From the IMG/VR virus record IMGVR_UViG_3300013103_000001, positions 5,424 to 69,423 of that record: a stretch of 64,000 bases of DNA, one strand, 5' to 3'. Positions 1 through 64,000 of the stretch are shown here, in pieces (position 1 is the first letter of the stretch; every line of letters begins with the position of its first letter). The position numbers were made by a program, and so were the translations under genes. A model generated the notes under the pieces. It had not been told where the DNA came from. It worked only from the letters and a program-made list of their open reading frames with translations, and made no database searches. Source of the DNA: a virus.

Positions 1-771
1 GACTTGAGCTCCTCTTGCAGCATATATCTGGTTAGACTCAAAGACGAAGCACTGGGCGAGTTGTTTCATCTCTTCGTAAGACTTTCTTCTGAGGTACGGA
101 GCTAAGAAGACTGTGAAGTTATCGTAACCTTGCCCGCCCGAGAATTCGCCCTGGACGATACCAAGCCACTTTGCAGCGTGTAAAACTGCGACCATAGCGT
201 GTTTTGCAGGTGAACTCACAGCAGAGTGCCTCCAGCCTGTTGGAGGCAGCCCATACTTTAAAATGAGCCGGAGGTCCCACTCTTGACAGAACGGCCTGAG
301 GTCAAAATACCTCAGCATGTGGACGTGTATATCTCCTTTAAGGTGTGCATTAGCGTGCTCTTCAGGCATCAACCTGAGGAGAGCGTATTCTTCTGCGATT
401 TTATCAGCGCACCACGAGTGGATAGACTCGGGGTTGTTGTATTGATTCGCGTTTTCTTTAATACCAGTCTCGACTAACTCTTCGTAGTCCATTAAAGGCA
501 TCCCTAACCGAGTATATCTTTTTCTAGCAGCTAACAAACCGTTTTCTGCGAGGACTGAGCAACACAACTCCCTAATTTCGGGACCAGAGAGCCATTTAAT
601 ATCTGAACTAATGATCCTCTGTACTACTTTTTTCGTGACCTCTCTTGCGTTTTTTTCGCTGACTCCAGCTTCAGCTATCAAAGAAGAAGTTATTTTCTCA
701 GGGTCGAAACGCGTGATGTCTCCATTAGTCTCTCTCACTCTCGGGAGAAACTGTTCTAACATTATTGTCAT
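1..771 (-). CDS. nrdD: Anaerobic (class III) ribonucleoside-triphosphate reductase with N-terminal ATP cone; 3' part runs off the window
   Basis: Not in ORF track. Manual translation from ATG 771 (RBS GTGA upstream) is open to position 1: MTIMLEQFLPRVRETNGDITRFDPEKI...YTRLGMP...ENANQYNNPESIH...AHLKGDIHVHMLRYFDLRPFC...PAKHAMVAVLH...QGEFSGGQGYDNFTVFLAPY...KQLAQCFVFESNQ, typical of archaeal NrdD. Confidence 0.93.
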   Translation of the reverse strand, partial: MTIMLEQFLPRVRETNGDITRFDPEKITSSLIAEAGVSEKNAREVTKKVVQRIISSDIKWLSGPEIRELCCSVLAENGLLAARKRYTRLGMPLMDYEELVETGIKENANQYNNPESIHSWCADKIAEEYALLRLMPEEHANAHLKGDIHVHMLRYFDLRPFCQEWDLRLILKYGLPPTGWRHSAVSSPAKHAMVAVLHAAKWLGIVQGEFSGGQGYDNFTVFLAPYLRRKSYEEMKQLAQCFVFESNQIYAARGAQV

Positions 772-1160
772 TTTATCACTTCGAAAATTAAATTAGAAGT
801 AAGGATTACTCCGATCTGGAGAAATAGATACGTCTGAAATGGAAAATAATAGATTATAAAAAGACCTTGAAGTGCGAAGGAAATAAAGTAATACGTAGAC
901 AAAAATATAAAGGTCTCTAAGATTGCTCGGACGATGAAGTTTACGCTCTTTAAGCAGAAATAGCTCACTACATTAGCAACAAACGTTGACCCCATTAAAA
1001 CCGCAATTAAAAGCCCTGATGACTCTGCACTGGTGAAAAAGCTCCCAAAGATCTTTACGTAGACCATCAGGAGCCCACAACGCTCAGTTATGAACATCAA
1101 AATTCCTACAAGCGCTACTTGGAGGAATGCTTCTCCGCACGTTCTCAACACTCTTTTCAT
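768..1160 (-). CDS. Small multi-pass membrane protein
   Basis: About 4 hydrophobic segments. Start moved from 1232 to MKRVLRT (1160) because the upstream part overlaps the previous gene and a T-rich tract. Confidence 0.65.
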   Translation of the reverse strand: MKRVLRTCGEAFLQVALVGILMFITERCGLLMVYVKIFGSFFTSAESSGLLIAVLMGSTFVANVVSYFCLKSVNFIVRAILETFIFLSTYYFISFALQGLFIIYYFPFQTYLFLQIGVILTSNLIFEVIK

Positions 1161-1198
1161 AGTAATAAAAAAAGAGAAAAAAGAAAATATTAATATTT

Positions 1199-4100
1199 TC
1201 ATAAAAGGAAGAGAGCGTCTACTAAGATGCAAGCTAACAGTGCTGCTATTACTGAAAGCCCTAATGCAACGTATATGTTAACAAAGTCCTTCAGCTTTAA
1301 GAAGACATAGAGCGAAAAGCTGACCCCGAGACAAGTTAGACCTAAGTACTCAAGAAACGGTGGGAACACGTTTGGAAAGTCCAAGAAGTCAAACACTAAC
1401 ATAGTACTGAGTAAAGCTATTGAAACTATAAGGACTATTTTTATAAGAGTTTTAACTGACGTAATTTCTAATATTTTAAATTTAGTGATTACTTTTGCTC
1501 CGTAAAATATTCCGAGAAAAATTCCAGCTCCTAAAATAACTCCAAATGTAGGTATAGATAGAGGCTGTAAAGAACTCGGGAAAATATGGTCGTACCCCAT
1601 TAAATAAAGCATGGAGTCTGAAAGAAAAACTGAAGCTACTATTGTTATTATAATAGTGAGGGCTGTCTCATCTAAGTATTGAAGTTCAAATTTAGAACAA
1701 CCTGGAAGTCCCATTAGTTCGCCCAAGATGAACGGTATCACGGCTACAGAAATAAATACACCTGCGACTGCATAGTAAGTGTAGCTCTGGAGTATTATAC
1801 TAGACGCTAACAACGTTAGCCCAGACGCGAGTATAGATTTTTTGAGTTTTAGTTTTTTATATAAGACAGCAGCAACTGCGATAGACACTATAATGGGTAA
1901 GATGTCCAACATAATAACTCCCGTGCCTCTAATAGTGGATAACGTGAAAAATGTCTTATATATAGTTATCGAGATGACTGTATCTTTTTCTAGGTGGACT
2001 GAAGTTTCTTGCGGAGCGTAGAACGGGTACTCTTCTACTTTAATTACGTAGTCTCCTCCTTCCAAGACAAAGGAAGCTTCACCGTTAGTATTTGTAACAG
2101 ACGTGAACGTAGCACTCGAATTTTGTACAATCACAGTGACTCCGCTCGCTCTAACTCTTGTCACATAGACTACAGTTATAGCGAGGACAAATTTTCCTGG
2201 GGTCGGGTTTAAAATAACTCTCTCGATTGTGTTTGAACTCAGTTCTACAGCGCTCGAGATGCTAATATACCCAGGGGCTGAAACAGTATACGAATATGTG
2301 TCGTTATAAAGTTCTATCGAAGCGACTCCGTCCTTATCTGTGAAAATAGTCTCTGATATATTGTGTACTCCGTTCTCTATCGTAATCGAAGCATTTTCGA
2401 CTGAGGTGCCTAAATTAGAAGTGACAAGAAAAGTGAGTTTATAGACGAGAGCATACCACCGTATAGTTGTCTCAATAGAAGCTATGTTACCGTAAGTATC
2501 ATTAGCATAGACTGTAAAGTTATAAGCACCTTCGCTATGAGAAGTGAAATCTGTTGAGAAGAGGAATTCTCCACTAGAACCTACAGAATAAAACGAAGTG
2601 TTCTCACCTATGAGAGAGTTATAAACCCAAGTAAAGCTGATATTATACTCAGTGGACTTGACTTTCCACTCGAGTTCAGCAGTATAGTCTACTGAGAGGT
2701 ACGAGTCATTGACGGCTATCATCGTAAAATCTGGAGGAGTCTCTAAAACTGCCCACGTGATAAGAACATTTTCGTAGGACTCTTGACCGTAAGTGTTATT
2801 AGCGTATAATTTAATGACCTCGCTCCTTGCTTCAGTAGAAGTTAAAACTATGCTGTATCTCCCGATTTGAGCCACAACATCAGTCACAACTGTTGTATTA
2901 TCACCATTAATGTTTCTGTACCACACACTATCTATGTTGAAGTATTTTGTCATCACTGTAAACGTTATATTAGTATAATAGCCGATACCTAAATAACTAT
3001 CGTTAACGAATATATTTTGGACGATAGGCTTATCGTCTGGGACTTCAAAAGTCACTAAAATCGAGGAAATCGCGAGGTTATCGTCTGTGTCGTTAGCATA
3101 AAATATAACATCGTAAGTCCCTCCAGTACCAGAGGTGACGTTGTACGTGAGTCCAACAGTTGTCTTATTGTTTGGTTCTGCTAAGGTTACATTTTGGCCG
3201 AGAGTTTCGTCGTACACCCAGATTTTACTAATGTTATTAGTACCATTTTGGACGACGATATTGACCGTTATATTCTGTCCTATGTTTGCTACAAGACTTT
3301 CTGTATCCCATAAAATTTGAGGGTGGACTTTACTCCCGGTCTCTGACCTATTTACTCTGAAGTCGAGACGAGACGAATTTTCGTTCCCATAGGAGTCTGA
3401 TGCTCTGAGAGTAGCACTCCAATTCCCAGCAGGGAGGCGAGCTATATAATAATAGTGATGAGATACGTTATTTTCAGTTATATCTTGTACAAAAGTCATA
3501 TTGTACGTTGAGCCTACGTCTCCTGTAAAACTCAAGCTGACTGACGCGACTCCTACGTTATCGCTAATAGTAGAGTTAAGAGTTATGTCGCTGCTACTGT
3601 TCAAACTTTCAGGCTCAACCCAGAAGTTATGAATATTCGGGAGTTCTTCGTCTACAGTCCCGTTGACTTGCAGTTCAATATAATCAATAAACCAGTCCCC
3701 AGCTCCAAACCCAAGTGCGAAACTTTCGAGCTTGAACTTGACTCTCTCTTTGTTTTCAAAATAAGAAAGATTTACAGAGTAAGTGTAATTGTACCAAGAC
3801 CATGGGTCTCCATTTGGCATAACGCTAGGAGCAATTAATTCCCAAAAACTAGTCCCAAAATTAAAAATATAAAGTTTCAAAGCTGTGTTTGCATCGTCTT
3901 CTTTTCCATATATTCTAATTGATATTTGAAACACTTGTAAAAACTCTTCGTCGAGAAAAAACTCCCAAAATGAGCGATGGTCGTTAAGCTTTTCTTTCAA
4001 GTCTACATACGCGCCGTCTATTTCCCTCACATTTGAGACGTTGTTGTAATTCGGAGAGCCGGAAAAGAACACGCTACCAATTGAAGTCGGATAAATGTAG

Positions 4101-4243
4101 TCTATCTCTTCGGTGGAAGTGTAAGAGAGAGGAGATATTTTAACGCATGAGTTGATTTTTTTAGGGTGTACCTCTTGGCTTATTGGGACTGTGACCGCGA
4201 GGAGGAGAGCAAAAAATAAGACTATATACTTTTTTTGAATCAT
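1199..4243 (-). CDS. Exported surface glycoprotein: signal peptide, jelly-roll-like domain, Ig-like/carboxypeptidase-regulatory-like repeats, C-terminal multi-TM domain
   Basis: N-terminal signal-like MIQKKYIVLFFALLLAV; repeated Ig-like motifs (SDNVGV, ASDSYGN, YANDTDDN, YANNTYG, YANDTYGN, TDKDGVA, TNTNGEA); many NxS/T sequons; about 8 TM helices at the C-terminus. Confidence 0.8.
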   Translation of the reverse strand: MIQKKYIVLFFALLLAVTVPISQEVHPKKINSCVKISPLSYTSTEEIDYIYPTSIGSVFFSGSPNYNNVSNVREIDGAYVDLKEKLNDHRSFWEFFLDEEFLQVFQISIRIYGKEDDANTALKLYIFNFGTSFWELIAPSVMPNGDPWSWYNYTYSVNLSYFENKERVKFKLESFALGFGAGDWFIDYIELQVNGTVDEELPNIHNFWVEPESLNSSSDITLNSTISDNVGVASVSLSFTGDVGSTYNMTFVQDITENNVSHHYYYIARLPAGNWSATLRASDSYGNENSSRLDFRVNRSETGSKVHPQILWDTESLVANIGQNITVNIVVQNGTNNISKIWVYDETLGQNVTLAEPNNKTTVGLTYNVTSGTGGTYDVIFYANDTDDNLAISSILVTFEVPDDKPIVQNIFVNDSYLGIGYYTNITFTVMTKYFNIDSVWYRNINGDNTTVVTDVVAQIGRYSIVLTSTEARSEVIKLYANNTYGQESYENVLITWAVLETPPDFTMIAVNDSYLSVDYTAELEWKVKSTEYNISFTWVYNSLIGENTSFYSVGSSGEFLFSTDFTSHSEGAYNFTVYANDTYGNIASIETTIRWYALVYKLTFLVTSNLGTSVENASITIENGVHNISETIFTDKDGVASIELYNDTYSYTVSAPGYISISSAVELSSNTIERVILNPTPGKFVLAITVVYVTRVRASGVTVIVQNSSATFTSVTNTNGEASFVLEGGDYVIKVEEYPFYAPQETSVHLEKDTVISITIYKTFFTLSTIRGTGVIMLDILPIIVSIAVAAVLYKKLKLKKSILASGLTLLASSIILQSYTYYAVAGVFISVAVIPFILGELMGLPGCSKFELQYLDETALTIIITIVASVFLSDSMLYLMGYDHIFPSSLQPLSIPTFGVILGAGIFLGIFYGAKVITKFKILEITSVKTLIKIVLIVSIALLSTMLVFDFLDFPNVFPPFLEYLGLTCLGVSFSLYVFLKLKDFVNIYVALGLSVIAALLACILVDALFLL

Positions 4244-4274
4244 AATTAAAAATAACGAAAAAAGATATAAAAAA

Positions 4275-5579
4275 CTATCTCCGGAAGCACTTAAAGACAG
4301 GGAACCGTAGCGACTTTGCGCGCGTCTTTCGGTCGATCGAAACTTCTTGAAACTTTACTGTCGCTATCTTTGGGAGGGACCCTCGGTTATACATATCCCA
4401 ATATGACTTTCTCTCTTCGTCTGTGAACCCAGAACCGACAGAAACTCGGTCGCCACTAAAATCTATGATTAAAGCTCCGAGCATTCCTTTATATTTTCCT
4501 GACCCTTCGACAGCTCCTATGACGCTGAACTCAGCGTCTTTGAACTTCTTAAACTTGAGGAGGTTTTTTGTCCTCTTCCCTTCATAAACAGCGTCTCCAT
4601 TCCTCAACATCAAGCCTTCCCACCCTAGAGAGTCAGCGATTTCTATTTCCTCTAATAAGTCTCTGTAAGAACGGACTTTTCTCATCTCTAAGACTTTGAT
4701 GTATTTACAGCGTTTCAAATTGGGGGCAAGGCTTGAAAGACGGGTGTAGACTTTCTCATATTTTTCTGTCCCAATCCCTGATTTGAACGCTTGGAGAGGG
4801 ATGATATCGAAGATGAAGAATAGAGGGTTTGGTATCGTGTGGTCTTTGCGACGGTGCTCGCTGATAATGGCTTTGAAGTCTTCTGTACCGTCTTTTTGGA
4901 CGATACAGACTTCTCCGTCGAAGACTACGTCGTTGAGCGGGAGTTTTTTAATGTCTTCTTTGATCTTGTCCATCGTGAAATACTCTTTCCCGTTGCGAGA
5001 GAACACTCTCACGGTGTTCTCTTCTTTGACTGCAATCGCTCGGACTCCGTCGAGTTTGCGAGAGACGTACGTTTTTTGAAATGGTAGTTGCTGAGTTGTA
5101 GGGTCGTATTCATGTGCTAGGGCGCACGAGAAGGTAGGTATTTTTTTCTTTAAAACTTTGTTGAGAGTTTTTATACCAATCCCGGCTTTTAAGTTGCGGT
5201 CTAAGATGTTGAGCATCTCAATAGCATCAGGCTTAGGGAACTTGTTCACGTAAGTCTCGACTAATGATATTGCAGCGTTCCCAGTGACTCGCCGTTTCCT
5301 GAGCTCGTCGAGGACAGTGTGACAGAACTGGACAAAGTCGTTGTCTGAAGCTCTGCAGCGAGCCTTCTTATCTTTTTTCAAGAACATGTCTATAGTGAAC
5401 GTGTAGGGCTTTAAAGCGACGTTCTTTGACGTGACAGAATAAGTGTAGTACGGGTTAAATGTATAGAAAAAAACCTCCTCGAGAGCTGGGTTGAGAGCTT
5501 TTATGAGTATAGAGACTTTTTCGTTCTTCGAGTTTGTCGCCCTTAATTTTTTGAGGGTAGAAACAAACTTCGAGCTCAT
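4275..5579 (-). CDS. lig: ATP-dependent DNA ligase
   Basis: Motif I KLDGVR, SRNGK, FDGE, FDI, EGLMLR, LLKFK, VGSGF, SLRFPVF. Confidence 0.95.
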   Translation of the reverse strand: MSSKFVSTLKKLRATNSKNEKVSILIKALNPALEEVFFYTFNPYYTYSVTSKNVALKPYTFTIDMFLKKDKKARCRASDNDFVQFCHTVLDELRKRRVTGNAAISLVETYVNKFPKPDAIEMLNILDRNLKAGIGIKTLNKVLKKKIPTFSCALAHEYDPTTQQLPFQKTYVSRKLDGVRAIAVKEENTVRVFSRNGKEYFTMDKIKEDIKKLPLNDVVFDGEVCIVQKDGTEDFKAIISEHRRKDHTIPNPLFFIFDIIPLQAFKSGIGTEKYEKVYTRLSSLAPNLKRCKYIKVLEMRKVRSYRDLLEEIEIADSLGWEGLMLRNGDAVYEGKRTKNLLKFKKFKDAEFSVIGAVEGSGKYKGMLGALIIDFSGDRVSVGSGFTDEERKSYWDMYNRGSLPKIATVKFQEVSIDRKTRAKSLRFPVFKCFRR

Positions 5580-5764
5580 TCGACCACCTTATATTTCACT
5601 TGCCCTTCTTCTGCGAAGGCTTCAATTTGCTTCCAAGACATCAGCGAGTTCAAGACTCTCCTTACTAAGAGTTTTTCTTCGTCTCCCAGAGCGTCTAAAA
5701 GCTCTCTAAAAGATAACGGCTTGTCGGCTAGTAAAAAGAGGACTTTATCTTTTATTTCATGAAT
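5576..5764 (-). CDS. Unannotated ~60-aa winged helix-turn-helix-like protein with non-canonical start (ATT 5764 or ATA 5755)
   Basis: Open frame IHEIKDKVLFLLADKPLSFRELLDALGDEEKLLVRRVLNSLMSWKQIEAFAEEGQVKYKVVE* fills the helicase-ligase gap; its TGA overlaps the ligase ATG (ATGA). Confidence 0.6.
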   Translation of the reverse strand: MHEIKDKVLFLLADKPLSFRELLDALGDEEKLLVRRVLNSLMSWKQIEAFAEEGQVKYKVVE

Positions 5765-7557
5765 TTTCTACCACCTTCTTTTATTTTTCTTTCAGTTTTT
5801 TCTCCTACTCCTAGGACTTTTTTGAGGTCTGCTGAGAGGAGGTCTCGGACAGAGAGGACTTTAGCTTTGATTAACTTCTCAGCGTAAACTTTCCCGACCC
5901 CAGGGACTTTTAAGAGGTCTGCTCGAGTCTCGTCGAGAGTCTCATATTTTACCAAGAGTTGGAGCCTAGAGAGGCTAGAAGAGAGTTTTCTATCATTTAA
6001 AATTGCAGCAGCTGCTCTTAGATGACGAGCTGCTTGTTCTTTAACCTTGAGCTTATCTTCTGATAGTGCAAATGAAGAGTTGAAGATTATTGAGAACGCT
6101 TTTAGTACTCTTTCGTCTGTTTGGGGAGGCAAGAATTTTCTAGCAGCATCAATAACTTGTAAGTCTCCAGGCCTTATTGCCAAAGCCTCCATGAATTCGT
6201 TAGACTGGAGGAAATAAGAAAAGAGCCAAAAAACTGACTTTAGAGGAGAAGCTCTGTATTTTTCGTAAGCAGGTTCGAAGCACGTCGAGACAGTCTCTGG
6301 AGACACGTAGAGCAGAGCTGTGAGGTTGCCTTTGTGAGTTGGGTTGAAATAGCCAGACTTAGAAACTCGGACAAAGTCGTTAGAAATGAGATAGAGTAAA
6401 GCGTCCTCTAAGTCTTTTGTAGTGATTGTCGAGCAAAAGAGCTTGTCTTTAACTGCATACATGTCTTCTTCTGTAAATATAAATTCGCTCACTACCCACT
6501 CGAGGACGAGCTCTGGGAGGACTCTTGGAGTTATTTGCGAGTGGACTTCGAACTTCGAAGTAAGAGTCTTCTTAACTGTGTTGATATCTTTTTTGCTGCA
6601 TATTATGTGAGCGAAGCCTTCTTTGTCAAACTGCGGGCGGCCTGCTCTCCCGATTAACTGGTAGAGTTCGTCTACAGGGAGGAACTCTTTATTAGAAACG
6701 AGTTGGTTAAACCTCTTGACGTCAAAGACTACAACGTGCTTAGCAGGGAGGTTAATTCCGTAAGCGAGCGTAGTAGTAGAGAAGAGGACTTTTATCTTCC
6801 CTGAGAGGAACGCCTGCTCGACAGCAGCTCTCGTGTCTGACGAAAGGCCGGCGTGGTGGTGACCTGAAAGTTTGAAGATTTTTGAAAGCCTCGCGGTCTT
6901 AGAACGAGAAGAACAAAATACGAGGAACTGGTCATTTGGAAATTCTGAAAAAAGCTTTTTGAGCACTCTGATTTTATCGTCAAATTCAGCTGTCCCTTTT
7001 CGTACATAAGACCTGATGTCTATTTCTAGAGGCACGGGCCTTTTTTTAGAAATAATACACTCTCCACCAAGCCATTTTGCGACCTCTTCTGGGTTAGAGA
7101 TCGTCGCAGAAAGACAAATAACTTTGACATGAGGGAGGAGCTCTCGAGTCTTTAAAATCGCGGACTCTAGCCTATAACCACGAGAAGATGAGATCTGGTG
7201 GACCTCATCTACTACAAGATATTGTACTTGCTCCAAGATTTTTCTCCTTTTTGGGGACCTGAGAAAAGAATCGTAGCGTTCATAAGTAGTGATTATTACG
7301 TCCCAAGGTTTAAGGTACTTTCTTACGCTGACTTTAGCGTCTCCTGTGTCGAGCACCGTCTTGAAATTTTTAGTGAAGTTTTTATATTGTTCGCTAGAAA
7401 GAGCCCTGAGTGGGCCGATGATAATCGTCCTACCCTTTTCAGCCGCAAATGTTGCAACAAGGGTTTTTCCAGCTCCTGTTGGGGCAGAAATAACGAGACT
7501 TTTTACTTGCTTGTCGATCTTATCTTTTGCTTCTATTTGAAATTTTCTTAACTTCAT
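5752..7557 (-). CDS. Hel308/Ski2-like SF2 helicase with C-terminal HhH
   Basis: APTGAGKT, PLRAL, TYE, DEVH, SAT, HHAGL, TTTLAYGINLPA, QLIGRAGRP; C-terminal VPGVGK/VLGVGEK HhH. Confidence 0.93.
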   Translation of the reverse strand: MKLRKFQIEAKDKIDKQVKSLVISAPTGAGKTLVATFAAEKGRTIIIGPLRALSSEQYKNFTKNFKTVLDTGDAKVSVRKYLKPWDVIITTYERYDSFLRSPKRRKILEQVQYLVVDEVHQISSSRGYRLESAILKTRELLPHVKVICLSATISNPEEVAKWLGGECIISKKRPVPLEIDIRSYVRKGTAEFDDKIRVLKKLFSEFPNDQFLVFCSSRSKTARLSKIFKLSGHHHAGLSSDTRAAVEQAFLSGKIKVLFSTTTLAYGINLPAKHVVVFDVKRFNQLVSNKEFLPVDELYQLIGRAGRPQFDKEGFAHIICSKKDINTVKKTLTSKFEVHSQITPRVLPELVLEWVVSEFIFTEEDMYAVKDKLFCSTITTKDLEDALLYLISNDFVRVSKSGYFNPTHKGNLTALLYVSPETVSTCFEPAYEKYRASPLKSVFWLFSYFLQSNEFMEALAIRPGDLQVIDAARKFLPPQTDERVLKAFSIIFNSSFALSEDKLKVKEQAARHLRAAAAILNDRKLSSSLSRLQLLVKYETLDETRADLLKVPGVGKVYAEKLIKAKVLSVRDLLSADLKKVLGVGEKTERKIKEGGRKFMK

Positions 7558-8072
7558 TTTTTGTCACCAGAATATAATTGTTTAAGGGTCTTGTTTATGT
7601 TTGCCCTTAATTTAATTAAAAAAAGGACCCTGTGGTCTGTACACAGCCCTGAACCCCAGCCTGGGATATTAGACGCTGGAAGTTCACAAAGGCGGCATCG
7701 TGATTTTTTAACAACAACTATATCTTTCCCTGAGTTAAATAAGTCGACTAAGTCTTCTGGGAGAGAAATTGAGTTGAACGAGATAATCGTATCGAGCATT
7801 GAAGCTAACTCTTCGTTCTTAAATTTGTAAATCGCGAGGAGTCTTAGTTTTTCGAGCTCACTATAAGGGTTAAAAAAAAGAATAGAAGATTCATAAGCAG
7901 TTACTGGTGTTTTAGTGTGAAAAGAAGCTTTTTGGTAATGAGGGAAGATAGGGCACTTCGTGTGGAGGTCTGTAAGACACGTATTTTTGACATATTCGTC
8001 TTTCCCAGTTTTTGGGAGGAAACAAATGTCTATATATTTACATTTTGACGACTTTCTCACCTCCGCAAACAA
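7554..8072 (-). CDS. Hypothetical protein with Cys/His clusters (possible Zn binding)
   Basis: CKYIDIC...C...HTKC and CRLC...CTDH; coupled to the helicase. Start uncertain. Confidence 0.6.
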   Translation of the reverse strand: MFAEVRKSSKCKYIDICFLPKTGKDEYVKNTCLTDLHTKCPIFPHYQKASFHTKTPVTAYESSILFFNPYSELEKLRLLAIYKFKNEELASMLDTIISFNSISLPEDLVDLFNSGKDIVVVKKSRCRLCELPASNIPGWGSGLCTDHRVLFLIKLRANINKTLKQLYSGDKK

Positions 8073-9057
8073 TCGCGTTTATAAAGTCGACGTCCCAAGA
8101 CGCTGCTCTTGCTGCGACTGTCTGGAGTTCTTCTCTCTCGACTGGGTCTTCAGACGCGATCGATATTTCTTTTACGACATCCCAAAGAGAACTGAGTTCT
8201 TTGTCTGCCAAAAACTTTTTTGGGAGCTTGAAGAACTTCCTAAAATCTTCGACGAACTTTTTTTCGTCTTCGATCTCGATCTCTTTCGCTCTTGTAATAG
8301 ATTCGACGAGTCGTCGGGACACTTTGCGGCAGTTCTCTATCGCTCCTTTCACATAAAGCGAAAGTAAGCTCTTCCACTTTTCAGTGTCTTTCATATAATG
8401 AGTCCTCCTAAAGAAAGAGAACTCGTTTTGAATTTGCTCTATCAGCCCGATGTGTTTGTTATCACCAGTGAGAATGTGTACGTACCCTTTAAGTTTTATA
8501 CTAGAAAGGCCAGCGTTTGAAGTTATTAAATAAAGCCCTGTTGTCGCTTCATCTCCGTCAATCTGGACTTTTGTCTCTGGGAAGAGAAATTCATAAGAAC
8601 ACCTTTCCAGAGAAAAAACTCGGACTTTGGGAGTCACCGGGCCGTTTATATTTTTTTCTACTATCTCGAGGATCTCGTTATCTTTAAGATAGGAGAAATT
8701 TGGGCTCACTATCCTCCAAAGTTTTGGTTTCGATTTATCGAAGTCTATTGTACTAATTTTTAGGTCTCTCTTCCTCTCGTGGAGCAAGTGGAGGACGAGT
8801 TCTTGGAGGTCGTCCTCGTTGAAAAAAGTTGACGGGACTGTAGAGCACAAATATTTAAAAAAACTTAACGGCATTTTGAGTTTCCTCAAGAACTGTTCTT
8901 TGAGGTACCCAGTAAGTTCATGTTCCTGGCCCTCAAATTGTATTTCGAGTTCGAAGTTGTTTTTTAGCTTAACACTTAGCTCCTTTGGGGCAATTATATA
9001 GTCGTGGACTTCGGCTTCTTCCCAGAGTCTTTTAGCTTTGCTGTAGTTCGTCTTCAT
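8038..9057 (-). CDS. DUF932-like phage/plasmid protein
   Basis: IVSPNFSYLKDNEILE and GLYLITSNAGLSSIKLKGYVHIL resemble DUF932 motifs; start at MKTNYS with GGAGG RBS. Confidence 0.6.
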   Translation of the reverse strand: MKTNYSKAKRLWEEAEVHDYIIAPKELSVKLKNNFELEIQFEGQEHELTGYLKEQFLRKLKMPLSFFKYLCSTVPSTFFNEDDLQELVLHLLHERKRDLKISTIDFDKSKPKLWRIVSPNFSYLKDNEILEIVEKNINGPVTPKVRVFSLERCSYEFLFPETKVQIDGDEATTGLYLITSNAGLSSIKLKGYVHILTGDNKHIGLIEQIQNEFSFFRRTHYMKDTEKWKSLLSLYVKGAIENCRKVSRRLVESITRAKEIEIEDEKKFVEDFRKFFKLPKKFLADKELSSLWDVVKEISIASEDPVEREELQTVAARAASWDVDFINAIVCGGEKVVKM

Positions 9058-9337
9058 CGTCCTCCTTTGTCTTTTTTTCACTTTCATCGAAAAAAGGCAA
9101 GAACTTATTCAAAAACAATTGAAATTTGCAGATTTTCTTCCTGTGGTTATACTCATATTGATAACCTGAGACGTTCTTTTTCGAAATAACAAAGACTTTA
9201 TATAGCTTTTCTTCGCCTTCTTGGAGTTTATAGAGCTCTAGCTTCATAAACTCTTCGTCGAGTTCGTCTATTGCAATCTTTTTGTTTGTATATGTCTTAG
9301 AAAAAACTTTATCAGGAGTGTAAATAACTAACTTCAT
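9032..9337 (-). CDS. Hypothetical protein, acidic C-terminus
   Basis: Likely start MKLVIYTP (9337) downstream of a TATA-like TTTATATA; the longer track ORF runs through regulatory repeats. Confidence 0.6.
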   Translation of the reverse strand: MKLVIYTPDKVFSKTYTNKKIAIDELDEEFMKLELYKLQEGEEKLYKVFVISKKNVSGYQYEYNHRKKICKFQLFLNKFLPFFDESEKKTKEDDEDELQQS

Positions 9338-9410
9338 ATGTATAAATATATGAGAAAAAGAATATATAAATATATCTTCTCTGCAGGGAACTATTTTGAG
9401 CGAGACAAAG

Positions 9411-9521
9411 TGTTCAAAAAAGGTTACCTCGACTGTCTCTCGAGGAGCCGGAAAGGAAGAGAGTTTTGAGCTCTTTCGGAGCGACTCCCGAGAGTGTTCA
9501 AAAAGAAGTCTTTTTTGAACA
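9411..9521. promoter_or_regulatory. TGTTCAAAAA motif cluster, including an inverted pair
   Basis: TGTTCAAAAA at 9411-9420 and 9495-9504; TTTTTGAACA at 9512-9521. Confidence 0.7.
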
Positions 9522-9700
9522 ATAAAGAGGAAGAAAAGAGAAGTCTGTAATATAAGGAGAGCGCTTAAAAGGTCCAAAAGCAAGAATTACAAAAATAACA
9601 ATCAAAGTCCGCGTTCAAAAAAAAAAATGAGTTGATGAAAAATAATGGCTAAATTCCTTTATACACAAGTCTCTTTTACTAAGCCTCAGAGAAAGCCTAT

Positions 9701-9949
9701 TTATATGTATATCAATATACTCGCATACCAGACTCCTTTTTCGTTCTTATTGAACTCCCATTGGTCTTTGTTCTTTTGTCTTGGACTTGTAAGTTGAGAC
9801 AAGACTTCTCCTAAGTCGTTCACGTCTAGCTCGACTAACGTGTTCCCGCTGTAAGTGTGTTCTCGCGGTCTTGCATTTGAGACTACTAAAAACCCGCGGC
9901 CTGTTGGCGTTTCTGAGACGTACACCCATATTTTTGTCGTGGCTACCAC
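9701..9949 (-). CDS. Hypothetical protein
   Basis: 82-aa ORF coupled to the upstream gene; no recognised motif. Confidence 0.55.
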   Translation of the reverse strand: MVATTKIWVYVSETPTGRGFLVVSNARPREHTYSGNTLVELDVNDLGEVLSQLTSPRQKNKDQWEFNKNEKGVWYASILIYI

Positions 9950-9951
9950 CT

Positions 9952-10413
9952 TCAGTCCATTAATTTTAAGAAAATAGGGCTGTGAGAAAGCTTAGTCGAG
10001 AGGTATCTCTCTTCATCCTCAGACAAGAGGCCCATACGCACTAGAGCGTCAAGATCTGGGCTTTCTTTGATCTCCCATTCGTCCATCCAATCTAGTTTTT
10101 GGTCCACAAACATAGGTTCGACAGTAGAAAAATTATACTCGAATATTTTCATGAACTCCTTTGTGTCTTTGTCTAACTTTGCCCACTCTTCCTTGAATTT
10201 TTCAGGGAATTTTTCTGCACTTTGTAAGAGCTCGTCTAACTCACAATTAAATAACTTCGTACCTCCTGAGTACGCAGTCACAGTACCATCTGCTTCTATA
10301 GCAAACTTGAGGTCGTTTATTTCTTTCTCTAATGCGGACCTCGCTAAGTTTATTACTGAGAGAACTGGCTTTATACTAGCTTCTAAGTTCTTTGTACGGC
10401 TCGGCTTTGACAT
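9952..10413 (-). CDS. Hypothetical protein with MSKP leader (MSKPSRTK)
   Basis: ATG 10413 preceded by GTGA RBS; wHTH-like C-terminus (LDALVRMGLLSE). Confidence 0.7.
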   Translation of the reverse strand: MSKPSRTKNLEASIKPVLSVINLARSALEKEINDLKFAIEADGTVTAYSGGTKLFNCELDELLQSAEKFPEKFKEEWAKLDKDTKEFMKIFEYNFSTVEPMFVDQKLDWMDEWEIKESPDLDALVRMGLLSEDEERYLSTKLSHSPIFLKLMD

Positions 10414-10514
10414 TTTAATCACTTTATATGTTTTATGATATAAAGCAATTAATAAATCTATCTCAAAAAAAAGAATTTGGAGCTCGCGCCAAATGTATGT
10501 AGGGGGATTCTGAG

Positions 10515-10680
10515 TATAAAAATAAAAAAAGAGGGAGGATTTCGGACGCGAGTTTCTCCTTGAGCGCAGTCTTTCGAGCTAGAGCGCTCGCATGACCTTT
10601 GTGAGGCGCTTTCGTCCCAGAGCCTGCGTGCAGCTAACGACAAAAAAAAGAAGTGATACACGCAAGTCTCTTTCATATTA
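10515..10680 (-). ncRNA. Candidate structured non-coding RNA
   Basis: Downstream of a TGTTCAAAAA+TATA promoter; several complementary stems; ends in a U-tract; the overlapping ORF is not protein-like. Confidence 0.35.
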
Positions 10681-10699
10681 ATCAATACACAACTGGTCA

Positions 10700-10728
10700 T
10701 ATATAAACTTTTCTATCTTTTTTGAACA
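10700..10728 (-). promoter_or_regulatory. Promoter: TGTTCAAAAAAG, purine-rich BRE, TTTATATA
   Basis: Minus strand reads TGTTCAAAAAAGATAGAAAAGTTTATATA. Confidence 0.7.
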
Positions 10729-10751
10729 GATAAGAGCCAAAAATGCGGCTT

Positions 10752-11768
10752 TCAAGCAGTGGCCTCCGATTTTGAGCGCGGTATCCCGGCTATTGGAGGA
10801 GCGGACCCTAGCTCTTTTTTCAAGCGGAGCACAGCGCGACTCAAATCGAGGGGTCTGGTTATCGGGAAGCGCTTTTCGAGTTTTTGGAGCGGGTCTATTA
10901 CTATTAAATTAGTGTTAGGGACAGTTATAAGAAATGGGAACGGCCCTTTATGTTTTTGGAGAGGAGGAGAGCGAGTTATTCGAGTTTTCAAAGAGTCTTT
11001 CAAGAGCAAGAGGAAATAGTCAATTCCTTTGAATTTAGGGAGAGACCCTAAGAGAGAGAAAAGGGAGAGAAATTTTTTAGGAGAGTATATATCTTTGATG
11101 CATATTGAAGTCGAGCTATCGAAAAAGAAACTTAGTCTAGAGTCGATAACCCTAGCTAGGTCTGTGAGGACAGAGTGCAGAGTCGAGGTGTCTTCACTCT
11201 CGAACTCTACCTTTAAGAACGGCGAGAAGTGCTTATCGAAATAAAAATGAGGAAAGCTGATCTTAAAGCGCTCGCATAGCTCTGCTCTCTCTTTAGAGTA
11301 TATCTTTTTATTTAGTTTAGAGATATACTCGTCGAGCTCGTCGTGCACGTCGACTGCTCCTCTCGCTAACTCTAAGAGCGCGTTTTGAGGAGCGTTGACA
11401 GCAGGAGTCTTCGCAGCAGCTTTGCCCGCAGCGTAGAAGAACTCAGGTTTCGTCCTCTGGGAAGCGTCGCTTAAAGCTATCTTGAATATCCAAAAAATAG
11501 AGATAAATTGCAGAGTAGGGACTTCTGGACGAGGGACATAAGCTGTGTCGTTTTTGTCGAAAATGAGCTCGACTTTGACTGAGTCTCTACTTTCGTCTTT
11601 AAAGACCTCTTCGACTCGAGACATTAAGCGACTTATCGCGAGCTCTCTTACTTGTGTGAAGTCCCTTTTGTCTACTAGAGCGACGAGTTCTTTGCCTCTT
11701 ATCACTAGTTTAACGAGGTGTGACTCTAAGACTTCAGGGATTAGAGCTTTGTCTAGTTCGACCATCAC
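10752..11768 (-). CDS. Hypothetical protein, distant member of the 17490-23960 paralog family
   Basis: IKDIYSPKKFLSLFSLLGSLPKFKGI matches the family module (e.g. LENPFLPSVFNRLCVGLGFLPKIEGI). Confidence 0.65.
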   Translation of the reverse strand: MMVELDKALIPEVLESHLVKLVIRGKELVALVDKRDFTQVRELAISRLMSRVEEVFKDESRDSVKVELIFDKNDTAYVPRPEVPTLQFISIFWIFKIALSDASQRTKPEFFYAAGKAAAKTPAVNAPQNALLELARGAVDVHDELDEYISKLNKKIYSKERAELCERFKISFPHFYFDKHFSPFLKVEFESEDTSTLHSVLTDLARVIDSRLSFFFDSSTSICIKDIYSPKKFLSLFSLLGSLPKFKGIDYFLLLLKDSLKTRITRSPPLQKHKGPFPFLITVPNTNLIVIDPLQKLEKRFPITRPLDLSRAVLRLKKELGSAPPIAGIPRSKSEATA

Positions 11769-12064
11769 CTAAAAGACACTCCAACGTCGTACAAAGTCTT
11801 GTCAGAGGGTTTAGGGTAAATAATTATATACTCAGTCAAAATACCGTATTTTTTTGCGTCCTCTGGCTCTACTAAGACGTAAAGTTCCTTTATTTTGCCT
11901 TTAAAATCGGCAGTGTGACTCGTGAGGACTCCTTTTACTGAAATCCCTGGAGAGAGCTCTACTATTACTTTGTTAGTCGGACAGCTGTCGAGAGCTGTTT
12001 CTATAAGAGGGATCGAAGCTTTCTCCTTTCGTGGAGAGGAGCGAGATTTTTTTGGTCTAGACAT
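11765..12064 (-). CDS. Small protein with MSRP leader, possible Sm/LSm-like fold
   Basis: MSRPKKSRSSPRKEK leader; KVIVELSPGISVKGVL resembles the Sm1 motif. Confidence 0.55.
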   Translation of the reverse strand: MSRPKKSRSSPRKEKASIPLIETALDSCPTNKVIVELSPGISVKGVLTSHTADFKGKIKELYVLVEPEDAKKYGILTEYIIIYPKPSDKTLYDVGVSFR

Positions 12065-12106
12065 ATCGATCACTAAATATATTTATGGAAAAGAGATATA
12101 AAAAAG

Positions 12107-12841
12107 TTATCTAGTGCGGAAAAAGGAAGTCAGGCTCGCAGCATTTTTAAGCCTCCTTAGTTGAGTCACGTAAGCTTTAAAATAACTCAAATTCCTCTTG
12201 ACGTAAATAGGGTGGTACATCGGGTAGACTACGAAGCTTTTATACGTAAGTCTTTTGAGCACTTTTCTTGAAGGAGGGCATTTCTTCCCTACTATCTCTC
12301 TCATAGAGCCGAAATTGCCTATGAAAGTCTTACAAGGTACCCTCCCGAGCGGGACGACGACTTCAGGCCTCATTATCTGGAGTTCTCGGTCTATCACCCA
12401 CATGCACGCTTTAATTTCATCAAGGAGCGGCTCTCTGTTGTTTGGGGTAGAGCAACGGAGGAGATTGCATATATAAACATCTGTTGATATGTTAATTCCA
12501 CTTTTAGAAAGCGCTTGGAAAAAAAGATTCCCAGTTTGACCTCCGTAAAAAGTATAGACGTCGACGTCCTGGTCGTCTAAAGGTTCGTAGTCTTTAAAAT
12601 CGCGAGGTTCTAAAGTAGCTTTGATAGCTTTGACGTTCTTCCCTAGGACCCAACGAGAGCAACTTGGAGCAACTCCGACAAAATAGTATTTAGCGTGCGG
12701 AGACCCGTACCCAAAAAAGGGCCCTAAAGAGTGAAGTCGTGAGTCATAATGGTTTACGTTGAGAGTTTTAAGTTGAGGGCACTTCTTGCACTTTCTGATT
12801 TCACTATTCAATTCTAGAAGTTTTTTCATTTTTTCTATCAT
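12107..12841 (-). CDS. Uracil-DNA glycosylase, family 4-like (Fe-S)
   Basis: CKKCPQL, VGVAP, NLLRCSTPNNREP, C, LG, YHP; PIP-like C-terminus SLTSFF. Confidence 0.88.
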   Translation of the reverse strand: MIEKMKKLLELNSEIRKCKKCPQLKTLNVNHYDSRLHSLGPFFGYGSPHAKYYFVGVAPSCSRWVLGKNVKAIKATLEPRDFKDYEPLDDQDVDVYTFYGGQTGNLFFQALSKSGINISTDVYICNLLRCSTPNNREPLLDEIKACMWVIDRELQIMRPEVVVPLGRVPCKTFIGNFGSMREIVGKKCPPSRKVLKRLTYKSFVVYPMYHPIYVKRNLSYFKAYVTQLRRLKNAASLTSFFRTR

Positions 12842-12905
12842 TAATTAAAAAAAAGAAAAATAGATATTTTAATATTTTTATATATTTCTGTCAAGTCAAA
12901 GGAGC

Positions 12906-13139
12906 TCAGAGCGGACTTTCAGAGATACGTGTAGGGTATTTCGTGTTTTTCTGGAAATTGTAGACAAAGATTTCTGATTTTTCCGGTCTTGGAGAGTAGT
13001 GGTCCTTGCTGTCGTAACAAGAGTCTGCAATGCACGAGAAACAGTTCATTTCGTGGTCTTCTCCGAAAAATAGATAAACGAGGTTCATACAGGACTTGCA
13101 TGGTTCTTTGAGCTCGTTATATAAGTCCTTCATTTTCAT
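12906..13139 (-). CDS. Small Cys-rich hypothetical protein
   Basis: CKSC, CFSC; leaderless start 22 nt after a TTTTTATA box. Confidence 0.6.
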   Translation of the reverse strand: MKMKDLYNELKEPCKSCMNLVYLFFGEDHEMNCFSCIADSCYDSKDHYSPRPEKSEIFVYNFQKNTKYPTRISESPL

Positions 13140-13159
13140 ATTTTATATATAGAAATGAT

Positions 13160-13193
13160 AGTATAAAAATATTTCTCATAACTTTTTTGAACA
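13160..13193 (-). promoter_or_regulatory. Promoter cassette (motif + BRE + TATA), 34 bp identical to 16013-16046
   Basis: Plus strand agtataaaaatatttctcataacttttttgaaca at both sites. Confidence 0.85.
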
Positions 13194-13408
13194 GTTTCAG
13201 CCTGTTGCAGGTGTTGCCCGCAGAAAGATGGGACAAGAAAAAAGAGGACGGCGCACTGCAACAGATTGCTGCTGTCTGTTGTAAACAGGAGATAGAGTCT
13301 TTATATTAAAGTAAGTTCGTCCATCTTTTTTTAATAAAAAAATTTCAATTGAGACCGCCCATTTTCGGAGGCGACCCGCTCTAGGCCTGCTCCTAGAGTA
13401 GCGCACTG

Positions 13409-13591
13409 CTATTCTTTGTAACGCCGAGATTCGATATATCGCAGAAAAGTACGCGCGTCGACTAAAGAGCTGACAAAGTTGTGTTTGTCTTCGCTCTCTG
13501 GTAAGTCGTTAATTGCACTGTTGATACACTTAGTAATGCAGGCGAAAGCTCTAATAAAATTAAAGCCCTCGTCCTCACCGTCATAAGTTAT
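13409..13591 (-). CDS. Unannotated 60-aa ORF (ATA start or -1 frameshift extension of Csx15)
   Basis: ITYDGEDEGFNFIRAFACITKCINSAINDLPESEDKHNFVSSLVDARTFLRYIESRRYKE*; ATA overlaps the Csx15 TAA; T_TTT_TTC at 13603-13609. Confidence 0.45.
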   Translation of the reverse strand: MTYDGEDEGFNFIRAFACITKCINSAINDLPESEDKHNFVSSLVDARTFLRYIESRRYKE

Positions 13592-13974
13592 TTTGAAGAC
13601 GCGAAAAAACGCGAATCTCTCGCAGTTAACCGGACTTTTTGCAAGTCAAAAGTGTTGCTCAACGCAAAACTCCCTGCTTCTGTCCTGTAAGTATACCGGA
13701 TCTTTGGGAAGTGGCCCGATATACCGTGCAAGACTACTAGCATCGTGTTTGAGAGGACTGACATCCCCGGTAAGACAATCTCGTACCGTCCTTTTAAGAT
13801 TTCATCAGTGTACTTCTCATATATAGGTCGTAACAACTGGACGATAGTGTCTATGACTTTCTGAGGAGTGCTCAAGTTTGCTGTCGAGATTTCAGAGTTG
13901 ATAACTTCGTACCCTTTAGGCGTAGTTGGCAGTGGGTGGCCGCTAAAATTAAATAATAATATTTTCTTTGCCAT
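13588..13974 (-). CDS. csx15: Csx15-like protein (putative cyclic oligoadenylate ring nuclease/binder)
   Basis: ILLFNFSGHPL; VLPGMSVLSNTMLVVLHGISGHFP; DLQKVRLTARDSR match Csx15 hallmarks (NFS-HPL, LHGxxGxFP, LQxVRxxARxxR) and family length. Confidence 0.75.
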   Translation of the reverse strand: MAKKILLFNFSGHPLPTTPKGYEVINSEISTANLSTPQKVIDTIVQLLRPIYEKYTDEILKGRYEIVLPGMSVLSNTMLVVLHGISGHFPKIRYTYRTEAGSFALSNTFDLQKVRLTARDSRFFASSK

Positions 13975-14090
13975 TACATATCACCATTACCGTTGCATTC
14001 TTTGCAGGCCCTGATTAGGGCTTTAACGTAGGGTCGTCCTACGTCTACTGTGCTTGGGGACACAGTAGACTCCGTGGTGGCCTTACTCAT
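13974..14090 (-). CDS. 38-aa peptide with CxxC
   Basis: MSKATTESTVSPSTVDVGRPYVKALIRACKECNGNGDM*; ATGA overlap upstream and TAATG overlap with csx15. Confidence 0.45.
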   Translation of the reverse strand: MSKATTESTVSPSTVDVGRPYVKALIRACKECNGNGDM

Positions 14091-14230
14091 TGGAATATCT
14101 TCCCTTTTTCTTCAATAATATTGTTTATGAGGCTTGAAAGTCTTTGCTTAGCCTTAGTTGGAGACACGTCCATCTCCGACCTTATTTGTTGAAGAGTCTT
14201 TATGATTTTCACTTTATTTATTTCTTTCAT
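14087..14230 (-). CDS. 47-aa hypothetical protein
   Basis: MKEINKVKIIKTLQQIRSEMDVSPTKAKQRLSSLINNIIEEKGKIFQ*; first ORF after the 14267-14300 promoter. Confidence 0.55.
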   Translation of the reverse strand: MKEINKVKIIKTLQQIRSEMDVSPTKAKQRLSSLINNIIEEKGKIFQ

Positions 14231-14266
14231 TTTATACACTTTTTTATTATAATTATTGAGCGCGAT

Positions 14267-14300
14267 AGTATAAAAATGTTTCTATCAACTTTTTTGAACA
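14267..14300 (-). promoter_or_regulatory. Promoter cassette variant upstream of the csx15 operon
   Basis: agtataaaaatgtttctatcaacttttttgaaca, same spacing as 13160-13193. Confidence 0.8.
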
Positions 14301-14302
14301 GT

Positions 14303-14340
14303 AAAAAAACAAAAAAAAGAAGAGGACTCGAGTCCTCTTC
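14303..14340 (-). terminator. Palindromic hairpin plus U-tract terminator
   Basis: Perfect 22-bp palindrome GAAGAGGACTCGAGTCCTCTTC (14319-14340) followed on the minus strand by T8-G-T7. Confidence 0.7.
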
Positions 14341-14353
14341 GTAATTAAGACAC

Positions 14354-14638
14354 TCAGTTTTCTTTGTACGATTTAATTATTTTTTCTTTACGCTTCTTTA
14401 TTTCTGTTGAGAAATACTTATAGACTGCAGACCACAGTAAAACGAATGGTATGACACTTAGGACTGCTGTTATTATATTCACAAACACAAAGGAGCAAAA
14501 AAACGCAAAAAAGGCCCAAAAAAATGTCGCCACGTTTATAACTCCTTTTTTACTCTCGAGTTCGTTGACTACAGACTTAATCGACTCGTTTATTTTATAT
14601 TGTTTTAGTCTTTTCTCTTTGTCGTCCGCTTTATTCAC
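14354..14638 (-). CDS. Small 2-TM membrane protein
   Basis: Central hydrophobic hairpin, basic termini. Confidence 0.65.
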   Translation of the reverse strand: MNKADDKEKRLKQYKINESIKSVVNELESKKGVINVATFFWAFFAFFCSFVFVNIITAVLSVIPFVLLWSAVYKYFSTEIKKRKEKIIKSYKEN

Positions 14639-15116
14639 CTTCGTAATCGTCGAACTGCAGTTCTGGGTATTCGATATACCCTTTGACTAAGAACCTAAAC
14701 ATGTCGCTCCTCGGGCGGAATTTACACGGCAGTTTGCAGAACTCTTCTAACTCTATATAAGTACCGCGGTATTTGGACTCATTGGTCTTGTTTTTCGCGC
14801 CGAGGAGTTTAGCGAGGTTCCCTGACACTCCACTTTTCATCGCCTCAGGGAGGCCTAGAGTGTCAATGACGTCCTCAGGTAAAAATAACTGGCCGTCTCG
14901 GAACACTCGCCCGTCGACAAAGTACCCGTCAAACTCTCGAGCGTTGTTCAGAATTGCGGCGAGCAGTTCTGCTGGTAGAGACTTGATAGTCTCGCACAAG
15001 TGCATAATGACTTTTATTCGAGTTGATGGGCTACTCCAGCTATTCCGCACGTCTTCCATCGTGACTCTCAAAAAGAGTATTTTTTCATCTTCGTCTAATT
15101 CTTCTAAATATTCCAT
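14631..15116 (-). CDS. Hypothetical protein
   Basis: 161-aa ORF with GAGGTG RBS; no recognised motif. Confidence 0.7.
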   Translation of the reverse strand: MEYLEELDEDEKILFLRVTMEDVRNSWSSPSTRIKVIMHLCETIKSLPAELLAAILNNAREFDGYFVDGRVFRDGQLFLPEDVIDTLGLPEAMKSGVSGNLAKLLGAKNKTNESKYRGTYIELEEFCKLPCKFRPRSDMFRFLVKGYIEYPELQFDDYEGE

Positions 15117-15287
15117 TTATAACACCTCAAATATCTTCTCGTCGGCGACGAGCTTCGTTATACGCACGCACATAGAATAAAGTTCTAGGTGAGGGATGAT
15201 GTGAGCTTTAAAAAGTTTAGCGAATTCTTGCATCAACACTAACTTACCTGTGTGCTTAATATACACGATTTGCTCGTCCTCGTTCAA
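15117..15287 (-). CDS. 56-aa hypothetical protein (TTG start)
   Basis: MNEDEQIVYIKHTGKLVLMQEFAKLFKAHIIPHLELYSMCVRITKLVADEKIFEVL*; TAA abuts the next ATG. Confidence 0.5.
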   Translation of the reverse strand: MNEDEQIVYIKHTGKLVLMQEFAKLFKAHIIPHLELYSMCVRITKLVADEKIFEVL

Positions 15288-15354
15288 CAGCTCTCTCGCT
15301 TTTCTCTAGGAGTCTTTTTTAACTTGAATTCATATGTCTTTCCTTTCATACATT

Positions 15355-15828
15355 TTACACCTCTCTACAGTCGAAGTGAACAGCCTGGACGCCGCTCATT
15401 TTTTTGTCGATATAGTCGATGATAACGTCGTCGTCGTCGATTACAGTGACGTTTTTGAACTTTTTAGAGATGCTTTTTATAGCGCTTATTTTAAAACTCC
15501 AATATTGTTTATAATACTTTAGGAGAGTAAGCTTAGAATTAAAAGCAGGGTACTCTTTTCTTTTGTCTTTAAAAAAAATGACCTCGTCGAACTCGTACCC
15601 TGCTGTAGAGAGGAGCTCGAGGAGTTTTCGTTCTAAAAACTGGCCTCTCCCTGTGAGGAGGACGTTCACAGAACTATTGTTAAGAGGTATAGGGAGCGAA
15701 GAGCCGTCGACGATATTATCTTCATAGAGCTCGTCGTACTTGTGGTCAGTGTCTCTATAAATAACGTTATCGAAGTCGTAGATAACACAACTACTGTTCT
15801 TTTTCGTTTTTAATTTCACAAAAAACAC
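15355..15828 (-). CDS. HAD-superfamily phosphatase (PNKP/RNA-repair type)
   Basis: Motif I YDFDNVI, motif II LLTGR, K, motif IV IDDD. Confidence 0.8.
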   Translation of the reverse strand: MFFVKLKTKKNSSCVIYDFDNVIYRDTDHKYDELYEDNIVDGSSLPIPLNNSSVNVLLTGRGQFLERKLLELLSTAGYEFDEVIFFKDKRKEYPAFNSKLTLLKYYKQYWSFKISAIKSISKKFKNVTVIDDDDVIIDYIDKKMSGVQAVHFDCREV

Positions 15829-15991
15829 CTTCCTTAAGGACCGATAGACAGTCTTCCGACCAAAAAGCAGCTATTTCGAGGACTTCTCGAAACAATATTC
15901 TTTTTTTTTGCAAAGAAACTCTGTCATATTTTTCCAGGAGAGCTGAGACAACGAACTCTCTCAACTCTCTCACGCTGTCGAACTTTTTCAT
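15791..15991 (-). CDS. Small hypothetical protein
   Basis: Leaderless ATG just downstream of the 16013-16046 promoter. Confidence 0.65.
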   Translation of the reverse strand: MKKFDSVRELREFVVSALLEKYDRVSLQKKRILFREVLEIAAFWSEDCLSVLKEGVFCEIKNEKEQ

Positions 15992-16012
15992 ATTTTTATA
16001 TATAGGAACTAG

Positions 16013-16046
16013 AGTATAAAAATATTTCTCATAACTTTTTTGAACA
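16013..16046 (-). promoter_or_regulatory. Promoter cassette identical to 13160-13193
   Basis: 34-bp exact duplicate. Confidence 0.85.
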
Positions 16047-16060
16047 CGAGAGGAGGAGCA

Positions 16061-16510
16061 CTATTTTAAGAATTTTAGAAAAGTTTTCAAGTCTACAATA
16101 TGAGGAGACCTCTTCCTTAACCAAGGAGGGAGGCCCTCGACGAGCCAATCTCTCCCTTCTTCATTAATAATAACAAAAGGAGAGTTAGGCTTCAATTTTG
16201 TAAAATGATTGATTGTATTAAACGAACCAGACCGAAATTTTCTTTTTTTTATGAAAGCTATGAGAAAATCAGACTCTAAGGCTATGAGTTTATTTCTCTT
16301 GAAATACTCCTCCCTAGAAGGGAAAGAGGGGAGAAAAACTCTAAAGGGTATATTAGACTCTTTAGCATATCTTTCAGCAAACGAGTCTACTCCAACAGCT
16401 CCTCCTGAGACAATCATAACTTTAGCTGTGGAGCACACTTTGTCTAAGATGGAAAAAACTAAGGACGAGTTTCCAAACGTCCTATTTCCTACGACGCCAA
16501 TCTTTATCAT
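16061..16510 (-). CDS. SLOG-family protein (YspA/DUF2493-like)
   Basis: IGVVGNR, IVSGGAVGVDSFAE, KRNKLIA, DFLIAF, SGSFNTI. Confidence 0.85.
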   Translation of the reverse strand: MIKIGVVGNRTFGNSSLVFSILDKVCSTAKVMIVSGGAVGVDSFAERYAKESNIPFRVFLPSFPSREEYFKRNKLIALESDFLIAFIKKRKFRSGSFNTINHFTKLKPNSPFVIINEEGRDWLVEGLPPWLRKRSPHIVDLKTFLKFLK

Positions 16511-16635
16511 TTGGAGCCAATGCCAGCCGGCTAGATAATAAAGAAAAGTGGGAATTCAAACAGGAGAGGATAAACGAGTGCGCCGCTGTACAGAGGTTTC
16601 TCCTCGACTGGGCATAGTTAAATATAACAACAATT

Positions 16636-16669
16636 TGTTTAAAAATCTTTCTATTAACTTTTTTGAACA
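16636..16669 (-). promoter_or_regulatory. Promoter cassette variant
   Basis: Minus strand TGTTCAAAAAAGTTAATAGAAAGATTTTTAAA. Confidence 0.7.
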
Positions 16670-16793
16670 AGGCGAGAGGGAGGCGAACGCCACTCGTCAG
16701 CGAGTGTGAAAAACCGAAAAACTTGCACCCAGGGCTAGGGTCTTAAACTTTATTAAAAAAGAAATATAATTTATAAGCGTGAGGCTTCGGTGT

Positions 16794-16861
16794 GGTCAAG
16801 AAAGTACCCAGCTAATTCTTGAACAAATTAGTTCAAAAATACTGCAGTGCCTTTTTGAACA
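16794..16861. repeat. Array of four alternating inverted half-sites upstream of the resolvase (putative res site)
   Basis: GGTCAAGAA 16794, TTCTTGAAC 16816, GTTCAAAAA 16831, TTTTTGAAC 16852. Confidence 0.6.
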
Positions 16862-16894
16862 ATGTTTTTATATCCTGAAAGCCTACTTTTAATT

Positions 16895-17509
16895 ATGAAA
16901 ATAGTGATCTACGGGCGAGTCTCTACTGACTTGCAAGACATAAAGCCTCAAATAGAAGAGCTGAAAGAGTACGCTTTAAAATTAACAGATGAAAAAAACA
17001 TCAAAATTTTATACGACATAGAGAGCGGAGCAAACTCAAAAAGAAAAGATTATGAGAGCTTAAAAGAGCTCGTCTTCAAAAAAAAAGTGGACTTAGTCTT
17101 AGTTTGGAAACTGGATAGGCTCGCGAGAAACGTAAGAGAGCTGATAGATTTTTTCACTTTATTAGACGAAAACGGAGTTAATATAAAAATCTATACCCAA
17201 AACATTGACACTACGACTCCTACAGGTAAATTAATGTTCTATATAGTCGCTGCTTTCGCTGAGTTTGAGAGGGACTTGATCCGAGAGCGGATCAAATTGG
17301 GGATGCGGAGGACTGAAAAAAAAGTCGGGAGAGCGAGAATTTCAGACGATACGATAAAACAAATATATTTGCTGAGAAAAAAAGGGAAGAGCTACTCTCA
17401 AATAACAAAAGAACTCGAAGTCTCAAAAGGGACTGTTGCTCGATATATTAGGGCAATAGAAACAATTAATATGGTCGTTAGGTTTTTGTTTAGACCTCTG
17501 AATCTATAA
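16895..17509 (+). CDS. Serine recombinase (resolvase/invertase) with C-terminal HTH
   Basis: MKIVIYGRVST (catalytic Ser), Q, SG, VWKLDRLAR, IDTTTPTGKLMF, AEFER, HTH SYSQITKELEVSKGTVARY. Confidence 0.95.
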   Translation: MKIVIYGRVSTDLQDIKPQIEELKEYALKLTDEKNIKILYDIESGANSKRKDYESLKELVFKKKVDLVLVWKLDRLARNVRELIDFFTLLDENGVNIKIYTQNIDTTTPTGKLMFYIVAAFAEFERDLIRERIKLGMRRTEKKVGRARISDDTIKQIYLLRKKGKSYSQITKELEVSKGTVARYIRAIETINMVVRFLFRPLNL

Positions 17510-18989
17510 CGAGGCACGCTACTTCTTCTTTAGGGAGGTTTTTCAATTTTGGGACTCTCCCTAACAGTTCTGAGAGCGCTTTGAAATTTCTTGGGTGTAA
17601 AGGGAAGGACTTATCGTCGTCTAGTGACTTTTCTAAACCATAACTTTCGAGCTGCGACTGGAGTATAGGGTCGTTTACGAAGATAGCGTTGTTCTCTGGG
17701 CGGTAGTTTAATTTTTCTTCGATTTGAGCATAGTTTAAATCAGGAGGGCCGAGCCTCGCGTTCGCGTCAGCTATTATTGCACCAGGTGACTGGGTAACTT
17801 GTCCTATTAACTTTAGTTTTTTGAAGAGCTTTTTGTGGTCCATTCCAATTATTGGAGTGACGTAGCCTAGAGTTTTGAAGAGCCTCAAGAGGATATGTAG
17901 GTAATTAGTATTACCGACAACGGTGTACGGGACTTCAGGCTTAAGTATTATCGGGACTTCTTTCAAGTCAATAGAACAGTCTTTGAGTAAAATAAGGTTA
18001 ACTGTAGTAGCTACTTTGTCTTCTTTTCCTCCAAAACTAGCTGCGACTAGCTTTATGGGAGGGTCGGGGTTGTAAGGAATTTTCGTCCAAGCTGCTGCTT
18101 TTTTGATTACTTCTTCTTTGTCGACTTTCTCCATCACGTCCCGATTTGAGTCGCAGAAAAGCGTGAAACGAGCAGTCTTTTTCTCTGGTCGGAACCCAGA
18201 CTCTTTACAGAACGGGGCGAAGACTTCAGGTCGGTGGAAGTTAGGGACGAATAGACTGTCTTTGGAGTTGAGAGTGAAACACACGTCTTTGTATTGGTAG
18301 AACCTCTCGAGGAAGTCTACGAACTCTTCTTTCTTAGTCTTTTTGAACTTTATTGCTGCTGCGTTGAGTGCTGGGATGTACACTGTGACCTTTTCTATGT
18401 CATTTCCTAGAGCGTAGTCAGACTCAATTAAGCTTTCGAACGTCTTCAACCTCTCGTGGAGAGGAGCGGTGAACTGAAAAAAACAAGGAAAGTACGCCAC
18501 AGAGCTGGGTACGTAGCGTAGAGCGTTTAAAATAGCGGCGAGAGTATCAGGAGATGCAGGGATGTCAAAAATTGACTTTATTTTTTTCCCTAGGTACGAA
18601 GATATCCGGTAGGTCAGGTACCTTACTTTTTCTTCGGGGAGAGGAGGGTCGCCTTCTATAGGCTCGACGATGAAGTCTTCGCCGTTATACTCTATGGTAA
18701 TGCGAGACAAGTAGTCGTCGCCGTCTTCGAAGAGCCTGCTTAAAGACTCTCCGACTGCTACGTTGAGTTTTTTTTCCATCATATATTTATTAGCAGGTTT
18801 TTCTAATTTGAGGTATACTTCTCTTTTTTTGAAGTCTAATACTTCTTCGAAAGGAGGGAACCCTACTCTCGCGAGGTCTTCTCTCGTGAGAGAAGAGACT
18901 GCTCCCACTATATTTTTGTCGTGTATTTCAGTTGGCTTTTTAGTCTGTTTTTTTGAGCTTTTTATCTTTTTGGAGGAAGGTTTTGACAT
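17490..18989 (-). CDS. ~500-aa paralog A with MSKP leader
   Basis: MSKPSSKKIKSSKK; C-terminal LGRVPKLKNLPKEEVACL shared with the next two genes. Confidence 0.8.
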   Translation of the reverse strand: MSKPSSKKIKSSKKQTKKPTEIHDKNIVGAVSSLTREDLARVGFPPFEEVLDFKKREVYLKLEKPANKYMMEKKLNVAVGESLSRLFEDGDDYLSRITIEYNGEDFIVEPIEGDPPLPEEKVRYLTYRISSYLGKKIKSIFDIPASPDTLAAILNALRYVPSSVAYFPCFFQFTAPLHERLKTFESLIESDYALGNDIEKVTVYIPALNAAAIKFKKTKKEEFVDFLERFYQYKDVCFTLNSKDSLFVPNFHRPEVFAPFCKESGFRPEKKTARFTLFCDSNRDVMEKVDKEEVIKKAAAWTKIPYNPDPPIKLVAASFGGKEDKVATTVNLILLKDCSIDLKEVPIILKPEVPYTVVGNTNYLHILLRLFKTLGYVTPIIGMDHKKLFKKLKLIGQVTQSPGAIIADANARLGPPDLNYAQIEEKLNYRPENNAIFVNDPILQSQLESYGLEKSLDDDKSFPLHPRNFKALSELLGRVPKLKNLPKEEVACLVIDSEV

Positions 18990-18995
18990 TTTTAA

Positions 18996-20501
18996 TCACC
19001 AATATCCCATTGTGAGGCACGCTATCTCCTCTTTTGAGAGCCCTTCGACTTCAGGGACTGTTTGGAGCACTTCACACAGCTTATTAAAGTCTGATGGGTT
19101 CGCCCACAAATTTCTCTTAGAGCTGATATAGCCTCTTGCTATCAATTCGTTTTTAACTTTATCTTCAATAATTATTTTGCCGTTGCTATATTTGACTTTG
19201 GAGCCGCGGTATTCCTCGTCTGGGAGGCCGAACGACTGCTTAGTCCTCTCGATGACGTCAGTAGGGTCTTCGACTATGTCGACTAGGTTCGAGAGTATGC
19301 TGTGCATCCTGCGATAAGGGACTCCTGTGATTGCTTTCGGGAACCCCAAGACTTTAAAAGTCTTGTAGAGGACTAATAAGTTAGACATACCGCTGACTTC
19401 GAGGAGCTTCCCGTTTTTTTGCGAACAAGAGACTCCTTCTTTCCGGAGGAGCGTCTCGACCTCTTCTTTGTCGCGCTGGTCTATGTCGTCGAGGTAGACG
19501 AAAAAGTGGTCGTTCACGTTGCTATTTAAGAGGTGGATGTCTGTCTTCCAATATGAAAAATCCGCGACAGGTTCGCGAAAGTTAACAGCGAAATTCGCTA
19601 GAGCTGAAGTTATATTTCGTATCTTTTTAGCCCTGAGCGTTTTTCGTTCTTCTCTAGCGAGGTCCTGTAGTCTAGACTCCCCCATAGAGATGAGAGGAGT
19701 CAACTCGTTTACAGGGACAAAACCTGCTGCAGCACAGAACGTGAGGAACACTTTAGGGTCTTGGACATCAGGGACAATCACGTGAGAGTCTGTCACAAAG
19801 AGCTCTACGTCGCTCCCAAATGAGAGCTCTTCGAGCATGTTAGAGAGCTCCCCACCTATTGGCTCTTTGGACTTTAGTATTAAAGCTAGCCTACCATCTC
19901 GACTGACTGTGGAGTGTACGTAGTCGAAGAGGTGTTTAGACCCTCTCGAGAATTTGTGTTCTTTGACGAACTCGCGCGCTTTTTCGACGAACTCTTTAGT
20001 CTCTTTCTCGATGTCCAAGAGGTCTCTAATCAAGCTGGGGTCCACGCCATTTGGTACGCAGTCTAGACCATACATAATAGCAGGGAGAGCACGTCGGCTA
20101 TAAGGGATTTCGTCTAAGTCAACTTTTTTAGTATTTAGAGCTGTAGCGATCTTTCTCTCTACTGTGAGTCTTTTAGGGTCTATCATCTTCGCACTTACTT
20201 TGAAAGCGTCTTTCTCTTTGTCGTAAGTTATAGACGCTTTTTTTTCTAAATAGAAATAGTCAGTAAAAAACTTTTGGTTGAGGTCTCTTACGATGTTCTC
20301 TAAAATAGTTTTTTTAACCAAGTCTTTAGAGTTAAGAAAGGACTTTAGAAAAATTTTCTTCTCTTTGAGGTCTATTCCTAAAGAGCCCACAAAGGGAGAG
20401 AGGCCTAAGTACGAGACTGCGTCTATGATATCTCTATCTCTCACAATTATAGGTTTTTTATTCTCTTTTTTAGGCGGTTTATAACTCTTCGGTCTAGACA
20501 T
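18996..20501 (-). CDS. ~500-aa paralog B with MSRP leader
   Basis: True start MSRPKSYKPPKK at 20501 (GTGA RBS); C-terminal VPEVEGLSKEEIACL. Confidence 0.8.
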   Translation of the reverse strand: MSRPKSYKPPKKENKKPIIVRDRDIIDAVSYLGLSPFVGSLGIDLKEKKIFLKSFLNSKDLVKKTILENIVRDLNQKFFTDYFYLEKKASITYDKEKDAFKVSAKMIDPKRLTVERKIATALNTKKVDLDEIPYSRRALPAIMYGLDCVPNGVDPSLIRDLLDIEKETKEFVEKAREFVKEHKFSRGSKHLFDYVHSTVSRDGRLALILKSKEPIGGELSNMLEELSFGSDVELFVTDSHVIVPDVQDPKVFLTFCAAAGFVPVNELTPLISMGESRLQDLAREERKTLRAKKIRNITSALANFAVNFREPVADFSYWKTDIHLLNSNVNDHFFVYLDDIDQRDKEEVETLLRKEGVSCSQKNGKLLEVSGMSNLLVLYKTFKVLGFPKAITGVPYRRMHSILSNLVDIVEDPTDVIERTKQSFGLPDEEYRGSKVKYSNGKIIIEDKVKNELIARGYISSKRNLWANPSDFNKLCEVLQTVPEVEGLSKEEIACLTMGYW

Positions 20502-20506
20502 TTCAA

Positions 20507-22006
20507 TCACTTTTGTTTTATTTCGAGTAAAAGGCAAGCGAGTTCTTCTTTTGGGAGGCCATTGACCTCAGGGACTCTCCCGAGGACCTCGCACATAGCT
20601 CTAAGGTTTTCAGGAGTCAAGTCCTCGACCATAGTAGCAGAAGGGTTCGCTGCTCCGAGGATTTTGTCCAGCCCTCTCACGATTATTTTGTCGCTCTTAG
20701 AGTCGTACTCTGCAATGACTCCTTTGTACTTCGGGTTAGGAGGGCCAAAAGAGTTAGACACTCTATCTATCACTCCGTCTGGGTCCGCTACCGCGTTTAA
20801 AATCGAGGAAACAAGTCCTAAAGTCTTTGAGTAAGGGACCCCGATTATAGGCTTGACTATCCCGAGTGCTTTGTAAACTTTGTAGAGCGTAGAAGGGCTG
20901 TCGAGGTCTCTAACCTCGAGGAAGTTGTAGGACCAGTCTGTGTGTTGAATAGTACCAAAGTTGTCGACTGCTGTTTTTATCTTGTCTTTTACAGATGGAG
21001 GTTCGGTATCTGCTATGTATATTATGAAAGAATCTTTATTAGTACGTATAAAAGCTATGCCATCTTCATACGGAGCGAGCTCAGGGCTCCCAATTTTTTG
21101 TCTTATTTTTTCGAGTTTAGAGTAAAGTTCCTTTTTTCTTTCCTTCAATTTTTTTATGTCTGGAGTCTTGAACTCTTCGAACGCAAAGCTCGGCAAGAAC
21201 CTATTATTTGGGATAAAACCGAAAACTGCGCAGAACGCGACGAAAGTGTCTATCTCGTCTGCACTATAAAAAGAGATGCTTCGGCCTGGAGGGTAAAAGT
21301 ACCAGTCGTTGCCGTAGCCCATAAGGGAGAGATTTGTGAGAGAAGAGAGGACACTCCTGTTAGTTTTTTTCAACTTGAAGTCCATTGTCTTTTTCAAGAA
21401 ATAATACTGGTCGAAAGAAAAATTTTCTACGAAGCTTCGCTTGTCTCCAGAAAGTCTCGCGTTTTCGATAAACTGTTCGACTCTCGATTTGAAAGTTTTT
21501 GTCTTTTTCGCGACGGCTATGAGGTATTTAGAGAGGTCTGGGTCGAACGCTTTAGGGACGCAGTCCATCGCAGTAAAGACAGCAGCGAGGAGCCTCGGAG
21601 ACGGCTTAGTCCTGATCACAGAGGCTTTTGTCTTGTGGAGAGCTGACCGGATCTCTCTCGACATCCTTTGTTCGTCGTGTAGCGTCAAGTTAGGTATAGC
21701 TAAGGAGACTGTGTCAGACTTTTTGTCGTAGGTGAGCGTCGCGCGGTCTTTGAAGTCGAAAGTGTCTTTGAACACCTCTTCGTTGAGTTTGTCTGCGATG
21801 TTTCTCGTCAGGATTTCTTTTAGAGCAGCTTTGTTAGGCACTTTCGATTTGAGGAAAAATTTTTTGCTCTTGAGGTCGATTACAGGTGAAACTACAGGAG
21901 ACGTGAAGTCGAGAGCTTCGAAAGCGTCTATAATCTCTTTGTCGTCTATCAAGACTTCTCTCTCAGTTTTCTCTCTTTTTTTCGACTTGCGGCTCGGCTT
22001 CGACAT
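20507..22006 (-). CDS. ~500-aa paralog C with MSKP leader
   Basis: Start MSKPSRKSKKREK at 22006; C-terminal LGRVPEVNGLPKEELACL. Confidence 0.8.
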   Translation of the reverse strand: MSKPSRKSKKREKTEREVLIDDKEIIDAFEALDFTSPVVSPVIDLKSKKFFLKSKVPNKAALKEILTRNIADKLNEEVFKDTFDFKDRATLTYDKKSDTVSLAIPNLTLHDEQRMSREIRSALHKTKASVIRTKPSPRLLAAVFTAMDCVPKAFDPDLSKYLIAVAKKTKTFKSRVEQFIENARLSGDKRSFVENFSFDQYYFLKKTMDFKLKKTNRSVLSSLTNLSLMGYGNDWYFYPPGRSISFYSADEIDTFVAFCAVFGFIPNNRFLPSFAFEEFKTPDIKKLKERKKELYSKLEKIRQKIGSPELAPYEDGIAFIRTNKDSFIIYIADTEPPSVKDKIKTAVDNFGTIQHTDWSYNFLEVRDLDSPSTLYKVYKALGIVKPIIGVPYSKTLGLVSSILNAVADPDGVIDRVSNSFGPPNPKYKGVIAEYDSKSDKIIVRGLDKILGAANPSATMVEDLTPENLRAMCEVLGRVPEVNGLPKEELACLLLEIKQK

Positions 22007-22014
22007 TTTTAAAC

Positions 22015-22677
22015 TCACTTTTTGTAGTACGTGTTTATAGTCTTCTTTACTTTAGACTCTAAATAGCTCGTGTCTACTTTTTCAATTTTTGGGAAAAAAC
22101 CTAGACCTTTACATAATTTGTTAAGGGCGCTCGGCTTGAAAATGTTTTCAATCCTCCACCTCCTGAGGTCTCGGTCATATGTCCCGTTAGTTGGGCTGTA
22201 CCTAAACTCTCCAAAGAAGTTAAATAAGTCCCAATTATAGTCTGGGAGTAGCTTGCTTACGTAGAGGACGTCTATCTCTTTGCCTGCAGGCGTCTTAGTT
22301 TTTTCGTACCAGAACCTCAACTTTCGCCTCCACTCGTCCGAGTAAGGTCTTTTCTTTATTAATTTCCTAAATTCAGAAATGACTGGGCTCTGGTAGAAGC
22401 GGTCGTCAATAACATCCTGTACAGAGCTCCCTTCGAGGATAGCTTTAGCTACTTCTGGGAGGATAGCAGAGACAGAAGGGTCTCCTTCAAATTGTATCTT
22501 AGTATGCATTTGTTTTTTCTCTAAGTCTACGTGATAGTCTATCTCAGTCACATCGATGGAGAGTGCTCGTTCTATCAGTCTTTTAAATCCTTTTGGGACG
22601 TAGAACGGGACTGACTCTGAGACGAGAGCTTTCTTTTTCTTTCCTTTCCGGACTGACTTAGTTGGTTTAGACATCAT
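22015..22677 (-). CDS. ~220-aa paralog D with MSKP leader
   Basis: MSKPTKSVRKGKKKK; YDRDLRRWRIENIFKPSALNKLCKGLGFFPKI. Confidence 0.8.
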   Translation of the reverse strand: MMSKPTKSVRKGKKKKALVSESVPFYVPKGFKRLIERALSIDVTEIDYHVDLEKKQMHTKIQFEGDPSVSAILPEVAKAILEGSSVQDVIDDRFYQSPVISEFRKLIKKRPYSDEWRRKLRFWYEKTKTPAGKEIDVLYVSKLLPDYNWDLFNFFGEFRYSPTNGTYDRDLRRWRIENIFKPSALNKLCKGLGFFPKIEKVDTSYLESKVKKTINTYYKK

Positions 22678-23354
22678 TAAACTTTTTTCTCTTTATAATA
22701 TGTACTTAAGACTCTTTTTACTTTGCGTTCTAAATAGGAGGGGCTTATACCTTCGATTTTAGGGAGGAACCCGAGGCCTACACATAGCCTGTTAAATACA
22801 CTAGGTAAGAAGGGGTTTTCTAGAGTCCAACTTGTAGTGTTTTCGTCATATGTAGCCTGAGTTTTTTTCCAACCTACAAACCGGGACATAAAAGCTTTAA
22901 AGGGTTCTAAAAAATCCCATTTTTTAGGCGCAGTTACAATAAGGGTGTCTCTAAAGCCTCCATTCATTTTGACAGGCTTGTATTTAAACCTCACGCGGCG
23001 CTCTGCTATGTCAGTTATATAATTTCTCTTTAACAACTTTCGGTATTCAGCGAGAATAGGGCTAGACTCTTGAGAGTAATAACTGCTCATAACGTGGCCA
23101 ACAGGACGCCCGTCAATGATGAGCTTGATCGCTCTGGGGAGGAAACTCAAGACCCCAGGGTCTCCTTCGAACTCTACATCAGTATATATCCTCTTGTCTT
23201 CTAAGTCTATGTGCTGGTCCATTTTCTTTATTTTAATGCCGAACTCCTTTTCTAGCGTCTCTTTGAGTTCTTCTGGGATATAGTAGCCTATAGCTCCAGA
23301 GAGGACGCTCGTTTCTTTCTTTTCCTTCTTAATTTTTTTCGACGGTTTAGACAT
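22677..23354 (-). CDS. ~225-aa paralog E with MSKP leader
   Basis: MSKPSKKIKKEKK; YDENTTSWTLENPFLPSVFNRLCVGLGFLPKI. Confidence 0.8.
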   Translation of the reverse strand: MSKPSKKIKKEKKETSVLSGAIGYYIPEELKETLEKEFGIKIKKMDQHIDLEDKRIYTDVEFEGDPGVLSFLPRAIKLIIDGRPVGHVMSSYYSQESSPILAEYRKLLKRNYITDIAERRVRFKYKPVKMNGGFRDTLIVTAPKKWDFLEPFKAFMSRFVGWKKTQATYDENTTSWTLENPFLPSVFNRLCVGLGFLPKIEGISPSYLERKVKRVLSTYYKEKKV

Positions 23355-23360
23355 ATTTAT

Positions 23361-23960
23361 TTACTCCAAAATTTTTTCTATAATACTTTCGAGGGCTTCT
23401 TCAGATAGCCCATCGATTTTCGGGATAAACCCAAGACCTTTACATAATTTATCAAAAATATCTGGTTTGCGGAAGTTGTCTATTTTCCACGTTTTATCAC
23501 TAGGGTCCCACCTTCTTTTAGTCTCCTTCCAAGGGAGGGACTTTATAAAGATATTAAACTCAGGGTCGTACCTGCTCGGGAGAGTACCTCCTATAGCGAG
23601 GACGTCCGCGTACTTGTTAGGAGCTACTTCGACTCTTAGAGACTTGAAAAATAACCTCCGCTCCCAATCGTCTGACGAGTCGTTCTTTTCTAAAGACACT
23701 GAGTATTCTTTAATAGGAGAAGTGGAAGCAATTGCTTCGATCGAGTTTACAAGAGTGTTCGAGACTGGGACGTCGCCTCTAAACTCGATAGTAGTATACA
23801 TTTTTCTTTCAGCTAAGTTTATACACTCGTATATTTTCAATATTTTAATGCCTAGAATTCTCTCTATTCTTTTTTTAGCTTTGTCTGAGATAGAGAGAGG
23901 GACGTTAACAGAGCTCGTATCTTTTCCTTTTTCTTTAACTTTTCGCGACGGCTTAGACAT
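23361..23960 (-). CDS. ~200-aa paralog F with MSKP leader
   Basis: MSKPSRKVKEKGK; WDPSDKTWKIDNFRKPDIFDKLCKGLGFIPKI. Confidence 0.8.
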   Translation of the reverse strand: MSKPSRKVKEKGKDTSSVNVPLSISDKAKKRIERILGIKILKIYECINLAERKMYTTIEFRGDVPVSNTLVNSIEAIASTSPIKEYSVSLEKNDSSDDWERRLFFKSLRVEVAPNKYADVLAIGGTLPSRYDPEFNIFIKSLPWKETKRRWDPSDKTWKIDNFRKPDIFDKLCKGLGFIPKIDGLSEEALESIIEKILE

Positions 23961-24228
23961 ACCCTACCACCAGCACGTAAATTATATATAGTAGAAACGA
24001 GAGGAAGAGGACGATAGACGCTACTAGAAACTTCCTCGAGTTTAACCTAACTGAGACTACACAAAAGAACAAAAATAAAACTAATAGAAAGACTAGGACT
24101 AAAAGTGTAAGAAAGGGGTCATTGTAGTAGCTATCTATGATGTTAAATATAGAGAATATCTGAAAATAATCTAGAACTATTTCCAAACTTGCAAAAATAA
24201 AAAAGAGCAAAAAGATTATAGCTATCAT
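23953..24228 (-). CDS. Small 3-TM membrane protein
   Basis: Three hydrophobic segments; coupled on both sides. Confidence 0.7.
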   Translation of the reverse strand: MIAIIFLLFFIFASLEIVLDYFQIFSIFNIIDSYYNDPFLTLLVLVFLLVLFLFFCVVSVRLNSRKFLVASIVLFLSFLLYIIYVLVVGYV

Positions 24229-24605
24229 TTTTTATTCCCTCCTTTAATAGTCAAAATGACTCGGGACATAGATACCCATTTTTTTCCTCTGTCAGTGAGT
24301 TCGTACCTAGTGTGTTTGTTTTCTCGCTTTCTCGTCACGAGCCCTTTGTCTGCGAGGCGAGCGAGGAGGTTATAGACTTGGTTCATGCTCTTGAAGTGCT
24401 CTCCCAAAGACTTAGCTACTCCTTTCGCTCTCGCTGGTTTTTTACTTAAGAACTTCAAAATTATCCCTCTTACGGAAGATGGGTCTATCCCAAAGAGAGA
24501 CTTTTCTAGATATCTTTTTTCTGCTTTTTTGACTTCTTCCTCAGTGAAAATATATTTTTTAATTTCTACATAATCTCGTTTCTTTTTTCTAGACGGCTGA
24601 CTCAT
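24225..24605 (-). CDS. Winged-helix (MarR/PadR-like) DNA-binding protein with MSQP leader
   Basis: Start MSQPSRKKKR at 24605 (GGTGGTG RBS); QVYNLLARLADKGLV...YELTDRGK. Confidence 0.8.
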   Translation of the reverse strand: MSQPSRKKKRDYVEIKKYIFTEEEVKKAEKRYLEKSLFGIDPSSVRGIILKFLSKKPARAKGVAKSLGEHFKSMNQVYNLLARLADKGLVTRKRENKHTRYELTDRGKKWVSMSRVILTIKGGNKK

Positions 24606-26551
24606 CACACCACCCCTACAGAAATTGACGAAATGATAATAATAATAGAGTTCCAAGTCCCGTGAGTGAGGATAGCAGAATAAAACCCATATTTGAATGA
24701 GATTAAAGTGAGGATTATCCCGGAGATGACAAACACCAGAAAAGGGCCTTCTGCTACCCAGAGGACTAAGTCTGGTGGAGGGTTGAGCTGGCCAAACTCG
24801 TTAAACCCTCCAGACCTAAACCAATGATAAAAAGCAAAGAGCAAATTCGGGACTAAAAGGACTACAATAATGAAATAAGGAGCGTTTTTCCACTCCGAAA
24901 GGACCATTCTACCCCAGCTCACCCTAGAGTACTTGCCGAGGTAGTCTTCTAGAGTCGCGAACTCTTCTTCAAGTCCTTTAATTTTTTCTTCGAGGTAAAC
25001 TTTTTTTGCGCTAAGTTTCTTAAGTCTCTTGATCTCTTCTACGTCTGCTTCAACTTCAGGGAGAATTGCAGCGATCTCAAGGACTTCTTTTGTAAGCTTC
25101 TTTTTTTCTTCTAAAACAGATTGAACAGATCTTTTGAGACGAATTTCGTATTTAATTTCGCGCATCTTTTCTCGGACTTTCGAGTCTATATATCTTTTAT
25201 CTTTTGTCCTAGTCTTTCGGTAGAGGTAGACGATAGCAACAGACGGTATCGCTATGTGGAAAAGTATACTCTCTGTCGTCGCTACAAAAAGGAAATTGTC
25301 TCCTATCGAAAACAAAGTGTTAGGGATCGAACTCGAAAGGTCGAGAGCAAAGCTCAAGACGTTGTAGTTATAAGCAAACGCTGTAATAGCTTGTTGCGAT
25401 AAAAAGAGTGCTGCGATCCCTATCAAGACTCCATAGACGTTTGAGAAGAAAGTACCCTTATAGACTGGGAGGGACCCTAAGAGGATGGGCAAGCTAGCTC
25501 CTAAAATAATTACAAGGTATAGAGCTAGGACTCCTGGGTCGTTAAACCCGAGACTTTCAGTTGATATGAGGAACCGAGCGAACGCCCAAAGTAAAATTAA
25601 GATTATGAGCGTGAAAAAACCCCAGTTGAACTTTTTCTCTACGAAGTTTACGCTCTCAACTCTCTTTTTCCTATCTGCCATCAGGACATAGAAGTTTGAG
25701 TAACGGCTTATATACCCTATTACAATTACTAAAACTGACATTGAAAACGGTAAGACTGCGTACGCATAGTTAGTAAGAGTAGAGACCAGCCCGTTTTCTC
25801 CTGTCATAGAAAGAGCAGAAAGCTGAATTCTGAGGCCTGGGAACAAAAAATATACGAACGCTATTACAGCTATAACGATTACTACTTTAAGTAAAAGCCC
25901 AGGCACTTTATCTGGGTGAGAATACATCGAATAAGCCACAAGAGCGACTAAAACTAGAGGGAGAGCGACTGTCACGAAAGCTGTTAACGCGTCAATAAAG
26001 TTTTTGAGCGCTATTGCAAAGTCATGGAGGGACGAAGCAGTCGCCATTTGGTTGCTAGCGCCAATGAGGCCGTCAAAACTCGGGACTTCAGGCACTGTCA
26101 CGTCGAACAATTGAGGCATAGACGACGGAGACACTGCGGAGAGAGTCTTGCCTATGAAACTTGGAGCTATTAAGAAGACGAGCATGCCTCCAATAAATAA
26201 ATTGAAGTTAAAGAGCTGGTCTTCTCTCGTGAGGACTATACATAATATAACGAGAGGGACCACATAAGAGATAACTGCTAACCAAGTCGATTGAAAGAAC
26301 CAAAAGACTGTCGCAAAGACTGAGCCGACTACGATTAAAAGAATAGACTTCGAGTTCCACTCCTTCTTCTCCTCTATTAGTTCAGGCTTAGGCTTTTTCA
26401 GTTTTTTCTTTTTGTTTATACGGATGACTACGAGGTTTGCTGCTATGAGACCGACTGCTAGTATAACGTTAACCCACCACAAAAGCGGGAAGAACGCTTC
26501 AATTATAAAAAATACCACGAAGTAAACAATAACGGAGACAAACGTTCTCAT
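24605..26551 (-). CDS. Polytopic membrane protein with CPBP (Abi/Rce1-like) intramembrane protease domain
   Basis: More than 12 TM segments; motifs TESILFH, LFAFYH, ILTHGTWN; about 100-aa coiled coil between motifs 1 and 2. Confidence 0.7.
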   Translation of the reverse strand: MRTFVSVIVYFVVFFIIEAFFPLLWWVNVILAVGLIAANLVVIRINKKKKLKKPKPELIEEKKEWNSKSILLIVVGSVFATVFWFFQSTWLAVISYVVPLVILCIVLTREDQLFNFNLFIGGMLVFLIAPSFIGKTLSAVSPSSMPQLFDVTVPEVPSFDGLIGASNQMATASSLHDFAIALKNFIDALTAFVTVALPLVLVALVAYSMYSHPDKVPGLLLKVVIVIAVIAFVYFLFPGLRIQLSALSMTGENGLVSTLTNYAYAVLPFSMSVLVIVIGYISRYSNFYVLMADRKKRVESVNFVEKKFNWGFFTLIILILLWAFARFLISTESLGFNDPGVLALYLVIILGASLPILLGSLPVYKGTFFSNVYGVLIGIAALFLSQQAITAFAYNYNVLSFALDLSSSIPNTLFSIGDNFLFVATTESILFHIAIPSVAIVYLYRKTRTKDKRYIDSKVREKMREIKYEIRLKRSVQSVLEEKKKLTKEVLEIAAILPEVEADVEEIKRLKKLSAKKVYLEEKIKGLEEEFATLEDYLGKYSRVSWGRMVLSEWKNAPYFIIVVLLVPNLLFAFYHWFRSGGFNEFGQLNPPPDLVLWVAEGPFLVFVISGIILTLISFKYGFYSAILTHGTWNSIIIIISSISVGVV

Positions 26552-26580
26552 AGACTTTCCTCTTTAGAAAAAAAATAATG

Positions 26581-27147
26581 TTAAAACAGCGGAACTCCAA
26601 TAGAGGTGAACAGGAAGACAAAGAGAAACAATACTCCACCAGCAACTACAGTTTCAATTATTGCGGTAATTAAGTCATCAGTAGTGTCACTATAATATAT
26701 TGATATAACACCCCAAAGCAAAAGAATTCCAGGAATTGCTGAAATAATTACTTGAATTATTAACGATACATCTGCCATTGTCGTAGAAACTTGAGAAAGT
26801 CCCCATAAAGGTGGGAACGGGTAATCCGAAACGCCATAAGAAGTCAAGCCCATCATATCGAGGCCAGCGAAAACACTCGACATGACGATTACTGGGATGA
26901 GCATAGCGACTACCCCGTAGAGCAGGTATTTTAAGGTCCGCGCCATGCCATTTCTCGTTAAAGCGAACGAAAAAGCGTACATAAAAATTATTACCAGCGC
27001 ATAAGCCATGCGAGACCCTTCATCGACGAGGAGGTAACTAAACCACCCAAAAGTAACTTGCCCGACAAAGCAGACGCTCGTAATTATTGTCAAAACAATC
27101 CCAAAGATTTGTTTTAAAGAAATTCCAAGCATTCTCATTTCTATCAC
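26581..27147 (-). CDS. Membrane protein (~5 TM)
   Basis: Highly hydrophobic; probable start ATG 27138. Confidence 0.75.
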   Translation of the reverse strand: MIEMRMLGISLKQIFGIVLTIITSVCFVGQVTFGWFSYLLVDEGSRMAYALVIIFMYAFSFALTRNGMARTLKYLLYGVVAMLIPVIVMSSVFAGLDMMGLTSYGVSDYPFPPLWGLSQVSTTMADVSLIIQVIISAIPGILLLWGVISIYYSDTTDDLITAIIETVVAGGVLFLFVFLFTSIGVPLF

Positions 27148-27184
27148 ATCATTTGTATATTCATATTTTTGTGAATTTAGTTAT

Positions 27185-27391
27185 TTAAATGTTTCTCCGC
27201 TCGTTTTCTGAGAACTCTTCAGAGACTTTCTTCTCGAGCTCTTCAATAGCAGGTTCGAGGATCGAATGAATTAACTCAGTCGTCGTCATCTTGTCACCTT
27301 TGATGCTATAATACGAGGCTATATACCTCAGCCTATTGAGGAGGTCTGACTTTATCCTAAACGTAGTCATGTCTTTCGTCATTTTATTCAC
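27185..27391 (-). CDS. Ribbon-helix-helix DNA-binding protein
   Basis: TTFRIKSDLLNRLRYIA...TTTELIHSILE; divergent from the GT gene across a TATA-rich spacer. Confidence 0.75.
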   Translation of the reverse strand: MNKMTKDMTTFRIKSDLLNRLRYIASYYSIKGDKMTTTELIHSILEPAIEELEKKVSEEFSENERRNI

Positions 27392-27457
27392 GAAGTATAT
27401 TTATATATAAAAATATAAAAATATTTAATATAAATTTTCCTAACAGAAGGTGTTTAA

Positions 27458-28552
27458 ATGGACGTCCTTATGTTCCCGTTTGTGAGTTTAGTAGACAAGA
27501 CAACTCATATTCCTCAGTTAGAAAAAGACGGCAACGTAAAAGTCATGAACAATGTCGCTAAAATTATTAAAAAAGAGTTTAACGCAGAGATAAAAACAAT
27601 ATACCCACGAGTCTGCAACCCGCTAATAGAAAGATATGACTTTCAATTCTCTCAAATCGGGAGGGCCATTCGAAAAACGAACCCAGATATTATAATAAGC
27701 GACTTAGACGGCGTGTCTAGGAACGTTAAAGTGCTCTTAAAGCTCAAAAAAATCAAGAGCAAGTTAGTGACTAAAATTAATTTCCCAGACTTTCCTGACG
27801 AAAAGAAAGCTTCTCCTGATACTAGTTTTTGGTTGAGGCAAGTCGACGGAGCACTCGCTTCAGACCTCACAGCTTTTCTCTCGAGCCCTCCAGAAAAGAA
27901 GTTCTTATGGTACCTCGAAAACTTTTGGGCAAACGACCTTATTTACAAATCAGACGTTAAGACTACAGTGTGGTCAGTCCTCGTAGACCCTAAAAAGATT
28001 AAGACTGGAGAGAAGTTCGAGAAAAAAACTATTTTATTTCTCGGGAGGATCACTTTCACTCCTGGAGAGTACACAAATTGGAGGCTATTTGTAAAAAGTA
28101 TAAAAGAACTTAAGAAAATTAGAGATGATTTTCAAGTCATAATGACAAACCCAAGTAAACAAGTCTCCGCTAAAGAGTTAGGAGCGATGGTCCCAAATTT
28201 AAACCCTCGATTTGAGTGTTTAGAGAACGAAGAGTACTACAAGTTATTGAGGAGGTGTCACGTCGTTTGTTCCTTACAAGAGAAAGAAGGGACCGGAGGA
28301 GTTGGGTTTAGAGAAGCGGTGTTGAGTGGGTGTTTACCGGTAGTTTTAAGAAGTTCTTATTGCTATAACACACTATTTGGAGAGAAGTATAAGTTCTACG
28401 CGCGTAGAGACGAAAGAAGTATAGCAAAGGTTATTAGCGAAGCCCTGGACTGTAGAGACAAAGTTCAAGAGTTTGCAAAAAAGTGTGTAGAAAGAGAGTT
28501 TGAGAGTGGAGAAAAAAATATAGTAAAAGAGTTAAGAAATTTTATCGATTAA
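27458..28552 (+). CDS. GT-B (GT4-like) glycosyltransferase
   Basis: ILFLGR, YYKLLRRCHVVCS, EGTGGVGFREAVLSGCLPVV (ExxGxxxxEA motif). Confidence 0.85.
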   Translation: MDVLMFPFVSLVDKTTHIPQLEKDGNVKVMNNVAKIIKKEFNAEIKTIYPRVCNPLIERYDFQFSQIGRAIRKTNPDIIISDLDGVSRNVKVLLKLKKIKSKLVTKINFPDFPDEKKASPDTSFWLRQVDGALASDLTAFLSSPPEKKFLWYLENFWANDLIYKSDVKTTVWSVLVDPKKIKTGEKFEKKTILFLGRITFTPGEYTNWRLFVKSIKELKKIRDDFQVIMTNPSKQVSAKELGAMVPNLNPRFECLENEEYYKLLRRCHVVCSLQEKEGTGGVGFREAVLSGCLPVVLRSSYCYNTLFGEKYKFYARRDERSIAKVISEALDCRDKVQEFAKKCVEREFESGEKNIVKELRNFID

Positions 28553-29599
28553 GCGAGTCCAGAGTTTCATCTTTGAAGTTATATTTTCGAAGATTTTTCG
28601 AGTCACTCCTCTGAACACGGAGGACTTTTTCGCGAGTTTTTGAGCGAGTTCGTAATAACAGTCCGCGTAGTTTTTCGAGTAGAGGTCTTCTTCTAAGACA
28701 AGTTCCCAGAGTACTTCGTTGATGTGAAAGCCTATGAGTTCTTTTTTGAAGTCGTTAATTAAAAGTCGAGGCCTCCGTGAGTGCTGGCAAGCAGGTACAC
28801 CGCAAGAAGTGTAATAGCCGAGCTTGTCTGCTATTTTTTTGACAAAAAGCCCGCTCCAGATATCGTCATACCTGTCTAAGCCGAACTCGTTCATCGGGAG
28901 TTGGTAAAACGCAGGGATTATTTCACTCCGAAACGCGAGGTTCATCGAGCACACTGTAGTGAAAGTCGCAGCATCTAAGGCAACGCTGTTCTTGACTGTT
29001 GAGATACGGATAGGGCAGACCCCAGTTTCGATAGAGCCTCCGTTCATTAGAATAGTGAATGAGTCTAAGTCAGGGGACTCTGTCCAGAGGCCTTGGTTCA
29101 ATATTGTCCTCCCAGTTTTTGTTTTAAAAGTGTACCTTGGAGTCTCTCCTCTGAGGGAGAACGGGAACCCTCGCGGGTGGAGCCCTCGAGGGGAGTCTGT
29201 GAGGCGGAGAGTGTTGTACCAATGAGTACTAGAAGAGACAGCGAGGAGTGTCTCTGAGTTTAACACATTAATGTGCTCGTCCAAGATACTGTTATTGACT
29301 ATCACATCGTCGTCAAAAAAGAAACAGTAATCTGCTCCTTTCTCAAGAGCTACTAAAAGGCCAAAAGAGCTCTCTGCGTGGCATTTCTTTGGGATGAGGT
29401 CTCTAAGTTTTTTTGAGATGTTTCTTTGTTTAAACCACTCTTCTCGCTCTCTTGGGCCGAAGAACGAGGCTTCGCGCTCACTTAGGACGTTTTTATTATA
29501 ACTTCTATGCTCTCCTTCATCAATTACAATAAAAGTAGCAGGGACCTGCGCAATAGAAGAGTGGAGCTCAGATATTGTAGGGATTATGACAGTTTTCAT
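28532..29599 (-). CDS. RGP / UDP-arabinopyranose mutase-like (GT75) protein
   Basis: VIIPTI, FFDDD, RGFPFSLR, LNQGLWTESPDLD, CSMNLAF, PAFYQLPM, RYDDIWSG are RGP hallmarks. Confidence 0.85.
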   Translation of the reverse strand: MKTVIIPTISELHSSIAQVPATFIVIDEGEHRSYNKNVLSEREASFFGPREREEWFKQRNISKKLRDLIPKKCHAESSFGLLVALEKGADYCFFFDDDVIVNNSILDEHINVLNSETLLAVSSSTHWYNTLRLTDSPRGLHPRGFPFSLRGETPRYTFKTKTGRTILNQGLWTESPDLDSFTILMNGGSIETGVCPIRISTVKNSVALDAATFTTVCSMNLAFRSEIIPAFYQLPMNEFGLDRYDDIWSGLFVKKIADKLGYYTSCGVPACQHSRRPRLLINDFKKELIGFHINEVLWELVLEEDLYSKNYADCYYELAQKLAKKSSVFRGVTRKIFENITSKMKLWTRLIDKIS

Positions 29600-29636
29600 A
29601 ATAAAAAAATAAAATATATTTATATATAAATATTTC

Positions 29637-29921
29637 TTAGTATAAGATGTAAAAAAATGTGGTGAGGACGAGCGAAGTTATTATAAAATAAAACGAAAAG
29701 GCGCTGACGTTCGACTTCACTACTATGTTCGCGACGGTAGCACCGTACAAAAAGAACGAGACAGACTGCCATAAAGCTCGGCAAATGAGCAAAACGTCAT
29801 CAAACGCAAACAAAAAAGAAGTGATCAAAGAATCCACTTTAATCATCAACAAGTACCACAGAAACATCACAAAGAAAGCGACAACGGTTTTTTCAAATTT
29901 AGTATTTATCCTCAAGTTCAA
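29637..29921 (-). CDS. Small 3-TM membrane protein (TTG start)
   Basis: Hydrophobic; GGAGGG RBS. Confidence 0.65.
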   Translation of the reverse strand: MNLRINTKFEKTVVAFFVMFLWYLLMIKVDSLITSFLFAFDDVLLICRALWQSVSFFLYGATVANIVVKSNVSAFSFYFIITSLVLTTFFYILY

Positions 29922-30203
29922 TTAAACTCCCTCCAAAGCAGTCTCTATTACTTTAGTTATCGGGTCCTCGAAGTCTCGCGCGCTCCCGAGGAGAAAAAGC
30001 GAGACGGACATTTCTATAATTCGTTTGCGTTTCAAATCGAGGGAACAGTCGATTTTTATGAACCCTAGCTTGGACTTGAAACATTTTGCTGCTGCTTTTT
30101 CGAGAGTGTTAGAGATATTTTCTTTACTAAACTTGAGGAGCGTCGAAAACGGAGGCTTTGGGTCCTCGAAGCTGTATTTTTCAGAAAAAAGGACTGCAGC
30201 TAT
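29922..30203 (-). CDS. Unannotated 93-aa protein starting at ATA immediately after the VWA stop
   Basis: IAAVLFSEKYSFEDPKPPFSTLLKFSKENISNTLEKAAAKCFKSKLGFIKIDCSLDLKRKRIIEMSVSLFLLGSARDFEDPITKVIETALEGV*; GGAGG 8 nt upstream; fills the gap exactly. Confidence 0.65.
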   Translation of the reverse strand: MAAVLFSEKYSFEDPKPPFSTLLKFSKENISNTLEKAAAKCFKSKLGFIKIDCSLDLKRKRIIEMSVSLFLLGSARDFEDPITKVIETALEGV

Positions 30204-32468
30204 TTATTTTCCCTCCTTTGTGATTGTTTTGTCTATCCATTTTATTATTTTGTCTGGGAGGGCGTTTTCGACTGCTTCTTTTTTCATGTTGATTTTGACG
30301 TAGTCTAGGTCTAACTCTTTGAGGTACTTCACTAACTCGTTTTCACTCCCATCAGAGAGGATTACTGGGCAAATATAGATCCCTCGGTCTTTCGCTTCTT
30401 TAAGAGCAGCTAACGTGTATTTCCCGTCTGTAGGCTCTCCGTCTGTTATCAAGACCATGAAGTTCATGTCCCTGTTATCTGAAAGAATTTTTTCTCCTGT
30501 TTTAATCGCAGCGGACATGGACGTGCGTCCTGATATGAACTTATCCCACTCGACTTTTTTGACCCTAGTCGCGGGGTCTTTGAGGACGTAGACGTTATCT
30601 GAAAACAAAATTGCTCCAGACTTGCCGTGAAGTTCTTCGTCGATAGCTGTACAAAAGGCTTTACCAACTGAGTTCGCAAATATCCTGAGCGGGACTCCTC
30701 TAATTGTGGTAGAGTCCATCGACCCGCTCGAGTCTATTAATATAACGCCGGAGACTCCTCCTCTATCTCTAACTCTAGAAAGAAAAGGGTTTATTCTCTC
30801 AATAGATTTTCCAGTACCTTTCTGGCGTAAGTATTCCTGAACAGAAAACCTACCGACAGTTGTTGCTTTCCAAGGCCTTCTAGTCCCTATTTTCATCTTC
30901 CTTAAAGCATCTGCGAGCCTACCGACAAACCGAGGGTCTGCTTTTATGTCGTAGTTCCCGCCGACTAGAGTGTTAATTATCCCTAGAGCTTCTTCCTCAG
31001 ACATTTTAGTGTTCTCAATAGCTTCTTCGATCTCTTCTAAATCTCTTTCGAGCATCTCGAAGTCCTCTTCTGTTAAAGAGATTGGGTTGACTTTTTCAGA
31101 GGCTTCTTTTTCTTTTTCGATTTCTTCTAAAGTTTGTTTCAAGCTCGATTTCATTTCTTCAGCTACTTTATTATATTTTTCAATTTCTTCCTCCGTTGCT
31201 CTTTTGAGCTTCCTTTTAGCTACAATGGCTTTAAGGTCTGAAGCCTGGTCGTCCATCTCTTTTGCAATATCTTCAATTAGTTCTTTAGCTTTCTCCATCT
31301 GTGTCTTAACTTCGTCTAAGTCATTTTCTCCTTCGAGAACTCCTTCTATTTGTCCTAATGACAGTGCTCTCTTTCCTATCTTATCTGCTTGTTCCTTAGC
31401 TTTTCCTTTTATTTCTTCGTCTTCAGTGCTATCGCTAACTTCCTCTAATTGTTCAGCTGCTTTGTTCATCTTTTCCCCAGCTTCTTTTAGGGCTTCTGTA
31501 ATAGCTTCTTTTATGTCTTGAGTCTCGTCTTGCGTGTCGAGTTCTTTTCCTTCGAGCATAGAAGAAGCAGTCTCGTCGAGCGACATGGACCTAGGGATAC
31601 CAGAGATGTCGTTAAAAGGGTTCCTCCCAGAGGCCATCCCTTCTCCACTCATTTTCATCTCTTTTGGTGTATGTAAGTTAAATGGGTCTTTCGAAGCTAA
31701 CATAGCATCAGAAAGGTCTGCTTTTAGGTCATAAACACTATTAATCTTTGATAAGATTTGCTCTGCAAATTCTCGAGCTTTATAAATATCCTCCTCATTT
31801 TTAAATTTTTTTAGAGGTTCGGATATTTCGTCAAGAAGTTTTTTATTTTCAGGTTCAGGAGGCTCTCTATATCTCCCAAGGATGGCTTTTCCTGCAAATT
31901 CTTCTATGAAAGCGAGCCTCTTAAAGTCAACTCCTTTTTTAGCTGCAACTTCCCTAAGGCTCGGGATCACCAGAGTCTTCTTATTACCAACTCTTACAGT
32001 CCGGCTCTTGTTTTTTAGAGGCCTCATACTCACACATAGTTCATTAGAGAACTTCATCCACCTTTCAGCTCCTCCATATTTTTTGCCTGCGAGGTTTTCA
32101 ATCCTCGCGTCTTCAATTATATTGAAGAGCTCGTTAAACCCTACGCTTTGGTTAAAAGACCTTGCGACTAAATTACGAAGGTTCCACGAGTCGAACCGGA
32201 GGTGCGCTGCTTCATGGCTCGCTAGTGCGTACATCACTAATGTCTTATAAGCTGGGTGTTTTACAGTCCACACGTCTCTTGGGAGGTATATCCCTCGACC
32301 GTCAGTATAAGCTATGTTCTCTTCGCTCTCTCTAATAGGGACTCTTTTGCCTGCGATTACTCTGGAAAGTTCGCACAAAGTCTTATAGGTCCTAACGAGC
32401 GGAGGGAGAGGCGCTCTTTTCCTTTCCGGAGCTCTCGTTCTTTGGCTGCGACGGGTTGGCTTGCTCAC
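30204..32468 (-). CDS. VWA-domain partner of MoxR ATPase (CobT-like) with MSKP leader
   Basis: GTG start 32468 after GGAGGT RBS gives MSKPTRRSQR; HEAAH, NIIEDARIE; acidic coiled coil; MIDAS DSSGS, T, TDG. Confidence 0.88.
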   Translation of the reverse strand: MSKPTRRSQRTRAPERKRAPLPPLVRTYKTLCELSRVIAGKRVPIRESEENIAYTDGRGIYLPRDVWTVKHPAYKTLVMYALASHEAAHLRFDSWNLRNLVARSFNQSVGFNELFNIIEDARIENLAGKKYGGAERWMKFSNELCVSMRPLKNKSRTVRVGNKKTLVIPSLREVAAKKGVDFKRLAFIEEFAGKAILGRYREPPEPENKKLLDEISEPLKKFKNEEDIYKAREFAEQILSKINSVYDLKADLSDAMLASKDPFNLHTPKEMKMSGEGMASGRNPFNDISGIPRSMSLDETASSMLEGKELDTQDETQDIKEAITEALKEAGEKMNKAAEQLEEVSDSTEDEEIKGKAKEQADKIGKRALSLGQIEGVLEGENDLDEVKTQMEKAKELIEDIAKEMDDQASDLKAIVAKRKLKRATEEEIEKYNKVAEEMKSSLKQTLEEIEKEKEASEKVNPISLTEEDFEMLERDLEEIEEAIENTKMSEEEALGIINTLVGGNYDIKADPRFVGRLADALRKMKIGTRRPWKATTVGRFSVQEYLRQKGTGKSIERINPFLSRVRDRGGVSGVILIDSSGSMDSTTIRGVPLRIFANSVGKAFCTAIDEELHGKSGAILFSDNVYVLKDPATRVKKVEWDKFISGRTSMSAAIKTGEKILSDNRDMNFMVLITDGEPTDGKYTLAALKEAKDRGIYICPVILSDGSENELVKYLKELDLDYVKINMKKEAVENALPDKIIKWIDKTITKEGK

Positions 32469-32473
32469 AAAAG

Positions 32474-34084
32474 TTAACCTCCAGCTAACCACTTGGTAGC
32501 GTTCTGTTTTACTTTTTCCTCCCAATCTCCATAAAGGCTGTCCCCGTATTCTTTTTTAATGTATTCTATTATCTCTTTGAGTTCTGCGCTTTTTTTCCCG
32601 GCTTTCAGGAACCGGTCGCAAACTTCATTAAAAAGTTGAGAGTTCATTTCTAAGGTCCCCTTTTTCTTGACGAGGTCTGCGTAGTGTTTTGACCCTATCA
32701 CAGTCTCGATATGGGAGGTAGCCAATGCTTTAAACTCACTTGGGTCATCGACATTAATTAAACAGCTCCCGAGTATTTCAACAAAGTCTTTATATTTAGG
32801 AGGCCAGTTATTTTTTTCTATTTTTGCCCACGCAGCGAGCAAATGACAGAATTGAGTGAGGCCTCTCGACGTCGCTAGTTCTACAGCGTAATCAGAAGAC
32901 ACGCTTCTGAGACTTTCTACTACTGAATTTGGGACATCTGGGTGTAGGCCTAAAATCATGTCTAAAAGCTCTCCCATTTGTGGAGAGAGCTTATTGTCTG
33001 TACCTAACCACAAATCTTTCAGCTTTTCATCCCCACGAGCTAATTGAGTGAGGATCTTTTCCATCCTCTTTCTTTCTTGCTTTGAGCCCATCCAAGTCAT
33101 CCTGATGATCCCTCCGCTAAACCTATCTTTAAGAGCTTTGTTGAACCTATACGTACCTTCGTAAAGCGGGTTGTACGTCCCTATCACTCGAAACCCTTCT
33201 TTAGCAGTGACTTCACCATACGGAGTGTCGATCTTTCCTTCAGCCATTGCTGCGTTCAAAATAGCGGCGTCGTCTGGAGGGAGCATATTGATCTCGTCTA
33301 GCATTAATGGGACTCCATACTTCATTGCCATCACTAAGGGGCCGTCTCTCCAATAAGTCACAGTCCCGCCACTCTCTGTAGCTCTCATCCCTTCAGTCCC
33401 ACGAAGTTCTAGAGCACTCATAGGGTTGCACGACATAGAGATGTATTTTTGTCCAAGGTCTCTAATTGCTTGTTTTACCATCAAACTCTTTCCGCAGCCC
33501 GCAGGGCCTACTAAGAGGACGTGCTGGTTTTTAGTCTGCATGAGGAGTTCAAGTCGCTCTAACTCGTTTAATGACCCAATTTTCATATGAGGTATATACT
33601 CATAGCCTTTCTCGACCTTAGGAGACATAGGAGGCCTCCCTTCTCGCACTTCTACGCCATAGATCTCGACTCCTTTTGTAGGAGTCGGTGAGGGCTCTTC
33701 TTCTTTCTCTTCTGGAGGCGGAGAAGGAAGAGGAGTACTAACGATCTTTTCAACAGGTTCTAGAGAGGGCGGAGTCTTCAGGGGTTTCTTTCTTAACTGA
33801 GCGTTGTAGATAACGAGTATCCTTTTTGCCCACGTCATCTTATCTTTTGCGTCTTTAGGCACATTCCAAATTTTTTCCTTTCCTCCCTTGAGGATAGCTT
33901 CAATTGGTAAGTACCCGTATTCCTCTGTTTTGATAATCCTATATTCTTTGCCGTCTTTACTCGTATAGTGAGTTATCATCTCTCCGGTGTTCATTGCTGT
34001 CCTAACTGCATTAATAAGAATGTCTCCTCGTACTGGTGCTTTTTCTCTTTTTTGAGAAGTTTTTTTACTAGTTGGTTTTGACAT
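32474..34084 (-). CDS. MoxR/CbbQ/CobS-type AAA+ ATPase with MSKP leader
   Basis: Start MSKPTSKK at 34084 (GGTGA RBS); GPAGCGKS, DGPL, LDEIN, FRVIGTYNP, ALKDRF. Confidence 0.92.
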   Translation of the reverse strand: MSKPTSKKTSQKREKAPVRGDILINAVRTAMNTGEMITHYTSKDGKEYRIIKTEEYGYLPIEAILKGGKEKIWNVPKDAKDKMTWAKRILVIYNAQLRKKPLKTPPSLEPVEKIVSTPLPSPPPEEKEEEPSPTPTKGVEIYGVEVREGRPPMSPKVEKGYEYIPHMKIGSLNELERLELLMQTKNQHVLLVGPAGCGKSLMVKQAIRDLGQKYISMSCNPMSALELRGTEGMRATESGGTVTYWRDGPLVMAMKYGVPLMLDEINMLPPDDAAILNAAMAEGKIDTPYGEVTAKEGFRVIGTYNPLYEGTYRFNKALKDRFSGGIIRMTWMGSKQERKRMEKILTQLARGDEKLKDLWLGTDNKLSPQMGELLDMILGLHPDVPNSVVESLRSVSSDYAVELATSRGLTQFCHLLAAWAKIEKNNWPPKYKDFVEILGSCLINVDDPSEFKALATSHIETVIGSKHYADLVKKKGTLEMNSQLFNEVCDRFLKAGKKSAELKEIIEYIKKEYGDSLYGDWEEKVKQNATKWLAGG

Positions 34085-34361
34085 ATATTTCACCCAATGG
34101 GTCTATTTTCTTTATCTCGGACCCTTTAGAGGCGCAAATTTTATACAAAATTGATGGGTTGTGCAGCTCCTTCATCTTTATTAGAATGTGTTCTTTGACG
34201 TCGAGCCTCTTCTCCAAAAAATTAGCGAAGTTGCTCGCTTCTTCGAAGCTCAAAAAATCAAAGACTGCGCACGTCTTATGTTCGATAGGCACAACCACAT
34301 ACGCGCCAGGGATCCGCTCGAGTGTATCATCATTCTCGAGATATGCAATTAAATGATACAT
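34068..34361 (-). CDS. Hypothetical protein
   Basis: 97-aa coupled ORF. Confidence 0.65.
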   Translation of the reverse strand: MYHLIAYLENDDTLERIPGAYVVVPIEHKTCAVFDFLSFEEASNFANFLEKRLDVKEHILIKMKELHNPSILYKICASKGSEIKKIDPLGEIYVKTN

Positions 34362-34369
34362 AATTAAAT

Positions 34370-35710
34370 TTATATACTTTGAGTATTTATATCTTTCTTA
34401 AGTTCGTGCCCAGCGTAAAGATAGCCTTCTTTCGTTAAAGAGACTCCGCCAAGCCTCCCTCTCTTGACTTTTATAAAGTTATTATCTCTCATCCGAGGGA
34501 CTACGACCCTCTCGACATATCGGGACGGCTTTCCAATGATCTCAGCTATGTCTCCGACGAGTTCTCTTTTTGAAACTGTATTGCCCCTTACTGCTCTCCT
34601 CTCTAATAAATAATTTACAACTGTCAAAAACTCGTCTTTTGGAGTCCAGTCGAGGACGAGACAAGAGTCACAAAATAATTTTGTAGAGAATAAAAAGCGT
34701 TTCAAATCGGCGGCTGCTACTTCTATGTCTTTTTTTTCGACAATAGCTCTATTTTCGAGAGACGCTATTGCACAAGACATCTTCATGAGATTACGAGTGC
34801 AGTCAGCGATTATACTATAAATAAATTTAAGAGCGGGGCCGTTAGAGCGCGCTGCTAAAAAGTCTATAATGTTGTTAGCCTCATTTATAATTTCTTGAAG
34901 TACTGCTTGAGATAGCACAAACGTTGGGTTTTTTAATAAATAAGTATTTATATCTGTAGACCCTTTGCAAGCTTTGAGGAAGTTTGTCCAATTTCTCCAC
35001 TCGATTTGAGTCGCAGATGGGTTGAGGACTTTTTTAGAAATACCTCCTTTGAGCTCAGATATTGGTGGTTCTATATATATAATAAGCCCTCTTCTTAAGA
35101 GCCCTGTAGTCACGACGTTTTCTCCCACTGCGATTGGTTGGAGAAAAAATACACATGTGCACTCAGGGCAGAATGAGAGTGGGGCTGAGATTGGGACATC
35201 CACTCTCACTTTTTTTACTTCGTTTTGGAGCATAGGGTTTGTTGCAATTCTGATATAAGCTCTAATGTCTTCCTTTTCTTTATCTGCTAAGATGGGGTGA
35301 CACTCGTCGAACGCACACATGTCTGCTTTTAAGTAGCCGTAGTTATTAACTGTGCGAATTTGCTGAAGAGACCTAGCTCCTTGGGAGGTCCCTAAGATGA
35401 TCTTTTTCCCTATGAGGTGGTCTGGGTGAGGTTTTATACAGTTCTCAAATTTCTCATTGAGGCCTTCTATAGACTTTTTAAAAAAAGAGAATATTGTGCC
35501 TTTCCCACTCCCGCTCGGCATGACGTAAAACACGTTGAGCCTTTGGTCGAATATTTCAGACCCAAATTTAAGGGCCTTATACCTGTTAGCGTGGCAGATA
35601 AGTGAGTAGAATACACTTTTGCGAACAATTTCATACGATTGCCCATTAAGTTCAAAAATTTGGGTAAACTGATTGTAAATATCATAGTCCTCGAGTTTAG
35701 CAGTCATCAA
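34370..35710 (-). CDS. MCM-like AAA+ helicase/initiator with C-terminal winged helix
   Basis: Walker A PSGSGKG, GYLKADMCAFDE (Walker B), GLLRR (Arg finger), C-terminal wHTH; adjacent to the iteron region. Confidence 0.7.
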   Translation of the reverse strand: MMTAKLEDYDIYNQFTQIFELNGQSYEIVRKSVFYSLICHANRYKALKFGSEIFDQRLNVFYVMPSGSGKGTIFSFFKKSIEGLNEKFENCIKPHPDHLIGKKIILGTSQGARSLQQIRTVNNYGYLKADMCAFDECHPILADKEKEDIRAYIRIATNPMLQNEVKKVRVDVPISAPLSFCPECTCVFFLQPIAVGENVVTTGLLRRGLIIYIEPPISELKGGISKKVLNPSATQIEWRNWTNFLKACKGSTDINTYLLKNPTFVLSQAVLQEIINEANNIIDFLAARSNGPALKFIYSIIADCTRNLMKMSCAIASLENRAIVEKKDIEVAAADLKRFLFSTKLFCDSCLVLDWTPKDEFLTVVNYLLERRAVRGNTVSKRELVGDIAEIIGKPSRYVERVVVPRMRDNNFIKVKRGRLGGVSLTKEGYLYAGHELKKDINTQSI

Positions 35711-36060
35711 AAATAAGATATTGAGACTAATTATATAAATCTACACTGATATTGTGCAATGAAATAATTCTCTCTCGTCGAGCCTAGAGTATATGAAAAT
35801 ATTATATTTTAAGACTTCCTAGTAGCCTAAAAAATATTATATCTCCAGAAACCTCCCAGAAGAGTTAGGCATATTATATTTTTTGCTGCGTTGTGTCTCA
35901 CGTTAGTCTCACTTCAGCTGCGCGAGGCACTCTCTCAAAAATTGTACTTGAAGTCTCTAGTTTTTATGTCCAAAAGTAAAGATGTCGCTACTAAGGGATT
36001 TTTACCGCCTAAGCAATAAAACTACTCTCTGCCTGTAGAGCCATCACTTTCAACTTATTT

Positions 36061-36640
36061 GGTTTATTTTTATATTTTTTTTTTTATAGAGGCTGACATA
36101 ATTTACCCGGAGCCTCGACTTACTTTTGGCCCAGGTAGCTAGGTCTCTTTTGAGGTCTGCCCTAAATTATGGCTCCCTTCTGACATAATTTACGGCCGGC
36201 CGAACCCTGTTCAAAAATTCCAAAGTCCGGCCCAGGACTAGAAACCCGCGCCTTTAAAGTGGCCTTCCTTCTGACATAATTTATTTTGCTCCTCTCGAGT
36301 ATATTTGGACAGAGACTAAAAGCCGAAAAAATTTTTGAACAACTATTCAGGAGAGAAATGACAAATTCGGAAGACTGATCTCTCACTGCTGTTGTAGTCC
36401 ATTAAGGAGTCAACTAAATTGAGTGAAAACTACGTCTAACCTCTGTTTCCAGTCCAAGGTCCTCTCAAAGGAACCTGACATAATTTTTTAATCCGCCCTA
36501 AAGAATTTTTGAACAGAAAACTGGAGAGGCTTTGTGATTTCCTTCCACTTTTCCCGGGTCACTCACTGACATAATTTTTTACTCTGCCCTAGTGGAGCCT
36601 CAGCACGAAAAGAGAAAAGCCCTGAATTTTTGAACAACTT
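36061..36640. repeat. Putative replication origin: AT-rich tract plus iterons
   Basis: CTGACATAATTT at 36093, 36180, 36271, 36475, 36566; TGTTCAAAAA/TTTTTGAACA at 36208, 36332, 36506, 36627; T-rich tract about 36063-36088. Confidence 0.7.
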
Positions 36641-36713
36641 CGTACGAGGGCGATAAAAAGATTATTATATTTTAGTATCTTTATATTTTTATATTTCCTA
36701 GAGGTGAAGCCGA

Positions 36714-37154
36714 ATGATAGCAAAAGGAAATGTGTTTAGGATAAAAGAATTTGAAGATGTCAAAAATGCTCTCAAAACAAGACTTTTTTATATGTATAAA
36801 CCATCGTGGGCAGTATCCACAGAAGTAGAAACAATCGATATCCCAGAAATTGGGATAGCAGTCCGCAAGAATGAGGCTGATAAGATCCCCGACAGCTTCA
36901 TATCCTTAAAAGAAGCTCGAGAAATTTACGAAATAGTCTCAAACTTAAAACAGGGCCAAGCCCTCATCGTCATGGAAACTTGGCTAGCGAGAAAGAAAGG
37001 GCTATCTGAGCGAACTGTTGGTGAAATAGTCAATAAAACTAATAAAGCTATCAAAGTAAGAGCAGACATAAAGATCTCTGAAGGGATGGTCCTGAAAGGG
37101 ACAGAAGCATGGGTGCCTTTATCGCAAATAGAAATGTATAAAAAACTTATTTAA
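36714..37154 (+). CDS. Hypothetical viral protein
   Basis: GAGGTGA RBS; KTNKAIKV...WVPLSQI pattern. Confidence 0.75.
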   Translation: MIAKGNVFRIKEFEDVKNALKTRLFYMYKPSWAVSTEVETIDIPEIGIAVRKNEADKIPDSFISLKEAREIYEIVSNLKQGQALIVMETWLARKKGLSERTVGEIVNKTNKAIKVRADIKISEGMVLKGTEAWVPLSQIEMYKKLI

Positions 37155-37569
37155 TTATCCCTTTCTTTTTCATAATTTCTCTCATTTCTTTATTAATTAA
37201 GAAGCTATACCTGTTTCGGTCTGTGTATGGGTCGCTCAGAAATATTAATGTCTTCTTTTCCTTTTCCTCTTCTGAGAGAGAGTCCCACGCAGACTTTTTT
37301 ATTTTGAAGTATTTCGATATTTCTTTCACAAACTCTTTCTCTACTTGTTCTTTTTCGAGCTTAGTCAACGGGAGCAATCTTTTTTTCTTTTCCAATTCAC
37401 TTAGTTTCTTTAATCCGTTATCTGTTATCTCTAAGAGCCCTTCAATTTCTCTTGCTAACTTCTGTTCTTCGATCATGTCTAATATTTCTTTCGACATCGC
37501 CCATTCCTTTGGCAGAGGCCGGCTTTTTAAACATTTTAGGAAAATATATAAGTCAAATTCTCCTCTCAT
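37147..37569 (-). CDS. Hypothetical protein (wHTH-like N-terminus)
   Basis: LEITDNGLKKL wing motif; last gene of the replication operon. Confidence 0.65.
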   Translation of the reverse strand: MRGEFDLYIFLKCLKSRPLPKEWAMSKEILDMIEEQKLAREIEGLLEITDNGLKKLSELEKKKRLLPLTKLEKEQVEKEFVKEISKYFKIKKSAWDSLSEEEKEKKTLIFLSDPYTDRNRYSFLINKEMREIMKKKGIIK

Positions 37570-40382
37570 TTAACCCACTCTGTTATCTTTCTTTGTCCTC
37601 TATAAAAAGTCTCCCAAGATATGTCTAAAGCTTCGAACACTGGAGTCATCACCGATTTGATACATTTTCTGACTATTTCCTCAGTGTCGAGCGTTTTTAT
37701 GAACTCTTTTGGGATTTGAGATTCGTCTGTGAAACCAAAAACATCAGTCTTTCCGCGGACAATTCTCAAGGTCTTTTTTTCTCCGTTTAATTCAAATGTT
37801 AGGACTCTCGGTTTCAGAGGGATGAGCAAAATTTTGTCTCCTGTTTTAAAGTTAGTGCCGAGGTATGCATTAGAAGTTAGAGCGGCCCGGACGTGGATAG
37901 GGATGCCTTTTGTTTGTTTTTTAGAGCTTGTGTCTAAAGAATACTTTTCTATATTCGCGACGAGGTTCTTAGGAGTCGCTATATCAGAGATATTATACTC
38001 CATCTTCTTGATCCTCTTGACTATTTTTTTTAGCCCTCGGAGGATCGCGTCAAGGTCTATGTTAAGGTGGACTAATTCTAAAAATCTTTTTTGGACTTCT
38101 CTCGAAATTTTTGGAGTATCTTGTTTAATTGCTTCCATGCCTACTTGTCTGAACTCGTCTACCCAATACCCTTCGTTCCAAACTCTGCGAAAAGCGTATT
38201 TCTTCTTCTTGTTTTGGAGGAACGAAGTGTAGAACTGTTCGAAAGCTATTTTTACCATCATGTCCTTCTCTTTGACGTAGAACCTCGACGCAAGAAAAAT
38301 TTTATAGGCTTTGTTCACGTTTTCTACTAGAAAATTTACGACTTTAAAAGCGTCTCCTCCATCAGGCTTCCTAAAGCCTGCAGGGACTCTTATAAATGTG
38401 CTATCAGTGTCTCCATACAGTACTTTGATCTCTCTGTCTAGTTTTATGTTTGGGTATTTCTTTTTAAGACGAGAGACTATTCTTTTCGACTCAAAGAACT
38501 CTTTAGTAAATTTTATTATCTCTCGACAACTCCCTGTAATTGAAGGAGGGATATCTTCGTCATAGAGTCTAAAACTTGAGTAAGCAAATACTCCATACGT
38601 CGCATTGATTGGTTTCTTGTAGATTTTTTGCTCTTCATAGTACATTTTAAATTTTTCGTTACATTCGACTTCGGTCTTACACTCTTCGCACTTCCCTACA
38701 GGTCGGTGTTTTTTCATCATAGCCTTCATCTCCATCCTCCTGTCGATGAGCGGCAAGAGGACTTTTCTCGTTATCCCGTCTCTAGAGTTCCTAAACCATA
38801 CTCTAGTCGCAGAACGAGTATAACTTATCTCAGGGAACTTCCCAAGAATTGGGACAAGAAGATGTGAGAACTTATGAAATTGGTCCAATTTCTTGATTAT
38901 CTTCCGGTCTCGGACCTTCATTTCAGGAGAGAAGTTCCCTCCAATGATGATCGAAGGGTAAAACGACGAAAGGTCAGCTACGGCGACATTAAAGTGACGG
39001 CCTGGGACTGGGTCAAAAGTTATTGCTCCTTTGTAATGAGTTTTCTCTCGCTTTCTCCTAGATGGGAGGACTACACCTTCTTCTCGCGCTCTCTTCAAGA
39101 ATATCATGTCTAAAAACCTGCTTGGAGCGACTACGTCTTTAAATTTGCAACCAAAAGCTCGTCTCTCAGCGTCTAGCTGAGCTATAATCCCTCTCTTTTT
39201 GTCTATCTCGACGCAGAGTTCGACGTCATAGAGGTTGTACTTCAAACTCTTTACAAAATTTTTGTCCCACGTCTCTCCGACTCCGTGGACTTCTAACTTC
39301 CCTATTTTGAACTCGAAATTACCGACGAGGTCTAAGGAAAACCTCCTCAAGAATTTCGCAGAGTAAGAAAACCTCCTATACATCTTCAAGAGGTCGACGA
39401 CGACTCTGCCTCCTATCTTCACTTCATTAAAGTATTCAGTATATTGTTTAATATATACTTTCCTCAACGGGCTTATCCCGTCTACCTCTAACCCTAAAAT
39501 ACGGCACCTCGCGTGGAGGTACGGGATATCGAACTTTTCTATGTTCCACCCCGTAATCACGTCTGGGTCTTGTATTTTAAAAAAATTTATAACGTTTTCT
39601 AGCATCTCGACTTCGTTTTTGAAAATAAAGACCTTCCACTTATGGTCCCTACCAGATATCCTCCCTTTAAACTTGCGACAAAGTTTAGCTGGGAGTACTT
39701 TTCTGTGCCAAGTGAAAGTAAAATAAGTGTCTGTAAAGTTGTCGTAAAACGTCACTACTATTAGAGGGGCTATCGGGTCTTTAAAGTCAGGGAACTTCGG
39801 AGCACAGACACGCTCGTCGACTTCTATATCAAAATAACAGACTCTAATGTTCGGAGCGACTAAAATTGGCGAAACTTCACTTAAAAGGACGTTTTTCTTG
39901 TCAGGGACTCTGACTCCTCCTCGGATGTCGAGGTCGAGGAGGACTCTTCTGTCTGCTCTTATGTCTGCTTCAAAAGTTATAATATGCTCGCTAAGGTTAG
40001 AACGGTTTTCTTTATTTTTTTCAGAAATCTCAGCTAATAACGAAGCCATAGCTCTATCGGATTCACAACTTATCTTTAATACCTTCTCTCCAAAGAAACC
40101 TTTGAGCTCTGTAGGTTCCTTATTGACATTATTTACTTTATCTTTATCTTTTTCTCTTATGTAGAAGTAAGGCTTAAAGTCAGTGATCGTCACTGAACGC
40201 CTTTTTTTACTCCTTACCTCTCTCCCAAAGAGGTAGACGAGAGTCTTCTCTTTCTCGTCGAACCCTGCTCTACACGAAGTGTGGAGAGCTTTAGCTATAA
40301 ACTCTTTTCCACACTTTTTACATTTATAAAACTTGAGCGTCTCGCTCTCTATATGACTAACAGACATGTCCATTTCGATCAC
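37566..40382 (-). CDS. polB: Family B DNA polymerase
   Basis: Exo I FDIE, Exo II GWNIEKFDIPYL, Exo III YNLYD, DLSSFYPSII, KKPINATYG, YGDTDS, KKKY; PIP box QRKITEW. Confidence 0.97.
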   Translation of the reverse strand: MIEMDMSVSHIESETLKFYKCKKCGKEFIAKALHTSCRAGFDEKEKTLVYLFGREVRSKKRRSVTITDFKPYFYIREKDKDKVNNVNKEPTELKGFFGEKVLKISCESDRAMASLLAEISEKNKENRSNLSEHIITFEADIRADRRVLLDLDIRGGVRVPDKKNVLLSEVSPILVAPNIRVCYFDIEVDERVCAPKFPDFKDPIAPLIVVTFYDNFTDTYFTFTWHRKVLPAKLCRKFKGRISGRDHKWKVFIFKNEVEMLENVINFFKIQDPDVITGWNIEKFDIPYLHARCRILGLEVDGISPLRKVYIKQYTEYFNEVKIGGRVVVDLLKMYRRFSYSAKFLRRFSLDLVGNFEFKIGKLEVHGVGETWDKNFVKSLKYNLYDVELCVEIDKKRGIIAQLDAERRAFGCKFKDVVAPSRFLDMIFLKRAREEGVVLPSRRKREKTHYKGAITFDPVPGRHFNVAVADLSSFYPSIIIGGNFSPEMKVRDRKIIKKLDQFHKFSHLLVPILGKFPEISYTRSATRVWFRNSRDGITRKVLLPLIDRRMEMKAMMKKHRPVGKCEECKTEVECNEKFKMYYEEQKIYKKPINATYGVFAYSSFRLYDEDIPPSITGSCREIIKFTKEFFESKRIVSRLKKKYPNIKLDREIKVLYGDTDSTFIRVPAGFRKPDGGDAFKVVNFLVENVNKAYKIFLASRFYVKEKDMMVKIAFEQFYTSFLQNKKKKYAFRRVWNEGYWVDEFRQVGMEAIKQDTPKISREVQKRFLELVHLNIDLDAILRGLKKIVKRIKKMEYNISDIATPKNLVANIEKYSLDTSSKKQTKGIPIHVRAALTSNAYLGTNFKTGDKILLIPLKPRVLTFELNGEKKTLRIVRGKTDVFGFTDESQIPKEFIKTLDTEEIVRKCIKSVMTPVFEALDISWETFYRGQRKITEWVK

Positions 40383-41161
40383 TCGAAGAGAGTTTTAGTT
40401 AAGTTGACACTGAGGTACTTTTTTATCAGCCTCTTTTTCCTTTCTCGAGGGACATTAAAATATTTTAATATCTCAGTAAACGTCGCTAAATTCTTTCTAA
40501 ACTTCAGTTTCTTAATGTCTTTTTTTACTTCAGGATATAAAATGTATTCCCTCGCTCGTTTTGCTTCTCGATTTAAGAACTTAGGAGTCTCATTTTTCTC
40601 TACAATTTTAATTGCAGCAGCTTTACCGCGCCCACGTGGGAGGAGTTTTTTGTTATAATCTGTCCCTAAGAGGAGGAGAAAGTCGACATAATCCTCTCTC
40701 GCCCAATGTGTGGGCAGTCCGTTCTTTTCGAGCCAATTTTTAAACGAAAGTTTGACGAACTGTTTTTTCCCAGTTATTATAGTATACTCAGGGTCTCCTA
40801 GGAATTCTTTCCCTCCAAAAGCGAAAGTGTCGTCAATGTCGTTAGAAGAAAAAAAGTCGACAAAGCCTATGCGATTCAAATAAGCGCACTGAGCTTCAGC
40901 GTCATATGGAGAAATTATTACAGGGACTCCCATCCCCTTAAGGGCCTTAGTAGCCTTAGTCGTGGAAGGTTTTACAAATTTTTTAGGGCGTCTGGACTTG
41001 AGAGGGTGCCTACCTCCGTCGAAACAATAAATTGGGAGTATATTTTTCTTTAGGATATTTAGCGTCCTATAGATGATCCCGTAGACTTCTGAATTCGGCC
41101 GTTTATACGAAAACTTGAATTGGTAGAGGCAGATGTTCCCGTCAATAGCTACTTTTATCAT
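40379..41161 (-). CDS. fen: Flap endonuclease (FEN1/XPG family), compact
   Basis: VAIDGN, CFDG, PYDAEAQCAYL, SNDIDD, LGTDYN, GRGKAAAIKIV. Confidence 0.9.
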   Translation of the reverse strand: MIKVAIDGNICLYQFKFSYKRPNSEVYGIIYRTLNILKKNILPIYCFDGGRHPLKSRRPKKFVKPSTTKATKALKGMGVPVIISPYDAEAQCAYLNRIGFVDFFSSNDIDDTFAFGGKEFLGDPEYTIITGKKQFVKLSFKNWLEKNGLPTHWAREDYVDFLLLLGTDYNKKLLPRGRGKAAAIKIVEKNETPKFLNREAKRAREYILYPEVKKDIKKLKFRKNLATFTEILKYFNVPRERKKRLIKKYLSVNLTKTLFE

Positions 41162-41370
41162 TCCTGAGCCTCCTTTATTTTCACGAACTCCTGCTGTTTT
41201 TCGTAATCGAGAGCGATCGGGACTCCTGAGAGTATCCTATTCAGTTTCTCGAGTACATAAGCACGAGAGACCATCCCTTTTCTCGCTCTTATAATCAATT
41301 TTAACTTTAACACTTCATCCTGAATCTCAAAATCAATTAAACTCTTTTTGTATTTATCCAATTTCATCAC
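41158..41370 (-). CDS. Small hypothetical protein
   Basis: 70-aa ORF with ATGA coupling. Confidence 0.65.
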   Translation of the reverse strand: MMKLDKYKKSLIDFEIQDEVLKLKLIIRARKGMVSRAYVLEKLNRILSGVPIALDYEKQQEFVKIKEAQE

Positions 41371-42404
41371 CTATAGACCGGGTGCTTTTTTTTGCACCCT
41401 TTTACACAATAATCGTTTTGTCTCATCTTTTCACACGACCACATGTAATAACCGAGGTCAGAACCCCGATTGTAAATGTAGTTTACCATCCCTCCATGGG
41501 AAACAGCTTCTTCTCTAGTACAGTGGTAGAATTTTCTTCTACTCAAGAAGCTTTTTAAAACTCTTTCGGTTACCTTAGGAGGGACCCCTGATTCTTTCAA
41601 AAATACAATTACAAGAAAACGGCCTTCGTATCCGAGGTCTTTAATACTCATCAATCTTTGGATACACGGAGGGATGTCTAATTTCCCTAAAATACTCTTA
41701 ATTTTTATAGAAGTTTCATCTGGCCAACCGTCGAAATCAACTCTCTCCTTAAAAAGAGGCTCAGAGTCAAAACGAGATATGTCTAATAGCCCTGAGCCAT
41801 AAAAAAACACCCTGCTACTTTGGACTTTTGCTTCGCGCAGAATTTCTTCGTGAGATTTTTTTAAGAAGTTTTTAATCGAAATACAAAACCTTCGCCCTTT
41901 AGTGTTAAGCGTCCCAGGGACTCTTACAAGCTGAGCGAGAGAACCTCTTGTTTTCTTATCTATAAGAGTATGTTGAGAAGTTTCTAGCATATCTAAATAA
42001 GTTCTTATAGCTCCTTGAGGGTTTTTAAGATTATTTTCTATGAACACGTGGAGCTGATAACAGTTCCCTGAAAAAAATACTGTGTGGAGTATATCTTTTT
42101 TAGAAAAAAATCTGTGGAGTTTGACACAATCTGCATAAGCTCTGAGCGGGTCTTTAGTCTTATTAGCACTACTCCCGTCGAGGTCTATAAATATTTTATC
42201 TACAATTGCAGTCTCATATACTCCTTTTGAACTCTTCCCTACCCTTCTTATCTCTTTGAATGCATACTCAGACGTAAAGATGTCACAATATCCATTTCGC
42301 TTGTTGACCTCCTCGAGCATCTCATCCAAAGATGACACTATGAACCTGGTCTTCGAGCCCATCGACGCTATTTCTCTAGGAAATTTGTCGAAAAGCCCTT
42401 TCAT
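41367..42404 (-). CDS. Archaeo-eukaryotic primase, PriS fused to PriL C-terminal (Fe-S) domain
   Basis: FPRE, IDLD, FSGNCYQLH, RVPGTLN; C-terminal PPCI...GR...SCEKMRQNDYC..GC..HP. Confidence 0.85.
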   Translation of the reverse strand: MKGLFDKFPREIASMGSKTRFIVSSLDEMLEEVNKRNGYCDIFTSEYAFKEIRRVGKSSKGVYETAIVDKIFIDLDGSSANKTKDPLRAYADCVKLHRFFSKKDILHTVFFSGNCYQLHVFIENNLKNPQGAIRTYLDMLETSQHTLIDKKTRGSLAQLVRVPGTLNTKGRRFCISIKNFLKKSHEEILREAKVQSSRVFFYGSGLLDISRFDSEPLFKERVDFDGWPDETSIKIKSILGKLDIPPCIQRLMSIKDLGYEGRFLVIVFLKESGVPPKVTERVLKSFLSRRKFYHCTREEAVSHGGMVNYIYNRGSDLGYYMWSCEKMRQNDYCVKGCKKKHPVYR

Positions 42405-43261
42405 TTTTCACCTCTCTTAAGCTTAATTAAAGACTCCTTAGGCCAGGTCTTTCTGCATATATGATAATACTCACAGCCTGAGAAATAAGGAGTACTGAGG
42501 CACTCATTGTTTATTACCGGGAGGAACTCTCCTTCTTCTATAATTTTCAAGCACTTATCTCTAGCTTTCAAAGCAGCTTTTAACGTCGCTTTTTTGAAAT
42601 CTTCTGCTATGACTTTTCCACTGAGGTAGAAGACTCCTATCATCTTCACAACTTTATAGCTCGGGAGTTGCTTTTCAGAAAGGATTTTGTAATATGTGCA
42701 TTGCCTCCGAAATTCTGAGCTCAGGCTATAAGTGAGCTTCCCTTTTATGTCTCTTGGCTTAGGAGGTTTTGGTTTATAGTCTATAATAACAAGTTCTCTG
42801 CTATCTTCTGAAGGAAAAAAGAGATCTCGCCTGTCTATAATCCCAGAAAGGGAGTCTTCTTCAGACTTCAAATATACTTCAGTCGAGTGAGGGTAAAAGT
42901 GCTCTAAAATGTCTTTTTTACTCGAAAAATGTTTTTTACAACTTAAAAGCATCTGCGCTTCTATTGTACTAAAGTTCCAAAAAGCTCTTAAATAGCGGTC
43001 ATTAGGGACTTTAGGGCTGTTATTAAATAGGCTTGTATGAAAATAATCTCTAAATTGCTCAAATGTTTTATCTTTCAAGAGCAACTTAGGGTCTATGATA
43101 TTAAAAAAATGTTTGAAGGCGAGATGGATGTTCATCCCGTCTATCACAACACGTGGAATTTCAGTTTCAATTTTATCTATATATCGATACTTGTACTTCC
43201 GTGGGCACTGGAGTAAAACTTTTATTTTTGAATTCGAGAGGATTATTCTCTCTCCCTCCAC
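42401..43261 (-). CDS. PD-(D/E)XK RecB/Cas4-like exonuclease
   Basis: SNSKI, CPRKY, GMNIH, GIIDR, IIDYK, QCTYY, C-terminal Cys cluster. Confidence 0.88.
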   Translation of the reverse strand: MEGERIILSNSKIKVLLQCPRKYKYRYIDKIETEIPRVVIDGMNIHLAFKHFFNIIDPKLLLKDKTFEQFRDYFHTSLFNNSPKVPNDRYLRAFWNFSTIEAQMLLSCKKHFSSKKDILEHFYPHSTEVYLKSEEDSLSGIIDRRDLFFPSEDSRELVIIDYKPKPPKPRDIKGKLTYSLSSEFRRQCTYYKILSEKQLPSYKVVKMIGVFYLSGKVIAEDFKKATLKAALKARDKCLKIIEEGEFLPVINNECLSTPYFSGCEYYHICRKTWPKESLIKLKRGEK

Positions 43262-43788
43262 TCTTTGTCTATTTTAAACTCCGGGACAGTTGTTTGCCCC
43301 ATATATTTACTAGACTCTCTCAAGTGGTACTTAACGTCGACACTTTGTGCTTCAAAGAAAACAATTTGACAGACTCTCAAATCCTCACGGAGGACTATTC
43401 GGTTTGGAGAGAAGTTAGTTATCAGCCCTTTGAGCGTCCCTCGATACCCGGTGTCTAGAAGGCCTACTCCATATATGAGCAAAGGGATTGTACACGAGTT
43501 GCTCCTCGGGAGGATCACTCCGAGCGTCTCGGACTTACACCCGACAATTTCTTTAGTATTAAATGTGACCGTCTCAAACGGAGAAATAGTGTACGGTAGT
43601 TCGACCAGCTCTGATGGAGGCACGTCTTTTGTAATGTCAATTTGTTTATGTGCTTTTTTAGACACTCTAATGGGGCTCGCTAACCTTAAATCATATGAGT
43701 TAGGCCCTAGATTTTTTTCCTTGAAAGGCTCTATATAGATCTCTCCTTTTTTCATAAGTTCTAAAACTTTCGAATCTGATAAACTCAT
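43243..43788 (-). CDS. dCTP deaminase/dUTPase family protein (likely dUTPase-type)
   Basis: PNSYDLRL, PRS, LDTGYRG, RVCQIVF, SKYMGQ; deaminase TLE Glu replaced (LKGL). Confidence 0.8.
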   Translation of the reverse strand: MSLSDSKVLELMKKGEIYIEPFKEKNLGPNSYDLRLASPIRVSKKAHKQIDITKDVPPSELVELPYTISPFETVTFNTKEIVGCKSETLGVILPRSNSCTIPLLIYGVGLLDTGYRGTLKGLITNFSPNRIVLREDLRVCQIVFFEAQSVDVKYHLRESSKYMGQTTVPEFKIDKEWRERE

Positions 43789-44724
43789 TTATACGACCTC
43801 AACAACTTTTATTTTCGAAGAAGCGAGAAACTCTTTCACGCTATCTTCTAACCTACCTTTAAAAAACACTTCTTTGACCTCTGCGTTGACTACTCTTTTC
43901 GCGTCTTGAAAAGAAAGGGGTGCAGAAGTATACAATGACGCTCCACTCGTAGAACTCCCGTGGACAGCGACTTGAATTATACAATTTTCTGCTGCTCCTA
44001 CTCCTACGCAATTGTCCCAATCTAGAGGGCCGTTTTTTTGATAGACTCTGCAAGTCTTACAGTGGGGAAACCCTTTTGGAGCACCGTTATACCCAGTAGC
44101 TATAACTCTCCCGCTCTTTACTAATATAGCACCAGACTTTCTTATGAGGCACGTAGACCTCCGAGAACAGAGTTCAGCTAATTTCATATAAAACTCAGAA
44201 GACCTTATCCTCTTTTGTCCAATCTCTTCTAGTGTGTATATCAAAGTTTGTCGTGGAGAAAAAAAAGTCGTGTTCACTCTAATGATATTTCGTATGGCCG
44301 TCGTCTTAATGACTTCGTCGTACAAGTCTACTAATTTTCTAACTTCACTTTCTGATATGTATTCATCGTCTTTGACCCTGCTAGTTATATTCGCTACTGT
44401 AGAAGACAAGTAGACCAATATGACGTCGTCAAAAGTCGCTAACTCTCGGTCTACTTTATTCCAAGAAATCTTATCAAATGGCCGGCCCTTCAGTTTGCTG
44501 TAAACGTATTCAGATAAATGAAACCTGTCCAGGACCATCGACATTTTGGTCTTCCTATGTATTTCGAGGACAGCAGAATGATAGCCCGCTGCGTGACCCT
44601 CTCCATATTTTCCCTTCTCTTCCGGTCTCTTCCCTTTAATTACGGGAGCGCAGAGAGACTTAGAGAGGTTCTTACAAAGAGTAGTCTTTCCTACCTTGTC
44701 CGGCCCTTCTACTATGACTAACAT
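43789..44724 (-). CDS. Thymidylate-kinase-like dNMP kinase fused to a degenerate dCMP deaminase (ComEB-like) domain
   Basis: VEGPDKVGKTT, LDRFHLSEYVY; then RSTCL..GAILV..IATGYNG, with HAE and PCxxC lost. Confidence 0.85.
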   Translation of the reverse strand: MLVIVEGPDKVGKTTLCKNLSKSLCAPVIKGKRPEEKGKYGEGHAAGYHSAVLEIHRKTKMSMVLDRFHLSEYVYSKLKGRPFDKISWNKVDRELATFDDVILVYLSSTVANITSRVKDDEYISESEVRKLVDLYDEVIKTTAIRNIIRVNTTFFSPRQTLIYTLEEIGQKRIRSSEFYMKLAELCSRRSTCLIRKSGAILVKSGRVIATGYNGAPKGFPHCKTCRVYQKNGPLDWDNCVGVGAAENCIIQVAVHGSSTSGASLYTSAPLSFQDAKRVVNAEVKEVFFKGRLEDSVKEFLASSKIKVVEVV

Positions 44725-45740
44725 TTTTTCACTCCTCTTAGTTTATTAGCAAAAATGTCGCAATATGAACAGTAAACACCGCAAGCAGAGTTGCAGAAGT
44801 GGCCATTATCTTGGAAATACTCGAGGAACCCAGCTAGCTTAGAACTATCTATGTAATAATCGTAGCCCTCTCCTTCATCTTCTAACCTCCCAGGCACTAT
44901 TGGGAACAAGTCAAGAAGGTTGCCGTCGTGCTTTTCGTTCACATAAGCTTTTATAACTCTTTTTTGAAACTCTAGCGGCATAGTCCTCCCGGTGATTTTG
45001 AACCACTTCACTCCAGTTTTTCTATAGACTTCGAGGTCCTCTGGGCAAATAAACCTCGCTTTCAAGATCTCTGCAATGAAGTCTTTTTTCTGGACTGCCC
45101 AACAGTTGTTATACGGGTAGTCTTTATACTTCGTATTTGTCCCTTGCATTATGTAATGGTGGTTCCTCCAAGGGCACCCTTGGACGCACACTTCGTTCAC
45201 TATTAGCTCAAGGTCACACCCACTGCTCAAGAGGCTCTTTATCAAGAGGAAGTTCCTGTTCTCCATCAGGTCGAGGACGACTCGGTCTATGTTCTCGTAC
45301 CTCTCAGCGAGGAGTTTGTACGTCCTGACGGAGTTCACTCGCAAGATCGTAGACAAAATAACTTTAAGGCCAGGGAAGTGCTCTTCCATCAACTCTACAA
45401 TTATTGGTGCGCTCACTATAAATTTCTCAACTCCACAGTTCTTGATTAAGTTAAGAAAAGTTAGCACTCCTTTGATATTACTCTCTGTCGGGAGAAAAGC
45501 AGGAGAGTTCAGAGCGTAGACAACATCGAGGTTGCAAGACTCTTTTGCATACTCAATGTGGTCTATAAGACCTTTCACGCTAACTCTAGGGAGCCTAGAA
45601 CTCTCTCGAGCTGTCCCGATCGGGTCATTAAGTAAAGAACCATAGACTTCTTTGACTTTCACTCTCTTAGACTCCGAGTTCATATCTGCTATAAAGTCGA
45701 GGAGCCCGTTGTTAAATAAAGTCCCAGTCGTTAAATACAT
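44718..45740 (-). CDS. Peptidase U32-family (Fe-S hydroxylase-like) protein
   Basis: YALN, ELIVNEVCVQGCPWR, C, FICPEDL, GVKWFKITGR, C-terminal Cys cluster. Confidence 0.88.
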   Translation of the reverse strand: MYLTTGTLFNNGLLDFIADMNSESKRVKVKEVYGSLLNDPIGTARESSRLPRVSVKGLIDHIEYAKESCNLDVVYALNSPAFLPTESNIKGVLTFLNLIKNCGVEKFIVSAPIIVELMEEHFPGLKVILSTILRVNSVRTYKLLAERYENIDRVVLDLMENRNFLLIKSLLSSGCDLELIVNEVCVQGCPWRNHHYIMQGTNTKYKDYPYNNCWAVQKKDFIAEILKARFICPEDLEVYRKTGVKWFKITGRTMPLEFQKRVIKAYVNEKHDGNLLDLFPIVPGRLEDEGEGYDYYIDSSKLAGFLEYFQDNGHFCNSACGVYCSYCDIFANKLRGVKKC

Positions 45741-46489
45741 AACACATCACCTAATTCTTCATTACTATATATACTATTCTTAAAAGGCATTACAGAAATA
45801 TAACCGCTCAGAGCTGCTCTCACGTCGTCGTCCCTATCGCACTCTTTAAAAAATATATCGCGGCGTCTGTTTTTATACGTGAGCAAATAAAACGTCCCTC
45901 GAAACGTTTCAAATCGGGCGAACTCGTCTTGAAAGTTTATATTAGACTGCTTTGTAAATATAACTTTGTCTAGTGAAGCTCCTGGAGGGATTATAATGTT
46001 TAACCCAATGCGTTTTTTCTTTAATACGTCCAATTTGATTTTTTTTAAGATTTCGCTCCCGATTTGAGACGCTCTGTGAAAGTCTGTGCCTTTAAGCACT
46101 GAGCACGAGACCGTCGGGTACCCGTAAGAGAGGGCTGCTAGAGACGCTCCAATCGTCGCAGAGACGAGGATATCTCCTCCAAAATTTGGCTCCGGGTTCA
46201 ATCCAGATACTATAATGTCTGGGTTAAACTTTAAAGTAGTGAGGCCGAAAACAGTACAGTCTCTAGGAGTACCTGTTATCTGGTATAAGTTATTTTTAAG
46301 TTTTTCAGCTCTTATGAACGATAGGGATATAGAGCTGCTCTTTGCTGCACTATCAAACTTAGGGAGGACGCTTAAGACTTCGTGGTCTTCTAAGAGTGTG
46401 TCCCTAAAGATCTTTACAGAGTTTTCTTCGTCAGATAGAAAAAAAGAAGAGTTTTTGATAGGTTCGTCTGCTACGTGTAAAATTTTCAC
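45731..46489 (-). CDS. Divergent SurE-family 5'/3'-nucleotidase
   Basis: GTPRDC, PDIIVSGLN, ATIGA, LNI, D..A...GYISVMP; NDDG altered to ADEP. Confidence 0.8.
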   Translation of the reverse strand: MKILHVADEPIKNSSFFLSDEENSVKIFRDTLLEDHEVLSVLPKFDSAAKSSSISLSFIRAEKLKNNLYQITGTPRDCTVFGLTTLKFNPDIIVSGLNPEPNFGGDILVSATIGASLAALSYGYPTVSCSVLKGTDFHRASQIGSEILKKIKLDVLKKKRIGLNIIIPPGASLDKVIFTKQSNINFQDEFARFETFRGTFYLLTYKNRRRDIFFKECDRDDDVRAALSGYISVMPFKNSIYSNEELGDVLCI

Positions 46490-46501
46490 TTTTTAATCAC
46501 C

Positions 46502-47389
46502 TCAAAAGTCGAGAGTGGGCTCAATTACAGCTATCCTGTCGAGAATTTTCCCGAAGCTAGGCTTCACAATCTCTTCATTGAAATTAAGCCCTGCTCTCGA
46601 ACCGCGGACAGTCCCGTACCTAGTCGCGACACCACCAACGTATTTGATGTTCATTTCTAAAATCAAGTCAAGCCAGTAGCCTGTTGAGTAATGCCAAACT
46701 GGAGCGTATGCTCCAGTCTTCTGTAGGCGTTGTTTCCCAGTATCTGTGGGGAGGACATCCCATACCTCTTTCACTTTTGCAGTCACTATAACGTTACAGT
46801 GGACCCTTCGGATCAATTTCATGAGAGACTCCCACTTGTCGTTCCTCCAATACCAATCGGAAGGCCTGACGTCAGCTTGGAACCCTGTCTTTTTAGGCCC
46901 CAATTTTAAGACTTCTAAGCGGAGGTAAGAGTTAACCCAGCTATAGACGTCAGAGAGAGAGTCTATAACGATGGTCCCTTCCTTTTCGTCTGCTAATTCA
47001 ACTAAAGTGTCCCAAAAAAGTTCGAAGGACTTGCACGGGTCGACTTCTTTTTCATCGTTTTCGACATATACAGGGCACACTCTCACTTTCTTTGCCTTAA
47101 ACTGTTTTTTATAAAAACGTGGGAGCCAGCTCGCAGCATTCTCTGTATCGATGATAGACGTCACGACTCCTGGAGGGATTTTAGGGCCAACTACGGAATC
47201 AGTCCACTTTTCTACGAGAGAAGCAGAAGCAGAAAATATGCTTTTCCCGACTTTTTCTCTACCGATGACTGCCATCTTAATTCCAGCAGTTTTGGTTATA
47301 GCTGCTTTATCATAATACGTCCATTCTCCTCTTATTTTCTCAGAAATTTTTTCAACTGGTTCTCTAGCGGCTTGCTCCATCCAACCCAT
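46502..47389 (-). CDS. RecA-fold ATPase (AAA_24/Sak4-like recombinase)
   Basis: GREKVGKS, IDTE, IVIDSLS, NVIVTAK; next to the SSB. Confidence 0.75.
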   Translation of the reverse strand: MGWMEQAAREPVEKISEKIRGEWTYYDKAAITKTAGIKMAVIGREKVGKSIFSASASLVEKWTDSVVGPKIPPGVVTSIIDTENAASWLPRFYKKQFKAKKVRVCPVYVENDEKEVDPCKSFELFWDTLVELADEKEGTIVIDSLSDVYSWVNSYLRLEVLKLGPKKTGFQADVRPSDWYWRNDKWESLMKLIRRVHCNVIVTAKVKEVWDVLPTDTGKQRLQKTGAYAPVWHYSTGYWLDLILEMNIKYVGGVATRYGTVRGSRAGLNFNEEIVKPSFGKILDRIAVIEPTLDF

Positions 47390-48507
47390 CAGTCAAAATC
47401 CTCCTCTGTTAACTGAATGACTTCATCACGACTTTCCTCAACTTTCTCTGGCTCGAGGTCCTCTTTTTTTATTTCTTGGACTTCTGGTGCTTTGATTAGA
47501 TATTGTGGGTAGGCGTATATTCCGAGGACACTTATGACTATTTCATCAGGGTTGCTTTTTGTCCCTTTTGAAGTCTGCCCGCAGACCATCAGCTTACTCC
47601 CACTAGAGAAGTTCGGTTTGATAAACTCTGGGACGTAGCACTTCACTGGAGGTAAGTCTTTCTCGTCTAACTTTTCGTCATCAAGCCACATAGTCCAGCT
47701 CCCAAAAGGACTTATTGAAGGGTCTAGAGACAGGACAAATGCGTCGAAGACTACGAACCGATTAAAGTCGTCTTTAAATGCGTTGTGCCACTCGGCCAGC
47801 ATGTCTATTTTACATTTGTGGTCTTTTAACGCTGTAGAGAAAAGAGTTTTTGGAGGAGGGACTTCTATATTTTTTGCAGGTTGAAATTCTGTTAACGCTG
47901 AGTAATTTAGGATAATCGGGTTTGACGTCACGTCGCTTTCAATTGCAAAAAACTCAACAGGTACAAATGTTGGGATCTTTGGAAGTATATAATCAGAGCT
48001 CTTAGGGTCCGCTGGACTACGAGATATGATGAGGACAAAAGGCTTCCAGTCCAATTTATCTGTAGACTTTAGTGGAGAGCGGCTAGCTACTCCGAAGACT
48101 TTGAAGAGAAAGTTCTCTTTTAGTGGGAGCCCATAGTTCCTGTTTTTAGTCCCTGTCGAGAAGAACTCGACGTTGTCTAGAGGAGTCCCGTCTTCGTCTG
48201 TGTACCCTAAACTTATTGCTTTCTGAGGGTCTCTCTTGAAGAGCTGTTTTGCAGCTTTCCAGCGTTTGTTATTAGTGTCAAAAGGCTTCGATCGACCAAA
48301 GACTACTCCACAGTATCGAGCAGCAGTAGAAATAGCTCGACGCCTGTATTTTGCGCGGACTTGCTGCCTCGCGACTTTTTCCTGGTCTTCTTCTGAGAGG
48401 TCGGGGAAAAGGCTTTTTGTGTCTTCCAGTGTTTTTAAGTACTCTTTTTTGAGAGCTTCGATCGGCTCTTTGAACTTTTCACTCCATTTTTTTAAAAAAT
48501 CGTTCAT
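47389..48507 (-). CDS. OB-fold single-stranded DNA-binding (RPA-like) protein
   Basis: Probable start MNDFLKK (48507); OB-like strands (LMVCGQT, ISVLGIY); acidic tail LTEEDFD. Confidence 0.65.
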   Translation of the reverse strand: MNDFLKKWSEKFKEPIEALKKEYLKTLEDTKSLFPDLSEEDQEKVARQQVRAKYRRRAISTAARYCGVVFGRSKPFDTNNKRWKAAKQLFKRDPQKAISLGYTDEDGTPLDNVEFFSTGTKNRNYGLPLKENFLFKVFGVASRSPLKSTDKLDWKPFVLIISRSPADPKSSDYILPKIPTFVPVEFFAIESDVTSNPIILNYSALTEFQPAKNIEVPPPKTLFSTALKDHKCKIDMLAEWHNAFKDDFNRFVVFDAFVLSLDPSISPFGSWTMWLDDEKLDEKDLPPVKCYVPEFIKPNFSSGSKLMVCGQTSKGTKSNPDEIVISVLGIYAYPQYLIKAPEVQEIKKEDLEPEKVEESRDEVIQLTEEDFD

Positions 48508-48614
48508 ATATATATAACCTCTACGAAATTTGGTAATAAAAAGTAGAATATAAAAATATAAAAATATTCTTTTGTGCCTCACCACAGTCAAGGAAAAAAA
48601 AATATGAGGAGCCT

Positions 48615-49373
48615 TCAGGACTCGCCGCCAGGCACCCGCTTCTTCCGCTCTTCTGGAGGCATCTTCTTCCAAGCTTCACTGCCACGCTTACTGAGTTTCT
48701 TGATCCTCTTTTTCGCAGCTTTTCTCGCAGCTTTTTGAACTTTGCTAGGGTGAGACTTTCTATACTTCAACTTACCTACAAGGTCCATAAACTGGTCCCA
48801 AGAAATCCCTTTATACCCGTGGTTTTTCCTGCACTTAGAAATCGCTTTGACAGCTAGCCTCATCTCTTTCTCGTTCAAAAGAGGGACGTTCTTAGGAGTT
48901 AGCTTCTCGTTTAAAGCATATTTGAACTTTTTGTGATAGGCCCAGAGGGTCGCTAAAACGAGGCGTAGTCTGAGAGTCCTCGCGTTTACACCTCTTTCTG
49001 AGAGGACCCCTCGTTCGTAATCTTCTTCGATATTTTCGAGAGTGTCTAACACCTCTGAGAGGTGGGAAAAGCGGCCGACAGGGTCTAAGTCCTCGACGTC
49101 CCTGCCGAGGTAGAGGTCTTCTCCTTTCGGGACCCACGCGACTCTGCCTTTGTAGTCTATAGTAGGCCTCTCGACTTCGCTCTTCGCGAGGAGCTCTTCA
49201 TAAGTATAGCCTGGAAAAGCGTCTTGCCAGTCGTCTGTTATCCACGTCGGAGGCATCCTAAGTTGAGCAGCAGAAACAGTCCGGCCAAACTCGGAAGGGA
49301 GTTTTACTTTAGTTTGAGCGAGCTCTTTCCACTTTTTTCGAGCTGCTTTAATTCCTTTTTTCGGCCTAGACAT
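48615..49373 (-). CDS. Basic protein with MSRP leader
   Basis: MSRPKKGIKAARKK; K/R-rich termini; GTGA RBS. Confidence 0.75.
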   Translation of the reverse strand: MSRPKKGIKAARKKWKELAQTKVKLPSEFGRTVSAAQLRMPPTWITDDWQDAFPGYTYEELLAKSEVERPTIDYKGRVAWVPKGEDLYLGRDVEDLDPVGRFSHLSEVLDTLENIEEDYERGVLSERGVNARTLRLRLVLATLWAYHKKFKYALNEKLTPKNVPLLNEKEMRLAVKAISKCRKNHGYKGISWDQFMDLVGKLKYRKSHPSKVQKAARKAAKKRIKKLSKRGSEAWKKMPPEERKKRVPGGES

Positions 49374-49470
49374 CCTTGATCACTTCATACTAGAAATATG
49401 TGAACTTAGATATATATTTGTTTCCTCGCTAAAGAATATTTATATTATCGGCTGCAAATAATTACTTATT

Positions 49471-50061
49471 ATGGTAAAAATATTTGTAGACGATAGAGAA
49501 TATTTCACAGATAAAGAATTTCTTACAAAAAGGTTGCTCATAGGGGACTATACGGCAGAGCATTTGGACGCTGTTGTAGAGCACAAAACACCAAGGGACT
49601 TCGAGAAAAGCTGTACTACAGGGCATTTAGTAAACCAAGTAATTAAAATGAATAACACGTATAAAAAAAGTGTAGTCGTAGTATCAGGGATCCCAAACTT
49701 CTCCAATCAAATACTCGGGAGGTTAGCAAGATTGATAGCGAGTTCAAACACGTCTTTTGTATTCCTTAAATCGAAAGGAAATGCGTTCTACTTTATTAAA
49801 AAGTTCTTCGAGAAGGTCGAAGACGAGAAGCCTTTAACCCCGGAAGTACAGCTGTTCTCGACTGAAGATATGAGGAGAGCAGCTCTCTGTTGTATACCGT
49901 CTATAGGCTGGACTCTCGCAGAGAGGCTGCTAGAAAAGTTCAAAACAATGAGAGCAATCGCTTCTGCTAGCCTGAAAGAGTTGACAAAAGTTAGAGGCAT
50001 AGGTAAAGAAAAAGCTGTAAAAGTCGTTGAATTTTTTAGCTATGAAAAAGGAAGAGACTAA
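49471..50061 (+). CDS. ERCC4/XPF-family nuclease with (HhH)2
   Basis: VDDRE, GDY, VEHKT..DF, IPSIG, VRGIGKEKA. Confidence 0.9.
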   Translation: MVKIFVDDREYFTDKEFLTKRLLIGDYTAEHLDAVVEHKTPRDFEKSCTTGHLVNQVIKMNNTYKKSVVVVSGIPNFSNQILGRLARLIASSNTSFVFLKSKGNAFYFIKKFFEKVEDEKPLTPEVQLFSTEDMRRAALCCIPSIGWTLAERLLEKFKTMRAIASASLKELTKVRGIGKEKAVKVVEFFSYEKGRD

Positions 50062-51707
50062 GATATAATTTCAGCAGGTATTTCAATTGACACTTTCTCA
50101 GGGTCTTTATAACTCGTTTCTACAATAGTTTCGTACTTCCAGTACGTGTTATAATAGTGTATCAAGAGCTTGACCTCGTGCTTTTTAGCAGCGAGTTCTC
50201 TTGCTTTTCTTATCTCTGGCATGAACTCTTTTGGCCTTATCTTAAAATTAGTTATATTTATAGCTGAAGCTTTTGTGTTTATAACAGCGTAGAGCCCACT
50301 TTTGTACTTCACAACTAAGTCTGGGTCTAGCCGTCTGTCTTTTGCTCTATATACTTTCTCTACATCTTCGTCTTGCTCGTATTTCTTAGCGCAATAACTC
50401 TCCCACTGCCTGCCTAACTCTTTTCTAACTACTATCAAAACGCTCCTTATATTTTTTTCTATTTTCTTGAGGGAAATTTCTTCTGAGTCTATGTCTCCTT
50501 TCTTACTAAAAGCGTCATAAATCTCTTCTGTAGTCTTCCCTGAGTATGCGAGCTGGAACTGCAAGATCTTATCTTCTTTGTCCTTCCCTCTCACTCTCTT
50601 GAAGGCTTTTGACATGTCGAAAAAGAACTTATTGTAGTGCTCTTCTACAGGCTCTAAGTTGACGACTCTCTCTCCTCCAGTCAGCTTTTCCTCTTTTTCA
50701 CTCTCCTGGGAGAAGTCTTCCCTAGGGAGTTCTTCTTCTAAAGGCTCACTAAGCGCGCCCATTCTTATTTTAATAGAGATATACTGGAGGAGGTTCTTAG
50801 TGTACTGAGCGCTCGGAGAGTCTATCCCAGCTAAAGAAACAAATGGACGGATTTCGGACGACACGTTCTTTTTTTTAGTGTCTATTGGGATTTTGTTCTC
50901 TTTGATATACCTTAAAACTCTTTCTGTATCTTCAAGAAGTTTTTCTGCTTCCTTTTTACCGTCCATAGCGACCATCCCTCCAGCTTCGAGGAGGTCGTCT
51001 ATGTTTTTCATCTTCATGTCTTCATACTTTTTCAGTAAGTCTTCAGGGATCCCTTTCTTTATATAACATATGCCTAAGATCGTGTTGTTCCTCCCTCCTC
51101 GGACCAACATCCGAGAGAGGCCTGTCTCTTCGTTATACCCGAGCGTTTCAAATTTGAGGTTCACTACTAAGTCTTGCATCTCGTTTGGGGTGATCCCTAT
51201 GTAGTTAATTTGTTTTGCTCTAACCGCTTTTCTGATATTATTTATAGAGTCGAGAGTAATCCTAGAGCCTGCTCCGTGGATAACAGGACGTTCGTCCTGC
51301 AAAATTATGTCTCCGGGGTTTGCTTTTTTTAAGATGTCATTGACTTCCCAATCAGAAAAGCAGATATAAATCTTAGAGGGCTTCCCTTGCTTTAAATACA
51401 TATACTGTAAAATACAAGCGAGTGAGAGGCCTGCTATCGACTTACCTGTGCCTGGTGGGCCGAAGACAGTCATTATTACGTTCATCTTCTTAGTAGCTGT
51501 TTGTTCGAACCTCTTCCACACTATTTTGGAAATATTGTTCTTGAGAGCCCTTTTAATCTCGTCCCATTTTACAGCGTCTTGGATTATAAAAGCCTTATCG
51601 TCTTCATAGAGGAAGAAAAAATCTCCTAAGACTCTCGAAATCTCTTCCTTTTTCCTTTCTAAGAGGACGTCTTTGTCTTTCTCCTCTCTAGGGAGCGCCA
51701 TCGGCAT
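50058..51707 (-). CDS. P-loop ATPase (FtsK/HerA/Zot-like, candidate packaging ATPase) with C-terminal PD-(D/E)XK-like domain
   Basis: GPPGTGKS, IILQDE, VRAKQINYIGITP; C-terminal GRQWE...PDLVV...INTK. Confidence 0.6.
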   Translation of the reverse strand: MPMALPREEKDKDVLLERKKEEISRVLGDFFFLYEDDKAFIIQDAVKWDEIKRALKNNISKIVWKRFEQTATKKMNVIMTVFGPPGTGKSIAGLSLACILQYMYLKQGKPSKIYICFSDWEVNDILKKANPGDIILQDERPVIHGAGSRITLDSINNIRKAVRAKQINYIGITPNEMQDLVVNLKFETLGYNEETGLSRMLVRGGRNNTILGICYIKKGIPEDLLKKYEDMKMKNIDDLLEAGGMVAMDGKKEAEKLLEDTERVLRYIKENKIPIDTKKKNVSSEIRPFVSLAGIDSPSAQYTKNLLQYISIKIRMGALSEPLEEELPREDFSQESEKEEKLTGGERVVNLEPVEEHYNKFFFDMSKAFKRVRGKDKEDKILQFQLAYSGKTTEEIYDAFSKKGDIDSEEISLKKIEKNIRSVLIVVRKELGRQWESYCAKKYEQDEDVEKVYRAKDRRLDPDLVVKYKSGLYAVINTKASAINITNFKIRPKEFMPEIRKARELAAKKHEVKLLIHYYNTYWKYETIVETSYKDPEKVSIEIPAEIIS

Positions 51708-52566
51708 TTGAAACTCTTCCTCTCTTCATTATTTTTTTTCTGTCTTTCATAGCCGCGATTTGAGCGTTTTTTTGGACTTCTTGTTGTTTCCTCAGCGCGT
51801 TGTACTCAGTCACGTCGATGTTCAGTATAGAAGTGTCTCCTTCCATGATCGCTTTGAACTGAGGAGGTTCAGACCCTCCGACTGGGCCGAGTTTTCTCAC
51901 TTCTCCAAGAGCTTTCGTATAGTCTTTAGCGCTCTTTGCGATAACCTCCCACTTGTTCATTTGCTCTAATCTTTTCATCCCTGAAGACATAATATGCCCT
52001 GCAATCTGGTGTATCTTGAGTTCGATGTTCCGCGTACTTTCTTCAAAAATTCGAGACTCTCTAGGAGTCCTCTTTCGACTTCCATACTTCGCGTAGAGTT
52101 CATAAACTTGTCGGCGGATATACTCGATCAAATTAGTAAACTGAGCGTTAGCCCTCACGTCGAGGTTCGCGACTAAAATCGAGGAACGGAGGCCTTCGAC
52201 GTGTTCTAATAGCTTAATCAGCTTGTTGTCTCTGATGCTTTCAGAATCAGTCGACTCCATTATCGCTCTCATTATTTCGCGTTGAAGTTGGAAGTTATAC
52301 CGTATTTTCTTGCAAGTGGACGCTTGAGGGCATATATTGTATTCATAGTCGCGCTTGAGGAGCTTGGAAACAGCAACTTCGAGTTCAGAGACTGCGTTGA
52401 ACATCTGGTAGTTCTTTCTGTCGTGAAAGTACCTCTTGAGACGTTTAAACCTCTTTGTAATGTTGGATTTTTTGTTCTCTAGAGGTATGATCTCGAGGCA
52501 CTTTTTTGAGCAGTCTACTTTGTACGTCTTAACTTCTCCGTCGAGTTCAATATCTTCCGTTTTAAT
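51688..52566 (-). CDS. Hypothetical helical protein; frame open 54 codons upstream of ATG 52404
   Basis: In-frame extension IKTEDIELDGEVKTYKVDCSKK...RKNYQ fills the gap up to the upstream stop; no ATG/GTG/TTG in it. Confidence 0.6.
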   Translation of the reverse strand: MKTEDIELDGEVKTYKVDCSKKCLEIIPLENKKSNITKRFKRLKRYFHDRKNYQMFNAVSELEVAVSKLLKRDYEYNICPQASTCKKIRYNFQLQREIMRAIMESTDSESIRDNKLIKLLEHVEGLRSSILVANLDVRANAQFTNLIEYIRRQVYELYAKYGSRKRTPRESRIFEESTRNIELKIHQIAGHIMSSGMKRLEQMNKWEVIAKSAKDYTKALGEVRKLGPVGGSEPPQFKAIMEGDTSILNIDVTEYNALRKQQEVQKNAQIAAMKDRKKIMKRGRVSNADGAP

Positions 52567-54265
52567 CTTCCTCCAGCCCTTCAGGGAACAAATCTTTTAT
52601 GCTTTGTATATATGCAGCCTTCTCAGCTGCTAATTTATTTGTACCTTCAAACTTTTTTATCTTATCTTCGACTTCTGTAATCTTATTTTTTAATTGCTTT
52701 ATGTCTGTCACGTTTTTAGTCTCTTGGAGATATATCTGAAAGTCTCTTAAGGCTATCCTTTTGATCTCGTCTGTCGGGACTCCTGCGGTGAAGTTTGCGA
52801 ACACTTTTTCGAGGACTTTCTCGATTATGATCTCGTTATAAGTAGTCCTCTGTACAGCTTTTGAGTAAACATCTGTAAGCCTGCTCGCAAATTCGAGTTC
52901 TAAGTTATACAGCTCCTCTTTCGTCTCTTTTAGTTTCCCTTGTAGTTTTGCTTTCTCTGCTGCTATCCGTCGTGTCTTCATCTTCTGTGTGGCTATGGCA
53001 TTTCCAAATGAAATAAAGTTTTCCATTGCTCCTACCGGGTTGTCTGCAAAAGACTTTATTCTTTTTGCTTGCACAGTTTCATCTACGTGCACAATTGTGA
53101 ACTTCGAGTCTTGCTTTAAAGCTTCTATCTCAGATTTTGTTAAGTTAGCTTGCTTAATCTTCTTTCTAATTAGTTTTTTATATGAAACAGCGTAAGGGCC
53201 TTTCTTAACTTCGATTACTTCGTATTTTGGGTCTCTTTCCATCTCTTTAAGTTCATTGGTCGTTATAGTGTCTATTTTGCTGTTCACTCTTTTCTTTGGG
53301 GTGTCTGTTCGTTTTTCTATGTATACTACAGTCACGAGCTCTTCAGACTCGATTACAGAGTATTTCATTTCTTTTTTCATCCGTTTCACTTCGCTCTCGG
53401 ATAAGATCGCTTCGGTACTCTGTTTCTCTTCTATATCTACATATTTAACCCTAAAGGCTTTTTCGACTCCTTTGACTTTTACGTCAAAGTCTCCTTCGAG
53501 CTTCTTTAGTTCTTCTTCTGATAATATTTCTTTTACTGTTATCTCCTCATCTTTCTCTTTCAGGACAACTTCATATTCAGGTCTTATTGAGTTAATTTTT
53601 ACGACAGCTTTGCTGTCTTTCAAGTCTTCTATCTCTTCTATTGTCAAACTCTTTTTTTGGTCTATAAGTGAAAAAGCTTCTTCTTCCTTGTCGAATATCT
53701 CTTCAGTATACTCTACTCTATATAGATATTCTAACTGTTCTTTCGGGATATCAGACTCTATGACTTCGACTTCTTTTATTAAGTGCGATGTGTCTCTTTC
53801 TACCCAGCTCCACGCTTTGCGGTTGAGTTTAGGGATAAAAATAACAAGTGCGTAGACAAAGAGCTTTAAATAATTGAGCACTGACTTTTTCATAGGAGAG
53901 ACTAGTGGGTCGTTAAAATATTGAGATTTGAGGAGCTTGTGTTTCCTCAGAGTTAAATATGGGAAGAACCATTCGACTACTAAGACCTCTGCTGAGAGGT
54001 AAAGGTCTTTTATGATCGACCAAGGGAGGGTCGAATATATATGTTGCGGCTTCGTCCCGCTTTTTTTGAAGCGGAATTTAAAGAGCCTGAGGCCTCGGTC
54101 AAACCCTTCGTCCTCCATAAACGTCCCTAGTTCTCTGAGTTTAAGAGTGTTTGCTTCTCTAATATAAATCGTTTTTCTCTGAGTGGCTCTCCAAAGAAAT
54201 ATTAGTAATAACAATACAAAGAAAAGAAACCACCCGAGTTCTAAAAGAAATAGCGCTGAGTTCAT
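52562..54265 (-). CDS. Membrane-anchored protein with five ~45-aa repeats and a coiled coil
   Basis: Start MNSALF (54265, ATGA overlap); N-terminal TM; repeats Y.V.Y.E...L[ST]..E.K.L..D..Y.VI. Confidence 0.75.
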   Translation of the reverse strand: MNSALFLLELGWFLFFVLLLLIFLWRATQRKTIYIREANTLKLRELGTFMEDEGFDRGLRLFKFRFKKSGTKPQHIYSTLPWSIIKDLYLSAEVLVVEWFFPYLTLRKHKLLKSQYFNDPLVSPMKKSVLNYLKLFVYALVIFIPKLNRKAWSWVERDTSHLIKEVEVIESDIPKEQLEYLYRVEYTEEIFDKEEEAFSLIDQKKSLTIEEIEDLKDSKAVVKINSIRPEYEVVLKEKDEEITVKEILSEEELKKLEGDFDVKVKGVEKAFRVKYVDIEEKQSTEAILSESEVKRMKKEMKYSVIESEELVTVVYIEKRTDTPKKRVNSKIDTITTNELKEMERDPKYEVIEVKKGPYAVSYKKLIRKKIKQANLTKSEIEALKQDSKFTIVHVDETVQAKRIKSFADNPVGAMENFISFGNAIATQKMKTRRIAAEKAKLQGKLKETKEELYNLELEFASRLTDVYSKAVQRTTYNEIIIEKVLEKVFANFTAGVPTDEIKRIALRDFQIYLQETKNVTDIKQLKNKITEVEDKIKKFEGTNKLAAEKAAYIQSIKDLFPEGLEED

Positions 54266-54717
54266 CTTTTTACGTACCTCTTTAAAATTATTATAGTAGC
54301 AGATATTAAAAACATTACTATCCAGCTCACTGGAAGGATTGGGATAAAAAACGAAGTGAGAAACATCAATAAGAAAAACCAACCCCAAAGGGCATAGTAA
54401 GAAAACAAAATCATGAAGCGTCCGAACTTACTCTTGGCCCACTGCAAGAAGACTAACCCGAGGCCCAAAAGTAAGATGACAGTAGAGTTTGAAATGAGGC
54501 TCTCGAAAGACCCTCCTTGGACGACTACACTGATCACACTAACTGAGCTATCAACAAAGATTAGAGCATATATAGTATATTTAAGAAACTTCCCAGCAGG
54601 GGCGAGTTCGAGTATGTCAGCTACTCCATAAAGCAAAAGAGTCCCTGCAAAAGTAGCTAAAAAGTACGGTAGAAAAGCAAATATAACTTCGTAAACTGGA
54701 GACAAGATCGCGCCCAT
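54262..54717 (-). CDS. Multi-pass membrane protein
   Basis: 4-5 hydrophobic helices. Confidence 0.75.
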   Translation of the reverse strand: MGAILSPVYEVIFAFLPYFLATFAGTLLLYGVADILELAPAGKFLKYTIYALIFVDSSVSVISVVVQGGSFESLISNSTVILLLGLGLVFLQWAKSKFGRFMILFSYYALWGWFFLLMFLTSFFIPILPVSWIVMFLISATIIILKRYVKR

Positions 54718-54719
54718 TT

Positions 54720-57700
54720 TTATTTACTCCTTTTTCCTTTAGTCTTTTTGATAAATTTTTCCTTTAGCACTTCAGGGACCTCTTTTTTCTTTGAAAAGAA
54801 CTTCTTATATACAAAGTATACTGCAGCTACGACTATCACTATTATCGACAAAATAAGGCCTCCAATAGTAACAGGCTTAAACTCTATATCTCTGAAGTAA
54901 AGGTAGACTTCATTCTCTCCTTTCACTAAACTCAAATTGTCTAGTTTATAATAGTGGCCCTTTAATATAGCCATTGCCCTGACTTCATCTTCAGACAGCC
55001 CAGAAAATACCTTTCGAGACTTCACTTTTAAGTCTGAAGTCAGGAGAGCGACGCCTCTCAAATCGAAGGCTACTACGATTTTAACTGAATATATGTTTGA
55101 AGACACGAATTTTTCTTCGATTCTAATAATTGGGGTTGCTTCAAAATAGACATACGCTGTTGAAAGAGGGTTTGCCCACCCTTCAAAGAAGATTGTCCCG
55201 TTCATCACATATTCTATATCATACCTCGTCCCGTCACCTAAATAAATAGCATAAACACTCCAGTTCGAGCTTACGTTCACGTACCAATATCTAGACGTAA
55301 AGTCGAAGTCGAGGTATGCTCTTAAAAACACTTTTTCTCCAGGAGAAATGATGACGTTCTTGTCAGGGACGATTTTTGTGATAGTAGCAAAAGGGACTGG
55401 AGCTCTCCCTATGAGAACCCACTTTTCGTAAGGTGACGACTGAGAAAGAGAAAATTTCAGAACACAGACTTGAATTTCCTCTGCATTAGAGTAAAATGTT
55501 CTGTTCTCGTAATAAACACTCCAACTTTCCATAAAGTGTGAATGGTCCACTCCAGCATCTCTTAAGTCGACGATAAATGTCCTGTTGTTTATCACAAACG
55601 ACGTTATAATTGTGGCTTTGACTTCTGTATAGACTCCTGTGTCGACAATAAGAGAGAGCTGGACTTCTACTCTCTTCCCTTGTATTATATACCCTTGACG
55701 TGGGAAAGTAGTGTTATCGTCCTCTATTGTGGCAAAGAAAACAACGTAATTGCTGCTATAGTTTTCTACATTTTTATAGAACGAACCGTTCTCAAAGTAA
55801 ATATCCCAGATTTGATACTCGTTTGCTAAGTCTGGGAGTAAGACAACTCTGAGGCTATTGTCCACTCCAGAAAAAGTGTTGAGCGTGTATTTTAGTCGCA
55901 CGAGAGAAGTAGTCTCTGAAATCAACTCTAAACTGTCAGAGAACCCGAATATTTCATACTTAGACGTGAAAGAAATATTAGGGAGAGTGAAACTGTAGAC
56001 ATAGTCCCCTAGATGTTCTATAGCTATGTCTGTTTTTTTTCCGTTAATGACTACTCCCCAAAATTCGAGAGGCCTTTCGAGCCATTTAGATAAATCTAAA
56101 GCGACTAGAATCGGGTCTGAAGAATTTTCAAGGACATTTACTACCATCTTTGCTCCAAAATGAGTCCAGTTGGAGTAGTATACACTGCCATCAGTAATAG
56201 TGATCAAAGTACCATACCCTTTGATCGTAAAGTTAGCAGTTTCGTTTACAAAAAGAGTAAACCTTACGTGATAGCCTATTCTTCGAATATCAGTGCTAAG
56301 GTACGAACCGTTACCGGAAAAGACTGCCCAATAGTCCAAGAAGACGAGGTAGTCTGACAAGTCTAAGTCGAACTGGACGTCGCCAACTTTCACATAAGAG
56401 ACAACAAAAAGGTCGACTTCCATATACATCCCAAGCTCGTGCTCGACTACTTGATATGAATAAGACCAAGAATACCCGCGAATAGAATAAGTGAAGTGTC
56501 TAGAGTGTACTACAACAACTAAGTAGTTAGAATATTGAATAAGTTCTTCTATTTTTGAGCCATTTTCATACTCTAAATAATAAGAAATATACCCTGAAAT
56601 ATTATAGCCCATACTTCCTTCGGAGATGTAAGGCTGGAAGAACTCATATACGTCAAACTCTGTATTTGCTTTAATAGTGAAGCTGAGGTCGAAGTAATTG
56701 TTCCTTTGCGCGACCATTTCTCTTTCGACTATCCAGCTGTAAGACTTCAAGATATATCTCCCTTTGAACGAGACTGTCACTAAAAACGTGTTGTCAGGCC
56801 TCTTGATAAATTCAGATGAGTTATAGACGAGCATCTCTGTAGCGACAGATATAACACTCACATATATAATAGAAGAGGGCTTAAACCCACTCCCAGTGTC
56901 TATTTCTAGAGTGTATTTGTACACCTTTGCTGAGAGGTGCTCGTATGTGCTCTCCCAAACAGCGAAGTCTCCGTTCGAGAATGGAGTGCTCGCTATTATT
57001 TGAGACCCGTTCCTGAATACTCTATAATAGCCTGAACTAGCCAAAGCCCACTTCAAAGTGAATTTGTAATTGACGTAAGCTCGAAATGTCGAGTTTGCAG
57101 TCATGTTAGCTACATACGTCGTGAAATCGAGCCTCGATATGTTAACATATAGCACGAAGTCGTTGTCTCCAAAAATGGAGTAAAAGTGGCTCTCAAATTT
57201 ATCAGAATAGACATATATCTTTTGCCCGTAATACTTCCCTCTCTGGACTAGAGTAGTATTGTCGAGAAAAATTTTATACTCACTTTGAGAAGAAAGGTTA
57301 AACACTAAAAGGGCGTCAATCCCTGAGAGCAAAGAAACATTTAGCGACTTATTTGCTCTAATTACGTACATGAAGTCTCTCCACAACTCGAATTTCTTGT
57401 AGTTAGCGACCGTCGCATTTGAAATAGTGCAGTCTTGTACCCACGAATAACTCCCAAACTCAGCCAGTGAGTTTACATTTATAGAGACCTCGTTGTATGT
57501 TTCGTTATTGATGTCCATGAAAACTTTGTCCCTGGCCCAATTGTACCCGTGGACGTAGTAAGTGCCGCTCTGGTAGACTGTAATATTATACCTTTTCTCA
57601 GGTATGTTCACGCTCACGTTGTATTCGTACATAGTCCCGTTCCCAAAATACCAAGAGTACAAGGAGTAATCTTCGCTGACATCGACGTCATTGAAGACTA

Positions 57701-60700
57701 AAGGCCTATATAAAGAGTACTCTCTAAATTGATAGTCTGAAATAACGTTTACTTTCACTCTCAAGAACGTGCTGTTCCTGTCGATAATTGAAGTCTGGAC
57801 TAAGTAGTTGTAGCCTATGAGATAATAGACTCCAGTGTCGTTAAAAGAGTATATAAAGCGGTTTAAAGAGACTTCAACATTATTATCAATCAGAGAATAA
57901 CTTTGGTTATAAAGACAGTATAAGACGTACTTCCCAGTAAAATTGTAAGAGCCGAAAATTAAGTCGAAAGAGACTTGATAGCGTTTAAAATCGAGGAGGC
58001 TTGCTATTTTAATCTCAACGTGGCCTTTTATGTCAGTCATATTTATTAGAGACTGGGAGACGTAGTAATCGTAACCGCGGAGTTCGAACTCGGAGTCTCC
58101 AGAAGAGTTCAAGTAAGGGATATATACTGTAATGATCTCGTCACCATAAGACATATATTGAGACGTGTTCTGGACGAAAGGGCTCACTTGATAGAACTCC
58201 CAAACTTTCATTTGAGAGAACGAATGTTCTAAATCGTTTATTTCTATTTTAAGACCGCTTGAAGTCAAGTAGACTGTGTTCCCAGATGTGAGTGTTGGGT
58301 CTGCAAAAATTTGCGGTAGGGACTTCTCGGGCTGGTACTTAAACGGGCTGTTCACCGTGTTGTTGCTCGGAGTCCTTACGACGACTCGATACCTCATGAA
58401 AGTCTGATTTAAATAATCAAAAACGTAGTCGTAATCTAACTTGTAAGCATAAAGATAGAAGATAGTCGAATATCTCCCGTAGATTGGAGTTAAGCCGAGG
58501 TCCTTCGGCTTGAATATAACATGATCTGAGTAAGCTCTTAAGTTGAACTCGTCTGAGACTATAGTGTTGTTCCATTGGAGCTCCCAAAATACGACGTATT
58601 GGACGTCTGCTATCTTCGTGTCCACGTCGTCTCGAGTGTCTTTCGTTACGTAGAGCTCAGTCTCGATTACAGAGAGGTCTTCGCCTGAAATTTCAATTGT
58701 GAATTTGTATTGAAGCTGGTCGAGTGGAGTGAGTTCTAAGTGGACTTCAGTCCTGTAGCCCACGAGGTCAAAGATATTATTAGTCTCGTTCACCTCAGTT
58801 ATATAGAACTGATACTTGATGTTTGTCATGCTAAAATTATAGTTTGGGATAATTTCTGTATAGTTCTGGTACTGAGTAGAATAGTTATAAATCACTGCTA
58901 CTCCTCGACTGTTATGATAGAATTTCCACGTCGAAAAAACATCTATATTAGTCGAACTAAATGTGATGTCTATGTAGATTGGGCTTACTCCGAGTGATGT
59001 CGTATTAAGAGCTTCAACTTTTAAAGTGTTAACTTGTACTCTGTATAGTATCATACTCCCTGTCTCCTCGACGAACGCGTTTTCGTCGTCTAGAGGGACG
59101 ACTTCGTACCCATAACCAGACACGGTAAACACGGTAAGGCTCCCTGAAAAGTCTGTAACTTCCCACGTCACTGACGTGACGGTAGACTCAACGATAGTGT
59201 ACGACGTGTTGTCAGAATAGACTTCCCAATACCACTTCTCTGTCGTCGCTCTGTCTTTTACTGTGCAAGTCACCCGGTCCCAAGGGTGAGAGAGGTTATG
59301 AAATTCATGAGAATATTCGACTGTGACTCTATACTGTTCTAATTTAAAGTTGTCAGTCGTTAAGAGCTGAGAGACTTCATAAGCATACCCTGTGATAATA
59401 AATACATAATCAGCTTGGAGCCCACTCACTGTGTCATTCAAAAGAGCTGGGAGGTCGAAATAAATAGTAGACGAGTCAAATCTAGAGATATTAATAGTCT
59501 TGTCCCCTAATTTTGTTTCCCAAAAGATTTTAGAGTAGTAGTCTTCTACATTTATAGCTACTTCTCTGTCTTTCCCAGTCAAGTTTAAGTCTCGGAGGAC
59601 TGTGACCTCTGTTTTAACTACTTTTTCTTTCGTCACGTCGTTATAAACGTATGAGTACGCTCTCCAGCTGTAGCCGTGGACTATATATGTCCTAGTGCTA
59701 GCAGGCATAGAGATTGTGAACTCAATAGAGTCCGCCGTAAGAGTGAAATCGAGAGACACGTTTTGATAAGTGAGTTCCCAGTACTCGTATTCATAAATAT
59801 TTACAATAGGGACTGTAATACTTTCGTTTACTACAGACTTATTGTGAAGAGTTTGAATTTCTACTTCATAGACTTCTTCGAGGTCTATGCTCTGAGTCCG
59901 AGTGACTTCGACGCTCACTCCAAACCCATATAAGTTATAAGTGAGTGAGCCTCTCGAGAAATTCGGGACAGTTATAGAAATAATATTAACTCCAGATAGA
60001 AGAGAAAAATAACCTGTGAGGTTTTCACCGTCCTCATAACTCCCGTAATAGATCTCCCAAGCTCTATAGATAGCAGGGTCGATTTCAGTTATATCTATTG
60101 TCATTTCAGTGTAATTTACTACTTTGTCGTGGCCTGCTGAGATTTCTATTGAATACCTAACAAGTAAGTCCGCGTCTTGCAAAAGTATTTGGTCTATACT
60201 CCAAGTGTAGACCCTGATTTGAAACGTTGTAGTGAGAGAAGAGACGTTGTAAAGGCGCCAGTGGACCTGTGTGAACGAGTCCACTGTAAAGTCATAGGGA
60301 GTAGTGACGTTTTCGTTATTCAACCAGAGTTCTAAGACACTCCAAGAGCTATCTCTAGAGATTTCTACAGAGACTATGGTCCCGTTTTCGATCGAATTAG
60401 TGTTAGCAGTTTCTATTTTCACGTCATATCTTTTTTCGACGTCAGAAGTGTACGTGAGCTGAGGAGAGTGCACTTTATATGAATACCCTTTGACGTTAAA
60501 GATGACGAAATCTGGAAATGAGCGGACCAAATCGGCGGCTAGACAAGCTTCTATGGAAGGGACTACCCACTCTACTCTGTCTACGTAGACAGAGAACTGC
60601 CAAGAGCTGTTGTCAGTGAAGTCAATGAGGCTGCCGTTTTTAGTCCCTGCAGTGAGAGTCCAGTAGTAGTAATCAACTGCCTCTGGGACTATGACATAAA

Positions 60701-63700
60701 GAGTAGTATTTGGAGCGAGGCTGTCATTTCTCGGGAGAGAAAGAGTACAAGTGTAGAATATCTTGAGTTCATCTTGAGAGATTTTCTCGCTAGTGGTCCC
60801 AGGTTTATAGCCCTGTATTTCTAAGTAAATAGGGCTAGTGTCGACATGAGTCAAGTTGACGTTTATGTGGTCAGCATAAGCGTCTTCCGACTGGTTGAAA
60901 TAAAAAGTGCAATAGTCTCCTGTGACTGTCCATACTTCAAAATCTAATACATTTAATATATCTGCTCTTATGACTCCACCGCCTACTTCATTGACAGCAT
61001 CTACATCATTTGTCTCTACAATTATACGGTAATGAGCGTAAGTCTCAGTTTCTTCTATATAATCTTGAGTATATTTCCAAGAATACCCGTGTATATAGAA
61101 TACTACCTGTTTAACGTCTAAAGTAGGCACTGTAATAAGTAAAAAGTCAGAGTAGGAAGTATCGATCTCCCAAGGTTGTTGGACTGCTCCTCTAAAAACT
61201 TTCCAAATCAAATACTGGCTTACTGGAGCTGATATCTGCACTGTGGTATTAACAAATAAGTCCGGTCTAGTAGAATACATATTTACCTCATACTTTATAA
61301 ATGTTGTAGTAGTACCCGATAACTCATAATAATCTATAAAAACTTTATATGCCCTTATTTTATACTCTTGTACTGTCTGAGTCACACTTGGAATATTTAT
61401 ATATACAATCCCATCTATTTGTCTAATATCGTATAGCTCAGATAAATCAGCCCCTGCCTTAAACTTATGATATATAGTTATATAGTCTATATATGAACCT
61501 TCACCATTAAAAATAAGTCTATTTATTATTGTCGAAAAATTAAACTTGGGACTAACTAAATCATCTAAAGAAAACCATATTTGTGAGTTCTCAATATATA
61601 ATATTAGTTCGTGCCATTTTCCGAATTGAACAGAAATGTTCGTGACTATGTAAGTAGCGTTATACCGAATAAATAAGTACTTAGTATACCTATCGAGCCC
61701 TATTTGAATATTTGGCAGATAAGTTATATTTAACAGACTACTGTTCATATTACTTAAATATATATATGTGATTATTTTCCCTTCAGACACATTAGTGAAC
61801 AGTGGAGAAATAGCACTACCTAAACAGACTGAGTAAGGGAAGTTATAATATAAATTTTTTGTAATTGTCCCTAGACCACTCCAACCATACTGCCCATCAA
61901 TGACTCCTTGTGTAAAGTGGCCGTTGAACCGCTCAGAATATAGTAGCTTATAAAAGTCATTTTGGAGTTCTATAGTCCAGTATTGATATTCTCCAAAGTT
62001 AGGGAGAGTGACAATAACATCTTGTAACCAATAGTAAGAACTTATCTCTAGATCAGCTTCTAAATAAGTGCTATTAGATTTGACTAAACTAGTAGAAATA
62101 TCCCACCCTGGGTCTATTTTATACGAAATATCAAAAATATCATCTTTATTAAATGGAGACTCTAGTCCGCTAGAAGAGAAATAATAATATTTTCCGTAGT
62201 GATATACATGTGGAATAATTTCTCCTGTACTCCTCCTAGTCAAGGTTATAGACCCGACGTAATTAGGCTCTACAAAATAAGCATACTGAAAATCATAAAT
62301 TAAATAAAGAGTCGTAACATAGTCTATTAGTGTATTATTATATGCAGGCATTTCTACCTGGTCTCTCGGCTCTTTAGCAAGACAGTAAACGTCACTTTTT
62401 GTAATAATTTTTAAGTCTAACCTAGTCCCATTAATGACAACGTCATTTGGGTCTAGGACGGCATTAAGCTCACTAGTAGATATTTCCGCGCTCTCATTCC
62501 CACCAGTAATGCTAACCTCAGTCCAATCAGTGCTCTCTGTCCTAATGTATACAAATTTGGAGAAACAATTATATAACTTCACAGTAGGTAAACTTAAGTT
62601 AAGAGGAGGCTTCCAATAAAACATAAGTGTCCTTATCCCTTGTAATAGCGGAGTAGAAGAATTATAAAAGTGCCCAGTAACTGTTAAGTCTACCCGAGCA
62701 GGGTACCTAGATGTTATATTTAACTGTCTAGATTCAAATATACCTTTAAGTATTGCTGAATGTAGACCAGTAGGTTCTGGAGAGATATTATTTACTTTTA
62801 ACATTATCTCGTCTGGTTGTGCATAAACTAAAAATTCGACTTTAGTAATATTAAATAGTACGTCATATATAGCTTTGGATACATTAACAACAAATGTTAA
62901 ATTAAACTTGAACTTACGGACATAATAAGGTAACCTAATTCTAGTCTTGTTATATAAGCTGAGGTTATAACTCCCCATAAATTGTCCGTCAGACGAGACA
63001 TTAATTATATAATATACTTGTATATTACCTGAACCTAGATAGTCTGTTAATGTAACATTCCCTATGTAATCAATAAAGAAATCAGTCTCTGCCTTAAAAA
63101 AGCCAACCTCTAAATTGGAAATGGTATGCTCTACAATACAAGTATCCGAAGCCGCAGTATGGAGTTTGAATATATTTGGGTATAATACGACTCCTCTGGT
63201 AATAACTTCGATTGCGTCTAGTTCTATGAAAGCTCTAGGGTGTCTAGGAGGAGTTGGCCACGCATAACCTATAGTCTGGACATAGAAAACTAATTTGCTC
63301 CCGACTACATAGTCCTCTGTAAGGTAGAACGTGAGGTCAGTATAAGACGTAGCTACCATACCATCCCACCACCCTATTGTTTCCCAGGTCTTTTTGATAT
63401 AATTATACGCGCTGACTTTTGTTATAGCAGGTTCAGTCTGTCCATAAGTGTAATTTACTTGCCGAAACTTATATAGTTTTAGTATAACTCCATCAGTAGA
63501 CGTCTTAACTGGTACGGTAAAGTAGCACCGGATGCCAGGATAATCTAATGAATAATCTTTTTCATTAATAGCAAACACTGAAAAGAAATCACCATCGACG
63601 TATTTAAGAGAACTTGCACCTCCAATGATAGAAAAATTAGTGTACGCTCGGTATACTATTGGGTCTATTTCAGTAGCATTATTGTACTTAAAAGTGTTAT

Positions 63701-64000
63701 ATTTTATAATATGGACCACTTCAACTGCACCTTTCTCTGCTGTTAAAGAGACTGCGTCGACTCCAAACAATAGATCTGGACTATTGTAACCGTTATGAAA
63801 GTCATTATGAGTAAAATAAGCTTTGATCCTCACTAAACTATCTCCTATATTGCTAATAAAGTTCTTCTTGTTAGCACAAGAAAAGAAATAATTGACCTCA
63901 TACCCTCTTTTCTCATAAGGTTGGAGGATAGGTTTAAAAGCAGTGAGGTTGATATATTTGTTATTTACATAATCGTAGACGCTAACTATAAATTGTGCTG
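54720..64000 (-). CDS. Giant (>3,090 aa) membrane-anchored beta-rich repeat glycoprotein; 5' end outside the window
   Basis: Frame stays open from GTG 63833 to the window edge; about 20 repeats ending in [FY]x[IV]xG[YF]; LamG-like insert; many sequons; C-terminal TM plus Lys-rich tail. Confidence 0.85.
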   Translation of the reverse strand, partial: AQFIVSVYDYVNNKYINLTAFKPILQPYEKRGYEVNYFFSCANKKNFISNIGDSLVRIKAYFTHNDFHNGYNSPDLLFGVDAVSLTAEKGAVEVVHIIKYNTFKYNNATEIDPIVYRAYTNFSIIGGASSLKYVDGDFFSVFAINEKDYSLDYPGIRCYFTVPVKTSTDGVILKLYKFRQVNYTYGQTEPAITKVSAYNYIKKTWETIGWWDGMVATSYTDLTFYLTEDYVVGSKLVFYVQTIGYAWPTPPRHPRAFIELDAIEVITRGVVLYPNIFKLHTAASDTCIVEHTISNLEVGFFKAETDFFIDYIGNVTLTDYLGSGNIQVYYIINVSSDGQFMGSYNLSLYNKTRIRLPYYVRKFKFNLTFVVNVSKAIYDVLFNITKVEFLVYAQPDEIMLKVNNISPEPTGLHSAILKGIFESRQLNITSRYPARVDLTVTGHFYNSSTPLLQGIRTLMFYWKPPLNLSLPTVKLYNCFSKFVYIRTESTDWTEVSITGGNESAEISTSELNAVLDPNDVVINGTRLDLKIITKSDVYCLAKEPRDQVEMPAYNNTLIDYVTTLYLIYDFQYAYFVEPNYVGSITLTRRSTGEIIPHVYHYGKYYYFSSSGLESPFNKDDIFDISYKIDPGWDISTSLVKSNSTYLEADLEISSYYWLQDVIVTLPNFGEYQYWTIELQNDFYKLLYSERFNGHFTQGVIDGQYGWSGLGTITKNLYYNFPYSVCLGSAISPLFTNVSEGKIITYIYLSNMNSSLLNITYLPNIQIGLDRYTKYLFIRYNATYIVTNISVQFGKWHELILYIENSQIWFSLDDLVSPKFNFSTIINRLIFNGEGSYIDYITIYHKFKAGADLSELYDIRQIDGIVYINIPSVTQTVQEYKIRAYKVFIDYYELSGTTTTFIKYEVNMYSTRPDLFVNTTVQISAPVSQYLIWKVFRGAVQQPWEIDTSYSDFLLITVPTLDVKQVVFYIHGYSWKYTQDYIEETETYAHYRIIVETNDVDAVNEVGGGVIRADILNVLDFEVWTVTGDYCTFYFNQSEDAYADHINVNLTHVDTSPIYLEIQGYKPGTTSEKISQDELKIFYTCTLSLPRNDSLAPNTTLYVIVPEAVDYYYWTLTAGTKNGSLIDFTDNSSWQFSVYVDRVEWVVPSIEACLAADLVRSFPDFVIFNVKGYSYKVHSPQLTYTSDVEKRYDVKIETANTNSIENGTIVSVEISRDSSWSVLELWLNNENVTTPYDFTVDSFTQVHWRLYNVSSLTTTFQIRVYTWSIDQILLQDADLLVRYSIEISAGHDKVVNYTEMTIDITEIDPAIYRAWEIYYGSYEDGENLTGYFSLLSGVNIISITVPNFSRGSLTYNLYGFGVSVEVTRTQSIDLEEVYEVEIQTLHNKSVVNESITVPIVNIYEYEYWELTYQNVSLDFTLTADSIEFTISMPASTRTYIVHGYSWRAYSYVYNDVTKEKVVKTEVTVLRDLNLTGKDREVAINVEDYYSKIFWETKLGDKTINISRFDSSTIYFDLPALLNDTVSGLQADYVFIITGYAYEVSQLLTTDNFKLEQYRVTVEYSHEFHNLSHPWDRVTCTVKDRATTEKWYWEVYSDNTSYTIVESTVTSVTWEVTDFSGSLTVFTVSGYGYEVVPLDDENAFVEETGSMILYRVQVNTLKVEALNTTSLGVSPIYIDITFSSTNIDVFSTWKFYHNSRGVAVIYNYSTQYQNYTEIIPNYNFSMTNIKYQFYITEVNETNNIFDLVGYRTEVHLELTPLDQLQYKFTIEISGEDLSVIETELYVTKDTRDDVDTKIADVQYVVFWELQWNNTIVSDEFNLRAYSDHVIFKPKDLGLTPIYGRYSTIFYLYAYKLDYDYVFDYLNQTFMRYRVVVRTPSNNTVNSPFKYQPEKSLPQIFADPTLTSGNTVYLTSSGLKIEINDLEHSFSQMKVWEFYQVSPFVQNTSQYMSYGDEIITVYIPYLNSSGDSEFELRGYDYYVSQSLINMTDIKGHVEIKIASLLDFKRYQVSFDLIFGSYNFTGKYVLYCLYNQSYSLIDNNVEVSLNRFIYSFNDTGVYYLIGYNYLVQTSIIDRNSTFLRVKVNVISDYQFREYSLYRPLVFNDVDVSEDYSLYSWYFGNGTMYEYNVSVNIPEKRYNITVYQSGTYYVHGYNWARDKVFMDINNETYNEVSINVNSLAEFGSYSWVQDCTISNATVANYKKFELWRDFMYVIRANKSLNVSLLSGIDALLVFNLSSQSEYKIFLDNTTLVQRGKYYGQKIYVYSDKFESHFYSIFGDNDFVLYVNISRLDFTTYVANMTANSTFRAYVNYKFTLKWALASSGYYRVFRNGSQIIASTPFSNGDFAVWESTYEHLSAKVYKYTLEIDTGSGFKPSSIIYVSVISVATEMLVYNSSEFIKRPDNTFLVTVSFKGRYILKSYSWIVEREMVAQRNNYFDLSFTIKANTEFDVYEFFQPYISEGSMGYNISGYISYYLEYENGSKIEELIQYSNYLVVVVHSRHFTYSIRGYSWSYSYQVVEHELGMYMEVDLFVVSYVKVGDVQFDLDLSDYLVFLDYWAVFSGNGSYLSTDIRRIGYHVRFTLFVNETANFTIKGYGTLITITDGSVYYSNWTHFGAKMVVNVLENSSDPILVALDLSKWLERPLEFWGVVINGKKTDIAIEHLGDYVYSFTLPNISFTSKYEIFGFSDSLELISETTSLVRLKYTLNTFSGVDNSLRVVLLPDLANEYQIWDIYFENGSFYKNVENYSSNYVVFFATIEDDNTTFPRQGYIIQGKRVEVQLSLIVDTGVYTEVKATIITSFVINNRTFIVDLRDAGVDHSHFMESWSVYYENRTFYSNAEEIQVCVLKFSLSQSSPYEKWVLIGRAPVPFATITKIVPDKNVIISPGEKVFLRAYLDFDFTSRYWYVNVSSNWSVYAIYLGDGTRYDIEYVMNGTIFFEGWANPLSTAYVYFEATPIIRIEEKFVSSNIYSVKIVVAFDLRGVALLTSDLKVKSRKVFSGLSEDEVRAMAILKGHYYKLDNLSLVKGENEVYLYFRDIEFKPVTIGGLILSIIVIVVAAVYFVYKKFFSKKKEVPEVLKEKFIKKTKGKRSK

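What the first reader, a model, noticed from the sequence alone, without database searches (positions are those of the whole stretch)
9952..49373. Twelve proteins share an N-terminal M-S-[KRQ]-P-[STK]-basic leader: candidate sorting or virion-loading signal
Seen: once starts are set at the RBS-supported codon, 12 genes begin MSKPSRTK (10413), MSRPKKSR (12064), MSKPSSKK (18989), MSRPKSYK (20501), MSKPSRKS (22006), MSKPTKSV (22674), MSKPSKKI (23354), MSKPSRKV (23960), MSQPSRKK (24605), MSKPTRRS (GTG 32468), MSKPTSKK (34084) and MSRPKKGI (49373), each followed by a K/R-rich stretch. The bodies include unrelated folds (MoxR ATPase, VWA, winged helix, Sm-like, a paralog family), so common ancestry of whole genes cannot explain it. 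Codons vary (TCA/TCT/TCG/AGT/AGC for Ser), pointing to selection on the peptide. No replication, nucleotide-metabolism or membrane gene carries it. Established: T4 internal proteins use a short N-terminal capsid-targeting sequence, and the MoxR/VWA pair of Acidianus two-tailed virus are virion proteins. Inference: a dedicated address tag for packaging into the virion or delivery into the host. Alternatives are a DNA-binding arm, an N-acetylation/proteolysis signal, or an NLS-like P-K/R tag.
Basis: partly seen in the sequence, partly recalled or inferred. Interest (0 to 1): 0.92.

Follow-up and report, generated by a model that had tools for sequence, protein, structure and literature searches.

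The report
Shared basic leader, Asgard-archaeon virus
Twelve soluble proteins of an uncultured virus that probably infects Asgard archaea all start with the same four or five amino acids followed by a lysine/arginine-rich arm; it looks like a common address or docking handle, but what it does is untested.

Summary
The window is most of a complete 69,423-bp virus record with 123-bp terminal repeats. Of about 66 genes, 12 start M-S-[K/R/Q]-P-[S/T/K] followed by a K/R/S/P-rich arm (P about 6e-28). Public gene calls give the same start for 11 of 12.

The bodies fall into 7 unrelated families. Six tagged genes form one paralog superfamily with no homologue outside this virus among 1.84 billion representative proteins.

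Selection is on the peptide. Ser uses TCN and AGY codons, and Arg uses CGN in 10 of 20 cases. None of 13 membrane proteins and none of 15 replication or nucleotide-metabolism enzymes carries the tag.

The motif is not a host habit. A strict DNA pattern hits the virus 4 times, against 11 hits in 400 Asgard genomes, never more than one per genome. The likely host is an Asgard (Helarchaeota-like) archaeon, judged from NrdD (77-79% identity).

The function is not shown. I found no capsid, protease, close relative or RNA data. My best reading (0.4) is a polycationic handle that brings these proteins to viral DNA or membrane and into the particle. Rivals are a translation-enhancing MSK-type start, plain DNA-binding arms, and a processing signal.

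The scan noted shared leaders on other archaeal virus-like elements before, but not this motif.

The parts
9952..10413 (-). 153-aa orphan protein, acidic body. Tag MSKPSRTK is encoded at 10390-10413.
   Evidence: SD GTGAT at -4. Exact sequence present in public gene calls. No Pfam, PHROG or PDB match that passes.
11765..12064 (-). 99-aa orphan protein. Tag MSRPKKSRSSPRKEK is encoded at 12020-12064.
   Evidence: SD GTGATC at -3. Present in public gene calls. No Pfam hit.
17490..18989 (-). Long paralog 1 (499 aa). Tag of 18 residues is encoded at 18936-18989.
   Evidence: SD GGTGAT at -5. Present in public gene calls.
18996..20501 (-). Long paralog 2 (501 aa). MSRPK-type tag of 16 residues is encoded at 20454-20501.
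   Evidence: The public call P0004 (501 aa) has the same start. An X1 contig covers the start.
20507..22006 (-). Long paralog 3 (499 aa). Tag MSKPSRKSKKREK is encoded at 21968-22006.
   Evidence: The public call P0001 (499 aa) has the same start.
22015..22674 (-). Short paralog 1 (219 aa). Tag of 15 residues is encoded at 22630-22674. An alternative start at 22677 would give MMSKP.
   Evidence: This exact sequence is not in the public collection. An X2 contig covers the start.
22677..23354 (-). Short paralog 2 (225 aa). Tag MSKPSKKIKKEKK is encoded at 23316-23354.
   Evidence: In the AF2 model, residues 1-13 have pLDDT below 50. Present in public gene calls.
23361..23960 (-). Short paralog 3 (199 aa). 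Tag MSKPSRKVKEKGK is encoded at 23922-23960.
   Evidence: Present in public gene calls on 3 contigs.
24225..24605 (-). 126-aa winged-helix (PadR/TrmB-like) protein. Tag MSQPSRKKKR is encoded at 24576-24605. Its ATG overlaps the upstream stop codon.
   Evidence: Pfam PadR 9.8e-7 and TrmB 4.9e-6.
30204..32468 (-). 754-aa protein with a C-terminal VWA domain. GTG start. Tag of 18 residues is encoded at 32415-32468.
   Evidence: Pfam VWA_2 1.1e-6. SD GGAGGT at -8. ENA calls the 754-aa form and JGI a 724-aa form.
32474..34084 (-). 536-aa MoxR-type AAA_5 ATPase. Tag MSKPTSKKTSQKREK is encoded at 34040-34084.
   Evidence: Pfam AAA_5 3.3e-19. PDB sequence matches: Midasin AAA 2e-30, NorQ/CbbQ 1e-11. 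The public call P0002 has the same start.
48615..49373 (-). 252-aa basic orphan protein (net +24), first gene of the replication operon. Tag MSRPKKGIKAARKKWK is encoded at 49326-49373.
   Evidence: SD GTGATC at -4. Present in public gene calls. No family or fold match.

Best explanation
The leader is a portable N-terminal module specific to this virus and selected at the protein level. It has two parts:
- a fixed cap, Met-Ser-[Lys/Arg/Gln]-Pro-[Ser/Thr/Lys];
- a further 4-14 residues of disordered arm rich in K, S, R and P.

The module gives seven unrelated families of soluble proteins one common polycationic handle. These families are a MoxR-type ATPase, its VWA neighbour, a winged-helix protein, a six-member orphan paralog family and three other orphans.

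I think the handle most likely brings these proteins to one polyanionic destination, either the viral DNA or the inner face of a viral membrane. They would then be gathered into the nucleoprotein core or particle.

The fixed cap would give all of them the same processed N-terminus (Met removed, Ser exposed) or the same docking epitope.

Shown: that the module exists, how significant it is, that selection acts on the peptide, that it is restricted to soluble non-enzyme proteins, and that it is absent from candidate host genomes.

Inferred: the destination, any receptor, N-terminal processing and presence in the particle.
For: - **Enrichment:** 12 of 66 genes, in 7 families, carry the leader.
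- **Peptide-level selection:** Ser uses both TCN and AGY codons. Arg in the tags is CGN in 10 of 20 cases against 33% genome-wide, so A-rich RNA is not what is kept.
- **Conservation in old paralogs:** paralogs only 24-38% identical keep M, S and P invariant and keep a basic arm whose sequence differs.
- **Composition:** the 158 tag residues are K 38%, S 19%, R 13% and P 10%, with no Asp and almost no hydrophobic residues. Residues 1-13 are disordered in the one usable model.
- **Distribution:** 0 of 13 membrane proteins and 0 of 15 annotated enzymes are tagged, P = 5.5e-4.
- **Not a shared domain:** the paralogs' N-domain profile does not hit the other six tagged proteins (E > 0.2).
- **Not a host habit (short pattern):** the short pattern gives 7 hits in the 69-kb virus, against 4 hits (11 for the controls) in four Asgard genomes totalling 14.8 Mb.
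- **Not a host habit (strict pattern):** the strict pattern gives 11 hits in 400 Asgard genomes, never 2 in one genome, with about 26 control hits. Only 5 are plausible gene starts, and 4 of those are one orthologous Zn-ribbon gene.
- **Precedent:** the MoxR-type ATPase p618 is a major virion component of ATV, and its VWA partner's homologue was detected in SMV1 virions (passages of PMC4124505).
Against: - I identified no capsid, portal, scaffold or maturation protease, so 'particle' has no anchor (Pfam on 60 of 66 proteins; PHROGs on 20).
- There is no conserved junction between tag and body that would mark a cleavage site.
- A winged-helix regulator and the first gene of the replication operon are odd virion cargo.
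- The 153-aa protein has only a short arm (+3) on an acidic body.
- The Pro codon is CCG or CCA in 11 of 12 tags, against 46% genome-wide (P about 0.001). mRNA around tagged starts is also less structured (median -4.2 against -7.5 kcal/mol, P = 0.017). An RNA- or translation-level component therefore cannot be excluded.
- I could examine no relative, so conservation of the tag across lineages is unknown.
- There are no RNA or proteome data.
Confidence: 0.4

Rival explanations
1. Expression device. M-S-K/R-P plus a Lys-rich, weakly structured 5' coding region is selected because it raises translation initiation or early elongation of a set of strongly expressed genes. On this reading the peptide has no role after synthesis.
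For: - In E. coli a nascent MSKIK or SK-x N-terminus raises protein production independently of codon usage (abstracts of PMC10192921 and bioRxiv 10.1101/2022.10.03.510712, seen in the listing).
- Tagged genes have weaker predicted structure from -20 to +40 (median -4.2 against -7.5 kcal/mol, P = 0.017) and higher A content (0.48 against 0.33).
- The Pro codon is biased to CCR in 11 of 12 tags.
Against: - Arg in the tags uses CGN in 10 of 20 cases, so A-richness itself is not favoured.
- The invariant Pro and an arm of 8-18 residues go beyond what the published tetrapeptide effect needs.
- A winged-helix regulator and a MoxR ATPase are not obvious high-expression genes.
- Candidate host genomes do not use this start.
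- The published effect was shown in bacteria, not archaea.
Confidence: 0.2
2. Plain nucleic-acid-binding arms. Each protein acts on DNA or RNA inside the infected cell (regulation, replication, genome compaction). The basic N-terminal arm simply adds non-specific affinity, as histone tails or H1-like tails do, and there is no sorting or packaging.
For: - The composition (K, S, R, P; no Asp) resembles known DNA-binding tails. That comparison is recalled, not computed here.
- One tagged protein is a winged helix.
- The 252-aa protein has net charge +24 and heads the replication operon.
- The paralogs have net charge +5 to +16.
Against: - Non-specific arms do not need an invariant M-S-x-P cap at residue 1, nor the strict pairing of K/Q at position 3 with S/T at position 5 (9 of 9) and of R at position 3 with K at position 5 (3 of 3; Fisher P = 0.0045).
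- None of the 15 annotated DNA enzymes (PolB, FEN1, ligase, helicase, UDG, nucleases and others) has the leader.
- MoxR-type ATPases are not DNA binders. ATV p618 does not bind viral DNA (passage of PMC4124505).
- The AT-hook core G-R-P is present in 0 of 12 tags.
Confidence: 0.2
3. Processing, modification or stability signal. The cap is read by an N-terminal enzyme (Met removal plus acetylation or methylation of Ser, or a protease that removes the leader) or sets the half-life. On this reading the arm is a propeptide.
For: - The motif sits strictly at residue 1, with a small residue after Met and a fixed Pro.
- Dedicated enzymes that read the first four residues exist for histones H4 and H2A. 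That is recalled, not checked here.
Against: - I found no protease, acetyltransferase or methyltransferase family in the 60 of 66 proteins scanned.
- There is no conserved tag-body junction.
- As I recall it, the N-terminal methyltransferase motif is X-P-K. The order here is S-K-P, so it does not fit.
Confidence: 0.1
4. NLS-type address read by a receptor. The leader concentrates proteins in a DNA-containing compartment or virus factory of the Asgard host.
For: - 8 of 12 tags contain K-[KR]-x-[KR] within 25 residues, against 1 of 54 untagged N-termini.
- The host is probably an Asgard archaeon.
Against: - No receptor was identified or searched for.
- To my knowledge no compartment is known in cultured Asgard archaea.
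- Any polybasic arm will match the loose NLS consensus.
Confidence: 0.05
5. Chance or annotation artefact.
For: Eight of the 12 ORFs have other in-frame starts upstream.
Against: - P is about 6e-28 for genes and about 2e-15 for families.
- SD support is present at 11 of 12 starts.
- Independent public gene calls agree for 11 of 12.
- The same DNA occurs in two studies.
Confidence: 0.01

Closest known systems
Capsid targeting sequence (CTS) of phage T4 internal proteins
   Same: It is a short N-terminal leader, the only thing shared by otherwise diverse proteins of one virus, and it addresses them to one place. [quoted passage not shown]
   Different: - I found no HK97-type head, scaffold or prohead protease here, and no cleavage junction.
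- The leader here is polybasic and is followed by a long basic arm.
- The host is archaeal.
- Packaging is not shown.
MoxR-type ATPase p618 and VWA protein p892 of Acidianus two-tailed virus (and their SMV1 homologues)
   Same: An adjacent AAA_5 MoxR-type ATPase and VWA protein in a large archaeal virus without a recognisable icosahedral capsid. ATV p618 is a major virion component (PMC4124505).
   Different: - There is no detectable specific similarity. tblastn of the ATPase against 50,697 phage and archaeal-virus records listed no Acidianus virus among the named organism groups or the 15 rows shown.
- Nothing in the passages I read mentions an N-terminal leader on the ATV proteins.
Translation-enhancing nascent MSKIK / SK-x N-terminal peptides (E. 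coli)
   Same: They begin M-S-K directly at the start, and the effect lies at the peptide level rather than the codon level (abstracts).
   Different: - It is an engineering observation in bacteria.
- It needs no Pro at position 4, has no long basic arm, and is not known as a natural shared leader.
Classical monopartite nuclear localisation signal / histone-like basic tails
   Same: K-[KR]-x-[KR] clusters occur in 8 of 12 tags, with a disordered composition rich in K, S, P and R.
   Different: - There is no known receptor or compartment in the host.
- An NLS is not tied to residue 1 and has no fixed cap.
Shared leaders noted earlier in this scan on other archaeal virus-like elements (e1-3281549, e1-3261720, e1-6073244, e1-5542323)
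   Same: One short N-terminal peptide sits on many unrelated proteins of an archaeal virus. One note concerns an Asgard-linked element with basic tags.
   Different: - These are AI notes that I did not check.
- They concern other genomes and other leader sequences.
- No look-alike of this window or this leader is in the index.

Membership tests
T4-type capsid targeting sequence system | One short N-terminal leader shared by otherwise unrelated proteins of the same virus | tested here: met
   12 genes in 7 body families.
T4-type capsid targeting sequence system | Leader removed by a head maturation protease at a conserved junction | tested here: inconclusive
   No protease family in 60 of 66 proteins scanned against Pfam or in 20 scanned against PHROGs. 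No common junction motif in the 12 N-termini.
T4-type capsid targeting sequence system | HK97-fold head with a scaffolding core that receives the cargo | tested here: inconclusive
   No capsid, portal or terminase family hit in the same scans. Orphan proteins could hide one.
T4-type capsid targeting sequence system | Tagged proteins present inside the particle | not testable with these tools
   No isolate and no proteome.
Sec/Tat-type signal peptide | Basic n-region followed by a hydrophobic h-region | tested here: not met
   0 of 12 tagged proteins have a hydrophobic 19-residue window. The tags have almost no hydrophobic residues.
AT-hook | Core G-R-P flanked by basic residues | tested here: not met
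   G-R-P occurs in 0 of 12 tags. The motif definition is recalled.
Classical monopartite NLS | K-[KR]-x-[KR] cluster | tested here: met
   8 of 12 tags against 1 of 54 untagged N-termini. The consensus is loose and is recalled.
Classical monopartite NLS | Importin-type receptor and a bounded compartment in the host | not tested
   I did not search host genomes for karyopherins.
MoxR AAA+ / VWA pair | AAA_5 (MoxR-class) ATPase next to a VWA-domain protein | tested here: met
   AAA_5 3.3e-19. VWA_2 1.1e-6 and VWA 1.5e-6. The genes are adjacent at 30204-34084.
Translation-enhancing SKIK-type N-terminal peptide | Ser-Lys-x directly after Met raises yield independently of codons | not testable with these tools
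   The sequence fits in 8 of 12 tags (M-S-K; the others are 3 M-S-R and 1 M-S-Q). The effect needs an expression assay (abstracts).

The most novel reading that the evidence does not exclude
The leader is a true address label read by a receptor in an Asgard-archaeon infection. It would be an NLS-like N-terminal signal that concentrates a defined set of viral proteins in a DNA-containing virus factory or in the assembling, capsid-less, membrane-rich particle. That would be a protein-sorting code in the closest prokaryotic relatives of eukaryotes that is independent of Sec and Tat.
Probability: 0.07. Interest if true: 0.95.

Novelty: new variant of a known kind. Interest (0 to 1): 0.68.

Why it matters
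Portable leaders that address unrelated proteins are well known for secretion and for T4 head cargo. I found no paper describing one in an archaeal virus. My searches were:
- 'archaeal virus' + 'conserved N-terminal' + 'unrelated proteins' + 'targeting';
- 'MSKPS';
- passages of two Asgard-virus papers.

Here the signal is unusually clean. It is one fixed cap, present on about a fifth of the genes, and absent from enzymes, membrane proteins and 400 Asgard genomes.

The virus has no recognisable capsid and probably infects Asgard archaea. If the leader marks particle or genome-associated proteins, it would give a sequence-only way to pick out the structural proteome of such orphan viruses. It would also give a small peptide to test as a cargo tag. 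If it is instead a translation device, it would be a natural counterpart of the engineered MSKIK tag. Either outcome can be tested with peptides and reporters.

Tried and rejected
**Relatives**
- The search for related loci with the MoxR protein in IMG/VR found nothing.
- PolB in IMG/VR and in metagenomes gave only relatives at 25-33% identity.
- tblastn of PolB against phage records gave halovirus HF1/HF2-type polymerases at about 26% as the best hits. The same search with MoxR gave only 28-32% partial hits.
- A word-based search with long paralog 3 returned only itself. With MoxR it returned itself and one unrelated 37% partial hit without a leader.
- A HMMER profile of the three long paralogs against 1.84 billion representatives gave 3 hits, all from this virus.
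- The IMG/VR scan for ATGTCNAARCCNTCNMGNAAR gave 71 loci with one hit each. Four different loci (a fifth, L072, repeats L035's two ORFs) had an MS[KRQ]P ORF of 60 aa or more with a basic arm, and none looked like a relative.
- dCTP deaminase against genome contigs gave nothing.
- The ATPase alignment in IMG/VR gave nothing.
- About 240 kb around 12 distant ATPase homologues in Asgard genomes held no MS[KRQ]P start.
- Contigs carrying NrdD at 70-79% share no other gene with this virus.

**Folds**
- The AF2 model of short paralog 2 (pLDDT 76.3) gave no match: Foldseek PDB best E 2.6e-3, BFVD best 1.5e-3, VIA-align wide best Z 5.9 on generic alpha/beta domains.
- The AF2 model of long paralog 3 had pLDDT 43.7 and I did not use it.
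- The ESM Atlas had no usable hit for the 252-aa protein (TM <= 0.31).
- PDB sequence searches with the 252-, 99-, 153- and 754-aa proteins gave nothing that passes on its own. One RSV F row at 4e-5 had 0 passing stretches, and I treat it as a low-complexity match.

**Expression and binding**
- No RNA holder was listed.
- Contigs of two DNA runs showed 8 single-letter differences, none within a tag.
- I did not use complex prediction, because I had no candidate receptor to name.

**Earlier scan notes**
- Look-ups by relatives and by sequence gave nothing.

**Rejected readings**
- A shared N-domain does not explain the leader.
- A leaderless-promoter or DNA repeat does not explain it either: the upstream sequences differ apart from the SD.

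**Gaps**
- Supplementary tables of the Asgard-virus papers were not available and could hold N-terminal data.

Full report
**What the window is.** The window is bases 5424-69423 of a 69,423-bp virus record that IMG/VR classes as having direct terminal repeats. I found an exact 123-bp repeat at both ends, and CheckV completeness is given as 100. A simple ORF-plus-Shine-Dalgarno gene call gives 66 genes, nearly all on the minus strand. They are preceded by GGTGAT/GGAGG-type ribosome-binding sites.

**Gene content.** Pfam and PHROGs identify an archaeal-type replication and nucleotide set:
- PolB, FEN1 (XPG), primase large subunit, a PD-(D/E)XK nuclease and ERCC4-HhH;
- an ATP-dependent ligase, a DEAD helicase with HhH, UDG and a serine resolvase;
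- dCTP deaminase, a dNMP kinase-deaminase fusion, a U32 protein, SurE and an AAA_24 protein;
- anaerobic NrdD, which lies outside the window.

No capsid, portal, terminase or protease family was hit in the 60 of 66 proteins scanned against Pfam or the 20 scanned against PHROGs. Thirteen proteins have predicted membrane segments. Three very large acidic proteins carry a signal-like N-terminus or a C-terminal anchor.

**Host.** The NrdD protein is 77-79% identical to genes on contigs of Helarchaeota and uncultured-archaeon bins. It is 55-57% identical to genes on long Promethearchaeota (Asgard) contigs. All but one of the 60 confirmed loci have titles naming Asgard lineages or 'uncultured archaeon'; the exception (L099) is binned under a bacterial name. 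Those contigs share no other gene with the virus, so NrdD reads as a gene of Asgard origin rather than a marker of related viruses. Asgard genes seen use the same AGTGAT-type ribosome-binding site.

I take an Asgard, Helarchaeota-like host as likely, not proven.

A preprint on Helarchaeota-linked viruses describes a similar gene content: PolB near haloarchaeal myoviruses, ERCC4-HhH, an ATP-dependent ligase, a VWA protein and glycosyltransferases. It also lists genes that I did not find, such as E1-like enzymes, PrimPol and a tail-sheath-like protein (passages of bioRxiv 10.1101/2021.07.29.454249). The passages I read do not mention a shared leader. I did not try to match records.

**The observation.**
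- In six frames of the whole genome, only 13 of 4,828 start-like codons are followed by S-[KRQ]-P. Twelve are these genes.
- From proteome composition the chance is 4.7e-4 per protein. That gives about 6e-28 for 12 of 66 genes, and about 2e-15 when counted as 7 families of 61.
- Eleven of the 12 starts have an SD match, and the twelfth abuts the upstream stop.
- Public gene calls hold exactly these N-termini for 11 of 12.
- Near-identical DNA covering four of the starts occurs in contigs of two runs from two studies.

**How many independent cases.** All-against-all BLASTP links the three ~500-aa proteins (24-29% identity) and the three ~200-aa proteins (32-38%). Profiles of their N-domain and C-terminal module hit all six, so they form one superfamily.

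The N-domain profile does not hit the other six tagged proteins (E > 0.2). The leader is therefore not just the front of a shared domain.

The other bodies are an AAA_5 MoxR-type ATPase, a VWA protein, a PadR/TrmB winged helix and three orphans of 153, 99 and 252 aa. That makes seven families. I could not confirm the 'Sm-like' label for the 99-aa protein.

**Level of selection.**
- Ser after Met is TCT x6, TCA x3, TCG, AGT and AGC, close to genome usage.
- Arg in the tags is CGN in 10 of 20 cases, against 33% genome-wide, so A-rich RNA is not what is being kept.
- Paralogs that have diverged to about 25-38% identity keep M, S and P invariant. They also keep a basic arm whose sequence differs.

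These three points argue for selection on the peptide. Two observations leave room for an RNA or translation component. The Pro codon is CCG or CCA in 11 of 12 tags, against 46% in the genome (P about 0.001). The region from -20 to +40 also folds less stably in tagged genes (median -4.2 against -7.5 kcal/mol, P = 0.017).

**Anatomy of the leader.** The cap is M-S-[K x8, R x3, Q x1]-P-[S x6, T x3, K x3]. K or Q at position 3 always goes with S or T at position 5 (9 of 9). R at position 3 always goes with K at position 5 (3 of 3, in three different families; Fisher P = 0.0045).

The arm runs to residue 8-18. The 158 tag residues are K 38%, S 19%, R 13% and P 10%, with no Asp and almost no hydrophobic residues. 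Residues 1-13 are disordered in the one usable model. I see no common junction between arm and body.

**Who carries it.** No protein with a predicted membrane segment carries it (0 of 13), and no annotated replication or nucleotide enzyme does (0 of 15). The chance that none of these 28 is tagged is 5.5e-4.

Nine of the 12 tagged genes lie between 17490 and 34084, where they are interleaved with membrane proteins and two glycosyltransferases. The 252-aa tagged gene opens the replication operon.

**Host control.**
- The pattern ATGTCNAARCCNWSN occurs 7 times in the virus. It occurs 4 times in total in four Asgard genomes (14.8 Mb), where the reversed control gives 11.
- The stricter pattern ATGTCNAARCCNWSNMRNAAR matches four of the twelve leaders by my reading of their codons; a slightly narrower form of the pattern gave 3 hits.
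- It occurs 0 times in five Asgard genomes.
- It occurs 11 times in 400 Asgard genomes, never twice in one genome, with about 26 control hits.
- Only five of those 11 are plausible gene starts, and four of the five are one orthologous 118-aa zinc-ribbon gene.

The leader is a property of this virus, not of Asgard N-termini in general. The true host is not known, so this control is indirect.

**Relatives.** The virus is nearly an orphan.
- The paralog family has no homologue outside this virus among 1.84 billion representative proteins.
- The MoxR protein has no close homologue.
- PolB is at most 25-33% identical to anything I fetched.

The only handle is the 549-aa Walker-A ATPase at 50058-51707. 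It has full-length homologues at 49% and 46% identity on contigs of 223 kb and 93 kb. More distant homologues (25-36%) occur in 12 of 400 Asgard genomes. About 240 kb around them has no MS[KRQ]P start. Whether the leader is conserved beyond this genome therefore remains untested.

**Reading.** I put 0.4 on a common polycationic handle that takes these proteins to viral DNA or membrane and into the particle.
- For it: the fixed cap, the restriction to soluble non-enzyme proteins, the absence from host genomes, and the ATV precedent of a virion-borne MoxR ATPase (PMC4124505).
- Against it: no capsid or protease to anchor it, odd cargo (a regulator and the first gene of the replication operon), and the RNA-level hints.

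The main rivals are:
- a translation-enhancing start like the engineered MSKIK/SK-x peptides (abstracts), at 0.2;
- plain DNA- or RNA-binding arms with no sorting role, at 0.2;
- a processing, modification or stability signal, at 0.1;
- an NLS-type address, at 0.05. It fits the loose consensus in 8 of 12 tags against 1 of 54 untagged N-termini, but it has no receptor or compartment behind it.

**Comparison and novelty.** The closest described system is the T4 capsid targeting sequence (PMC3012670). It shares the defining idea of one leader on diverse proteins. The other defining features (a cleaving protease, a scaffolded HK97 head, presence in particles) were either inconclusive or not testable here, so I do not file the leader as a member of that system. 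Signal peptides and AT-hooks are excluded by their defining features.

I found no paper describing such a leader in archaeal viruses (passages). Earlier notes of this scan report shared leaders with other sequences on other archaeal virus-like elements, one of them Asgard-linked. I did not check those notes. They suggest the phenomenon may be general.

I rate this a new variant of a known kind, with interest 0.68. The signal is strong and clean in an interesting host lineage, but it rests on a single genome with no functional evidence.

Noticed in passing
window 50058-51707 (-): A 549-aa protein with Walker A (GPPGTGKS). The ESM Atlas places it near viral AAA/Zot-like ATPases (TM by row up to 0.69). 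It has 46-49% full-length homologues on 223-kb and 93-kb metagenome contigs, and 25-36% homologues in 12 of 400 Asgard genomes. It is a candidate morphogenesis or packaging ATPase and the only link to relatives.
   Followed up: partly
genome 4110-6194 (-), partly window 1-771: Anaerobic ribonucleotide reductase NrdD with an ATP-cone (Pfam 6e-152). It is 77-79% identical to genes on Helarchaeota and uncultured-archaeon contigs. This is the basis for the host inference.
   Followed up: yes
window 10752-11768 (-): An untagged 338-aa protein directly downstream of the tagged 99-aa gene. It carries the C-terminal module of the paralog family (P..F..LC..LG..P.I.G; hmmsearch E 1.8e-5 in the 66-protein set).
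   Followed up: partly
the 12 leader codons (see parts): The Pro codon is CCG x7, CCA x4 and CCT x1, against 17%, 29% and 48% genome-wide. Position 3 K/Q pairs with position 5 S/T (9 of 9), and position 3 R pairs with position 5 K (3 of 3). Both are unexplained.
   Followed up: partly
window 54720-63998 (-); 1199-4243 (-); genome 2-3850 (-): Three very large acidic proteins (about 2,950-3,090 aa with net charge -107, 1,014 aa with -45, and 1,282 aa with -51). Each has a signal-like N-terminus or a C-terminal membrane anchor. They are probably surface or adhesion proteins. One has a CarboxypepD_reg domain.
   Followed up: no
window 32474-34084 (-): The best solved-structure sequence matches of the MoxR-type ATPase are AAA domains of eukaryotic Midasin/Rea1 (E 2e-30), ahead of NorQ/CbbQ (1e-11).
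   Followed up: no
L161-L164 (four Asgard genomes): A conserved 118-aa zinc-ribbon protein that starts MSKPSNK, with an AGTGATT ribosome-binding site. Apart from one other plausible start (L160), it is the only plausible cellular gene family to match the strict leader pattern in 400 Asgard genomes.
   Followed up: partly
window 26413 to 31795: One contig of run X1 joins these two places with 40 other letters between them (table 5c). It may be a variant lacking the glycosylation genes and the C-terminal half of the VWA gene, or it may be a mis-join.
   Followed up: no
L099 (genome-contig locus): An NrdD homologue (70-72% identity) is split by about 1.5 kb between residues 368 and 364-509. This may be an intein or an insertion. 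The contig is binned under a bacterial name.
   Followed up: no
window 24605-29921: A membrane and glycosylation block lies between the tagged genes. It holds a 648-aa protein with about 14 predicted membrane segments, a 185-aa protein with 5 membrane segments, a weak GT1-like gene and an RGP/GT75-like gene (Pfam 1e-23). None carries the leader.
   Followed up: no

Follow-up and report, generated by a model that had tools for sequence, protein, structure and literature searches.

The question raised by this locus is whether a virus carries a genuine Csx15 protein, of the family known as an ancillary part of type III CRISPR systems, and, if so, what use the virus would have for it. An earlier note had read the gene as a stand-alone Csx15 homologue in an operon of small ORFs, and had proposed that it acts against type III immunity as an early-expressed ring nuclease or cA4 sponge. 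The DNA analyzed (the window) is a stretch of 64,000 nucleotides, positions 5,424 to 69,423 of the record IMGVR_UViG_3300013103_000001. The entire record is 69,423 bp long, with direct terminal repeats and a CheckV completeness of 100. The gene under study is the following:

13588 to 13974, minus strand: viral Csx15 gene, ATG start, 128 aa

Identity of the viral Csx15 protein

The 128-aa protein matched the NCBIfam profile NF040560 (CAS_Csx15) with 45.4 bits (curated cut-off, 35; E 8.2e-12), and the alignment paired residues 7–122 of the protein with positions 2–125 of the 125 in the profile. A six-frame repeat of this search over the entire genome gave 43 bits, also above the cut-off. The PADLOC Csx15 model matched with an E of 6.2e-8. 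Among Csx15 chains in the PDB, the single sequence found 9tet_A (E 2.6e-5) and 9teu_A (E 0.0077), and a family profile of 52 sequences found 9teu_A (1.6e-16), 9tet_A (2e-15), and 9ylu_A, the Schlafen-Csx15 fusion CbCash (2.1e-9). NF040560 was also matched by 51 of 52 aligned relatives, and identity to most members of the 52-sequence family was approximately 30–37%. Pfam and PHROGs gave nothing significant for the protein. We conclude that the product of this ORF is a true member of the Csx15 family; the identification made in the earlier note held in the profile check that it had proposed, with NF040560, PADLOC, and both PDB chains all matching.

The viral genome and its probable host

The virus has a replication module comprising PolB, a PriL-like primase, a ligase, and a helicase, together with a serine recombinase (Resolvase, E 5.9e-38); no capsid genes were recognized among the ORFs scanned. 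Searches in six frames of the entire 69,423-bp record gave no matches to Cas10 (TIGR02577 and TIGR02578), RAMP (PF03787), or Cas1 (PF01867), and control genomes were positive in the same family searches. Tandem Repeats Finder reported no arrays, and a direct-repeat search produced only five two-copy families and no repeat array. The statement that no cas gene or array accompanies the gene was borne out over the full record, as far as these cas families and the repeat searches go. A missing association with type III genes is expected here, because the copy is viral; among cellular Csx15 genes, about 25% are reported to lie in genomes without type III systems (Hoikkala et al.).

Gene content links the virus, probably, to Asgard archaea, and we infer the host from this link. 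The best named matches of PolB were haloarchaeal tailed viruses, at 25.7% identity, which is too low to place the virus. In the five cellular genomes nearest the virus through a shared nrdD gene, all of them incomplete MAGs, Cas10 (TIGR02577 and TIGR02578) was found in none; this counts against an anti-type III role, though weakly, because the MAGs are incomplete and only two families were searched. As a control on the nrdD link, a 33-nt match was found in 1 of 400 genomes of the phylum of G002, a weak control with small genomes that may lack nrdD. Type III systems are reported to be prevalent in Asgard archaea (PMC13700489; Rambo et al. preprint). In one genome of the Asgard phylum (G057), a cellular Csx15 that is 41% identical adjoins a Csx1/Csm6 CARF-HEPN gene (PADLOC E 5e-90).

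No CRISPR spacer in 400 genomes of the Asgard phylum matched positions 1–20000 of the window. Short DNA matches in three genomes, G216 (27 nt, 100%), G303, and G144, were considered as spacers and rejected, since they had no flanking repeats. In a 'phages' collection that may omit near records, there was no tblastn match for Csx15, no megablast match for positions 1–25000 of the window, and no match for a 513-aa paralogue. Peptide patterns taken from two alignments, A1 and A4, detected no relative in IMG/VR.

Operon and promoter

The Csx15 gene comes third in a small operon on the minus strand. The features of this region are listed below; the hairpin and the T7 run were found by reading the sequence.

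14311 to 14340, minus strand: hairpin GAGGACTCGAGTCCTC, with a T-rich run after it
14268 to 14300, minus strand: promoter-like module, with TGTTCAAAAA at 14291–14300, AGTT..AGAAA, and the TATA-like TTTTTATAC at 14268–14276
14087 to 14239, minus strand: operon ORF1, 50 aa from the GTG at 14239 or 47 aa from the ATG at 14230
13974 to 14090, minus strand: operon ORF2, 38 aa
13336 to 13342, minus strand: T7 run, after the −1 frame ORF described below and before the next promoter (13193)

The TGA of ORF1 overlaps the ATG of ORF2 (ATGA), and the stop codon of ORF2 overlaps the ATG of Csx15 (TAATG). ORF1 gave only weak, sub-threshold HTH-like matches in Pfam (DUF3263, E 0.045; HTH_9, E 0.2), and ORF2 matched no family in Pfam, NCBIfam, or PHROGs. 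The first start codon is approximately 30–40 nt downstream of the promoter-like module. The same module is common to five minus-strand transcription units, with the 5′ ends of the motif at 10728, 13193, 14300, 16046, and 16669. An exact match to the TGTTCAAAAA decamer occurs 13 times in the window; when up to one mismatch is allowed there are 31 copies, whereas 11.67 were expected (SD 3.29), and none of 100 shuffles reached 31 (largest, 21). We interpret the module as a putative archaeal-type promoter. The description of a small-ORF operon behind a promoter, given in the earlier note, agrees with these overlapping cistrons and the module that precedes them. From the promoter motif that it has in common with other units, Csx15 may be supposed to be early-expressed.

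The hairpin probably terminates transcription of the upstream gene (14354–14638), in which case the Csx15 operon would be a transcription unit of its own. The T7 run is a candidate archaeal terminator for the operon.

Key residues, fold, and predicted dimer

Characterized Csx15 proteins supply a set of residues with which the viral protein can be compared. Its head-face residues are S11 and H13, in a Ser-x-His motif, and its tail-face residues are H83, F103, R115, R119, and R122, the arginine triad being spaced R-x3-R-x2-R. Across 52 family members H13 never varies, and conservation is 90% or more at S11, R115, and R119. In the family-profile alignments S11, H13, H83, R115, R119, and R122 align to the solved Csx15 chains; the equivalents are S9, H11, H82, R116, R120, and R123 in the Pf protein and H13, H90, and Y113 in the Cli protein, where the assignment of PDB entries to Pf and Cli and the numbering offsets were deduced from residue spacing. 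Mutation of Pf H11 or R123, Cli H13 or H90, or Ha H8, R118, or R125 is reported to abolish or reduce oligomerization, sequestration, or cleavage (Chi et al.; Klimavicius et al.). Judged by these alignments, viral Csx15 retains all of the residues needed for cA4 binding and cleavage in the characterized proteins. Sequence cannot discriminate between a ring nuclease and a sponge for viral Csx15, because PfCsx15 has the same residues yet is reported to be without nuclease activity (Chi et al.). In the closest named relative, Helarchaeota P0150, the catalytic His is replaced by Arg.

The AF2 model of viral Csx15 had a pLDDT of 94.7 and a pTM of 0.86. In a structure search of 48,161 chains performed without Foldseek, the nine top matches were all SAVED-domain proteins, and none reached Z 8; the best was 8tl0_A (Z 7.6, rmsd 4.5, 116 aligned) and the ninth was 6vm6_A (Z 5.9, rmsd 3.2, 104 aligned). 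At E ≤ 0.001, Foldseek found no match in the PDB; 9r8s_A appeared as a weak row (E 0.048, probability 0.84, TMq 0.42). Csx15 entries were absent from the outputs of these fold searches, and the likeness to SAVED is thus one without direct superposition on Csx15. The protein is predicted to form a symmetric homodimer. The score was 0.86 in three of three runs, and the best of three controls scored 0.00; contacts agreed by at least 98% among runs, with a partner pLDDT of at least 89. In calibration, 20 of 30 proteins with solved pair structures reached the mark used for this score, as did 1 of 23 whose solved structure is a single chain; because Csx15 dimers have already been solved, the pass may mirror likeness to those structures.

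A viral clade and its conserved −1 reading frame

The window protein, three relatives (P0001, P0002, and P0003), and the protein of locus L002 form a monophyletic clade (99/88) from viruses and mobile genetic elements (MGEs); its sister protein comes from a cellular MAG. Within the clade, which represents at least three viral/MGE lineages, identity is 59–71% and every key residue is invariant, which argues for selection. The Csx15 proteins of this clade end in RFF plus one to four residues, whereas elsewhere in the family the stop follows soon after the arginine triad. At this end of the gene in the window there are two further features:

13603 to 13609, minus strand: heptamer T_TTT_TTC in the frame of Csx15 (codons CGT TTT TTC), 4 codons before the Csx15 stop; candidate −1 slippery site
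13409 to 13603, minus strand: 64-codon ORF lacking a start codon, in the −1 frame relative to Csx15, running from 13603 down to 13412, with the stop TAG at 13409–13411

Slippery heptamers for −1 frameshifting follow the rule X_XXY_YYZ. The heptamer T_TTT_TTC lies in the overlap of the two frames and is invariant across the window, L002, and a third locus, L003; the −1 ORF is kept in both of these loci. In L002 the −1 frame opens 2 codons before the heptamer, giving an overlap of about 26 nt. In the window the −1 ORF has no ATG, GTG, or TTG in its frame.

Comparison of two independent lineages gave a coding signature for the −1 ORF. Its protein sequences are 39% identical over 56 aa (E 2e-13), the pairing has a BLOSUM score of 114 when the eight other frame pairings score 27 or less, and pN is 0.436 vs. 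a pS of 0.85. No conserved stimulatory RNA structure was found 5–9 nt downstream of the heptamer; the window has a hairpin approximately 25–30 nt downstream (z −2.88), and L002 has none (z +1.30). The extension is predicted, with modest confidence (pLDDT 71.2), to form two helices. It belongs to no recognizable effector family, had no homologue among proteins of near lengths, and had no usable match in the ESM Atlas.

Several apparent relatives of the extension were set aside. Two marginal matches in the 400 genomes of the Asgard phylum (E 0.0013 and 0.0086 per genome) were treated as chance. The in-frame C-terminal extension of P0044 resembles the −1 ORF by eye and was rejected on BLASTP (E 1.8 and E 48). 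A scan of IMG/VR with a DNA pattern built on the heptamer and its surroundings returned 19 loci; none encodes Csx15 (tblastn with all 52 members of alignment A2), and they were taken as chance. A genome-wide tally of frames open beyond stop codons was discarded as confounded by overlapping downstream genes.

The −1 ORF may encode either a C-terminal extension that takes the place of the last 4 residues of Csx15 or a small protein of its own. We tentatively suggest, at rather less than even confidence, that viral Csx15 is recoded: a −1 slip at T_TTT_TTC, either ribosomal or caused by an extra U added in transcription, would produce an isoform of about 188 aa in which the last four residues are exchanged for the conserved 64-aa two-helix extension. 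The extension would then lie on the tail face beside the arginine triad, where the next dimer would dock, so that a minority isoform could cap or tune filaments that depend on cA4, or link the sensing of cA4 to some other activity. We found no description, in the literature checked, of a frameshift in a ring-nuclease or anti-CRISPR gene, and in the main text of Klimavicius et al. (bioRxiv 10.64898/2026.10.26.761840) the terms 'frameshift', 'slippery', and 'C-terminal extension' do not occur. A conserved −1 ORF with a coding signature and an invariant heptamer, after viral Csx15, is new here.

Proposed role of viral Csx15

By analogy with characterized relatives, an anti-type III CRISPR function for viral Csx15 is plausible. 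The idea is not new; the preprint bioRxiv 10.64898/2026.10.26.761840 (October 2026) describes homologues of Csx15 in viruses, more than 20 of them drawn from IMG/VR and env_nr, and puts forward the name AcrIII-3. The explanation of the locus that we favor, and consider reasonably probable, is as follows. Csx15 proteins are small, Rossmann-like sensors of cyclic oligoadenylates related to SAVED and CARF domains. Translation of viral Csx15 would be coupled to that of the two cistrons before it, the three genes of the operon being transcribed from an archaeal-type TATA promoter whose upstream TGTTCAAAAA is also found in four other small-gene units. As in characterized Csx15 proteins, a symmetric homodimer would handle cA4, either sequestering it or cutting it to linear A2 products, and with cA4 removed CARF effectors such as Csx1 would not be activated. 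Family membership, conservation of the residues, the stand-alone setting in a virus, and the layout of the operon are what the computation shows, and the dimer is a prediction; binding or cleavage of cA4, the anti-CRISPR effect, and the timing of expression are, like the host, what we infer. CliCsx15 is reported to relieve cA4/Csx1 plasmid immunity in Escherichia coli (Chi et al.). The same authors described Csx15 as a slow nuclease and argued that sponging copes poorly with the large amounts of cA4 that type III systems make; they reported no Csx15 from phage genomes and doubted that it serves as an anti-CRISPR. Klimavicius et al. called viral Csx15 rare and suggested that a slow turnover would make it a poor viral tool.

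The same biochemistry could have been selected for another target. HaCsx15 and CsCsx15 are reported to cleave cA3 to cA6 and also the CBASS signals 3′3′3′-cAAG and 2′3′3′-cAAA, and the possibility of such a target was raised for viral homologues (Klimavicius et al.); a protein directed at CBASS-like or other cyclic-oligonucleotide defenses, or at several pathways, would also accord with fold matches that are mostly SAVED domains of CBASS proteins and with the lack of matches to the two Cas10 families in the five nearest genomes. We regard it as unlikely, given that Csx15 genes are reported to be strongly associated with Cas10 and weakly with CBASS (Klimavicius et al.) and that the Asgard cellular Csx15 adjoins Csx1. 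A role in the carrier state is a still less likely reading: Csx15 might be a host-derived passenger, or a host-like 'dampener' that clears stray cA4 and limits autoimmunity or dormancy during a long carrier state, as was proposed for cellular Csx15 (Chi et al.), instead of an acute anti-CRISPR. The sister position of a cellular-MAG protein would fit, and the serine recombinase and lack of recognized capsid genes among the ORFs scanned make a non-lytic lifestyle possible. Against this, the gene and all its key residues persist in at least three viral/MGE lineages whose identity falls as low as 59%, and the gene lies in a dedicated promoter-driven operon, both of which argue for function; moreover, a dampener in an MGE would still deplete cA4, leaving the mechanism unchanged.

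We give the least credence, finding it very improbable, to a sensor that does not quench: viral Csx15 would detect cA4, and the −1 frame extension or small protein would report the firing of a type III system and alter viral behavior, like the Schlafen-Csx15 protein (Cash) in cells. Csx15 is the cA4-sensing domain of Cash (PMC13462974), the Cash chain 9ylu_A matches our family profile, and the conserved coding extension is specific to the viral clade. That extension, however, comprises only 64 aa in two helices of modest predicted confidence and falls in no recognizable effector family, the published fusions sit N-terminal to Csx15, and the fused Csx15-extension product is itself putative.

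Comparison with known systems

Viral ring nucleases reveal which host signals viruses need silenced, and the virus-host conflicts of Asgard archaea are almost unexplored. If viral Csx15 removes cA4, it would add a third structural class to the viral cA4 quenchers, the others being AcrIII-1 and viral SAVED. The case presented by this record is a clean one: the virus genome is complete and terminally redundant, and Csx15 lies in a dedicated promoter-driven operon. The −1 frame ORF could show how filament-forming ring nucleases are regulated and point to recoding in counter-defense genes of archaeal viruses.

AcrIII-1 (viral Crn2/DUF1874) resembles viral Csx15 in proposed function, both being virus-encoded small dimers that would remove cA4. 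The fold and family are unrelated, as the earlier note had rightly supposed in assigning the gene to a family other than AcrIII-1. AcrIII-1 is described as a fast enzyme using in-line 2′-OH attack, whereas Csx15 acts in filaments assembled head to tail, with some members slow or without catalytic activity (Chi et al.). AcrIII-2, the viral SAVED ring nuclease (9r8s), compares with Csx15 in its SAVED-type fold and head-to-tail composite active site, and a Csx15 dimer is said to correspond to one SAVED monomer (Klimavicius et al.). The two differ in that AcrIII-2 is a single polypeptide with two pseudo-symmetric halves and Csx15 a homodimer of 128-aa chains, with no significant sequence similarity between them. 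The sponges Acb2, Tad1, and Tad2 have other folds and act on other pathways (CBASS and Thoeris). They would resemble viral Csx15 if it is non-catalytic, through stoichiometric sequestration of the kind reported for PfCsx15 in vitro (Chi et al.).

The viral protein is like cellular Csx15 (CliCsx15, PfCsx15, HaCsx15, and CsCsx15; 9teu and 9tet) in family, size, head-face Ser/His, tail-face His and arginine triad, and predicted dimer. It differs in being carried by a complete virus in which no cas genes were found, in belonging to a distinct clade ending in RFF, and in being followed by a conserved −1 frame ORF. Going by its description, vCsx15/AcrIII-3 of the Lokiarchaeota virus Skoll Meg22_1214 (URC17498) is a comparable case, a Csx15 in an Asgard archaeal virus and a proposed viral ring nuclease. 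The viral cases of the preprint were described as 'predominantly restricted to prophage regions', whereas the case presented here comes from a complete record with terminal repeats.

Identity and key residues of the viral Csx15

The earlier note had proposed, from sequence alone, that a small gene in the window encodes a homologue of Csx15. This gene and the features upstream of it are listed below.

Viral Csx15 gene and upstream features (window positions)
13588-13974, minus: viral Csx15 gene, ATG start, 128 aa
13974-14090, minus: 38-aa ORF, its stop overlapping the Csx15 ATG
14087-14239, minus: 50-aa ORF, its stop overlapping the ATG of the 38-aa ORF
14268-14276, minus: TATA-like TTTTTATAC, downstream of TGTTCAAAAA
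14291-14300, minus: decamer TGTTCAAAAA, upstream of the 50-aa ORF

Profile searches confirmed the proposed identity. The 128-aa protein matched NCBIfam NF040560 (CAS_Csx15) over nearly its full length (E 8.2e-12), its 45.4 bits exceeding the curated cut-off of 35 bits. It also matched the PADLOC Csx15 model (E 6.2e-8). Searched as a single sequence against the PDB, it matched two chains that carry the Csx15 name, 9tet_A (E 2.6e-5) and 9teu_A (E 0.0077); Pfam and PHROGs gave no significant match. In a word-indexed search the close relatives numbered only three (98, 71, and 59% identity). When 1.84 billion representatives were searched exhaustively with a profile, 146 proteins reached E ≤ 0.001, 41 of them E ≤ 1e-10. 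We aligned 52 single-domain members, leaving out two-domain forms of about 310 aa, fragments, and most proteins carrying a long extra N-terminal segment; 51 of the 52 matched NF040560. H13 and G87 were invariant in this alignment, and N9, S11, P14, P69, G70, G84, P90, L111, R115, and R119 were at least 90% conserved. The resulting profile matched 9teu_A (1.6e-16), 9tet_A (2e-15), and the Schlafen-Csx15 fusion CbCash (9ylu_A, 2.1e-9).

Profile alignments placed viral S11, H13, H83, R115, R119, and R122 at S9, H11, H82, R116, R120, and R123 of PfCsx15, and viral H13, H83, and F103 at H13, H90, and Y113 of CliCsx15, the numbering offsets and PDB-to-protein assignments being inferred from residue spacing. 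The equivalent residues in characterized Csx15 proteins are reported to form the dimer-dimer interface (Chi et al., bioRxiv 10.64898/2026.01.21.700848; Klimavicius et al., bioRxiv 10.64898/2026.10.26.761840). According to the same preprints, mutants of PfCsx15 (H11, R123), CliCsx15 (H13, H90), and HaCsx15 (H8, R118, R125) have reduced or abolished cA4-induced oligomerization, sequestration, or cleavage.

Tandem two-domain Csx15 proteins about 310 aa long (P0008, P0009, P0010, P0013, and P0029) were among the best matches to the viral-clade profile, with E down to 1.6e-21, and such forms also occur in two Asgard-phylum genomes (L040/L043 in G197; L041/L044 in G154). They fit the preprint idea that SAVED arose from Csx15 duplication.

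Genomic context

The record is a 69,423-bp IMG/VR virus with direct terminal repeats and an estimated completeness of 100%; the window covers bases 5424-69423, and a scripted comparison found an exact 123-bp repeat at both record ends. A six-frame search of the whole record gave no match to Cas10 (TIGR02577, TIGR02578), RAMP (PF03787), or Cas1 (PF01867), for all of which control genomes were positive. Scanning the window with Tandem Repeats Finder and for tRNA genes and Rfam families returned nothing, and a direct-repeat search found only five two-copy families. The claim that the window has no cas gene or array therefore held, and for the families searched this Csx15 copy is stand-alone. Replication genes encode a family-B DNA polymerase, a PriL-like primase subunit, an ATP-dependent ligase, and an Hjm-like helicase; other genes encode a family-4 uracil-DNA glycosylase, a MoxR-type AAA protein, a VWA protein, and a serine recombinase, and one open frame exceeds 3000 aa. 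Among the virus ORFs scanned, none matched a capsid, portal, or terminase family.

The overlapping ORFs upstream of Csx15 form a small-ORF operon, as had been suggested, and a hairpin and T-run ahead of TGTTCAAAAA probably end the preceding gene. Exact copies of the decamer number 13 in the window; allowing up to one mismatch raises the count to 31, compared to 11.67 expected (sd 3.29; largest 21; 0 of 100 shuffles reached 31). Five minus-strand copies (5' ends 10728, 13193, 14300, 16046, and 16669) head one aligned module: decamer, AGTT..AGAAA, T-rich TATA-like box, and a start codon approximately 30-40 nt on. This layout appears archaeal in type and agrees with the proposed TGTTCAAAAA promoter; it is no guide to early expression.

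Seven more exact copies lie outside the module (9411-9521 and 36208-36636), some as inverted pairs, and the group at 36.2-36.6 kb is interspersed with 91-nt-spaced direct repeats (D3); this group may mark a regulator-binding or origin region. Between the module copies at 16046 and 16669, in the same small-gene cluster, is a gene for a 149-aa SLOG/DprA-like protein (16061-16510, minus; Pfam YAcAr, E 8.7e-10; weak PADLOC matches to ShosA, 7.7e-6, and PsyrA, 5.7e-5). SLOG domains are believed to recognize ligands derived from nucleotides, so this might be a second counter-defense gene.

Predicted structure and proposed function

AlphaFold2 gave a confident alpha/beta model of the viral Csx15 monomer (pLDDT 94.7, pTM 0.86). 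Foldseek returned no match at E ≤ 0.001, its weak rows including many CARF and SAVED proteins. In a Foldseek-free search of 48,161 chains the top nine were all SAVED-domain chains, from 8tl0_A (Z 7.6, rmsd 4.5, 116 aligned) to 6vm6_A (Z 5.9, rmsd 3.2, 104 aligned), and none reached Z 8. These model-based matches agree with the SAVED/CARF similarity reported by Chi et al. and Klimavicius et al. and are not decisive alone. A symmetric homodimer was predicted in three of three runs (score 0.86; best of three controls 0.00), with contact agreement of at least 98% and partner pLDDT of at least 89; in calibration, 20 of 30 proteins with a solved pair structure reached the mark, as did 1 of 23 solved as a single chain. 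Because Csx15 dimers have already been solved, this prediction is a likeness and not proof.

By analogy with the cellular proteins, the best-supported reading is that the virus carries Csx15 to bind cA4 or, as a ring nuclease, to cut it. Like cellular Csx15, the protein would form head-to-tail filaments sandwiching cA4, and CARF effectors would stay off. Because PfCsx15 has the same residues and is nevertheless nuclease-inactive (Chi et al.), nuclease and sponge are inseparable by sequence. The suggested reading as an anti-type III factor is upheld in part, by homology, genomic context, and key residues (profile, alignment, and stand-alone viral copy); its early timing, activity, and type III target are putative. 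Both preprints raise doubts about Csx15 as an efficient viral weapon, since it turns over slowly and type III systems make large amounts of cA4; against those doubts, the gene and all key residues are kept across at least three viral/MGE lineages.

Likely host

The first gene, nrdD (anaerobic ribonucleotide reductase; 1-771, minus; cut by the window edge), matched NRDD (E 9.6e-40) plus an ATP-cone. Its DNA matched one archaeal phylum (that of genome G001), with identities of up to 79% over 638 nt (G127), followed by 76, 76, 72, and 68%; positions 1-20000 were matched by 132 of 400 genomes of this phylum, mostly at nrdD. The gene thus suggests a host-lineage link through common sequence. Of five genomes tested from this matching set, four had full-length actin at about 447-450 bits, where the score and not the mere match is informative because bacterial controls also match the actin family. 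Profilin matches were found in three of five, one above cut-off, vs. 0 of 14 controls. Lokiactins and profilins we take to be Asgard features, and on that ground we infer that the phylum is Asgard archaea. Contigs carrying the stretch come from runs whose labels are marine sediment metagenome and hydrothermal vent metagenome.

A maximum-likelihood tree of 62 Csx15 sequences grouped the window protein with P0001, P0002, P0003, and L002 in a monophyletic viral/MGE clade (99/88), with P0150, which NCBI names Csx15 and assigns to a Candidatus Helarchaeota MAG, as its sister (98/90); other Csx15 proteins of the same phylum (G001, G057, G054) were placed elsewhere. P0150 carries SGRP for SGHP; because Arg replaces the catalytic His, this protein, the closest relative with a name, may lack catalytic activity.

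Csx15 occurred in 6 of 400 genomes of the phylum. That of G057, 41% identical to the viral protein, adjoins a divergently oriented Csx1/Csm6 CARF-HEPN gene (PADLOC E 5e-90; no Pfam match at E ≤ 0.01).

Csx15 and Csx1/Csm6 pair of G057
L036 3-1634 (minus) and 1339-1869 (plus)

These occurrences are evidence, at the level of gene content, for cA4 signaling in the phylum. Among the CRISPR types of Asgard archaea, type I and type III are reported to prevail (PMC13700489; bioRxiv 10.1101/2021.07.29.454249). Counting against cA4 signaling in the phylum, none of the five genomes nearest by nrdD matched either of two Cas10 families. On the same side, no CRISPR spacer match to window positions 1-20000 was found in the 400 genomes.

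A conserved -1-frame ORF after Csx15

Overlapping the last codons of Csx15 and running on 3' of it is a start-less -1 frame (13409-13603, minus). Csx15 and this downstream stretch are all that L002 and L003, metagenome contigs with a 59%-identical Csx15, share with the six-frame ORFs of the virus (E ≤ 1e-4), so the pair is common to otherwise unrelated elements. On those contigs a 190-aa ORF precedes Csx15 (L002 8790-9362; L003 5800-6372), with an N-terminal P-loop-like GVASSGKST noted by eye.

The comparison rests on two independent lineages. In both, the -1 frame is open for 64 codons with the same end length, and the two peptides share 39% identity across 56 aa (E 2e-13). Pairing the two -1 frames scored 114; the other eight of nine pairings scored 27 or less. 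The -1 frame had pN 0.436 and pS 0.85 (synonymous sites saturated), compared with 0.288 and 0.889 for the Csx15 frame; in the same columns the other two frames had pN > pS and 5 and 13 stop-containing codon pairs. We conclude from the pN and pS values, frame pairing, and protein-level conservation that the stretch is coding. The extension peptide had no detectable relative, and five distant or cellular Csx15 loci (L004, L005, L006, L009, L036) end immediately beyond the Arg triad, with neither Phe-Phe codons nor a comparable ORF.

How this frame is reached admits several explanations. The window's -1 frame contains no ATG, GTG, or TTG, and the sole such start in L002 is an ATG at codon 26, past the best-conserved part. 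The heptamer T_TTT_TTC is invariant in the Csx15 frame four codons ahead of the Csx15 stop, and the L002 -1 frame opens two codons before it. This arrangement has the anatomy of a candidate programmed -1 frameshift; the predicted product of about 188 aa would keep the Arg triad and gain a two-helix extension (AF2 with three sequences, pLDDT 71.2). Addition of one U in transcription of the U6 run would yield the same protein. Counting against a frameshift are the small number of lineages, two, and the lack of a conserved downstream RNA structure: the window's hairpin (z -2.88) lies approximately 25-30 nt away, and L002 has none (z +1.30). Assembly error is unlikely because contigs from two further studies span the heptamer with no differences or indels (X2 record 7, 13494-13644; X3 record 10, 13370-13621); an X1 contig, which may be the source sample, also spans it unchanged.

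Alternatively, the ATA overlapping the Csx15 stop (AAAATAA) could start a separate 59-aa peptide. This ATA is conserved in both lineages, and the virus has a second start-less ORF: it follows the VWA gene, which ends AAA TAA (30195-30215, minus) with an in-frame ATA next and AAGGAGGG (GGAGG) just upstream, which hints at ATA initiation or readthrough.

Relation to known viral ring nucleases

Hoikkala et al. (bioRxiv 10.1101/2024.09.24.614671) sought ring nucleases in 28,114 phage genomes, and Chi et al., citing them, state that Csx15 was in no phage genome. Klimavicius et al. (October 2026) describe one viral homologue from the MAG of an Asgard virus, together with over 20 drawn from IMG/VR and env_nr, and propose the name AcrIII-3 for viral Csx15, its activity being stated there as untested. 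The main text of that preprint contains no occurrence of "frameshift", "slippery", or "C-terminal extension" and does not mention the -1 ORF; a literature search joining ring nucleases with ribosomal frameshifting gave a single unrelated review. Given these reports, the protein described here is a new or newly described case of an already proposed kind, and because the record is in IMG/VR it may already be in their set. The main idea is therefore in print; the present record provides a clean, complete-virus case of Csx15, and it also carries a testable candidate recoding event between Csx15 and the -1 ORF.

Follow-up and report, generated by a model that had tools for sequence, protein, structure and literature searches.

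We found that a U32-family protein is encoded within the replication operon of the virus IMGVR_UViG_3300013103_000001, in a string of four minus-strand genes that overlap or abut each other, and we propose that these four genes form a module of the operon that modifies deoxynucleotide precursors. In the reading we favour, which we hold to have a little better than an even chance, the U32 protein would be an O2-independent, prephenate-dependent pyrimidine-dNMP 5-hydroxylase feeding the formation of glycosylated DNA. The record is a complete virus of 69,423 bp with direct terminal repeats, and "the window" denotes the whole stretch of 64,000 nucleotides that was analyzed.

Organization of the block within the replication operon

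The block lies between a Sak4-like ATPase gene and a nuclease-primase-FEN1-PolB string. The features, in window positions, are:

46502..47389, minus strand: AAA_24 (Sak4-like) ATPase, immediately upstream of the module (PF13479, 1.9e-9)
45731..46489, minus strand: SurE-like 5'/3'-nucleotidase, 252 aa, very divergent (PF01975, 1.7e-23)
44718..45740, minus strand: U32-family TIM-barrel protein, 340 aa, proposed prephenate-dependent 5-hydroxylase (PF01136, 1.9e-11)
43789..44724, minus strand: kinase-deaminase fusion, 311 aa (Pfam Thymidylate_kin and dCMP_cyt_deam_1)
44215..44724, minus strand: Tmk-like P-loop dNMP kinase domain, residues ~1-170 of the fusion (PF02223, 2.7e-6)
43789..44214, minus strand: predicted dCMP-deaminase-like pseudoenzyme domain, residues ~171-311 of the fusion (PF00383, 7.5e-6)
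43243..43788, minus strand: DCD-family trimeric dUTPase-like protein, putative dNTP pyrophosphatase, 181 aa (PF22769, 1.8e-24; PF00692, 2.8e-10)
42401..43261, minus strand: PD-(D/E)XK nuclease (PF12705, 3e-16)
41367..42404, minus strand: PriL-like primase (PF04104, 4.4e-6)
within 40379..43261, minus strand: 70-aa ORF among the replication genes between module and PolB
40379..41161, minus strand: FEN1/XPG (PF00867, 8.9e-14; PF00752, 2e-7)
37566..40382, minus strand: family B DNA polymerase (PolB), last gene of the string (PF00136, 1.9e-37; PF03104, 1.8e-24)
27458..28552, plus strand: GT-B glycosyltransferase of the 'GT_c11' family, proposed DNA glycosyltransferase
28532..29599, minus strand: RGP/GT75-family protein (UDP-arabinopyranose-mutase family), tail-to-tail with the glycosyltransferase (PF03214, 1.1e-23, 84.5 bits, cut-off 23.8)

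The SurE and U32 genes overlap by 10 nt, the U32 and fusion genes by 7 nt and the DCD and nuclease genes by 19 nt, and the fusion and DCD genes join with a gap of 0. Coordinates, overlaps and Pfam domains confirm the preliminary description, in which the four genes were coupled inside the replication operon. A 427-aa ORF upstream of the module matched no Pfam family, and the named relatives of PolB are nearly all archaeal, at identities of up to 30%. An NCBIfam search with the four module proteins gave nothing above any curated cut-off, and no U32 match at all, showing that all four are divergent.

The U32 protein and its known relatives

The Peptidase_U32 match (44.1 bits, cut-off 22.4) has its best stretch over just profile positions 4-66 of 233. 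The AF2 model of the protein (pLDDT 89.5, pTM 0.90) shows a TIM barrel and a small tail rich in Cys, and neither an additional domain nor an RNA-binding extension; its best solved match in Foldseek is the U32 protein Mk0906 (5d88, E 3.9e-8). Similarity to RlhA, TrhP and UbiU is remote, with hhalign probabilities of 74-89 over ~145 columns (TrhP 88.7, UbiU 74). The Pfam family, the barrel fold and the first Cys of the Fe-S motif, onto which Cys185 falls in the profile alignment to TrhP, are common to the window protein and RlhA, TrhP and UbiU/UbiV. The Cys spacing of the window's clade is unlike theirs: the invariant residues are Cys185 and Cys189 (C-x3-C), His195, Cys213 and an additional C-terminal CX3CX3CX2C cluster. 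His195 occupies the site of the fourth Cys in the phage clade, which we count against the favoured reading.

TrhP is reportedly required for ho5U34 in tRNA. We know of no U32 enzyme with demonstrated activity on DNA or a deoxynucleotide, the known substrates being RNA polymers and ubiquinone precursors, and the free deoxynucleotide that we propose as substrate counts against our reading in this respect. RlhA is required for ho5C2501 in 23S rRNA (PMC5727448), and C5 hydroxylation of a pyrimidine, as by RlhA and TrhP, is the reaction proposed for the window protein. As described in PMC10990095, UbiU/V require prephenate as oxygen donor; the same paper implicates RlhA and TrhP in hydroxylating RNA independently of O2 and proposes prephenate-dependent hydroxylation as the general activity of U32 proteins. 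Family, fold and this established chemistry all argue for a hydroxylase.

The other proteins of the block

Both domains of the kinase-deaminase fusion noted in the preliminary description are present by Pfam (27.6 bits, cut-off 27; 26.2 bits, cut-off 25), and its deaminase half is, as judged by alignment, a catalytically dead pseudoenzyme. HAE is changed to GAA (H to G, E to A) and PCxxC to PLSFQ, with both Cys gone, and an active deaminase was ruled out by this loss of the Zn ligands and the catalytic Glu. The H, E, C and C are retained in all nine other viral deaminases aligned; RSTC and ATGYNG are kept in the window's domain. The kinase half carries the P-loop GPDKVGKT and the motif DRFHLSE, scores 8.9e-51 against an HMM of kinases adjacent to viral U32 genes (the domain itself being among the seeds), and matches in BLAST the T4-like 'thymidylate kinase' cluster c23 and stand-alone kinases adjoining U32.

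In the DCD-like protein the LLDTGYRG motif is kept, and Leu stands at the position of Glu145 of the M. jannaschii DCD-DUT (ITLEIV in PDB entry 1ogh; A and Q in the mutant entries 2hxd and 3gf0). A deaminase was ruled out by this Leu, and since the deaminase Glu is missing the protein would be a dNTP pyrophosphatase at most.

The SurE-like protein has T. maritima SurE (1ilv, 1.2e-17) as its best PDB match and one weak database homologue only. Its N-terminal motif is ADEP in place of the canonical NDDG, with the aligned Ser and Asn kept. A partial SurE homologue adjoins kinase, methyltransferase and glycosyltransferase genes in locus L046, and the association with U32 was seen in the window and this one relative only. 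None of the 39 phage-clade records has a SurE gene, which counts against our reading, and the earlier suggestion that SurE removes competing nucleotides remains a guess.

Linkage of viral U32 genes to kinase, glycosyltransferase and polymerase genes

Linkage was counted after dereplication of the U32 rows, in those flanked by 4 kb or more of sequence, scoring as neighbours within 6 kb a Tmk-like kinase, dCMP deaminase, glycosyltransferase, dUTPase_2, ThyA homologue or DNA polymerase. Such a neighbour was found in 29 of the 36 viral-type rows and in 0 of the remaining 51, mostly cellular, rows; the seven viral-type rows that have none are counted against the favoured reading. Conserved linkage in relatives, as anticipated in the preliminary description, is present in the closest ones with usable context. 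In L046 (38% identity) one strand carries SurE-kinase-methyltransferase-GT_c11 and the opposite strand U32-PolB, and L126 (36% identity) has GT_c11 followed by kinase-U32-PolIII-alpha. The same kinase-deaminase fusion lies directly upstream of U32 in L010-12, and in many relatives a PolB or PolIII-alpha gene directly follows U32. The restriction of this linkage to viral loci and its repetition in these relatives support a hydroxylase acting in nucleotide modification.

The window's glycosyltransferase has weak Pfam matches (PF00534, 0.0027; PF02350, 0.0011). Against the GT_c11 HMM it scores 7.3e-87, being itself among the seeds, and the L046 and L126 proteins score 1.2e-81 and 7.1e-77. Its BLAST homologues adjoin U32 in L003, L010-12, L028/29/36 and L035, and the family thus travels with viral U32 genes. 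The RGP/GT75-family protein is a possible source of sugar donor, and BLAST found no homologue of it in the 39 viral loci. Both genes lie ~15 kb from the module, which counts against our reading, and A5P isomerase, AfhE and AfhF gave no matches in the window.

Alternatively, the U32 protein could hydroxylate the base on DNA after replication, like RlhA and TrhP on RNA, the kinase, pyrophosphatase and SurE being ordinary dNTP-pool genes. The characterized pyrimidine-hydroxylating U32 proteins do use polymers (PMC10990095), but the published 5hoC route operates on the mononucleotide (PMC13326640). The position directly before the polymerase gene in many loci would suit such an enzyme; viral U32 proteins are, however, only 340-390 aa long with no extra domain in the model, as compared to 653 aa for E. 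coli RlhA and 453 aa for TrhP. Tmk-like kinases and dUTPases are common among phages, but the kinase is tightly and repeatedly tied to U32, in places fused or overlapping. We consider post-replicative hydroxylation unlikely.

Prephenate supply and absence of ThyA

Chorismate mutase (CM_2) was found in 12 of 39 viral records. In T4-like records it is a small gene directly adjoining U32, in L030-34 and L147 a DAHP-synthase-chorismate-mutase fusion takes this position, and DAHP synthase alone adjoins U32 in L035, L128 and L137. As these enzymes are prephenate suppliers, their position suggests that the viral U32 proteins depend on prephenate. The genome of the window's virus has no chorismate mutase, and DAHP synthase was not found in the window; both count against the favoured reading.

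No ThyA or ThyX was detected at E<=1 in the complete genome, and ThyA is absent in eight of 16 relatives that are at least 90% complete. In three of these eight (G023, G024, G035) genes for an A5P isomerase (SIS), an AfhE-like nucleotidyltransferase, a glycosyltransferase and a kinase adjoin U32. These viruses thus carry no alternative hydroxylase, which argues for U32 in this role. Together with the kinase, glycosyltransferase and polymerase linkage and the adjacent chorismate mutase or DAHP synthase, the ThyA-less complete genomes lend strong comparative support to the earlier proposal that U32 is a pyrimidine hydroxylase.

U32 in T4-like phages

A tblastn search detected a U32 homologue, near DNA polymerase and Tmk-like kinase genes, in 222 GenBank records of T4-like phages including RB69, all matches being at least 60% identical to RB69p050. 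The RB69 cluster runs from p045 (Tmk-like) to p056 (PolB), with p050 (U32) inserted between the phosphatase p051 and the ThyA homologue p048. This bears out the statement in the preliminary description that T4-like phages with arabinosyl-hydroxycytosine carry U32 and a thymidylate-kinase-like gene near the polymerase. ThyA-type synthase occurs in 346 records (177 from Escherichia, which has 137 with U32), and at least 124 of them are without U32, which counts against our reading. Acinetobacter phages make up 57 of the 346, and the ten commonest names in the 222 records with U32 include no Acinetobacter; four Acinetobacter phages have the same syntenic cluster as RB69 without U32. Acinetobacter is an obligate aerobe, and we count this natural contrast to RB69 in favour of an O2-independent U32 hydroxylase. 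RB69p049 was not recognizable as a chorismate mutase at E<=1, which we count against it. In the T4-like phages themselves the published 5-hydroxy-dCMP synthase is not U32 but a flavin- and O2-dependent ThyA homologue. This enzyme and a dNMP kinase are enough to make 5hodC in vivo (PMC13326640), so that U32 is dispensable aerobically, which also counts against our reading.

A reductase or hydroxylase making the nucleotide-sugar donor would also fit this location, with sugar-activation genes to one side and the ThyA homologue to the other, and the co-occurrence with glycosyltransferases. Table 1 of PMC13326640 labels RB69p050 'sugar or heterocycle reductase', with no argument for the label in the text passages on this gene, and U32 is not needed to complete the route to UDP-arabinose that is given there. 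DLP3, one of the Acinetobacter phages having the same cluster without U32, makes tri-arabinosylated 5hoC (PMC13326640). If U32 acted on the sugar, the genomes lacking ThyA would be left with no hydroxyl to accept it, and the adjacent chorismate mutase fits a prephenate-dependent hydroxylase. A sugar-side role is accordingly improbable in our judgement.

Cellular homologues and phylogeny

Cellular U32 paralogues in Dehalococcoidia and Asgard archaea (MAG loci L050-L125) have 27-32% full-length identity to the window protein, share its C-terminal Cys cluster and often stand several in a row. The Dehalococcoidia neighbours are AMP-ligase and the fatty-acid genes FabG/FabF/ACP/PlsX, and the Asgard neighbours are arrays of B12-radical-SAM and ABBA prenyltransferase genes; unlike the window, these loci have no nucleotide, glycosyltransferase or polymerase neighbour. 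Homologues of similar identity thus occur in unrelated contexts, an observation that we count against the favoured reading.

These lipid or natural-product-type clusters raise the question of whether U32 hydroxylates a small aromatic metabolite, like UbiU/V, as an unrelated passenger in an ordinary nucleotide-salvage operon. A quick IQ-TREE joined the window's 11-row clade to the cellular clades (SH-aLRT 92), which speaks for such a role; yet constraining all viral-type rows, phage clade included, to group together gave a tree that was 12.6 lnL better and not rejected (AU p 0.66), and FastTree supported that grouping at 97, the viral proteins forming lineages of their own. One member of the window's clade, from a CPR bacterium MAG (L049/L130), has the cellular context MurT/GatD, U32, NUDIX, likewise against our reading, but the window's U32 gene overlaps both operon neighbours and the linkage recurs in L046 and L126. 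We give the metabolite little credence. An auxiliary RNA hydroxylase (ho5U34 in tRNA or ho5C in rRNA) tuning translation and merely co-transcribed with nucleotide genes is the least probable: RlhA and TrhP are the nearest characterized chemistry, but the linkage is confined to viral-type loci, the Acinetobacter phages share the DNA-modification cluster without U32 and the model has no RNA-binding extension.

Proposed pathway

In the pathway that we propose, the Fe-S U32 protein would use host prephenate as oxygen donor to hydroxylate C5 of a pyrimidine dNMP, somewhat more likely dCMP than dUMP, and the Tmk-like kinase would phosphorylate the product. The dead deaminase domain is probably a nucleotide-binding or regulatory module. 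By converting a canonical dNTP (dCTP or dUTP) to the monophosphate, the DCD-family pyrophosphatase could both feed the hydroxylase and exclude the canonical base from DNA. PolB would then insert the modified nucleotide, and the glycosyltransferase, with the neighbouring RGP-type mutase, would glycosylate the hydroxyl on DNA. SurE probably drains unwanted monophosphate, which is the weakest step.

The Bacillus phages SPO1 and phi-e (hmU) and PBS2 (uracil DNA) have a set of dTMPase, dUTPase/dTTPase, hmdUMP kinase and dUMP hydroxymethylase, which the window's SurE nucleotidase, dUTPase-type pyrophosphatase, kinase and putative C5-modifying enzyme resemble. A Tmk-like enzyme would be a natural fit as kinase for a 5-substituted dUMP; to our knowledge there is no viral DNA substituted with 5-hydroxyuracil. 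In the Bacillus phages the dCMP deaminase is active and the hydroxymethylase belongs to the ThyA family, whereas the window has a dead deaminase and U32.

The glycosylated 5-hydroxycytosine pathway of RB69, DLP3, HY126 and RL38J1 combines a Tmk-like nucleotide kinase with a glycosyltransferase for DNA, an NTP pyrophosphatase and genes for the sugar donor, for all of which the window has candidates; its genes cluster near the replicative polymerase, and modification of the mononucleotide is followed by glycosylation on DNA (PMC13326640). In RB69-type phages the cluster also holds the homologue of the window's U32. The hydroxylase there is the ThyA homologue with a D169N signature, using flavin and O2 (PMC13326640), and the sugar genes are A5P isomerase/AfhE/AfhF, whereas the window has neither ThyA nor ThyX, and an RGP-type mutase. 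The window adds SurE and the dead deaminase domain, and its polymerase and replication genes are, unlike theirs, archaeal-type. Beyond this virus, as yet unexplained relatives of its U32 protein occur in hundreds of known gut phages whose DNA is coated with sugar.

Gene organization around the U32 gene

The virus record is complete (69,423 bp, with direct terminal repeats), and the window corresponds to its bases 5424-69423. On the minus strand a single unbroken string of genes leads from a 427-aa ORF through PolB.

Genes of the string, in order of transcription
47389-48672, minus strand: 427-aa ORF without a Pfam family
46502-47389, minus strand: AAA_24/Sak4-like ATPase
45731-46489, minus strand: SurE-like gene (PF01975)
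44718-45740, minus strand: U32 gene (PF01136)
43789-44724, minus strand: 311-aa kinase-deaminase fusion
43243-43788, minus strand: DCD/dUTPase-like gene (PF22769, PF00692)
From the DCD-like gene to PolB, minus strand, in this order: PD-(D/E)XK nuclease, PriL-like primase, 70-aa ORF, FEN1
37566-40382, minus strand: PolB, end of the string

The four genes from SurE-like to DCD-like, hereafter the module, overlap by 10 nt at the first junction and by 7 nt at the second and abut with 0 nt at the third; the DCD-like gene overlaps the nuclease gene by 19 nt. The gene arrangement given in the preliminary description is confirmed, and each gene name used there is backed by Pfam. No module protein reaches a curated NCBIfam cut-off and the U32 protein matches no NCBIfam model at all, so that all four are far from their cellular namesakes. 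The named relatives of PolB are almost all archaeal, at no more than 30% identity, which, taken with FEN1 and the PriL domain, is consistent with an archaeal virus.

Three further minus-strand features of the window were noted. The first, at 54720-63833, is one ORF of 3037 aa that may be longer because it extends in the direction of the window's end. The second, at 30204-34093 between the glycosyltransferase (GT)/RGP pair and the replication region, consists of a gene for a VWA-domain protein (773 aa) and, after it, one for a MoxR-type AAA_5 ATPase (539 aa). Finally, the 244-aa ORF at 12107-12841 is homologous to genes of about 200 aa that adjoin either PolIII-alpha or U32 in numerous viral loci (short members of cluster c3; L126, L131, L133, L142, L145 and L153).

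Fold and conserved residues of the U32 protein

The window protein scores 44.1 bits with PF01136 (cut-off 22.4; E 1.9e-11); the strongest stretch of the match spans profile positions 4-66 of 233 only, and a second, weak one positions 116-193. Its AF2 model (pLDDT 89.5, pTM 0.90) has 5d88, the U32 protein Mk0906, as best PDB match (E 3.9e-8, TM 0.69 normalised on target), followed by generic TIM barrels only, and searching PDB sequences with the U32 profile returned nothing beyond 5d88. As modelled, the protein has the U32-type TIM-barrel fold. Profile comparison with E. coli proteins gave TrhP (probability 88.7) and UbiU (74), and in the alignment to these two Glu178 and Cys185 fall on the E..F..G..C signature. 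Residues invariant among 38 homologues include S35, R45, N78, S130, R162, E178, N182, C185, C189, C213, K248, R252 and Y266, and a C-terminal CX3CX3CX2C motif with four further cysteines is nearly invariant in the same set. The fourth motif position is Cys in most phage-clade proteins and an invariant His195 in the window's clade. Gene context lends no support to the annotation 'protease/collagenase'.

For UbiU/V, the four-Cys motif binds a 4Fe-4S cluster and the oxygen donor is prephenate, and U32 proteins are proposed to be prephenate-dependent hydroxylases in general, with RlhA and TrhP as the RNA examples (PMC10990095); viruses are not mentioned there.

Partner proteins of the module

The preliminary description of the kinase-deaminase fusion and the DCD-like protein needs correction. 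The deaminase half of the fusion reads GAA for HAE and PLSFQ for PCxxC, with RSTC and ATGYNG kept, whereas the HAE and PCxxC residues (the Zn ligands H, C and C, and the catalytic Glu) are kept in all nine other viral deaminases. With these residues lost, the deaminase half cannot bind the catalytic zinc. It is thus a pseudoenzyme, and the P-loop kinase to which it is joined looks intact. The active-site residues thus rule out an active dCMP deaminase as a route of dUMP supply, and they likewise rule out an active dCTP deaminase in the DCD-like protein. There, a Leu is aligned with Glu145, the catalytic Glu of the M. jannaschii bifunctional DCD-DUT and the position where the wild-type and mutant PDB entries differ; the NCBIfam dCTP_deam score is below the cut-off (83.3 vs 92.8). 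What the DCD-like protein has kept is LLDTGYRG, which aligns with dUTPase and DCD structures (PF00692, 2.8e-10) and contains dUTPase motif III, Asp-x-Gly-Tyr-Arg-Gly.

The kinase domain scores 8.9e-51 with the kinase HMM, whose seeds included this very domain, and has BLAST matches to 'thymidylate kinase' genes of T4-like phages. The SurE-like protein matches PF01975 at 1.7e-23, with all NCBIfam scores far below their cut-offs. Its N-terminal motif is ADEP, containing the acidic pair DE, with an insertion after it, and the aligned Ser and Asn are present; the metal-binding residues of SurE are an N-terminal DD, a Ser and an Asn. A database search with SurE gave a single weak match and no pointer to a host. 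With both deaminase-type active sites lost, the operon codes for no deaminase activity; what it does code for is a kinase, a putative dNTP pyrophosphatase and a SurE-type phosphatase.

Phylogeny of viral U32 proteins

FastTree (111 rows) grouped all viral-type rows, the window included, in one 51-row clade with support 97. In contrast, a quick IQ-TREE run (103 rows, eight long-branch rows having been dropped beforehand) joined the window's 11-row clade (SH-aLRT 87) to cellular clades (92). Seven of the tree rows were without genomic context. When the 51 rows were constrained to stand together, the tree was 12.6 log-likelihood units above the free search (AU p 0.66). On these results we regard the clade of the window as a lineage of viral type that may or may not belong with the phage clade. 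Simple capture of the U32 gene from an Asgard host does not agree with the placement of the window outside the Asgard/Dehalococcoidia groups; the quick IQ-TREE nonetheless joined the clades.

Conserved linkage in relatives

Loci were gathered by pattern scans, which yielded 39 from IMG/VR, 80 of 143 from genome contigs and 34 from metagenomes. ORFs were called and clustered in this work, cluster representatives were named with Pfam, and neighbour HMMs were built from the viral loci; the counts rest on this ORF calling and on these viral-locus HMMs, with rows dereplicated at 75-85% identity. Recurring beside viral U32 genes were a Tmk-like kinase, dUTPase_2, dCMP deaminase, a ThyA homologue, PolIII-alpha or PolB and a GT-B glycosyltransferase belonging to either of two related families; larger phages also recurrently carry an A5P isomerase (SIS) together with a nucleotidyltransferase resembling AfhE. 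A kinase, deaminase, GT, dUTPase_2, ThyA homologue or DNA polymerase lay within 6 kb in 29 of the 36 viral-type rows (dereplicated, at least 4 kb of flank) and in none of the remaining 51, which come mostly from Dehalococcoidia and Asgard MAGs; a nucleotide-metabolism neighbour lay within 6 kb in 27 of the 36.

The window's nearest relatives whose context is usable include three loci that illustrate the arrangement. L046 (a 12.8-kb contig, U32 identity 38%) has on one strand a partial SurE, the kinase, a SAM methyltransferase and a GT from the family to which that of the window belongs, and on the other an AEP primase, U32, PolB and a homologue of the window ORF at 49471-50061. In L126 (U32 identity 36%) a GT of the window's family is followed by kinase and U32 genes with overlapping ends and then PolIII-alpha, and L047 combines a ThyA homologue, a deaminase and U32. 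The fusion itself recurs in L010-12 in an arrangement identical to the window's, with a deaminase half that is active. Of the linkage anticipated in the preliminary description, association with kinase, GT and polymerase is conserved, and that with SurE is kept in L046 only; the SurE gene is absent from all 39 phage-clade records. L049, from the MAG of a CPR bacterium, and L130, the metagenome contig matching it, form an exception to the viral pattern, with MurT/GatD, U32 and NUDIX in a cellular context; here a U32 of the window's clade overlaps the NUDIX hydrolase gene (L049:9968-11319 and L130:5586-6940).

Several other arrangements were seen. The methyltransferase of L046, the window's closest relative, lies between kinase and GT (861-1529, minus strand) and could be a hint of a further step, e.g. 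O-methylation of the hydroxyl. A radical-SAM/SPASM protein adjoins a GT_c11-type GT and U32 at L003:6951-7961, L010:6645-7586, L131:6951-7961 and L133:3514-4431. Dehalococcoidia MAG loci (L056, L058, L069, L072, L076, L078 and others) have a single U32, divergent from an AMP-binding ligase and adjoining FabG, FabF, ACP and PlsX. Asgard/Bacillota MAG loci (L059, L062, L073, L079, L080, L096, L121 and others) have arrays of up to nine U32-cluster ORFs, some of them fragments, among which B12-binding radical-SAM enzymes and aromatic prenyltransferases of the ABBA (Orf2) type are interspersed; the pattern suggests an anaerobic pathway to aromatic natural products or quinone-type compounds.

Comparison with the T4-like phages

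In RB69, DLP3 and others, 5-hydroxy-dCMP is made by a flavin-binding ThyA homologue that takes its oxygen from O2, and the U32 protein RB69p050 receives no more than a table entry, which names it 'sugar or heterocycle reductase' and gives 5d88 as top structural match (PMC13326640). The words U32, RlhA and peptidase are absent from the text of that paper. In the set of papers that we searched, none connects U32 proteins with the modification of DNA in phages or other viruses; outside that set, the gene may be discussed by He et al. 2026 (Nat Chem Biol) or by Mahler et al. 2025 (Cell Host Microbe).

By tblastn, the window U32 matched 222 GenBank phage records, almost all of Enterobacterales T4-like phages, plus Shewanella phage Thanatos; RB69p050 as query also gave 222 records, with matching top organism counts and all at 60% identity or more. 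The gene order in RB69 is PolB, A5P isomerase, AfhE-like p053/p052, phosphatase p051, U32 p050, p049, the ThyA homologue p048, GT p047/46 and Tmk-like p045. The statement in the preliminary description that T4-like phages carry U32 plus a thymidylate-kinase-like gene near the polymerase was right (222 records; RB69 p045-p050).

The ThyA-type synthase was found in 346 phage records, 57 of them of Acinetobacter phages, whereas Acinetobacter is not among the ten commonest names in the 222 U32-bearing records and PF01136 has no match in four full Acinetobacter phage genomes, as opposed to RB69. The arabinosyl-5hoC clusters of RB69 (L164, NC_004928.1 18503-33195) and of these four phages (L160-L163) are collinear, and the sole difference is that U32 p050 and the 79-aa p049, between p051 and p048, are missing from all four Acinetobacter phages. 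Acinetobacter is an obligate aerobe, while the hosts of U32-bearing phages are facultative anaerobes. The correlation is imperfect, since by organism counts about 40 Escherichia phage records have the synthase without U32.

With the RB69/DLP3 glycosyl-5-hydroxycytosine pathway the window's cluster shares the Tmk-like kinase. It differs in having no ThyA-homologue 5hodCMP synthase (D169N signature) and no A5P isomerase/AfhE-like match: the HMMs AfhE_c5 and SIS_c9, for UDP-arabinofuranose supply genes, have no match in the window, where an RGP/GT75 protein (28532-29599, minus strand, tail-to-tail with the GT) is present instead. As for a counterpart of the DNA O-glycosyltransferase, the window GT (27458-28552, plus strand) matches both GT_c11, the family tied to viral U32 genes (7.3e-87, the window GT being among the seeds), and GT_c1, the GTs of T4-like clusters (2.9e-13), and lies about 15 kb from the module.

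Possible prephenate supply and alternative hydroxylases

The gene adjoining U32 in L030-L034 is a DAHP-synthase/chorismate-mutase fusion (PF00793 and PF01817), which is adjacent in L147 as well, and DAHP synthase alone adjoins U32 in L035, L128 and L137. In T4-like records U32 is followed by a small chorismate mutase gene; three of these loci (L013, L016 and L017) have it in full length and two (L008 and L019) in part. Of the 39 viral records, 12 carry CM_2, mostly adjoining U32, whereas the window's complete genome has no match. These gene neighbourhoods support prephenate dependence and independence of O2 indirectly. We had expected RB69p049 to be a chorismate mutase, but Pfam shows no recognisable match, and adjacency is claimed solely for loci where Pfam shows the enzyme. 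Judging from gene content, RB69 and the window virus would rely on the host's prephenate pathway. We know of no reason for a phage to carry shikimate-entry and prephenate-forming enzymes beside U32, except to feed a prephenate-dependent reaction.

Neither ThyA (PF00303) nor ThyX (PF02511) has a match at E≤1 in the window's complete genome. ThyA occurs in 13 of the 39 related records, and the 16 that are at least 90% complete divide into eight with and eight without it. Three of those lacking it (G023, G024 and G035, with loci L025, L026 and L037; 128-164 kb, 97-100% complete) have no ThyA homologue anywhere, and their U32 is surrounded by genes for A5P isomerase, an AfhE-like nucleotidyltransferase, a GT and a kinase. 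Five smaller ones (G002, G004, G005, G007 and G036; 41-49 kb) show the gene order dUTPase_2, kinase, GT, U32, PolIII-alpha. The DNA glycosyltransferase of such ThyA-less genomes would be without an acceptor hydroxyl unless U32 supplies one.

A proposed oxygen-free route to 5-hydroxypyrimidine DNA

We infer every chemical step of the following pathway. The DCD-family pyrophosphatase would produce a monophosphate that U32 would hydroxylate at C5 with the use of prephenate; the Tmk-like kinase would phosphorylate the hydroxylated nucleotide, PolB would incorporate it, and the GT, with the adjoining RGP-type mutase, would glycosylate the incorporated base. The role of SurE is the least supported part. 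Hydroxylation of a pyrimidine by U32, the core of the preliminary description, is well supported by comparison, short of proof. Alternatively, U32 could act on DNA instead of on the mononucleotide, and rival readings of this kind are compatible with both fold and context.

As to which base would be modified, some evidence favours cytosine, because every characterised phage whose U32 is of the phage clade has 5hoC and because a role in binding cytosine nucleotides would suit a dead dCMP-deaminase domain. Other evidence favours uracil, because 5-substituted dUMP is the natural substrate of thymidylate kinases and because a dNMP nucleotidase together with a dUTPase is a hallmark of thymine-replacing Bacillus phages. 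To our knowledge, 5-hydroxyuracil replacing thymine in DNA has not been described.

In the published T4-like pathway another enzyme carries out the hydroxylation, and the U32 reading gains from this rather than loses. It predicts a second route that is free of oxygen. We regard it as a serious possibility, falling just short of probable, that bacterial and archaeal viruses have in U32 a further way to 5-hydroxypyrimidine DNA, one that is convergent with the first and needs no oxygen. It would be the sole route in the window virus, with host prephenate, a furanosylated base and possibly 5-hydroxyuracil for thymine, and an anaerobic back-up for the ThyA-type synthase in enterobacterial T4-like phages. 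Such a back-up would mirror the hosts' own pairs, UbiU/V vs UbiI/H/F and TrhP vs TrhO.

Phages with arabinosyl-5-hydroxycytosine replace all of their cytosine, many of them infect gut enterobacteria living without oxygen, and the sole hydroxylase that we know of in these phages needs molecular oxygen. If the proposal is true, a prephenate-dependent U32 would explain how such phages replicate under anoxia and would give a function to the so far unassigned 'peptidase' gene of 222 sequenced phages. It would also provide the first small, soluble nucleotide substrate of a U32 protein, useful for an in vitro assay, which the field still lacks according to PMC10990095. Hypermodified DNA would be extended to an archaeal-type virus without a thymidylate-synthase homologue, and U32, Tmk-like kinase and GT, with or without chorismate mutase, would form a marker set for modified-DNA viruses in anoxic metagenomes.
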